From the NCBI RefSeq assembly GCF_000150275.1, contig NW_002060948.1:2927183-2991182 (forward strand): a stretch of DNA of 64,000 bases. The letters are read 5' to 3'. The position numbers and the translations under genes are program-made. Below the pieces are notes generated by a model. The model worked only from the letters and a program-made list of their open reading frames with translations. It was not told the origin of the DNA and made no database searches. The DNA is from Trichoplax adhaerens. Lineage: Eukaryota > Animalia > Placozoa. Positions 1 through 64,000 of the stretch are shown here, in pieces (the first letter of the stretch is position 1; the number at the start of each line of letters is the position of its first letter).

Positions 1-59
1 ATAAATAAAGCAATAGCATCATACATCTACTGTATTGATGCCCAATTCAGCAATAGTCA

Positions 60-1946
60 ATATTAGGAATCTACACTTAAGTATTTTATAAACACAATAA
101 AAATAAGACTGGGCTATAATGCTAGTTTTTGAAGAGTGATAGTACATATAGAGTAAAGTAATAAAAATTGAGCTATGTTAAGCAAATACCATCGTTAAAG
201 ATATTGATAGGCCTTGCAATAAAGAAGAGAAACCAGCCGCGAAAATTTGTGATTACAATTACTCGTGTCGTAATGAAAACTTTCCTTTCCATACTATGGG
301 CTGTTAGATAAACTGTGGTTAAGTTAATATCTTTAACCTGTATTAATTTTTCTGTGATCATGCTATAAGTAGAAATAATTACGACATAAGCTGCTATGCT
401 AGTTATATTCATTATTAAAAGTACATTTTCTTTAAATTTGTGGTAAAGGTATCAATGGAATATAGACTACCGTACAGATATCAGAAACATTGAACTGCGT
501 TCTAAAGTTTGAAGCCTGTTATATGGACCGAATTGACAATTATCAGTTATTTTCATGTCGATTATCGGTGATTTCCCTTAATATTTAATAGGATATGCTC
601 AAGATCTCTTACTACAGAAAGTGGCTCTCAGTTAAAAATCTATTTGTTAAGATTGGTACCAAGATTCTTGAACTAAAAATTTTTACTATATATAGCGTAT
701 CGCAGCAATTATAACAGCGTAGTATTCATGAAGAGATAGTAAAACATAGTTAAACATATTAATTTCAGCTCAATTTTTATTGTATTTATAATGAAAAGGT
801 GCACTGTTTGACATTACGAGAAAATTGAATTTAGAACTAAGCTCGTATCTGTTATTCTCCCTTGTTTACATTAATCTTGGATAGTCGTAGCCGCATAAAG
901 ACTCCTAAGAATGATTCACGGTAATATTTTCCTTCTGACAGTTTCTGATCTACATTGGTTTTAACTTATCTTTTTATATTGAAATTAAGTTGTCAATACA
1001 ATTTTGAAATTAATTATTGGATATGATGGGAGAAAGCAAATGTATGAGAAAATAGAGGATAATCAAATTTTAATATCATCCTAAAAGCTTCCAAGTTAAA
1101 TAGGATACTTCTACAGCATGCGTATTAATAATTTTGCAGTTAATCTTAATTTCGTAAATTATTATTACTGCTAATAGTTTATTAATGCAATATTGAAAAC
1201 TGAAATGAAAAGCATATCTTGTAATAATAAGAAATAATATATTTATTTTCTTTGTTGCATCATTTAAATTGTATGCAATNNNNNNNNNNNNNNNNNNNNN
1301 NNNNNNNNNNNNNNNNNNNNNNNNNNNNNTCTCTTAGTTGTATACGAAGCTTATACTTCTTGTATATACTTAAGAATAAAGTACTCATAAAATAATAAAC
1401 GTATCTCTAGTCACTTATAGTATTTGTGTGATAGTAGTTAGTCTATCCAGAGTACCTCTCTAGGTAGTGAGAGTAAAATAAGTGGCTAGTGAAATAGTTT
1501 AGTCAATCACAAATTGAAGATTTGTGACACTGAGTAATAGATATGATATGAAGAAATCTTACAAAATAGAAACCTGAATCATCTAGCCATTTCGAAAATA
1601 TTTGAATTGGTACAGCAAAGCCAACATTTGAAGTCGACGTATTTGATGGTGTTACAATAACGAAGCGATAGTGAATATCTGATCCTGCCAAAATAATTAA
1701 ATAACAAGAATCCAGTAAATCGCTTATCGCTTGATTAAAGATAAATATTACGAAAGTTTTCCCTCGCATAGGATTTAGCGATGGTCTTTGAGAACGATAA
1801 GAGTATATATTTGCACTGCTAATGTTCCCTAATTTCAGAAAAGTCAAGGTACTATGAAGAACATAGCAGTTTCCAGCGACCTCGGTCAGTCCAAAAACCC
1901 AGGATAAGATAATAATTGGATAACTATCAAATAAGATCGATACCAT
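60..1946 (-). pseudogene. Cluster GPCR pseudogene: 5' part 1530-1946 cut in TM3 by an LTR; degenerate 3' part at about 60-530
   Basis: ORF 1503..1946 reads MVSILFDSY...NQAISDLLDSCYLIILAGSD...WLDDSGFYFVRFLHIISITQ and then enters LTR sequence. ORF 173..412 has HSMERKVFITT...TNFRGWF, paralogous to 5061..6107. An N gap separates the halves, so they could belong to two loci. Confidence 0.85.
1330..1529 (+). mobile_element. 3' end of an LTR inserted in GPCR TM3 (5' part lost in N gap)
   Basis: Ends TTTGTGACA at 1529, like LTR family A. AATAAA motifs near 1375-1399. Terminal hairpin TCACAAAT...ATTTGTGA. GPCR homology stops exactly at this junction. Confidence 0.65.
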
Positions 1947-3804
1947 TTTAACTGATCAATCGGATAGAATCAAGTCCTGCTATGACTATGGATTAGAAAA
2001 TTATTCAACCTAAGAAATTTCGAAAAATTAATTTCTTATCAAGCGATTAAGTTCTTATAAATGGATTTGATTGCAGTTTCGATGTAATGACTAGAAAATA
2101 ATGGAAGGCTCTATAGCTTTAACGTTGAAAAATATGTGCGATAAAATATTGGCAGCCTGTATATCGAATTTTATTTCGATGTTAGAAATAGAGAATTACA
2201 ATGAAAAATCGTGGTATTAAAAATCGCTAAAACTAAATGTACCCGTACAAAAACTGTATAAGGTCGTACTTATAGTACAGTATTCATAACGGACTAATGG
2301 GATTTAATAGAACATATAATTTTATTGCTGTAATAATTACACCAGTACGGTATGGCAGTCTTTCAGTATTGACAGAATGCAAAATTTAAAATAATTAATT
2401 AGTGACTATTATTAGCTGTCTATTTTTTAATTTAAGATAAATTTGAGACAACTCCAGGGCAGTTCTATTAGTAGCCGGTATAGTAGTGATTTAATGCCTT
2501 ATTCTGCCAAGTGTAAATTTATATTTCATTTTATTCAATTTTATATAAAAGAATTTTTAAGGCGATAGTACATATCGCTAGTCAGAGAAAATAAGGAGTA
2601 AAATTATGAGAAAATAGAATGCAATCGAGTACAGAGATGGATATATTTGAAACTTAAGTTAAATGTATACTAATTATAAATTCTACAAATAAGCTTCGTT
2701 AAATGAACTATTATGACTATCGAGCTGTTAAAGCCATTAATTATTTAATGCATTTATATTTTTAAATACTATAGATGTACTTTGTCACTATTAGAAATAA
2801 GTTCGTTAAGAAACAGTAAATTATACCTAACTTTTCGTATAATAATGTGTAACATATTTGTTAATCATCACATTAATTTACATTAATTTACAGTGAGATT
2901 CATCTGTAACTGAGGATTCAATTATTATTAAGTATTCCGCAAGAATCAAGCCACTTTTCATGTTAACTTTTAGGGAGAGGGTATTACTATTCAAAATTAT
3001 GAAAGGGAGAAATGCAGAGAGAGAAGGATATAAATTCTTCCAGAATCCGCATGAACGAATCGGCAACAATGACTGTATTTCTCTAAAATAATAATACTGC
3101 GTTACAGTTATTGTTACAGTACCAATTTTTTTATTTATAACGATACAGAATTTGTATAGTAAAGTCTAACAGCAATATCCGAGCTTACTTTGCCATTTAA
3201 GTCCTATCAGCAGTAATGCATCTTATACTCTTTCTGATTAAGATGCTGTAAGGATTTATGATCGGGAATTGCTATGATTACAATATGCCTGTATAGTACC
3301 AGTAGTCAACACCAAAATCAAGGCTCATTTCTGAGCAGTAATTTAATAAGATGCTCGTGTAACATCATTTGTTAATCGAAAACTGCGGTACCATATATAC
3401 TACCAGCGACATTATGCATATTAAACATAATTGTATCATTTTTTCATCTTAAAGACTGGTATAAATCTGTACTATAATTTTTTATTAAATAAGAACGGAA
3501 ATAATATTATCGAAGCATAGTTTTGATTAAAAAATGAAGTTCGAGAGATAGTGTAGGTTTAGTACCGTACATATAGAAAGTCAGGAAAAGATTCATTAAA
3601 CTATAGTATACAACTATCAACAAAGTTCGGATGAATAAAGCATATCATAGATCTGAGTAACTCTGTACATAATAGAAGCAATTTATTTATAGTTTTCATT
3701 AGATTATCTTTCTTAAAATTTACCTATGATGGCTTTGGCTATCATATTTTACTTATTGCTTAGATAATTATCTGCTTTGTTTGCGGTATCGCTTCTAAAA
3801 GGGC

Positions 3805-4332
3805 TGTTACAAATCTCTTTGTAACTAGAAAACAGGTCTTAAATACTTTCTTCACTAGTATTTGTGTTCCCAACTAAGTAAGGGACCTATCGTAGTTGAA
3901 CTAACTCTCAGCTACACAAATAAGCTACCAATGAGTAATAGGTTTAAATACTTCACTTCATTTTCGTTAATCTTAGTCGTGAAATGTACTATAGAAAAAC
4001 GTAAGAATATTCTTAGCAATAATAGTCCGAGCACTAGCTTTTTATAGTCTCGGCCAACGCCGATGGGGCACTGTTAGCGGTAACGATAGCGTCTGTTTTT
4101 TGGTATGCTCTCAGTCAACTGAAGCGAGATCGTTAGTTAAGCTTCCACGTGAATATCTACCTTTATTCTGATTTCTCACCACCTTATATACTGTACAATA
4201 CATTACCTTTACTGATCTAGTACGGAACAGAACTAGTGCCGTTAAGCTCTGATAAGGTTGCAATACAACCGATATGAATACAATACAAGAAATCCTATAA
4301 TTAGATACAGAGACGCTAGTAAATCCGTAACA
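3805..4332 (-). mobile_element. Solo LTR (528 bp)
   Basis: Perfect TGTTAC...GTAACA ends. Minus-strand CTATAAAAAGC near 4038-4048. Terminal hairpin GTTACAAA/TTTGTAAC. Flanks share only GGC, so the TSD is imperfect. Confidence 0.6.
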
Positions 4333-5060
4333 GGCACTTGTGAATATTCTTGCCATAGCGACTTACACCGTACAGTATGCATTAACTAGCATAGCAACTA
4401 GAGCCTCAAGGCTCTGCAAAGTGATTGCACCTTACATTTTTCGTAAAGCTAGAGCAAAATGCTTGTTGAAGAATAGCGTTATTGCATCATCTTCTCTAGT
4501 GAGCCTGAGCTATGCCAGCATTACGAAAATGAAGTGTTGCATGATTTTATAGTAAACTGTCGTGTTTATTGTAATTTAAAATAAGTAGTAGGAAACAATC
4601 GAAATAACAAGAGAAGATTCCTAACAGTTGCATTAAATTAACAAAATTTTGTACCTTTATTAGTCATCGAAAGTCATTAATCTGTAATAATAATTAGGCT
4701 ATATTAGTTAAAATTATAAAATATCTATACAGTGTTTTCGACTCTGATAACTGTAAAATAACTCCAAAAAATTGGATATACAATCGGTAGAGAAGAACAA
4801 GAGCGAAATTCATGGTACAGTTATATCAGTATAATGCAGTAAACCGTAGATTGATTTCTTCATATTAAATAGAATATATTTAGTTCTGCGCGTACTTAAC
4901 GATATTAGTTTATGTTTACGATTCATTCTATTGGAATAGTGTAAATATATACTGACATTGGCATCCCAAGGACATTTTTTAAGCATCTATGATTCGAAAT
5001 TATATGGTATCGAAATAACATCCGAAGAGGACCAGAACAGACCGAGAATAGACTGAGCTT

Positions 5061-6107
5061 TTAACGAACGCTAGATCTGACGTTAAGAATGGATATTTGT
5101 TTTTTACGAGTAGACATTACAAATATAATTGGATTAATACTGCAATTTGCCTGAAGTATAACGTTAAATATGGCAGAAATTATGATAAATTGGCTCTTAC
5201 CAAATATGTTTGTGTAATTAAAGACTGAAATAAGCCCTGTAATAAATGCAGGGAACCAAGTGATAAAATTTGTTATTGCGATCACAATTGCCGTAGTAAA
5301 AACTCTTTTTTCCATTTTATGATCTGTTAAAGTAACTTTGTTTATATCAGTGGCTGCACTTATGCGTCTGATTTTTACTGCAATCATGCCATACATACAT
5401 ATGGCCATAATATAGATTATAGAACCAGTCATGATCATTGTCGATAAGTATACTTTCTCACTGTTGTTGAAGGCAATATCAATAGTGCATAAATTACGAA
5501 TTTGATATAGTTGAATTATATTTAAGCCGAATGTACGATACAAATATGCAAAATAATCCCCTAATATAGCGAGTACCATAGATGCCAACCAAGAAATTAG
5601 AACAGATATTATCGCATATTTTGATGTTATTCGTAAAGTCGTAGAAAATGGAAATACAATGCGAAAAAATCGATCAATGGCAATTAAACCCATTAAACAT
5701 ATCGATATAGTAATAGATGTAATGTGAAGGAATCTTGCTAAATAACAAGCTGGGTCATCTAACCACCTTGAATATACTAGAACAGTGAGAGGATTGCTAA
5801 TATTTGATAGTGTGATCTTGACAAATCGATAGCGAATATCTGATATCGCTACGATTATTAGATGACCTGAACCCAGTAAATCACCTATTGCCAGGTTAAA
5901 GATTAATATTACAAACGTTCTTCCTCGTGCACGATTTAACGCTCTCCCTTGAGGACGACGGATTGACAATTTCGTGTTAACTGTATTACCGATTTTCCGA
6001 AAAGAAAACACACTATAGAGAACGTAAGAATTTCCAACGATTCCAGCTATCCCGGCTACCCATAATATGATAATAATCAGATAATTGTCGAACAAGATTG
6101 ATGACAT
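5061..6107 (-). CDS. Intronless rhodopsin-class GPCR, LGR-like 7TM without ectodomain (348 aa)
   Basis: Seven hydrophobic segments; TM1 GN, TM2 NLAIGD, TM3 IDRF, ECL1 WLDDPAC, ECL2 RNLC, TM6 TNFITWFP, TM7 NCSINPIIF. Confidence 0.95.
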   Translation of the reverse strand: MSSILFDNYLIIIILWVAGIAGIVGNSYVLYSVFSFRKIGNTVNTKLSIRRPQGRALNRARGRTFVILIFNLAIGDLLGSGHLIIVAISDIRYRFVKITLSNISNPLTVLVYSRWLDDPACYLARFLHITSITISICLMGLIAIDRFFRIVFPFSTTLRITSKYAIISVLISWLASMVLAILGDYFAYLYRTFGLNIIQLYQIRNLCTIDIAFNNSEKVYLSTMIMTGSIIYIMAICMYGMIAVKIRRISAATDINKVTLTDHKMEKRVFTTAIVIAITNFITWFPAFITGLISVFNYTNIFGKSQFIIISAIFNVILQANCSINPIIFVMSTRKKQISILNVRSSVR

Positions 6108-7881
6108 CTTGATGTCTTAATAGAATAAATAAAATTTGTTTATAAATTGGAATCGGACGTACTTGAGCATATATACAAGATAGTAAATTCGGAAAATGTA
6201 GATCTCATCTAGACATTTGGCGTACATAGTTGATAGCAGCTGCTGTATACGTAAACTGTTGTGAAATAGTCTACAATGATGTGCTAATTAACTATTAACA
6301 GAAGAGTACAATAGCAATACTAAATGTATAAAATTGATGTTTTTTCCCTTGCTATCGATTACAGTTTTTTAATAACATTTTATTGTATTCGAATATTGTA
6401 TTAAAACTGCTTATAAATATGAAATTTATCATGCAACTAGGAAATAGAAATTAAACAGTCTTAATCGAGCACTAATTAAATGTAATTGATTAATGAAGCA
6501 AATCTTACCCTACTATGATAAATATTAAAAAGAGAGGACAATTAGTACAGCGATGTCTGTTAACATAGTATGGTCACGTAATAAACTTTCATATTTCTCC
6601 ATTGGTATATTATTGTCATAATAGACCTGAAGTAAAACAGAGTTTATTACGTGTTCTCGTTAACAAAATTTCTACAACTGCAGCTTGTAAATCTGCAATC
6701 TCAATAATAAGGACGGTCTTCACTGCATTGATTTATATAATTATGCAACTAGCTTGTTTACGATCTCCAGATAATACAGGAATTATGAAGTCGTACCAAA
6801 TATCTTATTGAAATTATCACAAGTATACAGTACTTCTATTGCAGGAGATTCCTACGAAATTAAAATCAGTACATCATTTCCATTAGTAATATGGTTATAT
6901 TTGTACTTGATATCACTAAATTAAAATTATTCGATGATGCTATTAAAGATATTTATAGTCTATATATAATGATATCACTTTCAGATAGATTAAAATCTGT
7001 TCTTATTTTTATCTTACCTTTCCAATAAATAGTGCCCTGTAAACTATTAAAAAGTCATGTTGTTAATTCTAAGGAGGCTTATTCATATGCGCTTAGGTAT
7101 CCTAGTTTAACATTAAAAACCTATTACTGTAGGTTTTACTGTTATTACCATTCACACTCTCTAGGTCTTCATTGCTATTGAAGTTAATAGACTCGTCAAA
7201 TCTCTAAATATGTTTTCGTTTTCTTAATCATCTTGCACAGGATTATTACTGATATAAACTACGGTGGTTCATCTCCGAAGCAAGAGAAATATTTCTTTTA
7301 AATAATAATGTAACAATTTTATTCAACTGTCGAGAATGCTTTTCATATCAATCTATTAATAGCTAATTATTAGCGACAAAGTACGATTTGAAGGGTAACT
7401 AGTCTATTAGAAAATTTGCTATACAGTAGTAATAGAGACACCATCTTTCAAAGTATACGGGCTAAGTATAATATGTAAGAGACTTCTACTCAGATTAAGC
7501 TGAATCTAAATCTCTAAAAACATATTTTTGTATCTTGAAGCATTTCTTTATCAGCAATATTCGTATCATCATAACAAATAACCTTGGCAGACTCAATAAA
7601 TTATTAACTCTGGTTTTAGGGGGATTTTTCTTAAAAGCGTACTATTATAATTATTGATATGTGAAGATTGGTATTCAATAAGAGATCGTCTCCGAAACCA
7701 TTATCTGGATTTTTTAAGTATACTTGATCAGTTTTCTTACATTATCCATACCACGAATTAATTCCAGACAAGTTTGCTATTTTAACGTAAAGCAGTTATT
7801 TTCAGTTACTTCTAAAGATTACCACTCTAATCTATTATAAGATCTAGTAAGAATATAGTACTGCTACTACAACTTGTCAAG

Positions 7882-8454
7882 TGCCACGGTACGAACCACC
7901 GCGAAAAGTAATAGACTAAATTTAGTGGTTAAGATTTATATATGGAGATAACTAATAATGACTTACAGTAAGAACTACAACAGTTATTATTCTGTTGCAG
8001 TAAATTATGCTGTATTGTACAGCAGTAAGAGTTCTTATACGGTATCAAATGTTAATTGATTATAGTGTTAAGTCTTACAACGCTTGTGATGAATATCCTG
8101 AAGATATTCAATTATAGATGATACTATAAATAATTCTGTGTATGGACATATTTTAATCTAATTGTCTAGAATCGTTCAAAATATGTCTAAGATTATAAAT
8201 AATTTCTATATTAATTTAGCTATCCAATATGAACTAAATTTCGCGAGCTGTTATGACTCATAGATGATAGCTGCTGCCGAAGGGTGTTTAAGGTCGGCAG
8301 ATAGCTGAATAGCGGAGGAGTTCTATAGTTGCTCAACGTAGAAGCAAAGGTGTCTAAATTCTTGTAAGATAGTTAAGGGATACTGAATCCCGGAAACCAT
8401 AGTAATGAAGAGATTTGTTTTACGTTATCTTTGTCACGAAGTTGGTTTGTGACA
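7882..8454 (+). mobile_element. Solo LTR family A (573 bp)
   Basis: TGCCAC...GTGACA ends; flanks TCAAG/TCAAC; reverse-complement homolog at 16284-16852. Confidence 0.85.
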
Positions 8455-8769
8455 TCAACATACGCGCCATCATGAAGAATTAAAAGACTAAATTTAACGA
8501 ATTAACATACAGTATATATATGGTGATTACAATTAGTTACTTACTTTAGGAATTACTGAAGGTATAATACTTTATGTTACGGTATACTATATATTTTACA
8601 GTAATACAATTCTTATATAGTATTTAAATACAGTACAAGTTTTTGTAACTGTAATTATGATCAATACTAGAATGTAGGTATATTAAAATGACGATGTGAA
8701 TGGACATACAGAAGTCTGATAACGTAAAATCAGTCGGTAAATGTCCACATCGATAAATATTTTTGTAAG

Positions 8770-8967
8770 ATGATTCATCAATGTTAGCCATTACCGAAAG
8801 GCATTTAGACTCTCCAATTATTTAATAAAATCAGTTCTCTAGCTTTGTAACGTAGAAGCAAAAGCATCTAAGTTCTTGTGAGTAGTTTAGGGATACTGAA
8901 TCCCGAAAATTTAGAAATTTAGAGATTTTCTTTTGCGTAAACCTTTTCGTAATGCTGGTTTAAGACG
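8770..8967 (+). mobile_element. Partial, diverged LTR family A (3' part)
   Basis: AACGTAGAAGCAAA...GGGATACTGAATCCCG aligns with 8335-8393; AATAAA near 8824. Confidence 0.7.
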
Positions 8968-9054
8968 CCACTGCCATAATGTATAAAGCAATTTCTTTAT
9001 GGTGATTTATTTGGTCTATTGATGATTAATAGATAATAACCTGTACATCTGTTG

Positions 9055-9407
9055 GATAACTTTAGAAGGATAATTTTATTTTATATGCACCAATAGTTTC
9101 TGACGAGACTATAAAAGGCTGATGCCTAAAGACCACCTTTTAGTTAGTTAGTCAACTTGTTTGTCAATTGCTATTAAACTTTCAAGACTATAATCTTGGT
9201 TGTCGAGCTTTCTTCAGTAATAAATAGTAGTAAATCTCTGACTACCTGGCCTACACTATCAGTGAAGCCGTATTCATACTATAGTATTGGGTCTTAGGAA
9301 CTGAATTATTTGGTGATGTAGCTAGTTTCGCCTCTTAAAGTCAGTAAGAGCCATTCTTCATAAGCATTGGCGCGTGTAGACTAGTTTGTCCCTAGTGATG
9401 TGTGACA
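9055..9407 (+). mobile_element. LTR family B copy (5' end uncertain)
   Basis: Aligns with 58470-58831; CTATAAAAGG TATA, AATAAA, ends GTGTGACA. Confidence 0.8.
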
Positions 9408-9926
9408 AGGGGCTACTCAGCTTCATTTATAAAAGCATACCTCTTTTATATTCCTTAGTAAGAAATTCTCTCATCGAAATTTTTGATATTTTCACTTTAA
9501 TCACTGCTTATAGACTCTTGTAATGGTTGCGAATACTCTATCTGTAGGCAGACTATACTTGTTTTTGTATGATTTCTAGCTTACTAAGAATAAGTTAAAT
9601 ATTGTATTTAAATTTTATATTTGTTCAAGGCCAGGCGAATAGGTCACGATTTAGAAACTCTGCATATTTAAATACTGCTCAGTAATGTCTATTATGGCAA
9701 GAATTATATGAAATCTTTAAAACGGTCACACCCAATTCTTTGTGTACTAGTTTGTCTTCAATTAACTACGTTATCTCCTATCCATGCTAGCCGTAGAATA
9801 ATCATAAAATAAAGCTAAAGTTATAGTACTACTTCAGCAACAGTTTTACATCTATTCCATTCACACACTAGCAGTAATAGTCACATGCTAAAGTTTTGAT
9901 ACTTTCCTCATCCTAAACAATCCACA

Positions 9927-10975
9927 TTACATTAGTTTTTTTATTATGAATTGCGCTTGTTGTTGTTTTTTCTGGTAGAAAGTATATGTATTATCGGATT
10001 AATACGGGAGTTGGATTGAAACATAATAAAGACTCGTGGAAGAAATTTTGCTAATAGTGGGAAGCTTTGCTACAAAATTATAATCGGTAATCATAATAAA
10101 TCCTACAATAAAACAGGCAGCTAAGACATAAAATTTGCCATCGAAATTGTAACGGCTATTTTCGAACTTTTCTTTCCGGCTTCTGATCGTTATAATTTAT
10201 TCTAGTTAAGATTTTGCTACTACTATTGACTTGCTGGACTTTGCATGCTATCACAAAATACATATAAAAAGTCATTATATCAAGTCATTAAACGACTTGA
10301 AATCAAAATCAATAAATAAATTCTAATGTATCCAACTTCAGTATAGTCAAGAATGCATAAATTATGATATGGGTAACTAATGACCGGAACAAAATTGGGC
10401 TTCATTGATAAAGCGAATTGGTGACATAAAGTAGCTAATACTACGCTTGCTATCCAAGACAATATAGAAAGCGTTAAGGCCTTTTTTCGTGTCGTCCATT
10501 ATTTACTAGAAACTGGATATTTTATTCGCAGGAATCGATCAACAGCAATCAGTCCTGCCCTGATGATTGATTGACTAGGATATGATATGATAAATCGTCC
10601 GAAATGATAAGCTGGATTATTAAGCCAAGCTTTAAATATATGGACAGAAATATAAGAATTTACATCCATGCTAAAATTTTCCGCTAATGTTACATTTATA
10701 TATCGATACCGAATATCTAGCTCTACTAGTATAAATAAATGGAAGGAATCTCGTATGTCTCCGTTGAATAAATTAGTAATAAAAATGAAGAATGTTTGTC
10801 TTTGTAAAGATATTAGCGCTCTATAATATGCTAATGGTCTTATGGGTAGAGAGCTGAATATCTTTAATTGACAAAAAACATTACTAATAGCATAAAAGTT
10901 GTTAGCAATGACGGATAAACCAGATAACCAAGCGATACCAATAATAAGATAATTTTCAAATAAGATCTATGCCAT
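9927..10975 (-). pseudogene. Cluster GPCR pseudogene, full length
   Basis: Starts ATG GCA TAG ATC TTA TTT GAA AAT TAT (MA*ILFENY). Has VDRF, ECL2 YHNLC (ORF 10280..10462) and TM7 FQSNSRINPIIH, with further stops and frameshifts. Confidence 0.9.
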
Positions 10976-11096
10976 AATAATATGTTGAGAATATTAACCT
11001 ACTGTTAGTGTTGAAAAATTTATACTGATTATCACAGATATCATTAGAATGGCTTCAGAGATGATGAGCTGGCTAATGTTGACAATGTTTATTACC

Positions 11097-11156
11097 TTGA
11101 AATTTCGAATGAAATGCTTGTAGATGTTGAAATTTCGAATGAAACGCTGGTAAATG
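11097..11156. repeat. 30-bp tandem duplication
   Basis: ttgaaatttcgaatgaaatgcttgtagatg / ttgaaatttcgaatgaaacgctggtaaatg. Confidence 0.85.
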
Positions 11157-14055
11157 TAATTACAGGTAATTTCTTTATTAATCATTATTTTCGTAATGGT
11201 ATATTCAAGTGAAACTTAACAACCATTTATACCGTTTCTAGTTAATTTTTTGTAGGACTGCATTGTGATATGCACAACTTCGTTATTTACAAGATAATGG
11301 AGTATTAACAATTATTTAACTTTCATAATATTGCCACCGTGCATAAATAATTATATTACGTATCATTATAATTAATATGGATGTACAATATAATACCACG
11401 TTCTGTATATGTATTGCATTCAGAATAAATAGTACGTTGCCTGCAATTGAAGTTTTAGACTAATTTAAAGTAATTAATCTAGCATTACGTTAGTAGTATA
11501 ATCAATATTGTTCAAAACGATAACTTCTGGATGACACATAAACACAAAGGATCAGCTGAAGCAAGGCTTAACTACGTTTAAGTCGCAATTCATTGTTACT
11601 AATAAGTTATGAAATTACTATCAAAATTATGATTAGCTTTACCATGAAAAAAAGAATGAGCCCGCGAGTATAAAAGTAAATTAACACACTAATAGCGATT
11701 CAATTTCATTAGTGCACATTTAATTTAATTACAGGCATACTCAAAAATTTGACTATTTAACAATCAACACAACCTCTGCCAATTTTCATCTTGTGTTCTG
11801 ACTTTCATGTCACGTCATTAAATTCCAAAGTTTCAAATTTATAGCAAAAAGTTCAAATTTCAAAACTCAACTCTTACAATATTTTCCTTAGTTAGTAGCA
11901 ATAAAAAAGTTTTGCTCGTTTATTTAATAGAGCAATATTCAATAGCAATTAATATTAAGATGACATTAGCTTGATATAATTACGTTTAACATATTCGTAT
12001 ACTGAATTTTACGCATAGTTACTGCACGCAATCTTTTACTTGCTGAAATACCATTAAAAAACAAATTTTGATAGCTTTTGATGTTTAAACGGTGATAGCA
12101 TATAACTCATACTTTACTATCTGGGTACTTGTTATGTCATTATGTTTAACAACTAAATAATTATTAATTAAAGAATAGCGAATACTTTTAAATAGTCTAA
12201 ATAAGATCATATACTGTGCTTGATGTGCAATTTTACTGAGCTTGAAGTTTATGCTGCTGTGATAGAATTTGATATAAAATTTAGACTATTGCGCCTTAAT
12301 TTACAGTTGATAAAAAGGCGTACCAAGCTCTAACAATTAAACCGTATATCATCCGAAGATTAGTATTGCAATACCTGCTAGCCCGCTGCTACCAATATTC
12401 CAGAATATTTACATATCTATATAGCAATTGTAGATACCCATATACTAATTTATATAACTTGTATGATATGAATTCACTCCTGTTAACACTAGAATTTACT
12501 ATGGAAATAATTTTAAGTGAGTGTGGTTGTAGAATAAACGTAGAAATTGCTTAAGAACTGTATGGGAGTCGTAATGTGAAGGAAAAATGTAGCAATTAAT
12601 CAGTTGCATATGGGATTCTGCTAAGGAATCGAGTTCTCATGCATCGCACGCGTAGAGGCTGAAAATAGCAGGGGAAGCCGTCAGAGTTATCGCACTTGCA
12701 CTGAAGTTCTTTGCGAATCTTTGCTATAAATGAGGGAGTGATAGTACTACATGCAGTAGTATATTCGAATAGCTTGATTTATTATTCGTAATAGTTGTTT
12801 ATATCTTTAATCTTTGCCAAGCTGGGTGGATGCTTCCAGCAGTCAATTTATTATTAAATTTAAGGCAATGGCGTTTTATGTATGCAATTTGTTAACTAAT
12901 GTAATTTTTACATGTGACACGTATGCTATACTATCAGAGTGTTAACTGTCCATATTTGCGCTTTGAATAAGGTATTAACGCCGTATTATACGCAGTGACT
13001 GTAAATTTTTCAGAGCCATTATATTTTCTATAGTATGGTTAGTATCATCTTGATCTTAAAACTATATATCTCCGGCAGAATTAAAGCCCCAAGGAGGTGA
13101 CTGATTTTTGAGTCCTACGTCGTAGAATGCTGTTATATTTTTATTATAAAGAAAAGAGATCAATCTGATTGTTCATGCTTTAGATTCAATCATTTTTTAA
13201 TGTGATTTAGATTAACAGTAATGGTTCTTAAATTCTAAATTTTTATAAATATGACAAAAGTTATTGAGAGATTGAAGCTGGATTTTACTCTTTTAAAGAA
13301 TGAATTTCAGCTTATTGTGAGTAGTAAATACTAAACTTTAAGAAATAAAATCAAAGATATGTTCCATACCTTTACATTTTACTTAAAATAAGTGTCATTA
13401 TTTAATGACATTGATATTAATGTGTTTAATATATGGAATAAATCATGAAGCATTACTATCCGTATCGGAAAAATGCTAAATTCTTTTAAATTGAGAATTC
13501 TAGATTTTAGGAGACGTTTCGCTATTTCATTAAATGATGTTAATACCAGTTAATCTTGTAAATAGATCGTTAAAAAAAATGCAAACACTGAATATTTTCA
13601 TTTGCTAATTCTAATAAAGAGATCGTCTAAATGAATGGTATACCAAAACAAGATAGAACTATTAATAATTACAAATTTGCAAATTTAGAGCTGATTTAGG
13701 GATAAATAGATGCTATTATCGTAATAAGGTTGAAAAAAAGTAATGTAATTCAAATCAATCGTCCTACGATATGGATTCGTTTTCCATGGTAAGTATCTTA
13801 GAAATAGTTCCTGTGATAATTAAGTAATTTTAGGTGAACGCTATGTTTGCATAGAATAATATTTCAGCCAATCAATGGCATTGCGTGATCTACAACATCC
13901 AATAAGTCAGCTAAATGAAATTAAGGTACTGAAATCATTTTTTTGGGCGGTGTTCAAAGTAAATTGTTAATTAGGCGAATTTCTTATAATAACCTAATTT
14001 CAACATGAAAATTTATCCAAAATTTCTGTGAATACTATCAGGCATTCATTTCGAT

Positions 14056-15072
14056 TTAGCAAATAGAGAATTTTTTACGTGAAGATATTATAAAAATAAT
14101 TGGATTAATAATACATTTAGTTTGATGAAGCAAATATATTATGGCAATAACGTCTTGAAAAAGTATATTATCCACTAGAAATTGATAATTACAAAATACA
14201 ATTAATCCCACCGCGAAGGCTGGGAACCAAGTAATAAAATTGACAAATCCGATAGTATACGCTAGATATACAGCTTTTTTTGGTAATTTAGCTCGTGAAT
14301 GATAAATTGTTCTAAGTCTCCTATCGGGGCCGTAATGAAATTTGCACGCAATAATAATATATGTGCATATAATTATAACATGGGATATTAAGCCAAGGAC
14401 TATCATGGATAAGAAGAATGATCGAACCGAGGAATTATTGATATCATCAATGTAGCACAAGTTATGATAGCGATAAGTGTACCTACTGGGAGGAGGTAAC
14501 AGAGTTTTGGCCGCTATAATATTGCAAGTTATAGCTAATACTATGCTGGCATTCCAGGAAATTACAGATTGAATCACTGCTCTCTTAGGAGTAATATGAT
14601 TATGGTTAGAAAAGGGCCGCATAACTAGCATGTATCTTTCGGTTGCAATTAATACTGTTAAAGTGGTTGATTCGCTTATGGAAAGAATCAGCAAAGACCT
14701 TGCCACATAGCAAGTTGGATGATATGGCCAAGCGATGTCAACAGGAGTGGAATTGGAAATAGAATTTGAGGTATTAGCAACTTCTAGGTTATCTAATCTA
14801 GAATAGAGATCAGAGCTTCCCATAAGCAATAAATATAATGAGCCAAACAAATCAGAAATTGCCAAATTAATCATAAAAATCAGAAAAGTTTGATGCTTTA
14901 TAGGATTGCGTATGCTATATACCATAGGGGATGAAATTGTAGATACGGCTTTCAATCTTTGGATTTGAGCTTTCGCTGTAATGAGCGCAATGATATTAGC
15001 TAGCGTCCCAATTATGCCGAATGTCCAAGCTATACCTAAGGCGACATAATTACTATTAAATATTGATGCCAT
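14056..15072 (-). CDS. Intronless LGR-like 7TM GPCR (338 aa)
   Basis: MASIFNSNY, NLAISD, WPYHPTC, ERY, YHNLC, NFITWFP, INPIIF. Confidence 0.95.
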   Translation of the reverse strand: MASIFNSNYVALGIAWTFGIIGTLANIIALITAKAQIQRLKAVSTISSPMVYSIRNPIKHQTFLIFMINLAISDLFGSLYLLLMGSSDLYSRLDNLEVANTSNSISNSTPVDIAWPYHPTCYVARSLLILSISESTTLTVLIATERYMLVMRPFSNHNHITPKRAVIQSVISWNASIVLAITCNIIAAKTLLPPPSRYTYRYHNLCYIDDINNSSVRSFFLSMIVLGLISHVIIICTYIIIACKFHYGPDRRLRTIYHSRAKLPKKAVYLAYTIGFVNFITWFPAFAVGLIVFCNYQFLVDNILFQDVIAIIYLLHQTKCIINPIIFIISSRKKFSIC

Positions 15073-16104
15073 TTATTGATTATTAACCAACGAGTAGCTT
15101 ACAAATCGGACTATTTAAAAATTCTTAAACAGTCAGTCTATCGATCTATCGATCTTCAGTTGCAAGGAGATTCGTACATCTTACCAGTAAGGGCTCTAAG
15201 AAATTTTTAATTTTTACTTTTAGCGTAGCATATAATACGTATATTGAACGAATGAAAATGAGACGGCTACAGCGACAAATACTAAATGAAAGTGATCATG
15301 TTATTATTACTCACTGGTAAAATATCATAAAATTAATTTAATTGTTTTAATTAATTTAGTATTGATTAATATCAAACTATACAAGATAATATCCAATATA
15401 CGTATACATGTATATTTACTGCAGGGTATTAATTGCTGAATAACAGGCTCATAGCATCGAAGGAACTCGTATTTCAAAATATAAAATTTATCAATTACTA
15501 TGTGACCCTATCTCTACTTTATTATCGTACTGTATTTATTCCTAATAGAGGATGTGCAATTATAATATTTTATTTTAAATGCATTAATCGAGATTACTTA
15601 CGGGTAATTTAAAGAATCTATCGGATTTGTTGGTATTAATAACATAAATTTTCTTATATTTAATGACTTAATTACGTAATTTCCTTGATTATAGCCATTA
15701 ATTAAGTCAACAGATGGAAAATAATTAGGTTTCAAATTAAGAAGTAAACAATATTAATTATTAGAATAATTTTGCTTTGTGAACTATAATCGACAGCAGA
15801 TAATACAATTTCTGAAGCGTTTATATAGGCGAAAATTTAGATTCTGTTATTTTAGAATCGGGCTCTCTCTAAGTGTCAAAGCTAAAAGAAGTATATTAGC
15901 AATGATATTGTCTATGAGGCTCAACAGCATCTCTTGGAATCACAATCATATCACTGAAACGATTTGAGTAAAACTGAACTAGCTCCTAGCTTGTTGATTC
16001 TAGTATATTATTGTAATGAAAGTATCTCACAAATAACTGTCGTAGTCAAATGAAAATTTCTGAAAGGCTTTATGGCAAGGTTTAGGATTAGTAGAGCAAT
16101 AATT

Positions 16105-16283
16105 TATTACTACGAGAATCTAGTATTTAGAGCTCAAAGTGAAATGAAGTCTCTCCAATGTGAGCTCATCTCCACAGTTCTTAAATACATTTCGTTAAAT
16201 CTATTTATGGCAACATAATAAGCTGCAAATCAGACTTGGGTCATCAAACAGAATACTTTTTCTCAAACAGATCATCATTATCT
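16105..16283 (+). repeat. Interspersed repeat also present at 33162-33370; host of the LTR A insertion
   Basis: GAGCTCAAAG...TGTGAGCTCATCTC...AAATACATTTC...CATCATTATCT is shared by both loci. Confidence 0.8.
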
Positions 16284-16852
16284 TGTCACAAACCAGCTTC
16301 GTGCCAAAGATAACCTAAAACAAATCTCTAAATTACTATAATTTCCAGGATTCAGTATTCCTTAACTACCTCACAAGAATTTAGACACCTTTGTTTCTAC
16401 GTTAAAACAACTATATAACTCTTCTTTTATTCAACCATTTGCCGAGCTTAAATACCCTTCGGCAGTAGCTATCATGTATGAGTCATAACAGCTCACGAAA
16501 GTTAGCTCATATTTGATAGCTAAATTAATACAGACATTATTCTTAATTTTGGACATGTACTGAACGGTTCTAGATTATTAGACTACAGTATGTTCGCACA
16601 CAGAATTATTTATAGTATTATCTATAATTGAATATCGTCACGATATTTATCACAAGCGTTACAAGACATAATACTATCATCAATTAATATTAGTTACCTT
16701 ATGAGAACTCTTACTATAATACAGCGAAATTTGCTGTAACAAAATAATAACTAATGTAGTTCTTACTGTAAGCCATTATTAGTTATCTCCATATATAAAT
16801 GTTAAACACTAAATAAAGTCATTTACCCTTCACGGTGGCTCGTACCGTGGTA
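16284..16852 (-). mobile_element. Solo LTR family A (569 bp)
   Basis: Reverse complement of 7882-8454; ATCT duplicated on both flanks; empty site visible near 33350. Confidence 0.88.
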
Positions 16853-17099
16853 ATCTTTCATAATCCGAATTAATCGGCTTAAAATATCACTACTCTAACA
16901 TTAATATCCAGCTTCTTTCGGTCTAACGCGTCTTCACAATTACCGTATATCATATCACATAAATCTTTTACCATAATTCGTCAACTGGCTAATATCAGTT
17001 TTTAACAATTTTTAATATAGCAGTTAGAAACCGTCTAATATTAGCATTACGGTAATATCTATTCTTAGTAGCCTAGCTATATCAAATATAGCTACCAAC

Positions 17100-18330
17100 A
17101 CAATCAAATGTGGGGTGCTTCACTGCAATTATCAGCTTAAAAATTAGGATATATGTCTACTGTAGTGTGTAATTTCATAGAGCAAGCTACCGCATTTCAA
17201 CATTACAACAATTGCCTTCCTTAAAATATCTTGGTAACAACAGGAAAATTTAGCTACAATCTATTACCATGCTTTTATGTAAATCTAGCAGTGTTTGGTG
17301 TTTAATTTGAAACGTGATCGGAAGGTTCAGCTACAGTTACTGAATACTAAAAAGTACTGTAATAACCAGTATAGCAATTAATGCATATAGGCGTTTGTTA
17401 ATCGCAATATCACGAACTTCGAACTACGAAGTCATTGCTTACGGAAAGCGTTTCGAACATCGAGTCATACGATAATAGTTTTTTACGTAGGACTGATTTT
17501 TTAAATTAAGGTTAAAGTCTTCTTATGTAATGTAACTTTTCTTTCTACTTAGCTAGTTCACAGCAGTTAAAGCTAATTGAAGAAAGCTTTTTGATGCGTA
17601 AGGATGTCATCTTTATCTATATTGACGATACAGCTTAAGTCATTCATTTCTAGTCAATACGGTACTATACATAGCATCTAACTTAAATGTTTACTAACAA
17701 AATTATTAGGTTTGCATGGTAAAGGATATATAAGTAACATTGCATCTATTGACTGTAGATAGCATACGGTATAGAATTTATGCAGTCTGTTAGCGGTATT
17801 GATCGCCTCAAATATTCAGAAAGAAATTTTGAGCAACCTTCATCCAAATTTCGATATTACAAAAACATTGCTGGACAATTTGATTATTCCGAAAGATCGT
17901 TGGTACCGTATATTAGATTGAATATTGTAGTGTTATTAGAAATACAGAATTACTAGTGGCTAAGACATTAAATACTGGAGGACATTAACAGTTTTTATCC
18001 CCAGTAATAATAGATGCAAAAATGCTGTGATAGGATACAATCCGTTAGACTGTACAAGGTAACTATGTTGAAAAATATGCTATGCATTATAATACGAAAT
18101 ATTAATAACCATAGAAAAGAAGCTGTGATCAAACAGTCGAATCCAACTTATAGAACGCATAAATCTCAAAAGAAATTTGTTAGTGTTAAGCTGTCATAAT
18201 TAACAGGATTGTGATTACGATAGCTGACTAATTTTGAATTGCGCTTTAAGGATCATTACAGAGCTGTCACAAATCGAAATTTAAAGTATTTAGGGAGAGC
18301 CAATGGCAGAAAATTTATACAAACTCACAG
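17100..18330 (+). mobile_element. Highly degenerate Gypsy-like LTR retrotransposon pol remnant
   Basis: Broken-frame peptides in RT-RNaseH-integrase order: QATAFQH (~17182), YEVIAYGKR (~17425), LIASNIQKEILSNLHPNFDITKTL (~17800), IIPKDRWYRILD, ILEDINSFYP, QSN..LIERIN (~18135), YRAVT...GRK. Recognised by eye only. Confidence 0.45.
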
Positions 18331-20112
18331 TAAATTTCACTCGTATTCCTTTAGTATCGCCAATGCTACTACAACAATGACTGAAAGAATAATTCAAAGT
18401 TCGTCGATTAGTTTGTAACCGGAAAATATCTTGTTGGTCAGATTTTTACGGTCAATATGATTAAGTGCCGGTAGTCAATTTATTTTTGGAGTTATGCAAC
18501 TTTACCTCTAAAATTCGTAAGGTCGAGAAAATTTTGCTCTCCTCTTCAGACGTACGTTATAATAAGACTCTTGGAATAGAAATTGCTATTGTGCCATATT
18601 ATGTAAGTTAAACCGTTAATTGTATAAACCCTTTCAGGTTAATTCTGTATTACCTGATATGTTTATGCTATAACTTGAGTATCCTAACCAAATATTATAG
18701 TATGCAGCGATAACAAATCGTTGCAAATACTAGTATACTAATGCAATATCACTTAATGCTAATGAAATCTGATCTTTAAAGCATATACTATCTTGTGTAT
18801 CCTACCTCAGCGGAATGATTTTGAAAATGGGATCGGTATGTAAGTGTATTTGCAATGCCAATATGTGTTAATTTAAGAGAAATTGATAACAAAAAACATT
18901 TTATCCGTAGACTATTCATCGGATGTACACGTTTCAGCATTACTGATTAGTGATGCATTGGAACTTAGACAGTAAGAATTGATTCAATTTTAATTAAAAT
19001 GATAATGAATTAATTTAAGTATCCATCATTAGATGACCAGCTTATACATAGCTTTAATTTGCTTTTATTAAAATGGCATTCATTATTGTGTTATTTACGA
19101 CGTTGATTTTAATCCATAATACGCTTATGTTCCATAATCACGCCTTAAGTTAAGATAATCAGTCGATTATTTGCAATTTAGGGTGCAAATACCACCCAAA
19201 TAAGATATTACAGCTGCTATTTCCGTTTTTTATGGCCTAAACTACAGAAATTATGATACATGAATATGAATCACATTTGGTCAAAATTCTTCATATTCCA
19301 CCGGTAACGTTACTGTAATGATGCCGCTAAAAGTAGCTACTTTTATATTATTTCCCATGTTACTTTACTACTATTAATCATCAAGAATAAATTATTTCAT
19401 TTAGGTTCTATCTCTGTGTAGAATAGTTAATTACGTTGGTGTTTGTTGTAGATTACGGATATGCACCATGCTAGAATCATATTATTGTGAAGTCTGAGTA
19501 TAATATGATTATATTATAACAATTACGAGGCCGAGACCTGGTCCAAAGTGGTATTCTTAATGCTGTACTCCAATCGTAGAAGCGTGTGATAATGTATTAG
19601 GTATAATACTGGTTGTTAATAATACGTCTTAATTGGATATGCGCCAAGGATAGTTAAGTAATTTGTTATGTTATCACCTTATTAGCGCTCTCTAAACTCG
19701 TGCTCAGGGTAGAGGACAAAATCATGTATTTATCTTTCCATTAAGAGATCTTGCTTTTAAATTTGACTTGAATCTTTCAGTGAATAAGTCTTCCTACTTT
19801 GCATAAACTTATGGCTTAGATTTTATCACTATATAAGATTTAATTCTATGATGCAGCTTTCGAACATGTCCGCGCACTAACATTAGTGTCAGATTCCAAT
19901 TTTCGTTAATAATGAAGAGTCCATGTCGATTTGTTTTAAAATCGATATTACACTCATTTAGATGCCCACAATAGAAGTGAATCATATTTAAGAAGTCACT
20001 AACGCATTACTGAATTGATAAAGTTACTTTGAAATTCAGAAATATATGCATTCACAATGAACCAACAATTTCTAATGATGTTAATTTGATTAATTAGTCT
20101 AATAATGTAGAC

Positions 20113-21358
20113 ATCAAGACCATTTTCGGTGTTGATGATACAGGTAGAGTCTGTTATGAGATCGTGATAGGTATACAATAGGATTAACAATGCAATTAAT
20201 CTGGGTCAATAAAATAAATGACGGGGCAATTATCTGCTAGACTTTGTTGTTGTTGAAGTCTCGCTCTTTAATGAAAGTAGTAAAACTACAGCAAAACTTG
20301 GAAACAATGGCATTTTAGTGTATTTGCACCCTTAATGTAATCTACCCTTAAATATAGACATATCTACGGTCTGTTTACTCTACATTCAAATATGGCTTGC
20401 TGCATTTAGCTATTACAGTCCTCACAATTTTCTACAATCATCTGCAATTCTGTAAGCTGTTATGGAATATGTTATATCTAATTCTACAATCCTCTTCTCT
20501 GAATGTGCTCTAATTCAATAGCTATAAATACCGGAATTTTCTACCCTAGAATTATTAGTGCCTTAGTATTCCACACGCTACTTCACGACAGTTTGCATGC
20601 TGATCTACGCTACCTCTCACACTGTACCTTAATTTCTATCTCTACAATAAAGTAATCTCTTTGCTTAAACTTCTTGTACAATATTCTGTATGGCGACTAA
20701 ACACGCATCATCTGACGGATCGAACCCTCCATCACTGTCATGAAATTAGTAAATCCAATAATAATTGCTGTCTATAATAGTATTGTATCTATTCTAAGAT
20801 TAGTAGCTCTCGATGTCCTCAAAGAAGCATTATTCCTATTTTTTTCTTATGTAACATAATATAGACGTGTAAAAATATATAAGCGCAGTATAGACAATTA
20901 CTTCAATTATAGCCGAAATTAATGGTAAGGTTTTAACGTATTGATAACGTACATTATTTGTTGTAAACATGTTGCAATATCGATAATTTCGATTAAGATA
21001 CGATGATATCGTTCAGTTAGCCGCAATACTAGCCACAACAGCTGAAAATAAACTACAGATCCAAGATATTAAGGAAATGATAATGACGCTTCTCGACAAT
21101 ACGAGTGTATGTAATGCTTCAGAAAATGAATCCCACTTTTTATACGTAAAGATCGATCCAGTGCAATGATATAAGTAATTATGGCTGATTCATAAACGTT
21201 TTTTACCAGTACCATTTGTAACATGTCCGGACGAATTTCTAGGAAAGACACCAATGGTCTTCCATTTAGGTATTGTCGGAAAAAAGGACTAAAACATTAC
21301 TGAAGACTTCAATAACACCAGCTATATTAAGGAAATTGTCATAGAGTATTGGCGGCAT
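20113..21358 (-). pseudogene. Cryptic cluster GPCR pseudogene split in TM6 by an LTR
   Basis: ATG at 21358 gives MPPILYDNF...SNVLVLF. TM3 SAIITYIIALDR; ECL2/TM5 RYCNMFTTNN...FYTSIL; TM6 IIGFTNFMT|LTR|LFPSFAV; TM7 QINCIVNPIVY. The TM2-ECL1 region is deleted. Confidence 0.85.
20313..20735 (+). mobile_element. Solo LTR family C inside GPCR TM6
   Basis: Reverse-complement homolog of 60374-60836; CTATAAATA TATA near 20522; AATAAA near 20646; TSD TGGCA/TGTCA. Confidence 0.85.
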
Positions 21359-21592
21359 GGATATTAATGATTACTACTGCATTCATTCCGTATAAAAGAA
21401 ATGAAGATAATAGGACAATTTACTAATCGGCAGTAAAATATCTAGTTGAGCATTATACTCGTACTTGCGGCAATACGGAGATAAATTTAAAATTGAAGCA
21501 TATAGCTTTGCAATGAAAAGGTATTATAAAGTTGATTGAAATTTTTAACTTCTAAATAATACTGTACAGTAGCAAAATATAAATTATAATTA

Positions 21593-21913
21593 CTAGTGCA
21601 AACTCCCGTCGCTTTGCAGACGGTTTACGATAATGTGCTCATTTAATTAACAGATAGTACTGTACTGTATTACCATTTGATAGACCTGTCTGAGGTTCAA
21701 TAACTTTTTGCCGTGTACTATAAATTGTAGTTATTTATTAATATGATGAAATGTTTTTTGACCTTGACCTTCAATTAGTCTAAAACTATCGAAAAATATA
21801 TCTAAATAATCATATTAATTTCCTAATTTAATTGGGTATAACAGAATAATATTTGCATAAAATCTTGTGTAATTAATTCCAGAACTCCTGAACTCGGAAG
21901 AATTAGGGATAGT
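21593..21913 (-). mobile_element. Putative non-autonomous Helitron-like element (3' end at 21593; far end uncertain)
   Basis: Minus strand shows GC hairpin CCGTC-TGCAAAGC-GACGG, then 9 nt, then CTAG followed by T, matching the Helitron 3' signature. Confidence 0.5.
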
Positions 21914-22304
21914 TAAATGTTACCACAAAGCACAGTTAAACTGTTAACATGCGAAAAATCTTATGGTAGTTATCTTAGCCTGTATAAATGTGTTACTGTA
22001 TTAGATGATTATGATACTTTATTCTGTCAACACATTGAAAGAGCAAATGGCTTTTTAGCGCATGATCGATTGATTAAACTTGATACTACATATAGCTTTG
22101 GTTATTTTTATGGAGTCTGATTTAATAAATTAGGTTGTGTATTACATTTCACGTTTGTTATTAGTATCATTTTCTAATGATATTGATACCATCATTGATG
22201 GCTGTAATGGTTTACACAGAATAAAGTATTCTAGTGGGCCACGGCTGATAATGAAACGGTGAAGTGCGGTACTTCATTTGCTCTTTATAAAGATCTCATT
22301 TAAT

Positions 22305-22810
22305 TGTAGTAGCACAGTAGGGTGGCTAATAGGACGAAACGGCGCACTTGTACTACTGTTTCTAGACTTGGATTCTCCACTTAAGCAAGTATCTAATAGC
22401 CAAATAAAGGACTATGAAGACTGTCTTTCATATACGAGTTAAAGTATAATTATCCGGTTTATCTTGACCTGGTGTTAAATTGAGCTCTTACAGTCTAAAA
22501 TTAGTATGTCTACTATAGAATGGAAGCATTTATTAAGAATAGTTTGTATAGAAGTAATTTGTGTGCAAATTTGTCTAAGTGGTATTATCCGGTTTATCTA
22601 TAGTCCTTTTCGACTATTCTTATGAGGAGAAGAAATTGGAAATCTCCTCTGACAGACAGGACTACCAATAAACGTTATTATTCAAGGCTATTTTTTCGGT
22701 GTTGGTTTCGTTTATCACATTGAGAAATTAATCAATTTCTGTTAACTCAAATTTTGGGTTACGTAGGCGAACCAACAGTAATAGCTGGAGGCTATTACTC
22801 GGTCATTACA
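22305..22810 (+). mobile_element. Solo LTR family D
   Basis: TGTAGT...CATTACA ends; aligns with 56988-57495, 23880-24336 and the reverse complement of 51220-51658; AATAAA near 22667. Confidence 0.85.
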
Positions 22811-23879
22811 ATTATTATACCAAGAATCCAAGTCGGTCTAAGACCGTAAATTATTAAGCTATGAACCTAACGTAATAGCGATGAAGTTACTAACGTGACA
22901 TAAATAATTAAATTTAAGTCGGCTATGAGCTTTCTGTTCGAGAAATCGAATAGTAGCGCACAGATGGACAGAAGAATGCAAGCAGCACTGTGCCTTCCGT
23001 TGCAGTAAACAGTTTTTGATACTCTATTGTGATGAAGTATAGAAATAGCGTAAGAAAATGTTTCCTATCATTTTTATCCGCAGTCAGATCTATAGAATTG
23101 AACTTTCAAATCTACGACCATTATAGTTACTGTTAGCTGACGAAATATTCAATTTTTATTCTAATGTCATCAGATTGTTACGTAATAGCAACAATTACAA
23201 TAACACTTAGTTTCGACTTCACTTTTTATATTTTAATATCACTAAATTATTCAAATGATATATAAAGACGATATAAGAAGTCCTTCATTTTGGAATTTGT
23301 TTTAGTATTGTTTATTTATGTTGATCAATTAGGTCTAAAGAAAAATAAAAAGCAAACGGTAGAAGTATAAAGAGAGTGAAAACTAAAGGTCTAATCGCTA
23401 TATTACTAGTTCAAGAAAACAGACTCGGCTACTTGATTTCATGATACTCACTTATTTTTGCCAATTGAAATACAGGCTTTTTATAACATAATGCACCATT
23501 ATATCTAATTTGACCGAGATTTAATTTCTATTTGATATATAATTCGCAGTAACTCAACTTAATATTAACATACATGCTCTCACTTTTTAATATGATTTTT
23601 AAAAATAGCTCTTATATGCTAACTTACTTTCAGCACTACAATTATCCAGTTATATTAACTAAAAGTAGCTGTAATGGAGTTGGTGCATAAATATCAAGAA
23701 ATCTATATTACTGGACATTTATTTAGCTCTGGCTGTTAGCGTTATAATGCTATGATAACATTATCGTACAATTAGTTTCACAATTTGCTATTCGATGCGT
23801 GCAGCAAAGAGGCGAAAGAACGAATTATGGTGTGATGTCTATCAGTCATAATCTCAGCCAATTGCAGTAGTATATTTGT

Positions 23880-24336
23880 AATGTTTCTAGTATGAGATTG
23901 GGATTCTCCAGTTAAGGTCGTAGCTGACAGCCAAATATAGAATTATATAGACTGTCTTCCACGTAAGAGTGAAAGTATCATTATCCACTTTATCTTAGCC
24001 AGGTGTTCAAACGAACTTTGCAGTCTCGAATTAGTTTATTTACTATAGAATGGAAGCATTTATTTGTATAGTTTTCATGGAAGTGATTTATGTGCAAATT
24101 TGTCTAAGTAGTATTGTCTAACTCATCTTAGCCGCTTCCAACCGTTCTTATGAGAGAAGAAAACCAAAATTCTTCTCCAATGGATGGATGTATCAATAAA
24201 CCTTGTTATTCAAGGCTATTTTTTCGGTGTTGACCTTCGTATGACATTGGAGAACTACTCAATTTTGCTAACTTAAATTTTGGGTTAGGTAAGGGAACCT
24301 ACAGTAATAGCAAGAGACTATTACACAGTCATTACG
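23880..24336 (+). mobile_element. LTR family D copy (5' degraded)
   Basis: TACTATAGAATGGAAGCATTTATT...GTTATTCAAGGCTATTTTTTCGGTGTTG...GTCATTAC shared with 22305-22810. Confidence 0.8.
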
Positions 24337-24804
24337 CTATCTAATATTAGAGATTGCAGTAACCTGTTTCATACCAGCTTATAGTTTACTTTCTGCTGAT
24401 TATTAGTACTGTTGCATATGTAAACAATTCTTCAGAAATGACAAAATATATTTTTGAAATTATAGAGCCGTTTTACTGGTTGATAGCAATATTACGAATC
24501 ATTATTAAACTCGACAAATAAAGAGTAAAGGCTTGAAATGATTTGATATACTACGCTTGTATATTGTCTTCATCTTCACTAGCTGCTCAAACTTAGATTA
24601 ATACCGTTTTTCTTGCTTCAAGTGAGATATAGGTAAGTGATTAGTATAATTGTCGTACAATTTACAATTTTTATTCCAATTAGTATGACTACATCGTACT
24701 ATGACGATAACTTCAATTGCATAATTTTGCTTAGGATATAACCGGATATACATCTAACTAAGGTATCATAGTCGTCCATGTATACCGAAATTGATAATAA
24801 AAAT

Positions 24805-25827
24805 TTAACGTAGCTTTCGGCAAGTTATAGACTTACCGTAAATTGACAATAAAAATATGACTGGATTGATACAGCAGTTACTTTGTAGGAATAACACAAA
24901 GATTATAACCAAGCTATAAAAATAATCATTAAATTCTGCGAATGTAAAGTCAAAATAGCTAGAAATGCCAACAGCATAGGTAGGCAACATAGCTACAAGA
25001 TTGGTAAAACTTAAGATAACAGCTATAAATAACACTTTGTATTCATATTGAGGATCACAGTATTTGACTCTAGATGTAAATATTCTATTTCTAGCTGATC
25101 GCAATTTACACAAGATCATAATATAGAAAAACATTACCAAACTATACATCGTTCCACCAGAAGTAGACATGATCAATAGTAGAAATCTAGCTGACCAATG
25201 CCTTAGATAGTTAATAATACACACATTATGATAACGATAGCTTAAACGATATGGCGGCAAGGTGGTATTATAAGCAATAATATTACCTGTAATACCTAAT
25301 ACTATACTTGATAGCCAAGTTATTGATATAGCTATTGTAACAGCCTTGATAGACACAGGTGAGACACCAGAAAATGGATAAAACAAACGTATAAATCGAT
25401 CGCTAGCAATAATTACCGTTATACAAGTTGATGTATGAATTGAAAGTATGTATAGAAATCTTCCAATATAGCAAAATGGATCATTTATCCAAGCTTCATA
25501 GACCATACTAGAATTAAGAAAATTTCCGAAATGTTTAGATACCGTTAGTGGGATAGATCGATAGTGTAAATCTGCTGCGGCTATAATTAGCAGATAAAAC
25601 GATCCCAAAGTATCCGAAATAGCTAAATTAACAATAAGAATATAAAATATTCGATATCTAGACGACAAGATTTTACGATGTCGAATTGATTTTGTCACAG
25701 CATTCGCTTTTGGATTGAGGACACGAATGACTTTAACAAGAACCACAGGATTGGCGATCAGCCCAATAATGCTAAATAACCAGGTAATAGCTAGAGCAGC
25801 GTAATTGTTATAAAGTAAAGAAGCCAT
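24805..25827 (-). CDS. Intronless LGR-like 7TM GPCR (340 aa)
   Basis: MASLLYNNY, NLAISD, WINDPFC, SDRF, YHNVC, TNLVAMLP, NCCINPVIF. Confidence 0.95.
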   Translation of the reverse strand: MASLLYNNYAALAITWLFSIIGLIANPVVLVKVIRVLNPKANAVTKSIRHRKILSSRYRIFYILIVNLAISDTLGSFYLLIIAAADLHYRSIPLTVSKHFGNFLNSSMVYEAWINDPFCYIGRFLYILSIHTSTCITVIIASDRFIRLFYPFSGVSPVSIKAVTIAISITWLSSIVLGITGNIIAYNTTLPPYRLSYRYHNVCIINYLRHWSARFLLLIMSTSGGTMYSLVMFFYIMILCKLRSARNRIFTSRVKYCDPQYEYKVLFIAVILSFTNLVAMLPTYAVGISSYFDFTFAEFNDYFYSLVIIFVLFLQSNCCINPVIFLLSIYGKSITCRKLR

Positions 25828-27740
25828 GAAATACGATGATAGATAAAGCAGATCCTTACTCGCTCTGTAATCTCTATAAATTTATTAAATGTACTAAAGC
25901 TTGGTAAATGAATTGGCCGCTTGTTAATTTGAAGTTAAGACTTTTATCCAAGTACATCAGATTAGCAATATATGCTTGTAGGTATTTAAAGGGCCTTACA
26001 AAAATGTTTTAGTGTTCACATTTTAGCTTTTTCGACAATTTTGATTTCTAAAGTTGATATTAATAAATATCCTCAATCACTGCTTAATAATAAATTGAAA
26101 CAATCTCTAGTTATAATAATAAGGATTTAATGATTTCTATCAGTGTTGAATTTGATTTAGTTTTCGTAACAATCAGAATAAGCAAGCAAAACGTTACTGG
26201 GAAAGCTACTGTTATAATTCGATCATTAGTTTACTATTAAATTGAATTAATCAAATATTCTCATTGTAAAATCCAGAAGAAGACACTGAAGAGCCCGTTG
26301 AATCCAATTTTATAACCGTAAAAGGCAAAATTTCTTTTTCAAACAATGCCAGTACTGATTTTAAATAGGGATTAAATACCTGCCAATGACGACAAATCTT
26401 GTTCTCGTTACGTGAATGAAACAGTATCCGAGCAACGGAAATGGATATTTTTAATTCTTTTTAAAGGAATAGAAGACTGTCAAACCCATTATAGCCTAAT
26501 AATAGCCTATTCAAAAGCTTCAAGTATAGATCATATTATAACAAAAATATTTAAAAGAATGACCCCTGTAAATATGAAGAAAAAAATAGTATAAAAGATA
26601 TTAATACTCTTTAGAAAGAGGATAAGAAATAACATTGTTCATTAAAATCTACTGCTATATATTTACGATGGAGCTATCAGAAGAATATTCATTACAATAT
26701 ATTTTTCTATAAAGTACAATCGCTAGATTAAACTATTTTTCCTGAATGCTAGTTACAGTAATGGATGTCACTTACCATTTATCATTTATTAAAGGTTGAG
26801 AATAAATTAGTGGTGATCAAAAAGCACTGTTTTCTACTTGTATGATAATATATTGTAAGTAACTTACGAATTAATCATAGCCAATTATTTAAGAGGCAAC
26901 GTAGAAAAATTTTACTATTAACGCTTTATCTGAATTATCTGAGTTACTGTTTTATAACTGTAGTAAATTATAACTACATGCCACTAAAAATCTGGCTGGT
27001 ATACCCTTATGATGCTGTTATTGAATATCACAAGAGCTTAGGAAATAATAGCCAACATCATCAGGCAATATCGCTGAAATTGTTTAATTTAATTTAGGCT
27101 ATTCTAGCAACAGTAGTCTACATAGTAATTACGGAAAGTAATGTGATGTTTAAATAACTGAATAAGTGTTGGGATTAAAATGAATAGTATGAATAACAAA
27201 CTTGTCTTTGACTTCTTGTAATAATGTTCATCCCCGAATGTTGCCGTCTTAGATCATTGTGAACTATTAATTGACCGCACTGATTATTGCAGATCCATTA
27301 TCTTAAAATTGTGAACTAGCTCATGTACAGTAAATCTGTTTGTAGGTAGAAAATATAATTGATTTTGCTTACGTTTCAGAAATGGCTATGTTTCGTAATA
27401 GAAATTTTTCTACTTTGAAACAGTAAAGATAAGGGAGAAATCTCCGGGCTTGTCCAATAAAACTATAGTGCTGAATAGTAATCTGTACTCTTCTCATTAT
27501 AACGCTATATATTGATCAAAGCTAGCGCTTTAAAATGTTATATTCACAAATATCAACCAACACGATAACATTCTGACAAATAAGAAAATGACCGATGAAT
27601 TAGAATAAGCAATAGCCTATTAGAAAAATGTGCTTAAATAAATATTTTATCAATAACTTCTTCTATAAACTTATAGCGGATACTGCAAATTTTATGCGTC
27701 GGTGAACATCCTACAATAGTCAACTAGAGTGGGTCATTGC

Positions 27741-28284
27741 AGTGATATATACCGATCACAAAATTCCAAATTTTAGAAAAAAATAAGGGCTTTATTGAAT
27801 CTTATAAAAAGATTAACTACACACAGCTCTATTCTAGTTGAATAATACTACTAAAGACTTCTAGAACGAACTAACTGAAGTTGCATGCTATTATGCTTTT
27901 CGTAGCATTCGCAGCTACAATCCGCATGGCAACCTTTTACCTTATTTTACACATAGTTAAATTATCCTTAGTAACACCATTCTATTGCGGACCATCATTA
28001 ATTCGATATGGATATAACTACAGTATTTACGTAGACATTATTCACACCAGCCAAATTACAATGAATTAACCATATCCTAATATATGACTTATAGTTCTAT
28101 TTTTACCTATAACCTTATTAGTAACTCAACACCTTACTGTATATAGTTATCTGTACTCTAGCATAGAGTCTATACCACTACAGTCTATAGTTATGGCTAC
28201 CAAATATCTCTTAGGATAAATATCTACCGTATATTATACTAAACATGGCTAACAGTCTACATCACATTACTAAGTTATATTACA
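27741..28284 (-). mobile_element. Solo LTR family E
   Basis: Closely similar to 38358-38907 over its whole length. Confidence 0.88.
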
Positions 28285-29281
28285 CAATCTTACAATATAG
28301 GGCTGTATAAAAATAATTAATGAAAATTTCACACCGTACCAGGCTGAAACCTATATATTATAACACGTTTACGCTATGTTGCTAATACATGAGTTTATAG
28401 ATACATCACTACCTATTTTGTTGGTATTAGGGCATATGATTTTGATTCTATAAATGTACGGTACATGTTAGCATTACAATCTGTAATGTGTTAGCTATAG
28501 CCTCTCTAATTTAGAAATCCTATTGTTATCAGCCTTTGATGATGTGACTATTGTTTTATAATTTGTGTGAGAAGCATGAATGATATTTAAAGTTAATGTA
28601 TAAAATAATACGGTGGGTTCGGCAACTTATCGCTCACAAGTAAGAAGTCAGTCAGTCTATATTGTATCTGCCGTAGGATTTTAATAAAAAACTTGTAGCT
28701 GTCTCGGAGTACCTTACTAATCGTGATATGTTTTTCAAGATCGAAGATTATCGAATTAAATCAACCCGAATATTTATCGCCAAATTCTATCGTAAAATTC
28801 TATACTTATTGGTGACATAAAGTAGTAACAATTTTCCAACCATGAAATAGTAAAGTCATTAGTCTAGTCTGATAATTTTGAAGATTACATGAACGTTTTG
28901 GCCTACACCTTAGATGCGTTTAATTATAAAACATAATTAGCTTAGGGACTAGTATAGAAATGAAATATAAGGATTTGTCAAAAGAATGTTTACAAACATA
29001 ACTACCTAGAAATGAAAGTAATTTTAGACTATTTAGAATTTAATTTAATGCAAATTCAATTTTGCTTTTAGCAAGTACGGTCAAAGTATAATACCGAAAT
29101 ATGATTCCGTAGCAAACGATCAGAAATGAATTCAAGGTATTTTAATTTTTGTAGTTTTTAATATATCACTATGAGACTTATAGTTAAGAATATTAGATGG
29201 ATCCGCATTAGAATCGGTTGCTTAGAATGTATTATCAACCTAACAAAAAATCTTTATAGTATCCACTAACGATAAGCAAAT

Positions 29282-30265
29282 TTATTTTAACTTTCGGCAA
29301 TAATCAATGGATTTTATATAAGCTGTAAGAAAAAGAGTAAAATTAAAGGTGCATGACGAAAGGGATGCTTATATTCAAAAACTTTTATATTAAAGTAAGC
29401 AAAAATGTCGATAGCGTATATAGGGAGTACGGCCAAAAGATTAGTACAACTCATAGCAATGGCAATGGATAATACTTTTCTTTCAAAACGTCGACTTCTA
29501 ACTATTGCTGCTTACGAAGATTCTGTTTCTTATCGAACGTAATTTATATAATATTGCGATATAGAAAACCATTACTAAATTGTACAGTACAATATTAAGC
29601 CGAAAATTGATATGAAAAGTAGCATAAATCTGGCTGACGAATGCTCGAAATAATCAACAATGCATGAATTACGATAATCGTAAGACACCAAATATGGTTT
29701 TAACTTTGTCATAAAAGCAATAACTTCACTTGAAATAGTGATCAGAGTACCAGTAATCCATAACAATGCTATGGATCCTATAGTGATCTTGGTTGATATA
29801 GGTAGAGGTATATAATATGAAAAAAATGTTCGTATAAATCGGCTACCAGTAATAATTACTGTTACATAAGTCGACATGAAGAGCGAAAATATATATAGAA
29901 ATCTGCCGATGTAACAGAATGGATCATTTATTCAGAGTTCGTAGATCACACTCGAATTTAGGAAAACACGTGGATGCAGTAGAGTTATTATTGAGATAAA
30001 TCGATATCATAAGTAGCTACTGCTATAATTAGTAAATATAATGATCCTAAAATATCTGATAAAGATAAATTTAGAATAAGGAAATGAAGCTTTCGATGTT
30101 TCGACGTGCAATTTTGACGATACTAAATTGCCGTTACAGAAGAAATAGCGCTTGACTTTAGAATATGAATAACTTTAATTAGGACGATAGTATTTGCAAT
30201 AATACCAAATGACCAAGTGACCATAATAGCTATATACTGTAATCGTTATATAGTAAAGATATCAT
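29282..30265 (-). pseudogene. Cluster GPCR pseudogene (24805 subfamily)
   Basis: MISLLYNDYSI* start; INDPFCYIGRFLYIFS; GSRF; YRNSC; TNLLAVLP; C-terminal CRKL; multiple stops and frameshifts. Confidence 0.9.
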
Positions 30266-31599
30266 GCTGGATTAGGAGCTCATTAATCTTACCAATTAAA
30301 CTTTTATTATAAATTAAATCACTCTAAATTAAAATTATGGCCAAAACTATCTCTATGAGAGCCTGCATTCAGTTCAATTTGATTGTATATGATAGTAAGT
30401 ATTCAAAATGCTGCCTATTTTAGACGATTGGAAATTTCTATTAAAGAAAAAGAATTATTGAGGCAATTAGACCAATAGAACGTTAAGGTTTCATATCTAT
30501 CATAAATTAAATGTTAGATACTGTATGTTAAAAGCAACCAAAACTATTAACAATCAAAACAAATTTGAAAGAATACAGTGGGTATTGATTCTGACATCAG
30601 TAACGAAATTAACGTTTTAACATCCTTTCTAAATTTCAATTTATTTTTACATAGACTGAATCATTAAGTATTAGCATTTATCGAATGCAGTCGAAAGCTT
30701 CGAATCTGGATTCGACGTCACTTTGAGGACAATCACTCTGTTAGAACTGTACTTGAAATACCAAAAAGATGAAGCTAAACAAAATCTTAGAATACCGTAA
30801 CAAAACCCTTTTCATTTCAACAAATATTATTTGGGCGGCTAACGTAAATATATATTCTAGTCAACGATCAAAGGAAAAAGAAGATAAATAAAATAAAACT
30901 ATCAATTAATAGTAAGTAGCTACTTAATTACTTCGTTTGTTTGGCTACAATGAAAGCAACAAAATAATTTTTAATTCCTTTAATTGGAAAAGAATATGTT
31001 AATGATGCCAATTTCTTTATGAAAAACGATCATGCTGTTCGCCAAAGTCTCGACTTTAATATTAAGTCAATTTTTTTGGCACCGTAGATTGAAAAATGAG
31101 TGATAAAAACTTCTACATTAATAAACCAAATATAAAACTGGTTGGCAATTTTCTGCACTAATTTTTTTGTCTATTTATTCTGATTACTCCTATCTAGAAT
31201 CGTGACATTTAAAGAAAATACCAAATACTGATTGGAAATGGAGTCAATATTAAATCACTGTTACAGTGTTATATACTGTATTACAGTAGAAATATCAATG
31301 TTAGGATAATTCTATTAGACTATCCTTATTTAGTTAACTTCTAATTTGGATATACTGTATTTTAATATAGCACTGACTTTTATGACAGTGACACTTATAC
31401 ACATACTGAAATTAATAGTTATAATATGGAATGCAAATCATCTGCTTACAGTTCGAATCATTGTGATTGTAATTTACTTATAGTAGACTGCAAATTATCA
31501 TGGAAATGTTCCGTGATAGGACATATCGTAATCTGACTATTCTGTATTAGTCATTATATGTCTATGTTCGTAAATACTGTTGTCTGCATTAAGGGAGCA

Positions 31600-31888
31600 G
31601 TAGCTAAAATTAATATCTAATTCAGTAAATGATTCTAATGTTAATTGTATTAACTATGACTCATGAACTATTGAGGAATAGTATATAAATGCAGTATATT
31701 GTGAAATAAAGAAGGATTGTCCAACTTAGTGTTTAACGTAAAATACGAGGCGTTTAAGTCTTTGTGTAGTCTGCTAGTAGAGCAAAAGTGTTTATGATAG
31801 TGCAGATATCGTTCCTTGATACGTGGTTCAAGGAATTGACTTATTGATCGTATATTGCGTTATCTTGTTGCAAAGCTGTTTTGTGACA
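31600..31888 (+). mobile_element. Diverged A-related LTR fragment
   Basis: TATGACTCAT, GTATATAAAT, GAAATAAA and TTAACGTA motifs in the same order as family A; ends TTTTGTGACA. Confidence 0.5.
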
Positions 31889-32104
31889 ATCACAAATTAT
31901 TTTTATGATAAAAATTATTAGATAATTCGGTATATATTCTTTACAACATACTTAGAAGTAAAATATTGAAGTGGAAAACAGAAATATAATTGAATAGATA
32001 CCATAGTTAGTAGAGATCGAAAGAAATTCATACCTGAAATATCGAAGTAATCTTCCAATCCTTTGTATCAACAATAAAAATTTTATTAGTATTAGCAGTG
32101 AAAG

Positions 32105-32849
32105 TCAATTTAACTTTCGATAACAAATCATCGATTTACTGTAGCCCGTTATTAAAGAGATCATTGGATTGATACAACAGTTAACTTGAAAGAAAAGAAT
32201 CAAAGTGACGACGAGACTACGAAGATGTGGATTATCGCTCAATAAATCTAGTGTTAAAGTAAGCAATGATGCCCATAGCATATGTCGGCAGCATGGCCAA
32301 AAGATTCGTGAAACTGATGGTAATGGCTACTAATAAGACTTTTCTTTATAGCGCCGATTATTATAACTTTTTCGAGTCATTAAAATTCTGTTTCTAATAG
32401 AACGTAATTTATATAATATCGAAATATAAAAACTCGTTGACAAAATATACATAATTCCAGCAAGAAAGTATAATGATAATAAGAGAAGTTTGGCGGACCT
32501 ATCCGTTAAGTGGTTGATAATACACAGATTATGGTAGTTATAAGTTTTGCGGTACTGTTTTTTTTTGTAGTATATGCAATTACATTACTTGCCACAGTAA
32601 ATCCTATGCTAGCAATCCAAGCTAGCGCTATAACTTTTGCGATAGTCTTGGTTGACATAGGCCAATTAGAAGAAAATAGATAAAATGTACGTATAAATCG
32701 ACCTCCAGCGATTATTACGGTGATAGAAGTTGACATGATGGACGAAAGTAGGAATAGAAATCTTCCAATATAGCAAAATGGGTTAGTTATCCAAATTTCA
32801 TAGATCATACTTGAGTTCAAAGAAATTTAGGATCATGGAAGTGTAAGAT
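32105..32849 (-). pseudogene. Cluster GPCR pseudogene (24805 subfamily); 5' end lost at N gap
   Basis: NSSMIYEIWITNPFCYIGRF; GGRF in place of DRF; frameshift at an A9 run (32558-32566) before YNYHNLC; second frameshift near 32340; TNLLAMLP; QVNCCINP. Confidence 0.9.
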
Positions 32850-33161
32850 NNNNNNNNNNNNNNNNNNNNNNNNNNNNNNNNNNNNNNNNNNNNNNNNNNA
32901 TACCTAAAGAATTTCAGGCATTTTGCAAAATGCCGGATTTCGCAAATTGCCGGTAACACATATAATAAAAAGATCCTCTCTATACGTTCGATATTTACTC
33001 CTACTTGGTAAATATTCCTTGATGCGCAGTTTCAACTCCTAATATAAACTACTTCAACAAAGATCAATAAGCCTTTCTAAATTATACTGCAGATTGAGAT
33101 CTTAATCATTACTAGTGTACAGAATGGGTTAGTGGGATATAGATTGTTATCTAATCCATAG

Positions 33162-33370
33162 ATTACTACAAGAATCTAATCTAAAATCTAAAGTATTCCG
33201 AGCTCAAAGCGAAGTGAAGTCTCTTCTCTCTATGTGAGCTCATCTCTGTAGTTTTTAAATACATTTCACTAAATCCATTTATGACAGCTTAATTAGTCTA
33301 CAATCAGACATGAGCCATCACAAAGAATATTTCTTAAATAGAACATCATTATCTTCAACAATTTGAATCA
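33162..33370 (+). repeat. Interspersed repeat, empty-site homolog of 16105-16870
   Basis: Aligns across the LTR A insertion point and has a single ATCT. Confidence 0.8.
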
Positions 33371-33414
33371 TTTTATCAAATAAATTCCGATATAATAGCA
33401 TTTAAATTAATAAT

Positions 33415-34414
33415 TTAAACATGATTTGCTTTGAGTTAGCAGAAAAATGTACTTGGATTAATTGCGCAATTAATTATAAAGCAAGAATAAGCGGTGGAGA
33501 TACTGTTCGGAATATTTTACTATCGTAAACAATTTCATAGTTAGAAATAATCGCTACCACCAGCGAAAAGCTGGAAGTCACGTTAGAAAGTTGGTACAAC
33601 CAATTATAATTGCTGTAAAAATTGCCTTTCCTTCTACTTCATTCTTAATGGTAGGCGATCGTAATAAAGAGTAATTTTTTCTCATAGTCCGTAAACTACA
33701 CATTACATAAGCGTAGAAATATATTCAAGTAGGATAGATAATTAAGCCTCCTACCGGTACCAGCCATAAAAGTGCTTGAACATGATGATATAAATATTGT
33801 AATATTAATAATTTTTGATAAAAGGTGAAGGTGTGGTTGAGTAAGAGAACGTAGTACCGATGCTAGCTAATATTAGACTAATGATCTAAGTTACCACAAA
33901 AATGATTATAGAATGCTTCTAAGTTACGAGAAATTTTATAGAATAAGGATATTTTACCTGTAAAAATTGATCTGCAGCAATCATGAAGCCAACAGACGTT
34001 GATTCATTAATTGTAGCAATCATCAGATATCTTGCCACATGGAAAAATGGATTATGTAACCGACTAATTTATATCAATGTTGAATTAGTAGTCGAACTGA
34101 CAGAAGATGATACTATGTCTACAAAACGATAACGTGTATCACCTGCAGTAATGATGATCATGTAATATGATTGTAATAAATCTTTAGCAGCCAAATTTAT
34201 TATCAATATTGTGAACATTTTACTACGTATACGGTATATTATCCTTGCTAGATTATGTGGAAGAACTTTATGTAACATAGAGTTAGACTCTTAAATGCTC
34301 GATAATCCAGATATAAGAACTAGAATATTGCTTGTAATTATCGCTCTAATCGGACCAATACTGTAATCCAAACAAGATATGAGCTGAATAGGTTATTAAC
34401 TGTATCGATGCTAA
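33415..34414 (-). pseudogene. Degenerate cluster GPCR pseudogene
   Basis: ORF 34069..34278 has MFTILIINLAAKDLLQSYYMIIITAGDTRYRF; AADQF at the DRY position; TM7 NCAINP near 33455; ATG lost. Confidence 0.85.
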
Positions 34415-36985
34415 AAACGTAGGTTAATATTATGTTGTATATATTTGCGATCGTATAATTTACGATAGCTGAAATAAGACAGCAATTATTGTTATATAAT
34501 AATATTTAAAGGATACTCTTGATAGTTATTATTGAATGGTAGAATTTTTCGTGAGGCGTAACCGGAAAAATTTAACTGCATCAATTATTTAAGAAAACGA
34601 AAAAGCCATAATTGATATGTTATTCGTTACCTAAATATATGAGCCATCAATAATTTTTTAGGAATATAGATAAATCAGCACAATAATAACAATATATCTT
34701 TAGCTGCCGATAGTAACCTCGCATGAAAAGTTTCTCAAAATAATATGTTCAATCAAATACTACAATAATTTTAAAGTGCGTTATCTATAAATATCTGTAC
34801 TACTTATTATTACAGAAATGATGCCTTTTTAGTCATTTAAATAAACCTTTAAATTTAATGTGAGAAAATAGGAGTATAAAACATACATACTGTTTAGCAG
34901 TAGCTGTTATTATGTCTTATACTTATGTACTTTAGCTCTAAATGTCTCGCAGGTTTACAATTTTAACGGATCACTTATTTATCTGATCTTATGCAAATAA
35001 TTACATCTTAATTTTGTAGTTATGAATAATTTAAAATGAAAATCATTCGATCTCCAAGTAATATTTTAGCTTAAATATTTGGTGCAGGGAAATAAAAAGT
35101 ACACGGTTACAGTAAGGCAGTACGCTATAACTGTGTATGAAAAAATACGATAATATTATGCTCTCATAATTAGAAAATAGACTTTAATTATAGTAATAAA
35201 TAAAATTATACCCTCTATAGTAGATATTGTATTAGCAAAAGTATATTTTGATAACTATGTTTATATATACTAAATTAATTGTATTTGCAAACATTTTGTT
35301 CTAATATTGTAAAGTTATAAAAATAAAAACTAGTACAGTAAAGCACTTATAAGCTACCATGATAAAATGATCTTTATGGTACTGAATCGCCGTGTCTTCT
35401 TTTTAATAAAATGATATTTGCTCGTGAATTTAGCTATCTGTTATCTTTGTTAAACCACTTGTTAAAAATCATATAAAAATAATGAATCGGAAATAATTTA
35501 TAACTGAATAACAAGATAATGAATAAATTTTCCAAACATAACAGTTAGTATATTATCTTATACTATCGAAAAGACTACGGTACATAGCATAAGTGATTAA
35601 AGATAGCAAAAGTCGGTAGAAAGGTATAGTTAGCTCCTATCGCAGTTTCAATTTATTGATTGATGCTTCTATTAATAGCTTAATATTGGCTTAACATACA
35701 TCATAAAACAAGAATTAGCGCCAAATACGTTCAATATTAATCGTGTAGGTCTTAATTTCACAAATTATATTACAAATGTAATACCTTATATTCCGACGGA
35801 TCAGGCAAATAATACGCCAGGTTATACGCATAGCAATATTTGGATCAATTTTTAGCAATGCTAGTATATCGTGCAATACTCTGCTCACCGGAAATTTATT
35901 ACCGTCCATCATTCACCCTCAATAATAAGTAATATGAAATATTATAGACATTTCTTCAAATACTGAATGATTACATTTTAGAAAAATGTACCTGCCCCCG
36001 ATACGTAGTAGTCACATACGGTATAGTATAAGGAATGATAACGATTTTAAATATCAATATTATTCCGGGATGATCAATAATATTATTACAAGAGTCGAAT
36101 AATTTTGATATACAAGTGGATGAATAGTTATCGAAAGATCCTTCAATTTCAGCATCTCAAGCTCTGTCGAACTTAATATACCTCTTAGTGACGTCAAAAC
36201 ACGTACAATTTAGGGGATAGCAATCGTACGTCAACTTTAATGAAGCTCTAAAATTTAGAATCCTATTCCAGCTACAACCTACTTTACGTGTTTTATTAAG
36301 TTTGTAGCTGCTAAATTATCGTTAAACTTCTATCAAAATTTATGAAATAATAATTAAGGAACTATCCATAAATACGTACAAGTCACAATTCTATTATTAA
36401 CATAATAGGTTTTAGTAGTCATTGTCACGAAAATAGTCTTCGTGATATGCACTTTATTTCTATGTTACTTTTTATATATGTTTGAATCTCAGAAATGTTT
36501 AGTGGTTCACAGTCGATATGTTGGTAATCCTTAATTTAGGATTGGATTGACTAAGACAGTAATACCAGTCACTTAAACTGGATTGTATTTACCACCTCTA
36601 TTGTTGTTAAGGTTCAACGTATGATTTCTAAGTATAGAAGAAATATCTTAGTAGGGTGGTCTAATATGTGTTTGTTAAACTATTATTTGCATAGATTAAT
36701 TTATTACTGATACAGTAAATTTGATAGGGTTAGACTGCACTTAGCCTTTACAGATAGAGGCTCGTTAGAGTATTAATTTGATTAATGCTAATGGAAGAGG
36801 TGGCTTGTGTAGTTAAACCGGTTCCAGTTCCTGAAACTTATATAACGGCGGCTTCGACGATAATAAATTAGATTATAATTTTCTGATTATTTTGAAAATC
36901 TCGTTGTGTTAAATTCTGTCTGCCTAATAAAACCAATTTACTGGTATTGAAAATACTCTCTCGACCCTTGTTGCAAGTTAAGGCT

Positions 36986-37561
36986 TATGATATATACTCG
37001 ATCACGAATATTCCAAGTTGTAGAAAATTAGAACTTTAATAGATCTAATACAAAGACTAGCTACACACAGCTCTACTCTAGCTGAATACAACTACTGAAA
37101 GACTTCTAGAAAGAACAATCAGATAATCTAAAGTCTCCGGCTTTTATACTCTCCTTAGCCTTCGCAGCTACAATCGGTATAGCAGCATTCTACTATAATT
37201 TACACGTAGTCAAATTATTAATAGTAACAATATTTTATAGCGGATCATCATTAATCTGATACGGCAACAACTACAGTATTTCCGTGGATATTATTCTTAG
37301 CAGTCAAAGTATGGTAAACTAAGCATATCCTAATACATGTATATGAATTGCAGTTCTATTTTTACCTCTAGCCTTAATAGTAACTCAACACCTTACTATA
37401 TATACGGTATAGTCATCTGTACTATAGCATAGAATCTACCATTACAGTCCACAGCAGCGAGCTACCACATACGTCGTTAGATAAATATAAAAAGTTGCAC
37501 TTCCGTACATCTTATTAAACATAGCTAAAAGTCTACAACCACAATACTAAGTTTCGTTAGA
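36986..37561 (-). mobile_element. Solo LTR family E, diverged
   Basis: Aligns with 38358-38907; TSD AGGCT/GGGCT. Confidence 0.85.
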
Positions 37562-38357
37562 GGGCTATTCTAAGCTCGTAACTGCCACAAATCCGCTAAT
37601 ATTCGACGTAGTCAATCTATTATGACCGTAATTTGATTGGTTATATTTTATCAAGTAATGAATAATCAGGATACAAATGCAATTATAGAGTAAATCATGA
37701 ACTTAATAAAAAAATTCATTATTAGTTAAAGTTCATGTGTTCTAATGCTTAAAAATTTAACACTATTCAAATGGAATTGGATTTCAATCCGAATTCCAAA
37801 TGAATCTTAAATCTAACATCAGTTACGACATTCTTGAAGCAGTTAATTCATTTAGATAACTGATACTAAATATTCAAAATGATTAACTCGGATGAACGAT
37901 ATTCATTTATTTAAAATTTCGAGCGCTATTACTCATTTGTCTAATTATATAATAATACTAATTATATCATCAATTATTATGGCATTAGTACAGTATTGCA
38001 ATTTTATAGAAATATACTAATGCTTCCCGAGTACAAACTTGGTTTGCTACCGCATCTGTTTGGGAAATAATATTCAATAAATGTACCAAATTTAGAAAAA
38101 TGTTCCATTTCGGTCAATTGGCTTCACATTAGATAAATTATGTCCAGATAGCACCGGAATTCCTTATTAAACTAATATGTATCGTACCTGCTAATGATGT
38201 GGTATTCAAACATTTATACGAGCAATTAAAAAGAATATATTTAATCTTATTTAGTCATAGATAACTACCAAATATGGTCTTGCTAACGTAGGATACGTCT
38301 TCTAGTTTAAAAATAAATATCATGGAAATGCATCTAAAAAAACTAGTATTATGTTCT

Positions 38358-38907
38358 TGTGATATATATCAATCACGAAATTCCAAATTTTAGAAAAATA
38401 AGGGCTTTATTGAATCTTATACAAAGATTAACTACACAGCTCTACTCTAGCCGAATACTACTTCTAAAGACTTCTAGAACGAACTAACAGAATAATCTAA
38501 AGTTGCATGCTTTTATACTTTCCGTAGCATTCGCAGCTACAATCCGCATGGCAACCTTTTACCTTATTTTACACATAGTTAAATTATTCTTAGTAAGACT
38601 ATTCTACTGCGGACCATCATTAATCCAATATGGATACGACTACAGTACTTACGTAGACATTATTCACACCAGCCAAAGTACAATGAATTAACCATATCCT
38701 AATATCTGATTTACAGTTCTATTTTTACCTACAGCCATATTAGTAACTCAACAGCTTACTGTATATAGTCATCTGTACTCTAGCATAGAGTCTCTATCAC
38801 TACAGTCTATAGTTACAGCTACCAAATATCTCTTAGGATAAATATCTACCGTACATTATACTACACATGGCTAACAGTCTACAATCACAATACTAAGTTA
38901 CATTACA
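38358..38907 (-). mobile_element. Solo LTR family E (550 bp)
   Basis: TGTGAT...ATTACA ends; perfect 5-bp TSD GTTCT; minus-strand GTATAAAAGC (~38510) and AATAAA (~38406). Confidence 0.92.
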
Positions 38908-39062
38908 GTTCTAATAGCTTCGTTTCCGATATATTATACTAAGCCATCTGTTAAAACGATTTATTTAGTCTGCTTAAGTTCTACGTTGTGAATTTGCTGC
39001 ATTTTGTTCAAGAATTCAATGATCAAATTTAAGTCTTCTATCTACCTCTATCTTGTATAGCA

Positions 39063-40090
39063 TCACTTTGTTTTTGCTGAGATCGTAGAAATTAGAAAAA
39101 TTATAGGATTAATAGCGCAGTTAAGCTGCAAGCCTAAACTTAGAATGGGGAGTATAACATCTAAAGCTATGTTCATTCGAGCTTCCATCATTATTGAATG
39201 ATCTATAACAATCATAAATATTACAGCGAGACAAGGAAACCAAAATATAGCATTTGTACATGTAATTATGGCTGCCGTATAGCGTACTTTTTTGCCAGCT
39301 TGTTTATTAATTTTTTTCAATTTTGTCTTTAACCTGATCCCTCTGGAATATTTAATTTTATAAAATATTAAAATGTAGCTACCAATAACTACTATATAAT
39401 TAATTGAACCACCAGTTATTAGTGCTAGAAGCATCAGTTTGACGCTGATGTAACTCATATTATCGGCTGTGCATAAATTATGATAATGATGAACAACAGC
39501 AATCTGTGATGGAAACGTTATGTAAGGCACAATGTTACCAACTGTACCTATAGCCGCACTAATTATCCATACAATCATTAACGCTGGAATCAGGCGTTTA
39601 GATGTAAAATACAAAGTAGAAAGATGCGGATAGACAATACTGAAAAGCCGATCTAAAGCCATTATATTCGTGATCATGCCCGTTGCTGAAACTGCAGTAA
39701 ATGTCAAAAATCTTGCAATATAGCAGAAAGGACTGCGTTGCCAAGTTACAAAAATTTCGCTTGAGTTTAATACAATTGTAAAGTTACCATTATTGTAAGA
39801 GATTTCATTAGCTTTAAATCGATATCGTAAATCAGCAACTGCAATGATAATCAAATAGCATGAACCCAAAAAATCCGATATAGCCAAGTTTCGTATTAGT
39901 AAATAAAATTTTTATTACCACGAAATATCAAAGATTTGTGAATATTTATCATTTTAGTGAAAATCTTAGGTGAGCGATTACCTTGTTTGGATGCTCGTAG
40001 AATTACTAATATATTGCAAATTAAGCCAGTTAGTCCACAACTCCACGCCAGACACATAGCTGCAATATTATCACGCAAAATAGATGCCAT
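39063..40090 (-). CDS. LGR-like 7TM GPCR with a single -1 frameshift near 39905-39913 (342 aa if restored): very young pseudogene or sequencing error
   Basis: ORFs 39896..40090 (MASILRDN...TM1) and 39063..39887 (TM2-TM7) join as F-Y-LLIRNLAISD with one added base in AAAAATTTT; no other lesion seen. Confidence 0.8.
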
Positions 40091-41499
40091 TGGCCGCTAC
40101 TAGCAAAAAGGTGATATCGATAATCAGCTTTTATTAGTGCACTTTTAATTTTATAAATAATCAATTTTGTGCAGAATCATGAATGTGTTTGAATTTCGTT
40201 TAATAATCGCTATATAAAAAGAATTATTGCTACAATCAGCAAGGACGAAATTTCAGACGTAATACACATTTATGTAGCATTAAATTTATTGTAAATACAG
40301 TTTGTTATCTACATAATGCCATATAATAATGAAACGATTTCATTATCATTATTCTTAATATTCATATAGTAGCCTTTCAAACAGTTTTATTTTGTTTCAA
40401 AATTAATAACAACCGATTTGACAGAATACATCTAATTCTATTCTTGTATAATTAAATAATTTAATTATAAACACCTCAATATTGAACGATTACTGCGACA
40501 AAATGTATTTCTCATAAATGTAAAAATTTTCTTCCATTAGAAGCATCATGACATTAATCACCATTTAGCAATATATTACATATTCTGTCTCGAAGATATT
40601 CCGTCTATTAGGGCAAACGCAAAAATTGGAGGATTATCTAAGCTTAAAAATATCTTGTAAGATAATAAAGCTTTACGTAATCGAAGCTTTTAAATTTTTC
40701 ATTTTCAATTGGGTAGTAGTTAAGACGTCAAAAATATTATTTAGAAAGCTGTTCCAATACCGTTAGTATTGTAAAGTGTAAATTTTATGATTTTGGATAT
40801 TAAAATGTACTTAAGTAAAAATAGGTCTTAAAATAGGACATTCATGTATTTGGAAGACCCTTATGTATTCACTAATGTACCGACATCTTACTGATACTAA
40901 ATTCAGTAAAACTATTATTAGAGAATTATGATATTATGATTATGATAACATGTTTAATGTTATAGTCGCCGAAGGTTGTTCTAGACAAGAGTTTTAGAAA
41001 AATTGGGATAACGTAGGAAAATCCGTTCACATATTTAACTAGGGTGATGAACACTAAATTAAGAGATAGAGATAGCAATAATAACATGTTTACGCATAGA
41101 CATTTTCTACGTAACCAAAGTTTTCTTTTAAAATAAAGATAAGTATTGCTCACGACTTTAGATCAAAACTTGACTTTATGTTTAAAGTTAACTTGTGCTT
41201 TTCTTGTTCCATCTACTAAGTTATGATAAATACTAATTTCACTTTGCTGAAAAAATTTAATTTAAGCTGTTATAAGCAAGAAACATTAAAAAGTGAAAAT
41301 TGTACTTATTGATATGGAACGAGATGGTTATTATTATGTTAAAGTATCTGCATTATGCCATAATTATCAAGATGATCAAGCATAAAAACTAAATATACTA
41401 GTTAGCAACTCATTGCCTCTGTGCTTTTAGTCCAAGCTGTACCATTTTGATAATGATATGTCATTAAGAATTAATAACCGGTAATTTACATTGTCGCTA

Positions 41500-42038
41500 T
41501 AGTAAGTTCCAAACTAAAAGAAAAATCCATAAAAACAGATCGACAGACGATCTATGCTAAGGTGTAGTTACTTAGTTTAAAAAGAAAACATACTAGTATG
41601 TAGCCAAATTTGCTTTTTCTGAAATAACTAAGATTTAAGGAAAAAATGCTAAAATATCAGCTCTGCATATACTGTATAACCGACATGGACAATAAAATTA
41701 TCTTATTACTCTCGAATTTGAGGTGATTTCTTATAGGTATCGATTTTCTGCCGCTATTACGAATCGATATTCTAAAACGATTATAGTGATTATTGTTAAA
41801 TAATATGAGAATAATGGCCTGAAATAGCTTACCTAAGTATAGTTTAAGAAAAACTCTATCACTCTTAAAAAGAGTAGAGTTATAGGTAGAAAGTTTATTG
41901 TTTTTAAGAAAGTTTGATGAATTTTTATCGTGTTCCAATAACAACAAGATAACCAATACATCACCAATAATACCACTCAGGCCATGGCTTCTGGCTGAAT
42001 ATATTGGCACATCATTATTTAGATAACATTAATGGCAT
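41500..42038 (-). pseudogene. Highly degenerate 5' half of a cluster GPCR
   Basis: ATG CCA TTA ATG TTA at 42038; GLSGIIGDVLVILLL (TM1); RVFLKLYL (TM2 start); IDRL near 41545-41556. Confidence 0.65.
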
Positions 42039-42109
42039 TATTCTAGAGATAGAATATAGATTAATGCAAAAAATAATTATAGAACTGATATTCAAAGCAG
42101 TTAAGTAAA

Positions 42110-42499
42110 AAATCAATATTCATACGCTAGTATTTGATGCAAAGGGGACTATAATTTAATCTATGCTCTAACATGATCCCTTTAAATGTTGACCATTATA
42201 TTGAATTATAATAAAATCATGTTAAAGATGAATCGCCTATAATAATAACTACTAATCATAGCCCCTGGCCAGATATATATTGACGTAACATTATTCATAC
42301 AAAATAGATGATATTATTCTATAGATAAAATATAGAGTCATGCAAAAAGTAATCATCAGTCTATTTAGTCAAAGTACGTAATAAATTGATATTCGTGTGC
42401 TAGTCTTCGATGTAAAGCAAACTGTGTTTAATCTACATGCTGACACGATGCCATATAATTTTGACCATTATATTGAATTATAATAATATCATATTAAAG
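42110..42499. repeat. Diverged direct duplication of ~120 bp, period ~272 bp
   Basis: TTGACCATTATATTGAATTATAATAA.ATCAT.TTAAAG at 42189-42227 and 42461-42499, with weaker similarity upstream. Confidence 0.75.
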
Positions 42500-44000
42500 C
42501 GATTGTACAGGTGTCGTGCTATTAGTGTACTGTAGAATTTTCACGAGTTTCGCTAGTTGTAATTAATTAATGTAATTAAGGTAAACTAAAGAAATTATGT
42601 AGCACGAAACTGTTGATTGATATGCTATAATGCTGTCTAATTGGAGAAATTATCGCATAAAATAATATTAAATTAGATTAAATAGCTTTATGAAATTTTT
42701 ACAATCATGTTTGATCGATTCATGTGAAAACTACTGCAATAAGTATTATTTCTATTCCTACTATGAAACGGCCACTCAATAATTATCTCTAAATAGTAGC
42801 AGGTAAAAACAGTTTATTACTTAATTTTGTTGTTGAATATTACTGTAGCAAACTTAGACGTCGTAATCTATAGATAGCCCGATTTCAGACTGAATACCCT
42901 CCTTAATTCTATATTAAAGTTATAGCTATCGGTTCCAATTTATGTACTAATAGCACTCGACTATTCTAACGTCCAAAAATCTTGTATCTTTGGCACAATT
43001 AGTCTTTTATGGATTGGTGCCGCCAACTTTACCATTTATCATCGGGCCTTACTTGGAACGTATTTCCTACATTTACCCTCTAATTTTTATAAATAGTAGG
43101 TTCTTTACTATTTCACGGTATATAACATGTTTAGGAATTTAAGTCATTGCTAGGAGTAGAGGCTACAAAACCTCTATAATAAAGCACTTCCTCTTTCAAT
43201 GTGGTGCCTTCAGTAAATCACGGTATATATTGACGGTTAAAGGTATCTTAACTTATATCATTCATATTGTTTTCATTTCTTGCGCCGAAGTTATAGATTA
43301 CTTTTCATGGATTTTTGGCGTTTATAAAGTTGATCCGTGGAGATATTTTGATTTGTCAAAGTAATTTGTTTAGTTATAGCCATTCGATTCCGTAACTAGC
43401 GATTGTATAAACGTATATGCTTAGCAAATCAAGAGAACTTGCTCCCTCTAGTCGGTAGTACTTTGGAGCTTTTAGTCTAAATTAAACTATCCTTATTTAT
43501 TCCAATTCTATGTACTAACGGTTAAGATTTCATTTATTATAAATCTAATTCAATTACAAATTCTATACGATTGGAATTGCTTTAAAATATTGAACAGATT
43601 TTGATAAACAATTAATATGATCAGATGTACAAAATTTTGCAGTTATTGATAAATTAATAAATACGTAATAATTTCATTAAAGTTGCTGGGCTCTATATAG
43701 TTATTTGATTATTACCAATAGCATTCGCAATTCCGATGATAATATCACCAGATTAATCAATCACAATCATAGATACAAATATTCAGGGTGAATGTATAAT
43801 GATGCAATTCATTTGTCATATTTATTCAATATCTAATGATCATTGTTAGTGTTGATTTTTTATCTTATAAAAATCATAGAAACTTGCAGTAAAATAATGA
43901 GCTTATTTTTTATGAGAATTTGCAATCATGGGGCTTATAGGCAAGATTTCCAGCTTTATAGTATTAATTATAAATTTTAATACCTATAACTAGATGAATT

Positions 44001-45017
44001 TTAACTTTTTCTCATTGATAAAAGAAAAACTAGAGGATTAATACTACAATTAATCTGTATGCTTAAACTTGCTACTATCATAGCTATTTTAAATGCCCCA
44101 TTAGTATATAGCAAGTAAAATCTTAGAGTTGCAAGTAAAGATATAGCTAAGGAAGGAATCCAAGCAGCTAGATTTGAGAAGACTATTGCAGCGGTAATAA
44201 TTAGAACTTTTTTCGCAATTCTTTGATCAATACGACTAGATTTCGGTAATTTACTCGTATTTTTGCTACATCGTATTTTGTATGCTATAGCTATATAACA
44301 GCATGCTGCAGCTCCATACGCTCCTACACCGGCCAGGACTAGTCCGGTGAGAAAAATTCTAATATATTCATTTTCTATATTATCCAAAGTACATAAATTG
44401 TGATAAAAATAATTTGTAAATTGGTCCTTCAAATTTAATGTAATATAAGCAAAGACACTACCAATCACAGCTGAACAGATGCCACAAGCCCACGATGAAT
44501 AAATCAAAATCTGAAGACGCTTGGTTCTTAAACGCAAAGTCATGCTGTTTGAAGTGAATACACTTATAAATCGATCGACGGCTATTAAAACTGTTAGACA
44601 TGTCGTAGCGCCAACAGAAAAGAAGTTAAAAAATCTTGCAATATAACAAGGTGGACTATGCATCCATGTAGCATAAATTAATGTATAATTAAATGTGGAT
44701 GAAACATTGGAACTATAGTCACCCAGATTCAGAAATCGATAGTGTATATCCGCTCCAGCAATAATCAATAAGTAAATGCAGCCTATGAGATCAGATATTG
44801 CTAAATTAAAAATTAATTTAAGAAATATTGAACTTCTAGATGAGTTTTTCACCCTACCAGTGGGATACTTTCGAATAAGCTTACTCATGATTTTAGAGGA
44901 CCTTTTTCCAACCTTAAAAATTTTGATGATTACAGATATATTACCAATGGTTCCAATAATACCACAAACCCAAACTAGAGTAATGACGGTAGTATTATTA
45001 TACAGGATAGACGCCAT
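44001..45017 (-). CDS. Intronless LGR-like 7TM GPCR (338 aa)
   Basis: MASILYNN, NLAISD, WMHSPPC, VDRF, YHNLC, SNLAAWIP, NCSINPLVF. Confidence 0.95.
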   Translation of the reverse strand: MASILYNNTTVITLVWVCGIIGTIGNISVIIKIFKVGKRSSKIMSKLIRKYPTGRVKNSSRSSIFLKLIFNLAISDLIGCIYLLIIAGADIHYRFLNLGDYSSNVSSTFNYTLIYATWMHSPPCYIARFFNFFSVGATTCLTVLIAVDRFISVFTSNSMTLRLRTKRLQILIYSSWACGICSAVIGSVFAYITLNLKDQFTNYFYHNLCTLDNIENEYIRIFLTGLVLAGVGAYGAAACCYIAIAYKIRCSKNTSKLPKSSRIDQRIAKKVLIITAAIVFSNLAAWIPSLAISLLATLRFYLLYTNGAFKIAMIVASLSIQINCSINPLVFLLSMRKS

Positions 45018-46409
45018 GATATGAATAATATCTTTAGTGCTCTAAATTTGGATTTTAGAAAGATTTCCTTTCACCTGATCAGCTGATTATAATTCTCTGT
45101 ACTATACTAATTCTGATTAATTGCACCTTGATTATTTTATGCTTATGATACTGGATAAGTTAAGAAACTGTTAAAATGTTATTTAAAATCGAAGCTTTTC
45201 AAACTGTTACATATCCTGCGTTGAACGATAAATTTCAAAATTTTATCAACTTGGCATAACAATACTTCAAATAATTAACTTACCTAGATACTTTGTTAAT
45301 GAATATTCGATTTCAATTGTTTCGATAATTCCGGTTTTGTAAAAAAATTTATTTACCGTCGAAAGACATACCGACAATATCTTTGTTAAAAAACATTAAT
45401 ACTTGGCAATGTATAAAAATATGCTGTTTAAGAAGCAATATTTTGAATTTAGATTAGCTTAGTCCTATTAAACACTGTACTACAGGGTATCGCTTACCTG
45501 ATCGCATACTCTTACTAACATTGAATATCGGTAATTTATAGCATTTAGCTTATATGCTGTATTGTCAAAAGATAACATTATAATCATATCAAAATTGAAG
45601 GCGTTTCTCAATAAATATCAATCGTCTCATTATATAGTTTACAATTTATAAAACGGCTGAGTTAACCTATTGTATATTAATAAGTTAAATAAAATCTAAG
45701 AACGTAGGAAATGCCTTCTAATTTTAGTTTCATGTAGCTATATCAATGGTAAATGATATTATTATGTGATTTAATTAAGAGGAGATAGACGCTAGAAACA
45801 AATGTAACCTTTGCTATTCTGTCTTTTATTTTCGATATTCGCATTGTTGTTGGTTAAAGTAGTATTTTTCCCCATATTCTTACTCAATAACCGTGCAATG
45901 CTATGCTTTGTAATTGTAAGGCCAATAATTAAAGTATAACGTAAAAATATAATTAGACCTTTTGATAGTTATTTTATATTTCTTCAATAGTACGGCAAAA
46001 CGTAATTGCTTGCCAGTATGCTGGTAAGATATGCTATTCTGATTACTGATAACATATATAGCGCGAGTGCGCGTGTTTAAACTCTAAGCGTAATAGCCAT
46101 GATTGCTATGGAGATTTAATGGAATATGCGCTCTAATTAGCCAAGAAATTTATAATGACATCACCTCACGAGCACAACAGCGCTGTATTTAAACCGGTTG
46201 ATTGAGGATATACTTTGCGTCTCAGAGATTCTTACGTACATCTCATGATATTACAATAGTCCGAGATTTATTGTTGCATAGCACGATAAGGGTTTATTAA
46301 CTTAGTTAGTTGACACTTCTTGTAAACCTGAATGAATTGACTTCAGAGCACGAAATTAGTTTTATAATGAATGATTCACCATATCTCATCTAATTTCATG
46401 ATCGTCACA

Positions 46410-47379
46410 TGTTAATAGAAAATTTAATATACTGATTTGTAAATATGAAATCCCTTTAAACGTTTTTGATTAATTTTACAGGCTAAAACTTCTAGCAGAA
46501 TAGTCTTCTAAATCAGGGCAAAACTTTCGTACGCCATTGGATTTGAGCTAATAGTATTGACGGTACGACATAAAATTTTTTCTCGCAGTTTTCTAATCAA
46601 TTTGGCCAGCTCTTGGTAATAGCGTTCTATTTTTGATACGTGGTATTTTACAAGCTATAGCTATATAAAAACATGCTGTAATGCAATAGTTTATTGAACC
46701 TGTGAAGACTTGTATGATGAGAAATAATCTAATCTGCTCATTCCTTATATTGTCTAGGGTGAAAAGGCTATATTCTGTATTTTGGCACTGCAATAGTAGC
46801 ATAATGTGAGCAAAGATAATCTCAAGCACGGCTGAGCAAATATTACCACTCCACACTATAAAAATAAAAAATCTTAAGACACATGCCATTTAAAGCCCAA
46901 AGTCAGATTAGCTGTATAGATTGTACTTAAAATCGATCGACAGAGATTAAAGTTATTAAACCTATCGTAGTGAGGATAAAAAGGAAAGTAAAAAATCTTT
47001 TAATGTAACAAGCTTAACTACAGATCCATACAGCATAAATTACGGTACAATTAAATCTTAATCTAAAATTAGAGCTATGGTCGCTAAAAATCATAATCGA
47101 TATTATAAACTTGCTCCAGCGATATTTAATAAATTTAAACCCATCCTATGAAATCAGATAAAGCAAAATTAAAGAGTAATATAAGAAATATTTGACTGCC
47201 TAATAAATTCTTTATTCAGCGACTTTTGCCGCTTTTAAAAGATTTATCCATGGTTTAAATGAGCTCCTTCTAACCTTGGAAGTTTCAAGCAACACCTAGA
47301 CGTTAGCAATCGTTGCAATAACACCAACGATCCAAGCTAGAGTAATAATGAGGATATCATTATACAGCATAGGCGTCAT
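46410..47379 (-). pseudogene. Cluster GPCR pseudogene (44001 subfamily)
   Basis: MTPMLYNDILIITLAWIVGVIATIANV* start; VDRF; TLDNIRNEQIRLFL...FYIAIACKI; TM7 homology ends at SIN, next to an LTR-like TGTGAC. Confidence 0.88.
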
Positions 47380-47890
47380 GCAATGGATATTATCTGTACT
47401 ATAATGAACTTCTAATTTTAATTTCATAAGCAGTCAATTCTGCGCTAAAATGTGGAATTTACAAAGTCAAGATGTAATGGATATTATCTTTCGAATCACA
47501 CTAAAAATTGCTAAATTTATTTGCACACTGTAGCTGCGGAAATACCAAAACAAGAAACTTATCTGAAGATATTCCAGCTAAAACCTAAAGCGAAAATTTT
47601 ATCTAATTGATTAACTAAGATTTACTAGTAAACATCTAGTAAAGTACCTACGATGCGTCTCTACTATTAATACCTGTACCAAATTATTAATTATCGTCGC
47701 AGAATTGAGCAATTTTTAAAGCCATTACAGTCTTTATGTTCCTACGATTTTCACAAACATAGTTATCATATATAAGTTTTCATCATCACTATTTAATATT
47801 TTAATCAGATTTTCGTGACGATTATAATGCACCGAAACATTATACTCAATAAACAAGTACACGAAATATCATGAATAGAATGTTTGGGTA

Positions 47891-48501
47891 TGTTACGATA
47901 CTAGTCACCGTGTTTTGTAAATTAGGTTGTTAGTCTCTAAAATTGTTTATTACTTGAAGTATTAATTAAAAATATGGATTAATTATTGGCTCCAGTAAGA
48001 GTTACTATTAATTAATGTTGTTAATTAATATAGTGGTGCTGAGCCTCTAGCTGTTAATTAGATATTCATGGTGATAATTGATTGATGGTGTTTACACCCG
48101 ATCTATATTAATTGATGTTGTTTACACCTTGACTCGAGCCATACTGAGCCATATAATAATTGTAGTCCTGTTTCTCATACTAAGTGAGTAAATTGTATTA
48201 TATGTGTTTCTCTACTTTGCACCACCTACGTGTGGCGACTGTATATAAGCCCGAGCAGAAAATATATCGCTCAGATGATACTTCTCTAGTGTACGACAAG
48301 GTACTCTACTCTCGTGGCATGACCAGAAGTAAAAACTCATAAACTAATCTTACAACAAGCCGCTTATTTATACTTTTGAGGAAGTTGTTAGTCTTGCTTA
48401 CAGTATCTCTCCATAGTTAGTTGGTGACTAAGTAGCAAGTAAGTTAGTTGATCACTCACATTAGAAGAGAGTAGACAGTGGTATTACTCGTGTGAGTGAC
48501 A
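47891..48501 (+). mobile_element. Solo LTR (611 bp), single copy in this window
   Basis: TGTTAC...GTGACA ends; perfect 5-bp TSD GGGTA; GTATATAAGC TATA at 48241. Confidence 0.9.
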
Positions 48502-48558
48502 GGGTAGTTATACTGTACAGCTAAAATATAATTGCACAACAGAACGATCTAACTTATA

Positions 48559-49596
48559 CTAGCGACGAAAGATTTGTATGTTGTTATGGGTTAATAGTAA
48601 AAGTACTATTGGATTAATACTGGCATTGCTTTGTAAGATTAACGTAATTATTACTATCATAAATTGTAAGTTATTATTCGATTCAATAATCTTACCATTG
48701 GAAACAGTAATAAAAGTTAATGTTAAAGATGGAATCCAGACTAAAAAACTAGTGCAACATATAATAGCGGTTACGAATAAGATTTTTCTTTCAATTCTTT
48801 GGTTGATACCAATAGGCCTAGCCAATACCGATGAAAGACTGGCTTTATTATATCTTAATTTTCTCCATATAGTAAAGTACATGAATAGAATAGAGAAATA
48901 ATTGATAGAGCCAGATAAAGTCAAGGCCAATAGTAATATTTTAACGTGTAGATAACTGAGATTATCAATTGAACATAAATTATGGTAGCGAAAACTTCTG
49001 TTATGAGACATAAAAGGTATTGTCATCGATGCAAAAATATCGGCCACGGAAGCAGTTATCATACTGCATAGCAACGATATGGTAGATAAGCGAATAGCAC
49101 GTTTCGCAGTTAAACGTAAATTTGGAGAAAATGGATAAATTACGTTTAGAAATCGGTCCAATGCGATGAACCAAGTAATCATGGTCGAATGACTTACCGA
49201 TGTAATATTAATAAATCTTGCTGCATAACAACCTACGTTATTTAGCCACATAAAATAAATCACTGTATCATTTGTGGAAGAACTGGTAACGTTATTATGA
49301 TCTGTGCAAATGAACCGATATCTCACATCAGCAACAGCGAGAATAAGTAAATATATTGAACCGATAAAATCAGCTATAGCTAAATTAATAACAAGAATGC
49401 CAAACGTTTGATTCTTAGCAGTCGGCCTTGCTCTAGAAACAGCTGTTGCTGTTAATACATGAACACGAACAGCACTGGCTGTTTTACGATATTTTATAGC
49501 TTTAAAAAAGATCAAACCATTCGCTAAGAATCCAATGATACCAAGAATCCATACCATAGCAATAATAGCAATTTCATTGTAAAGGATTGAAGTCAT
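48559..49596 (-). CDS. Intronless LGR-like 7TM GPCR (345 aa from the conserved ATG)
   Basis: ORF-track start at 49665 is TTG; the family start MTSILYN is the ATG at 49596. NLAIAD, WLNNVGC, LDRF, YHNLC, TSFLVWIP, NASINPIVL. Confidence 0.95.
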   Translation of the reverse strand: MTSILYNEIAIIAMVWILGIIGFLANGLIFFKAIKYRKTASAVRVHVLTATAVSRARPTAKNQTFGILVINLAIADFIGSIYLLILAVADVRYRFICTDHNNVTSSSTNDTVIYFMWLNNVGCYAARFINITSVSHSTMITWFIALDRFLNVIYPFSPNLRLTAKRAIRLSTISLLCSMITASVADIFASMTIPFMSHNRSFRYHNLCSIDNLSYLHVKILLLALTLSGSINYFSILFMYFTIWRKLRYNKASLSSVLARPIGINQRIERKILFVTAIICCTSFLVWIPSLTLTFITVSNGKIIESNNNLQFMIVIITLILQSNASINPIVLLLLTHNNIQIFRR

Positions 49597-50660
49597 GTTA
49601 AAGCTATATCGAGTAATTTGCAAATGTAGGACTTTTGCCACTGATGGTTCATAAGTTTTATTCAATCAATCAAACGTTGCTTACTCGTTAATACTATAGA
49701 GTGATTCGTAATAGCTAATTTTGCAAATTAAATTATTGTAAAATATCAGAATTTCGTTGAGACTAACATCATCGACTTGAAATTAATCACTAAGTAGTAG
49801 CACATCATTAGCAATGTTTCTTGATCTTCCATAATTTAATTATGACGTCAGAGGAGTCATGGCACTATGTTATATATTTAATCAAATTAATTAGATTAGA
49901 ATTTATCATCCTCTTAGCTAGATCAACTCACTTTAGCACTTTTTGATATCTATCCTTACAATGATACTTGATGCCGACGACTCGATTTTAAATAGACTTG
50001 TAATAGGTCTACTTAGCTAAATATTTGTATATGAATAGAAATGTAAGCTACGAAATACTCCTTCGATTGTAAATAGCGCGGAATAATAGTACTGGACTTG
50101 ACACCTTGAATGCATCCTTTATATATGAATGTCGCAAATTTTCTTCTTTGTGAACATTTAACTCCTCTAGTAACTAATACCCTAATGCACTCGGGGTACG
50201 TATAGGTAATCAATTACTCGAAAAGTATTCAGGTAAGAAGTTTATTATATCGCTCAACGAGCCTATATGACTACGGAATTTCGGAGCAACTAGTCGTTGT
50301 GAGCTCGCTCCTTTTATACTCTCTGGGAGCGGCTGCTGATGCATTCTAACTAGCTGAGCTCTAATCATTTTCTACGTTTAGTATTACGGGGGCAAGGCAC
50401 CGTAGCAATGAAGTATAAAAGCTTCTTCTACATTATCAACATACTGGTATCCTTGTTATTTACTCCTTTATTGCATACTGTAATCAATAATGGGGAATAC
50501 CCTTCTTAGGTCTGTAAACATATATTATAGCAGTATTTCTTTGTAATAGTACAGGTGCTTGGTATACTTTGTTCAATTTATATTTAATCAAGTAGCGATA
50601 TATCTAGCTATATCTACCCTTTTATAATAAATAGTACGTTTAGTCGCTTCTTAGTGGTAT

Positions 50661-52036
50661 TGTGACATGGCCGATCACGAAATTCCAAGTTCATAGAAAA
50701 TTAGAACTTTATTAGATCTTTTACGAGGATAATCTATACCACGGTTCTATTGTAGCCAAACACAACTTGTGGAAAGACTTCCAGTTATTTTGGCGTCGAG
50801 AAGAGGATTTCTGCTGATAACATAGTTATCACGCTTGTTGCTATATCATTGCACACATTTTACGTTGATATAAAATATGCTTTCACGAATATAATTCATG
50901 GATAAGCAGTCTTAATTTGTTGCTATTTACCCGGATGATTGTTATTTGTGAAAAGTTTGTGGTTTATCCGGGTAGTTCTTTAAAACTATTATAATGTAAC
51001 ATTAATCATTCTCTTACATTCTACCTCCATTCTGTACTTCCAATTGTCTTACCTTACGATTACATACACTGATTTTAGCTCACAGACTTATATTAATAAT
51101 TATTAAATCTGCCTCAACTTATTCGTTACAGTTTCCCTAACAAACGTTACATTATTTTACACTCTACTGTATACAAGATTCATTACTTGGCTCAAGCAGT
51201 ACTGCGAATCACATACATATGTAATGACCGAGTAATAGTCTTTTACTATTACTATAGGTTCGCGACCTCTAACTCTTAATCTGAGTTATTTAAGTTAAGC
51301 AAATCCTTATGATATGTAATAAACCGTCACAACCGAGAGAGTAGCTTTAAAACTACGTTTATTATTCCGTCTGTCCGTGAGGGTGAATTCAATTTTCACC
51401 TCTCATATAATCAGTCGAAAACGGCTACGATAAACCGGATAAACGGACTTAAATTATTTTTACAAGCAATCATTTCCATACAAAATTATATAGCATAAGC
51501 TTACATCCTATAGTTAACGTATTAATATAATACTGTTAAAAACCAGAAATTGACCCTGGTCAAGATGAACCGGATAACTTTTAACGCGTGACTAATAGTT
51601 TATCAATATCTACACTATAACATAAATAGCAGAGCTTAACATCATTGAAATCATTACAACATAATAATTCTAGAAAAAATTGCTGAATAATCTGAAGTTG
51701 CTCGCTTAAATATTTTTCGCAGTATTCGCAACTTCAATCCACATAGCAACATTCTACCTTTAGTTTATAATTATTCAGATTATCATTAGTAACAAATTTT
51801 TACAGCGAACCATCAATAATCTGATATGATAACTGCTGCAGTACTTAGGTAGACATTATTTCTATCAGCCACAGTGACTCAATACTCCGCTGTATACAGT
51901 GGTCTGTATGCTAACATAGAATCTTCAATTACAGTCTATGGCTATGAGCTACTGAATAAGACTTACGGTAAATAAAGAAGCTGCTATACCGTACATCATA
52001 CTAAACATGGCTAATCCTACACTAAATTACGCTACG
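50661..52036 (-). mobile_element. Family E solo LTR split by nested insertions (E parts 50661-50784 and ~51668-52036)
   Basis: Both parts align in order with 38358-38907; outer TSD GGTAT/GGCAT; inner junction duplication TTCCAG/TTCTAG. Confidence 0.8.
51220..51658 (-). mobile_element. Solo LTR family D, nested
   Basis: Perfect 8-bp inverted ends TGTAATGA...TCATTACA; perfect TSD ACATA; reverse-complement similarity to 22305-22810. Confidence 0.9.
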
Positions 52037-54298
52037 GGCATGTTTTGTAATCATTGCCTGGGCCATAAAATTTATGAAACATCTTAAAAATAGGGACATC
52101 AGACAGGACATAGACAATAATTAACTATTACAGTGGTTTAGTATACTGTAAATCAGTCTTAATGTAAAGTAAATTAATCCTAATTTTTTTATAAACTAAT
52201 TTTACGGTACCGCAAATCTAATAATTCACTCAGCCTTAATAAAGAGCAAGGAGCATTCTGAAGTTATGCTACTTCTTTGGAATCTGCAAAATTTGAAAAG
52301 CATCCCCTTGATATTTAAAAGATACGCCTAGATCTAGATACTGTATAAATAAACGGGGCTGCAATAAAGCTATGAACTATTCTGACATATCGGTAATATT
52401 AATATTAATGGTGCATGAATTAATGAGATTTTTGTAATATACGACTATAGAGACTTTGCTTTCATGTTACTTATTGTGAGTATAATCTACGACCTGTCAT
52501 ATAATAATTTATAGTGGAAGTATAGCCATTTAAGAATAAGGTAAACAATACGGTCCAATGCATATTCATTTTTGGATGAGTATCATGTTCTGCAATTTTA
52601 ATTCAAGTTGGTTGTTTGCCTGTAAGTTTGTCTCCTTATGGTAAGACGTTGTATTATTAAGTCAAATTTATTAACATAGAAACGTACTGATAGTAAAACT
52701 AGATTTCTTGACCTTATTGATTATTAACTGCTTATAAATAACACTTATTACTTATAATTGCTGCTTACCAATTGCTTATAAATAATTCAGCTAATGCCTG
52801 ATCTTACAAATTGCAATCAGAAAATAATTTCACGGTATATGTTTTGGCAATATAGGAGGAATCAAGGAAGAGTTCTATCACAAACCATAATAACATTAAT
52901 TTCAGAGTGTAATAGGCAAATACCGAGCTAGGTAAGCCCGATATTAGATTCTTAGAGCTTTGATTTCTCCTTATAGATTTTGATTTATAACAGCAGCTCA
53001 ATAGCAATAGTAAATGAGCATGACTTCAAGGGAAAGATAAAAAGGAAAGCATTTAATTTCTAACCCAATGCTAATTATTTTATCTTAAGAAATGTCATAA
53101 TATATTGTCACACTAGGTATTTTTTTCCGCCTCTGCTGTGAACTTGATGATAGTATAAACATCACACTGTTAGTTCTACTAAATACAAAGAGACTCTAAT
53201 TAAAAATATAATAATTACTCAAAACTTCAATCCAACAGGATATTCAAAAATATACATACAGGCTTTGCATTAATTCATCGATGCACTTGGTTAGAGTCAA
53301 CTCTCCCTACATCCGCCTGTTGGTACTCGTATTGATCACAGTAACGTTAAGTGTTTATTTTTACTAACTCAATAGTTTTCTTAAGAATGGATGATTCCAG
53401 TGATATAGGGTTTTGGGAAGAAAACACTTTCACACAAAATAAGCTCTTAACGCTACGCACTATTTACTTATATGGCACTCGGAAAAGTGCTAAGAACAGA
53501 ATAGTTACAAATTATTAATTCACAACATCAGGCTTAGAATAACAACAGATATTTTGTATATTTATGAAATTTAAGACCAAAATTCTGATCAGCGCGGTCA
53601 ATTAGATCATACATTGTATGAATTATTAATACGCAACGTAGAGAATACAAAAGTACTAAAAATGATTTTGTTAATTTGATAGTTGTATAAGCATAACTTT
53701 ATTCAGGATTCTCGGAAGAATTACTATTACCGGTATTATTTCTTTTCGAACATAAATAACAATTAGCTTTTTTCATTAATATTCTTCACGTAATCTGCTT
53801 TATGCTACGAAGCAGAAGAGTCTTGTATATTATGCAGGATAAGAATAAGTTTATGACAGTCATTTATGAATTTAAGCTACCGTCTATTTGCCGAAAATCT
53901 AATAATTCTAATGAATCCTTGAGAAGCTAAAACCTGAAGCGAAAAATTAGAAATTTTGTTTGATATAGCAAGTTCCCTAATCGTTAAACTTGATAATAGC
54001 CTAATGAAGAAATTTCACCTATAAATACAAACTAGTAATGTGTATGGTATAATTTTTAGACTTCGTTAATAGTAATAACGAAAAAACTATGTTCTCATTG
54101 ATGATAGCTGTTAAACATATAGAAATTAAACTAGATATATTATTAATCTATGATTCTAGGTATTAGTTTTAAACTATTAGCTATTATTATGAGTAATATG
54201 ATATTACCATATACAGTAACAGTAAATATGAAATAATTTGGAAAACGAGTAAAGCAATTTGTCAATAAAAGAACCTAAAATTAAGACGTGATCATAAA

Positions 54299-55303
54299 TC
54301 ATAACCAATTAGATGTCGACAACCAGAATATGATCGGATTAATAATGCAATTTGCTTGAAATATGAATATTAGAGTAGAAGTAACGTCAAAAACTAATTT
54401 AACTTTTAATATTCCATTGTAATACGTAAAGGCTGCTACTCCTACCCCAATTGCAGGAAACCAAACCAAAAAATTAGTTAGGCTGATGAAAATAGCTAAC
54501 CGAATTAATTTCCTTTGGATAGGACTTGGATAATAAAAGCGAACCTCACTATTTCTTCGATATTGTATAAGCTTATAAATAATTAAAATATACATGGATA
54601 CTATGTACAGGTATAAGATGAAGGCTACAATTGCTATAGTAAATACATGAATACGGATAAAATAGATGCCAATATTATCATAAGTACACAAATTGTAGAA
54701 ATGAAATCGCATATCGAAGGATTGATTTTCGGTTATATATGCATAGATACTAAACATAATAGTTATACTAGCACTGGTAAACCATCCAATAATGACTAAC
54801 ATAACTGTTCGTTTCGGTGTAAATCGCTTGTTAGAATGTGGATAAGCAACATTCAGATATCGATCTGTAGCTATTAATGTGGTTACAAAAATGGATTGCA
54901 GACTGGCTAATATGTTACAACATCGTGCAAGATAGCATACCGGGCTACGCTGCCAGTAGACATGGACATAACTGGAATTATAATATATTGATTCATTTGA
55001 CCAAGCAGAATATACCACGTTTCGATGATATAATTCTGCTACTCCAATAGTGATGAGATAGATGGCTCCTAAAAGGTCGGAAATGGCTAAATTGAGTAGT
55101 AGAATTTTAAATGTTCGACTTTTAAATATCATTGCCAGTCTCGACGATTGACTAGATATGGATCTTGCGAATATTCTGCGATTTACTTTCTGATTGTGTA
55201 TCGCAATAGCGAAAATAATACTGATATTGCCTATAATACCACCTAAACCAACCACCCAAGATGTACTGATGGCTACATAATTATTGTATAAAAGCGATGC
55301 CAT
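54299..55303 (-). CDS. Intronless LGR-like 7TM GPCR (334 aa)
   Basis: MASLLYNNY, NLAISD, WQRSPVC, TDRY, FYNLC, TNFLVWFP, NCIINPIIF. Confidence 0.95.
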   Translation of the reverse strand: MASLLYNNYVAISTSWVVGLGGIIGNISIIFAIAIHNQKVNRRIFARSISSQSSRLAMIFKSRTFKILLLNLAISDLLGAIYLITIGVAELYHRNVVYSAWSNESIYYNSSYVHVYWQRSPVCYLARCCNILASLQSIFVTTLIATDRYLNVAYPHSNKRFTPKRTVMLVIIGWFTSASITIMFSIYAYITENQSFDMRFHFYNLCTYDNIGIYFIRIHVFTIAIVAFILYLYIVSMYILIIYKLIQYRRNSEVRFYYPSPIQRKLIRLAIFISLTNFLVWFPAIGVGVAAFTYYNGILKVKLVFDVTSTLIFIFQANCIINPIIFWLSTSNWL

Positions 55304-56987
55304 AACCTTAAAAAATTATATCAGTTGATAGGTATGAAAATAAAATAATTGGATTTTGAAGTTCTCTCGACGGTAGTCGCAATATTGACCTAAGCAAATT
55401 CACCATTAATAAATATCGTAGGTGCTTTATCAACCAGATGAAGAATAATTCTAAGCCACTAGCTGCAGTGCAGAATGAAATTTGTTGTTGAATGTCATTT
55501 GAATATAGAATTATTCTTCGTATATATGAATGATTTATAGCTGCAAATTGTGGCTCATTATGTAAATCACCGAACTAATCTTTTCTATTTATTTAATATT
55601 TATGGATCCAAAATAAAGGAAACAATGGATAAATTAAAAACTAAGTACTTATGTCTTTTTGAGCTATTATTAACATCGGCATTAGCATTAAGAAACCGCA
55701 TTTACTAACAATTCCTCGAAATATTTTTTAAACTAAATTAATTAATTAAGTTTTATAAAGTAAACGAATAAATATTTCCTAATTTCTATCAAACTTTAAA
55801 ATCTTAATTCATAAACAAAAAACAATAATTACTGCAATGACAGCAATTAAATATACTCTTATTATATCCTTCATTATTGTTTAAGTATATTCATAAATAG
55901 TTAACAACAGTATGAATGACTTCTCTATGAACGAATTGCAGTTATATTTAGTCCTTAATTTATTAATAAAGCCTTCGTAAATCAGTAGGTAGCATGTGGC
56001 AGTTTCTAAAGGTTGCTTTCTAATAATAATCGATTATGGAAGCTTCATGAAATGAAAATAATCTCAACATGGTTATCTATTTATATCATATCATACTATA
56101 AGGCCAAATGGCTTCCTTCTAGTTAATTACCAAATTCTATACTATATTGCCTTACATTTGCGCTTTCAATTTTAAGCTAAACTTATATTACGGATGCACA
56201 TTTTTTATGCAGATAAATGCAAATGTATCAGTAAGGAAATAGCGAAACCTAATTTCTACTTGCATTTATTTCCGAGATTTTGCCTTTGATGCCGTTCAAA
56301 ATGATCGACAGACTTGTTGGCAAGTTGCTATTCTATTCAATATTTCTTATCGTACGTTTAATCGAGTTTATCGCCTACGAGGCCGTTAAATTTAAGAGCA
56401 TTCAAAATCAAAAGCAATTTACTTGTCAGTTTCGTAAAAAAATAATAAACATCTTCCACATGATATTGACTGACTCTAAATAATTTTTTCGATCTCCATT
56501 CTGATTTTTATCCAAGAATTAAAATATAGTAACTTAATAATTCATTAGAAGGAGTTACCATATGAATACTATAGTCTCATTAATCTCAACTTCATATGGC
56601 CCCAATCCGATTTACTGGTTCGAAATTAAAAGATATTGTCCCGTATGTAAATAAGATTATCTAAAATTAATTTTGTGTATATAGTACAATATTTAATAGC
56701 TCTGGTATCGTAAAGTTCCGTCCTTCGGGTAAAATAGTAAGTAAAGAAAGATTACGTCTATGACTAATACCGTTAGTATCAGTAGGTATGGTTTCGGTAT
56801 TATTACAAGTTTTAGTATATTCTAAAGTTAGATAAAATTGTACAAGTTGGCAATGAAATATACATGTTGTCAATAAATTTTTTTTATTTGGACTTACGCC
56901 CAAATATCGTAATAGACATTACCTGCAGCAGCATATTTTATCATCAATATTTTAAGTATTAGTGTGTAATGATTTTAGCTAATTCCA

Positions 56988-57495
56988 GTAGTGCAGTAGG
57001 GTGGCTATTAGGATGAGACGGCACACTTGTACTGTTTCTAGTACAAGCATGAGATCTCCGCTTAAGGCCGTATCTGATAGCTAAATATTATAGGATTATG
57101 CAAACTGTCTTCCATATAAAAGTTAAAGTATAATTATCCGGTTTATCTTAGCCAGGTATTAAATCGAGCTTTTACAGGGGTGAATTAGTATGTCTACTAT
57201 AGAATGGAAGTATTGTATTTATTAGTATAGTTCGCATAGGAGTAATTTGCGTGCAAATTTGTCTAAGCGATACTATTCAGTTCATCTTTAGTTGTTTTCG
57301 ACTGCTCTGATGAGAGAAGAAATTGGAAATCTTCTGCGACAGACAGCCGTATCAATAAACGTTATTTTCAAGGCAATTATTTCGGTATTGACCTTCGTGC
57401 ATCACATTAGGAAATTACTCAATTTTCGTAAGCTCAAATTTTGGTACGTAAGCGAACCAACAGTAATAGCAGGAGGCGATTACTGGGTCATTACA
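56988..57495 (+). mobile_element. Solo LTR family D
   Basis: Aligns with 22305-22810 (CAGTAGGGTGGCTA...GGTCATTACA). Confidence 0.85.
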
Positions 57496-58415
57496 TACTG
57501 TTATATTATTTCTTTCGCCTTTACTAAGGGTTAAATTTCGGTGTTCGATACCATACATCAGCAACATTATAGCTCATAAATGCATAATTATTTTCTTCTT
57601 AATTGCTAATATAATTTCAACGATTGAATACCTATTGCAATTGAAATAGATAACTAAAAAGTTCAATACTACAATTTGGTATAAGTTCTATGATTAAAAC
57701 TTAGTAACTTAAACTTCTTAACGGCAAGCACTTAGTTTCTATCTACGGTAAATTTGGCTAGAAATATTGCTTTAAACAAAGTATTAATATGCTTTGTAAC
57801 ATTTAAACGGTAATTAACTCGATGCACGAAAACAAATTTTTAATAATCTCGATCACCAACTCTCTATCTTATATAGTAATTCTTATTATGGCGGTGTATG
57901 TATAAATCGATGAAATAGCGAAAGTTTCTCTCGAATGTAAAACTTTTATGGCTTAAATTATTGATTGAAATTAATAAACATAGTAGTGAAATATAATTAT
58001 TCCCCAATTCTATTCAGATACCTCTTCATATAGTATTAGCAGATTACCAAAACATCTCANNNNNNNNNNNNNNNNNNNNNNNNNNNNNNNNNNNNNNNNN
58101 NNNNNNNNNNNNNNNNNNNNNNNNNNNNNNNNNNNNNNNNNNNNNNNNNNNNNNNNNNNNNNNNNNNNNNNNNNNNNNNNNNNNNNNNNNNNNNNNNNNN
58201 NNNNNNNNNNNNNNNNNNNNNNNNNNNNNNNNNNNNNNNNNNNNNNNNNNNNNNNNNNNNNNNNNNNNNNNNNNNNNNNNNNNNNNNNNNNNNNNNNNNN
58301 NNNNNNNNNNNNNNNNNNNNNNTTCCAATAAGTAAATGAGTCATTAATAGTTCTCTAGATACTCTTAACATTGAAAAAATAATAACATCAAATACGTTCA
58401 TAATATGAAAACGTG

Positions 58416-58831
58416 TGTTACGATGCGTAAGCTCGTCCTAATTATTGAGTAATATTAAATATTGTTTATAACTTTAAAAGGATAGTTTTATTTTATGTGT
58501 ACCAGGAGTTTCTGACAAGACTATAAAAGGCTGGTGCCTGAAGATTCCTTGTTAGTTAGTTAGTCGGTTGGATAGTCAACTAGTTTTTCAATTGATATTT
58601 AATTGTAAAGACTATAATCTTGGGTGCCGAGATTTCTTCAGTATTAAATGATAGTAAATCTCTGACTTTCTCGTCTACACTATCTGTGACGCTATAATTA
58701 TACCACAGTATTCGGTCTTTGGAACTGAATTATTTGGTGATATAGCTAATCTCGCCTCTTTAAGTTAGTAAGTGGCGTTCTCCGCAAGGATTGGCGTGTG
58801 TAGACTACTTTGTCACTAGTGGTGTGTGACA
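58416..58831 (+). mobile_element. Solo LTR family B (416 bp)
   Basis: TGTTAC...GTGACA ends; TSD ACGTG/ACATG; CTATAAAAGG; aligns with 9055-9407. Confidence 0.88.
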
Positions 58832-59954
58832 ACATGATATTACTAGCTTAAAGAACAATTGATAATCAATGATGACTGAAGATAGTGAATAACGGTAAAT
58901 GTTTGTAGATGATATTACTTCGAAATAATTTAAAATGTAGATAATAGTCTTTAGAAATTATACAGTCATCGATGATGAAAATAGAAATTTGAATATTGCT
59001 TTACAATCGAAATAAAATTAGCGACTAATTTTGTTATGCTACAAGTTATTATTACTTTTATAATAAGGGTATATCGTTGACAAAGTTATTAAAACCGAAA
59101 ATTTATTATAAGCCAATTCCAGTCCTTTCCTAATCATTAATTTTTTAAAGGCAACTCTGCAGTCTTTGCTTTTCCCTATGTATTATTACTTCGCTGGAAT
59201 ACTTGACATAACAAGACAATAATCGCTTTCTCTCTCCAAATTCTTAAATTCGAGTTATATAAAGGTAGTCACAGATTCAAAAGATAATACGAATGTATGA
59301 GCCATACAAACTGAAATTACTTTCTAGTCAAGAGTTTTGATAAAAGAAATTAAAAAATCAATAACCAAATATATAAGAATATCGTTTCACATAGCATGAT
59401 TCGCTAAACTGAAAGCACTACACTGAAACTATATCATGCCTAAAAAGTTTAGCTATTAAAACGTACCATAATACAGCAATATTTGATACAAATCCTTCCC
59501 AAAATCAACTTGATCTTCTCCTAAAATGACTAGATGGTATACTTTGCAATAATTTTATTTACTTAAGATTTGATTTTAATAATGCAATTACAGGCTTTAA
59601 AAATGGAAGCTACCTGAGTTTATTGTAGATAGTAACTCATGCAAACGAATTTACCAATTTCTTTAGCAGAAAACTTTCAATCCATAATAAGCCCAATTCA
59701 ATAGTTTTCTTACCAGTAGACGCATAAATAAACTAATAAAGCCATCGCCTAATTTGATAGAGTACGAACATCAACTAATAAGTATCTGCACTTGTAGATA
59801 TCATTGGAAAGAATAGTATTAAGATAGCTTCGTACCCCTTGAAAATTACCTGAACAGATCTATGCTGGTAATTAGTTATTTGAAATGAAATGATACAACT
59901 GCTACGCGATAATGTTTATAGTTACGAAGATAAATATCAAAATTCTTATTACAG

Positions 59955-60000
59955 TGTATATGAACGCGACCGTAGGCGAAATCGGTCCCGTTCATATACA
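59955..60000. repeat. 18-bp-stem inverted repeat with a 10-nt loop
   Basis: TGTATATGAACGCGACCG-TAGGCGAAAT-CGGTCCCGTTCATATACA; 17 of 18 pairs match. Confidence 0.85.
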
Positions 60001-60373
60001 GCGTTACAGTACTTTTATTTTACAGATACTTACGATCTCCTTAATTGTAACTTCAGCTGATGGCCGTTCTTGCAGTATTAGAAATTCTTAATTTAGGAAA
60101 AGTTTAATCAAGAAATGGTAGCTCCAAAGAACATAGTTTAATCAGCGTATTAATCGCCGTGATAACATTAAATCTGGAACTATAACTTCTAAGTTTAAAT
60201 AAAATTTTCTATCGCGATAACTCTGTACATAAAAATTTTTCAAATGATATTAAAGGCAGATTAGTTTAACAATAAGACCTAGAATTTAAAAGGATTTAGG
60301 CTGCATTTAAAATTGGTATGAATGTAGTATCTTTTACGCGTTTAATTAATACATGCATACATAGTATGCCTAC

Positions 60374-60836
60374 TGTGATGGAGGGTTTGATATCTCAGAG
60401 GATTGAGATTTAGTCGCCATTTACAATTACTACAACAAAGGGTTTATAAAAGTTATGCTTTATTGTAGGTTAGTAATGTGAAGTACAGCGAGGCAGTTAC
60501 GGTAGATCAGCGTGCAAGCTGTCGTGAGTAACGAGTAGAAGTATCAGACTGTGAGAGACTAACTAGAAGACTAACTGAGAGGCTAACGAACTCTGAGATA
60601 GAAATCACCGGTATTTATAGTTTTAAAGATAGAGCACATGCAGAGAATAGGATTGTGGAATTAGATACGACATATACCATAACAGGTTACAAAATAGCAG
60701 ATGGTTGTAGAAAACAACGAGTACCGTAATAACTATATACAGTAGTCTATATATGAATGTAGAGTAAGCGGACTGTAGATCTGTCTAAATATAAGAGCAA
60801 TACAGCATGTTATATTAAGAGTAGAATATAGTTACA
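60374..60836 (-). mobile_element. Solo LTR family C
   Basis: Minus strand TGTAAC...CATCACA; homolog of 20313-20735; flanks CCTAC/GTATA do not match. Confidence 0.85.
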
Positions 60837-60847
60837 GTATATTCTAA

Positions 60848-61866
60848 ATACACTACACCTACATAATATACTTCGCCATTGGAGTGTCTTGAATACTAAG
60901 TTTAAGTGGTATTTTGGGAAATTTATATGTCGTTTTCTTTATCGTATCCTACTTTAACAAATCTAAAAGGATGCTCATATTCAAAAAGCAGTCAAGTTCT
61001 AAATTAAAGATAAACTCAATCATTAGGAATCGACAATTTATTGTTCTCCTATTAAACTTAGCTTGTTCTGATATTTTAGGAGCGACATACTTTCTAATTA
61101 TCGCTTACGCTGATTTACATTATCGGATTGAACCATCTGCTCATAATAACGCTACAATTCGAAATGGTAATAATACATTTACCTTTTGGCTGTGTAGCCC
61201 ATTCTGCTATATCACCAGAGGTTGCAATATAATTGCTACATTTCAATCAATCTATCTTATAATACTCATTGCTATAGATAGATATCTTAAAATAACTCAT
61301 CCTTTTTCGGCTAAAGCAATACTGACAATAAAACGCCTTTCAATACTAATCGTCAAAGGCTAGTTCATTACATTTCTTATAGCTGGCGTATTTAACCTTT
61401 ATGCGTATTTACTATTCCAAGATATTTGACATCTTACTCATATTATTATAACTTATGTGGTTACGATAGTATTGGCACTTATTTATGTTCGTTTAAGCCT
61501 GTTTATCATGTCATTTAGCAGCTCCCCATTTTATCTAGCTATTCTAGTTATTTATACATTAAACTTTCATAAATTACAACGGATTCGAATGAACCTAATT
61601 ATAAACAGAAGAAGCAACTTTATTGAAAGGAAGGTACTAAAATTCGCTATCTTTATTAGATTACGTAATTTTCTTATCTGGTTTCCAGCTATTTCTGCAG
61701 CTATCACCACTTTCATTTACTACGAAAGTGCTTTAAGTGAATCAACCTTTTGCATATTTGCCACAACGTTATTTTTAAAGCAAATCCTGCAATTAATCCC
61801 CTTATATTTTTAATTATGATATCAGGCTGGTTTATTCTCGTTCCAAGGCTGTTTATTGGCGGATAG
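60848..61866 (+). pseudogene. Inverted cluster GPCR pseudogene (54299 subfamily)
   Basis: YFAIGVS*ILSLSGILGN; NLACSDILGATYFLIIAYAD; WLCSPFC; IDRY; TM4 Trp codon is TAG; NFLIWFP; ANPAINPLIF; ATG lost. Confidence 0.9.
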
Positions 61867-64000
61867 TATAGGATTTTTAATGGATATTAGGTAACTTTGT
61901 GCTGGTATAATGATAGTTTGCACCTGCTTTGATAATTAACACTTCAGTAAACCTATTTTTAAATTACACCTATTTATTTTCTACTTTATATATTTAGTTT
62001 GAATGTTAAATTTTACGGTTACGACGGCCACAGTTCTACGTTTTTCGTAAACTATCTAATACAATTCTTACTTTCTGAAATGATAGAGCGTCACTCTAAG
62101 CTTCGTAAACTGTGTGAACTTTTAATCTTATACTATTTATATTATTGTCTTATTTGTTGCTTGATCACTACTTTTCTCTCCACTTGATTTATTTACTAGC
62201 TAATTTTCATATTAATATATTTACTTATAACAATTTAAAAGAGTCTTTACTACACGGTCTCTTTGTACCTTTGCTATTTTTCTTATGCTGTTTGTATACT
62301 AGATTATGTCAACATAATAAAGTATAAATGGAAATATAAGTGTTATGGTAGTGGTAGTAGTAGCTGTGGTAGTAGTATCTAGAGATGATATATTTAACAA
62401 TGTATGGTATTACATCCATGTGGCTATATCGATGTACTATGTTTGGGCGGCTATTCTTACAAAACCTTTATCATGCACTTATGATAGCCTCATTTCCATT
62501 GAAATTGTCGTAGCTGCCTTCATCAAAAAATTATTCATTTCCAATTCTACTATTTACTATATCCGCATAATATTGTAAATCTAGTGCACGAAAGGTTTCT
62601 ATCCAAAATCACATTTCAAAGCAGATCTATGTATGCGAGGTTTATTCTATTTTTGGAATCTACACAAATGAGATAGAATATCGAGAATTATAAAACAAAC
62701 GGCAGAATCAGTAATACGAAGCACTGTAAAATATATAATGTGCCTTTAAAGCAGGGAGTAGCAATGAATAACTAAACAAGTTACGCGCTAACTTTTATAG
62801 TTTCGCTAATTTATGTTTACATGTAAACTACAATAACTATTAATATAATTACGCGTAGGTTTAATAATCTTTGAATTCTACTCCAAAATAACTTTCGTGA
62901 AGATATCGTAAATGATAATAAAGTATACTATACATCATATTCAAGTTCTTACACTATAACTTCACAACATCCTTAAAGATATAAAAATTAGTCTGGTAAT
63001 TTCTGAAGTTAAGATTTGTTTATGCTGAGGCAGAGTGCAAATTGCTACTAAGATAAAATGAAAGTATATTCATTTCTCTGTTATTGACATAATACAGTAT
63101 TTACTAAAATCTTAGATAGCTACAAAGAAACTTTAATTTTTTTGCTGAGTTTAATTTAGTAAAACTCTGAATGATATAAGCGTAAGCGAAATCATTAAAG
63201 TATTCATTATGGATCGAGCATAGTCATATCATCTACACGATATAATATTAATACACTTTACATTGGACGATCTGAAAAGAATATTAAATTTTAATTACCG
63301 TGTCTAAGATAGGTATTGGAATGGTCTTCCGTAAACAGCTATTATGGTGCATATACAAAAGTATTCCTCCCTCTATTCTTAAGATTTAAGCAATGTATAA
63401 TCCTAGAGACAATTTCCAATATGGCTTATCTATCTCCTCACTAATTTACCTTTAGAAAAAAAATGTGTAACTTGTATTTCATACTGCTATGATGTGATAT
63501 TTATTGCTGATGCAATGACTAACGTTAGTATTAATTATTAAGATTTAGACGTAGTTCTTTATACAGTGTACTTGTCTTAAATTATTAATTTTTACTTGAA
63601 TATAACTCCATCAAATCAACGGTATTTAAGACAGTACAAACTACGATTAGAGGGAGAGAGCTAGGAAGATCGTAAAGTTATTGATGAAATTCGATTTTAG
63701 ATTTGATCTTTTTGCTCGTTGGTAGTACATCAGTTTTGGTTTAATTTATGTTTAATTGCTCGACAGCAACTTTTAGTTTTTCCTAACTAAACAATTTGGA
63801 TTTATTGACGGATCTACAAGACTAATCATTATTAATTACTGTATCTCGATACTTATTGCTTAAAAGGGTGGCAAGAATAAAGCTTGCATACGCATAGATT
63901 ACAATTGTTTCGCAAAACATTGTGATAATAATATTTTATTTCATAACGAAATAGAAAGTAGCAAAAAGGAATGGGATGAATATTTTAGCAATAATTTGTG

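What the first reader, a model, noticed from the sequence alone, without database searches (positions are those of the whole stretch)
60..61866. Tandem array of ~16 ectodomain-less, intronless LGR-like GPCRs: a candidate lineage-specific chemoreceptor repertoire
Seen: 6 intact, 1 frameshifted and about 9 pseudogenised paralogs in 64 kb. Each has a single coding exon of ~1 kb, 15 of 16 are co-oriented, they diverge strongly, and related copies are neighbours (1.9/6.1/11.0 kb; 25.8/30.3/32.8 kb; 45.0/47.4 kb; 55.3/60.9 kb). Known: tandem, intronless, pseudogene-rich, short-N-terminus GPCR arrays are typical of olfactory, V1R and T2R chemoreceptors, while the TM2/ECL1/TM6/TM7 motifs here resemble LGR/RXFP/GRL101 receptors. 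Inference: an independently evolved sensory receptor family derived from an LGR-type 7TM domain.
Basis: partly seen in the sequence, partly recalled or inferred. Interest (0 to 1): 0.85.

Follow-up and report, generated by a model that had tools for sequence, protein, structure and literature searches.

The report
Placozoan ectodomain-less LGR-type receptor array
This stretch of the Trichoplax genome is a row of short, single-exon G-protein-coupled receptor genes, over half of them broken; their membrane core descends from the hormone-receptor (LGR) lineage but has no outer hormone-binding domain, and what they sense is still unknown.

Summary
The window (Trichoplax adhaerens-type genome, C1409:2927183-2991182) carries 16 rhodopsin-class GPCR loci, 15 on the minus strand: 6 intact single-exon ORFs (334-348 aa), 1 with a single frameshift, and 9 pseudogenes or fragments. 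No intact ORF touches an assembly gap. The cluster runs on outside the window: 19 loci in about 81 kb, 10 of them broken.

- An exhaustive HMMER search ranks LRR/LDLa-bearing GRL101-type receptors directly after the short family.
- RXFP1 is the best solved sequence match.
- FSHR and TSHR are the best fold matches.
- An ML tree puts the family inside an LGR superclade (100/100) against 15 canonical class A receptors of the same genome.

The ML position, sister to placozoan-specific LRR-GPCRs (84/99), implies ectodomain loss. A position outside all LGRs is not rejected (AU p 0.22).

No LRR exon lies within 124 kb. The family has about 55 loci in this genome.

The chemoreceptor reading is untested. 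The RNA data were uninformative, each intact gene except 44001-45017 has a close counterpart (42-66% identity) in unnamed assemblies, and variability is not concentrated in the ligand pocket.

The scan has already reported the same family on other DNA (s1-788046). Papers describe placozoan-specific GPCR expansions in general, but none I found describes this family.

The parts
194..388 (-). receptor fragment (like residues 232-297 of the 5061-6107 protein)
   Evidence: tblastn 46% identity, E 5e-9
1509..1955 (-). N-terminal half of a copy, cut by the gap at 1280-1329; full-length with 3 stops on the allelic contig C1341
1280..1329 (.). assembly gap; the allelic contig has about 2.8 kb here
5061..6107 (-). 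intact single-exon receptor gene, 348 aa
   Evidence: ORF, 7tm_1 74.7 bits, 100% identical H2 protein P0005
9974..10975 (-). pseudogene, 12 in-frame stops
14056..15072 (-). intact single-exon receptor gene, 338 aa
   Evidence: the allele on C1341 is 95% identical in protein, allelic dN/dS 0.38
20845..21093 (-). weak receptor fragment, 1 stop
   Evidence: tblastn E 4e-4
24805..25827 (-). intact single-exon receptor gene, 340 aa
   Evidence: the allele on C1194 is 99% identical
29356..30239 (-). pseudogene: frameshift and 7 stops
32123..32826 (-). pseudogene: frameshift, 2 stops, N-terminus cut by the gap
32850..32899 (.). assembly gap
33397..34248 (-). pseudogene in three frames, 7 stops
39063..40090 (-). 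copy with one frameshift in the first intracellular loop; otherwise open
   Evidence: the H2 model P0010 is N-terminally shortened
44001..45017 (-). intact single-exon receptor gene, 338 aa; modelled by AlphaFold2
   Evidence: 99% to the H2 'GRL101-like' protein; pLDDT 88.6
46566..47379 (-). pseudogene: frameshift and 6 stops
48559..49596 (-). intact single-exon receptor gene, 345 aa from the ATG
54299..55303 (-). intact single-exon receptor gene, 334 aa
58060..58322 (.). assembly gap in intergenic DNA, no receptor homology beside it
60869..61783 (+). the only plus-strand copy; pseudogene with 3 stops

Best explanation
The window holds 16 of the 19 loci of an 81-kb tandem cluster of single-exon class A GPCR genes. 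They belong to a family known so far only from placozoans, with about 55 loci in this genome. The seven-helix core is of the LGR (GRL101/relaxin-receptor-like) lineage, but the protein begins about ten residues before the first helix.

Shown:
- There is no LRR, LDLa or hinge domain.
- The core keeps N1.50, D2.50, the TM3-ECL2 cysteine pair, DRF, W4.50, WxP in TM6 and NP in TM7.
- It also has a long basic first intracellular loop, F/L instead of Y at 7.53, and only 10-22 residues after NP.
- The duplications are old: paralogues are 30-36% identical.
- More than half of the copies have since decayed.
- The region is polymorphic enough for its alleles to be assembled as separate contigs.

Inferred:
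- The family arose from a placozoan LRR-GPCR by loss of the ectodomain.
- The ligand must therefore act directly on the helix bundle and loops, as small-molecule modulators of FSHR/TSHR do, and the receptor signals through a G protein.
- I think an external or food-derived cue slightly less likely than, or about as likely as, an endogenous secreted peptide. Neither was tested.
For: - 16 loci and their states; 7tm_1 match; conserved residues.
- AF2 model with seven helices, pLDDT 88.6.
- Cluster extent.
- No ectodomain exon in 124 kb.
- Exhaustive HMMER search: about 50 short relatives, then long proteins, of which 42 of 53 carry LRR_8 and 8 carry LDLa. The named ones are GRL101 or GRL101-like.
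- RXFP1 is the best PDB sequence; FSHR, TSHR and LHCGR fill 7 of the 10 best Foldseek hits.
- Careful IQ-TREE (C20): LGR superclade 100/100, short family 100/100, sister to placozoan LRR-GPCRs 84/99, type A outside.
- The family scores 187-336 bits at about 60 places, above a plateau at 178 bits or less.
- Allelic contigs are 91-98.7% identical; allelic dN/dS is 0.36-0.48.
- H1-H2 orthologues are 97.7-100% identical.
Against: - The AU test does not reject the family lying outside all LRR-bearing LGRs (delta lnL 10.3, p 0.22), so loss of the ectodomain is not proven.
- The margin of RXFP1 over non-LGR receptors is small (50.5 against about 45 bits).
- The family's stem branch is long (0.76), so long-branch effects are possible.
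- The outgroup is 15 receptors of one genome, and type B LGRs were not sampled.
- No transcript evidence was obtained.
- Y7.53 is missing and the C-tail is very short, so signalling may be atypical.
- The language-model search finds generic orphan class A expansions, not LGRs.
Confidence: 0.78

Rival explanations
1. The intact genes are receptors for external chemical cues (food, microbes, conspecifics). This would be a placozoan chemoreceptor repertoire that evolved independently from an LGR-type core.
For: - Tandem single-exon organisation, with 10 of 19 loci broken.
- Strong divergence of paralogues.
- Relaxed allelic dN/dS of 0.36-0.48 on few sites.
- Highly divergent haplotypes and a possible null allele.
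- No ectodomain, so a small ligand in the helix bundle is plausible.
- In Najle et al. 2023 Table S3, two T. adhaerens genes labelled RXFP1-like with only 7tm_1 sit in a lipophil (digestive secretory cell) module. I could not tie them to this family.
Against: - Single-exon tandem arrays are the norm for the roughly 1000 7tm_1 candidates of this genome.
- Family loci elsewhere are mostly intact.
- All intact genes but one have a single close counterpart in other assemblies, so turnover is not fast.
- Variability is not higher in the outer helix halves (p 0.15 and 0.96).
- No shared upstream motif.
- No expression data.
Confidence: 0.35
2. They are receptors for endogenous secreted peptides, part of the paracrine network between placozoan cell types.
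For: - Najle et al. 2023 (PMC10580291) report that placozoan-specific GPCRs are expressed in unique combinations in peptidergic cells and treat them as candidate peptide receptors.
- After RXFP1, the next-best solved sequence matches are peptide receptors: QRFPR, BRS3, NPFF and NPY.
- Counterparts are kept across placozoan-like assemblies.
Against: - A pseudogene share above one half and allele-level disruption are unusual for receptors of conserved peptides.
- Only about a dozen peptide precursors were known against hundreds of receptors (Hauser 2022).
- No link between these loci and any cell type could be made.
Confidence: 0.35
3. The family was never an LGR. It is an ancestrally short class A lineage that is sister to the LGRs, which gained their LRR domain after the split.
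For: The AU test does not reject this tree (p 0.22). The quick and FastTree runs left the position unresolved, or sister to the sampled LRR-GPCRs.
Against: - The careful ML tree nests the family inside, with type A outside (79/86 and 84/99).
- LGRs occur in sponges and ctenophores (Roch and Sherwood 2014), whereas the short family has named members only in Trichoplax. A sister lineage would therefore have to be lost in all other animals.
Confidence: 0.2
4. The cluster is a dying remnant without present function; the open frames are simply not yet broken.
For: 10 of 19 loci are broken, one intact gene may have a null allele, and Y7.53 is lost in this subfamily.
Against: - Nine ORFs of about 340 codons stay open, although their paralogues are only 30-36% identical and therefore old.
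- H1-H2 identity is 97.7-100%, and allelic dN/dS is below 1.
- The key class A residues are conserved.
Confidence: 0.08

Closest known systems
Type C LGRs: GRL101 (Lymnaea) and relaxin receptors RXFP1/2
   Same: The closest named relatives of the seven-helix core in an exhaustive search, with RXFP1 the best solved sequence. Shared TM2-ECL1-TM3 pattern (NLA-SD ... W ... C ... DRF ... PFS), T-D/N-F..W.P in TM6 and N..INP in TM7.
   Different: No LDLa module, LRRs or hinge, so there is no tethered-agonist mechanism. About 340 aa against 750-1100. Single exon. F/L at 7.53. Almost no C-tail. Long basic ICL1.
Placozoan-specific LRR-GPCRs (the 41 'novel' T. adhaerens LGRs of Hauser et al. 2022, PMC9545775)
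   Same: Sister group in the ML tree (84/99); same genome; also expanded in tandem.
   Different: Those carry many LRRs and their own hinge. The array proteins carry none.
Vertebrate OR, V1R and T2R chemoreceptor clusters
   Same: Tandem organisation, single coding exon, short N-terminus, many pseudogenes, divergent paralogues and haplotypes.
   Different: No homology beyond class A membership. No evidence of sensory-cell expression or of one-receptor-per-cell choice. The duplications are old, and all but one of the intact genes has a one-to-one counterpart.
Placozoan-specific class A GPCR expansions (Najle et al. 2023, PMC10580291; Eitel et al. 2018, PMC6067683)
   Same: These loci are part of that known expansion (923 GPCRs in H2; independent duplications between species).
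   Different: Those papers treat the expansion as a whole. I found no description of an LGR-lineage subfamily without an ectodomain, nor of this pseudogene-rich cluster.

Membership tests
Rhodopsin-class (class A) GPCR, Pfam PF00001 | 7tm_1 profile match above the curated cut-off | tested here: met
   49-75 bits against a cut-off of 30.5 for all seven ORFs
Rhodopsin-class (class A) GPCR, Pfam PF00001 | Seven-helix fold with N1.50, D2.50, C3.25-ECL2 cysteine, (D/E)R(Y/F), W4.50, WxP, NP7.50 | tested here: met
   Invariant columns of A1; AF2 model with seven helices, pLDDT 88.6, pTM 0.89
Rhodopsin-class (class A) GPCR, Pfam PF00001 | Tyrosine 7.53 of NPxxY | tested here: not met
   F, L or I in the array subfamily; Y in the wider short family
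LGR (leucine-rich-repeat-containing GPCR) | Leucine-rich-repeat ectodomain | tested here: not met
   Only 7tm_1 in Pfam. The ORFs start about 10 residues before TM1. 54 LGR ectodomains find nothing in 124 kb.
LGR (leucine-rich-repeat-containing GPCR) | Cysteine-rich hinge between the LRRs and TM1 | tested here: not met
   There is no sequence before TM1 that could hold it
LGR (leucine-rich-repeat-containing GPCR) | Seven-helix domain inside the LGR clade | tested here: inconclusive
   LGR superclade 100/100 and ML nesting 84/99, but a position outside all LGRs is not rejected (p-AU 0.22)
GRL101 / type C LGR | LDLa module(s) at the N-terminus | tested here: not met
   No Ldl_recept_a match
Chemoreceptor-type GPCR repertoire (OR/V1R/T2R-like organisation) | Tandem clusters of single-exon genes with a high pseudogene share | tested here: met
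   10 of 19 loci are broken in this cluster. Family loci elsewhere are mostly intact.
Chemoreceptor-type GPCR repertoire (OR/V1R/T2R-like organisation) | Rapid lineage-specific gain and loss, few one-to-one orthologues | tested here: inconclusive
   All intact genes but one pair one-to-one with an unnamed protein at 42-66% identity. The source organisms of those proteins are unknown.
Chemoreceptor-type GPCR repertoire (OR/V1R/T2R-like organisation) | Expression in sensory or exposed cells; response to external chemicals | not testable with these tools
   Only Logan contigs of unclear kind were available. They cover genes, a pseudogene and spacers alike.

The most novel reading that the evidence does not exclude
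Placozoans, animals without neurons, built a chemoreceptor repertoire of their own. They stripped the hormone-binding ectodomain from an LGR and multiplied the bare seven-helix core, so that food or microbial molecules act directly on the site that in mammals is only an allosteric drug pocket of the FSH/TSH receptors. This would be an independent origin of GPCR-based chemoreception from a hormone-receptor ancestor.
Probability: 0.25. Interest if true: 0.75.

Novelty: new variant of a known kind. Interest (0 to 1): 0.5.

Why it matters
LGRs are defined by their large ectodomain, which both binds the hormone and restrains the helix bundle. A family of about 55 natural LGR-lineage receptors with no ectodomain poses a direct test: what activates the bare bundle? 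The candidates are constitutive activity, small molecules and peptides.

If the ligands are external cues, this would be an independent invention of GPCR chemoreception in one of the simplest animals. If they are endogenous peptides, the family adds a defined and tractable block to the placozoan paracrine network that single-cell studies are trying to deorphanise.

The pseudogene-rich, highly polymorphic cluster in this window is the part of the family under the weakest constraint. That makes it a good place to study turnover.

Tried and rejected
- RNA evidence. The look-up of sequencing runs found no holder on record as RNA. The four runs laid down are Logan contigs that lie on genes, on a pseudogene and on spacers alike, so there is no verdict on expression.
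H2 and other-taxon DNA, synteny and orthologue dN/dS could not be obtained.
- Mapping the loci to the Najle et al. single-cell tables failed. There was no match to guessed H2 locus tags, and the files were cut when stored.
- PF12369 (the gonadotropin-receptor hinge) found nothing in the genome. A type A anchor was obtained instead with a short degenerate TM7 pattern recalled from memory. It was verified against PDB, scoring 286 bits to FSHR.
- Type B LGRs could not be sampled. One search returned only type C and GRL101-type receptors.
- Entropy of outer against inner helix halves showed no difference (p 0.15 and 0.96).
- No 8-mer is shared by 5 or more of the 7 upstream regions.
- The word-indexed search with the 51-sequence profile added no named taxa.
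- The ESM Atlas gave only generic orphan class A clusters.
- Rfam, tRNA and tandem-repeat scans found nothing relevant.
- A missed upstream LRR exon was considered and rejected.


Full report
**What is there**

The window is AT-rich (about 30% GC). It is C1409:2927183-2991182 of a 105.6-Mb, 1414-contig assembly. One of its ORFs is 99% identical to a Trichoplax sp. H2 protein that NCBI names 'G-protein coupled receptor GRL101-like', so the genome is of the Trichoplax adhaerens type.

There are seven ORFs of 274-368 aa, all on the minus strand, and each matches Pfam 7tm_1 above its cut-off. tblastn with these ORFs finds 16 loci:
- six intact genes;
- one copy with a single frameshift in the first intracellular loop;
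- six pseudogenes with 2-12 stops, four of them also frameshifted;
- three fragments.

Fifteen loci are on the minus strand. Each broken copy is most like a neighbouring intact gene. There are no other long ORFs, no tRNAs and no Rfam matches; what remains is a few dispersed repeats.

The cluster continues outside the window, with one intact gene 11 kb upstream and two within 5 kb downstream. In all there are 19 loci in about 81 kb, 10 of them broken.

**Gaps and alleles**

Three small contigs are colinear allelic copies of parts of the window, 91-98.7% identical: C1341, C1194 and C893. They let two of the gaps be read.
- At 1280-1329 the other haplotype has about 2.8 kb where the window has 250 bp. 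It carries the copy at 1509-1955 full-length with three stops. The gap hides the rest of a pseudogene.
- At 32850-32899 the other haplotype continues the pseudogene at 32123-32826 towards its N-terminus, with two stops.
- The third gap, 58060-58322, has no receptor homology beside it.

No intact ORF touches a gap.

The alleles of the intact genes differ by 1-5% in protein. Allelic dN/dS is 0.36-0.48, on only 5-13 synonymous changes per gene. The allele of the 5061-6107 gene on C1341 has a 1-bp deletion in a run of six A. This is either a segregating null allele or a sequencing error.

**Architecture**

The ORFs begin with a conserved M-A-S-I-L-Y-N-N about ten residues before TM1. The H2 protein models have the same lengths. 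Fifty-four LGR ectodomains used as tblastn queries find nothing in the window plus 30 kb on either side. The proteins therefore have no ectodomain, and the coding sequence is one exon.

An AlphaFold2 model built on a 51-sequence family alignment has seven helices (pLDDT 88.6, pTM 0.89).

The usual class A residues are present: N1.50, D2.50, the TM3-ECL2 cysteines, DRF, W4.50, WxP and NP7.50. Three features are unusual:
- a basic first intracellular loop of 25-30 residues, which the model draws as an extension of TM1;
- F, L or I in place of Y7.53 in this subfamily, whereas the wider family has Y;
- only 10-22 residues after NP, which leaves essentially no C-terminal tail.

**Relatives**

I ran a profile of the seven proteins against 1.84 billion representative proteins. 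It gives 42 hits below 1e-30 and 585 below 1e-10. The first fifty or so are short (320-380 aa) receptors. After them the list turns to long proteins that match in their C-terminal part. Of 53 such proteins, 42 carry LRR_8, 8 carry LDLa and 3 carry CUB. The named ones are GRL101 or GRL101-like receptors of corals, echinoderms and others, or T. adhaerens LRR-GPCRs.

Against solved structures, RXFP1 is the best sequence match: 50.5 bits and the longest span, against about 45 bits for QRFPR, BRS3 and the beta-1 adrenoceptor. FSHR, TSHR and LHCGR fill 7 of the ten best Foldseek matches of the model.

**Tree**

For a tree I added the following:
- a T. adhaerens type A LGR, found with a short TM7 pattern and confirmed by 286 bits to FSHR;
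- named GRL101 and RXFP2-like receptors;
- placozoan LRR-GPCRs;
- 15 canonical class A receptors of the same genome as outgroup.

The careful IQ-TREE run (LG+C20+F+G4, 108 rows, 311 columns) gives these results:
- an LGR superclade that includes the short family, 100/100;
- the short family itself, 100/100;
- the short family sister to the placozoan-specific LRR-GPCRs, 84/99;
- that pair sister to the type C/GRL101 clade, 79/86;
- type A outside.

This topology means the ectodomain was lost. The best tree with all LRR-bearing lineages held together is only 10.3 log-likelihood units worse, however, and is not rejected (p-AU 0.22). Membership of the LGR lineage is well supported. Nesting within it is the best estimate, not a proven fact.

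**Family size and range**

A 51-sequence profile scores 187-336 bits at about 60 places in this genome, above a plateau at 178 bits or less where the LRR-GPCRs lie. After removing allelic contigs and split matches, that is roughly 55 loci. They lie in clusters on C1401, C1402, C1406, C1409, C1410, C1411, C1413 and C1414.

Few loci outside this cluster show stops, so this cluster is unusually decayed. Degenerate copies are likelier to be missed by that search, which biases the comparison.

Named family members come only from Trichoplax H1 and H2. The others come from unnamed ENA and Logan assemblies.

H1-H2 orthologues are 97.7-100% identical. Each intact window gene except 44001-45017 pairs in the tree with one unnamed protein at 42-66% identity. 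The duplications therefore predate that split. For scale, Eitel et al. give a mean protein distance of 28% between Trichoplax and Hoilungia.

**Function**

Nothing here tests function directly.
- The sequencing runs offered are assembled contigs of unclear kind. They cover genes, a pseudogene and spacers alike.
- I could not link the loci to the published single-cell tables.
- Variability among paralogues is not concentrated in the outer helix halves.
- There is no shared upstream motif.

Without an ectodomain, the ligand must act on the helix bundle or the loops. Whether that ligand is an external cue or a secreted placozoan peptide is open.
- The high pseudogene share, relaxed allelic constraint and divergent haplotypes lean towards an environment-facing repertoire.
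- The reported expression of placozoan-specific GPCRs in peptidergic cells (Najle et al. 2023) and the retention of counterparts lean towards endogenous signalling.
- Single-exon tandem arrays are the rule for the roughly 1000 7tm_1 candidates of this genome, so that trait alone says little.

**Novelty**

Published work reports 679 family A GPCRs and 46 LGRs in T. adhaerens (Hauser et al. 2022). It also reports 923 GPCRs in H2, largely placozoan-specific (Najle et al. 2023), and independent GPCR duplications between placozoan species (Eitel et al. 2018). Database names already say 'GRL101-like' or 'RXFP1-like'.

I found no paper that singles out an LGR-lineage family without an ectodomain, or this cluster. 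The scan itself has already reported the same family on another piece of this genome (s1-788046), and my independent tests agree with that report.

Noticed in passing
G000 contigs C1341 (1-19047), C1194, C893, against window 1-16540, 20960-28423 and 30368-32848: Three small contigs are colinear allelic copies of the cluster, 91-98.7% identical. The region is divergent enough between haplotypes to have been assembled twice, so whole-genome counts of this family include duplicates.
   Followed up: yes
window 5061-6107, against C1341:10343-11385: The allele on C1341 of this intact gene has a 1-bp deletion in an A6 run at CDS position 797, which shifts the frame. It is either a segregating null allele or a Sanger error.
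   Followed up: partly
proteins P0221, P0233, P0240, P0261 (corals) and P0179, P0185, P0211 (hemichordates): The precomputed Pfam domains of these GRL101-like receptors include Pkinase or PK_Tyr_Ser-Thr next to 7tm_1, mostly with LRRs as well. The LGR-with-kinase-tail design that earlier scan notes report for Trichoplax also seems to exist in cnidarians and hemichordates.
   Followed up: no
window 48307-48501: A short stretch just downstream of the 48559-49596 gene has much higher contig depth in all four runs and loose ends on both sides. It behaves like a dispersed repeat or an abundant element.
   Followed up: no
window 44192-44290 and 44345-44449: In run X5, one contig (depth 4.5) skips 97 and 103 bases with GT..AG ends on the plus strand, inside the minus-strand gene 44001-45017. 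This may be a spliced antisense transcript or a deleted variant.
   Followed up: no
window 27868-28167, 37121-37420, 38490-38789; 9143-9408 and 58567-58832; 8024-8331 and 16408-16715 (inverted): Dispersed repeats of 270-310 nt, 64-92% alike, lie between the receptor genes. They probably derive from transposable elements and may be substrates for unequal crossing-over.
   Followed up: no
L043:70-1605 (G000:C1414:4793080-4794615, plus strand): A single open exon encodes the hinge and seven-helix part of a true type A glycoprotein-hormone-type receptor: 286 bits to human FSHR and 275 to TSHR.
   Followed up: partly
Najle et al. 2023 Table S3 (PMC10580291, supplementary file 3): T. adhaerens genes TriadG33357 and TriadG15610, labelled relaxin_family_peptide_receptor_1 with only a 7tm_1 domain, belong to a lipophil-cell gene module. 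I could not establish whether they are members of this short family.
   Followed up: partly
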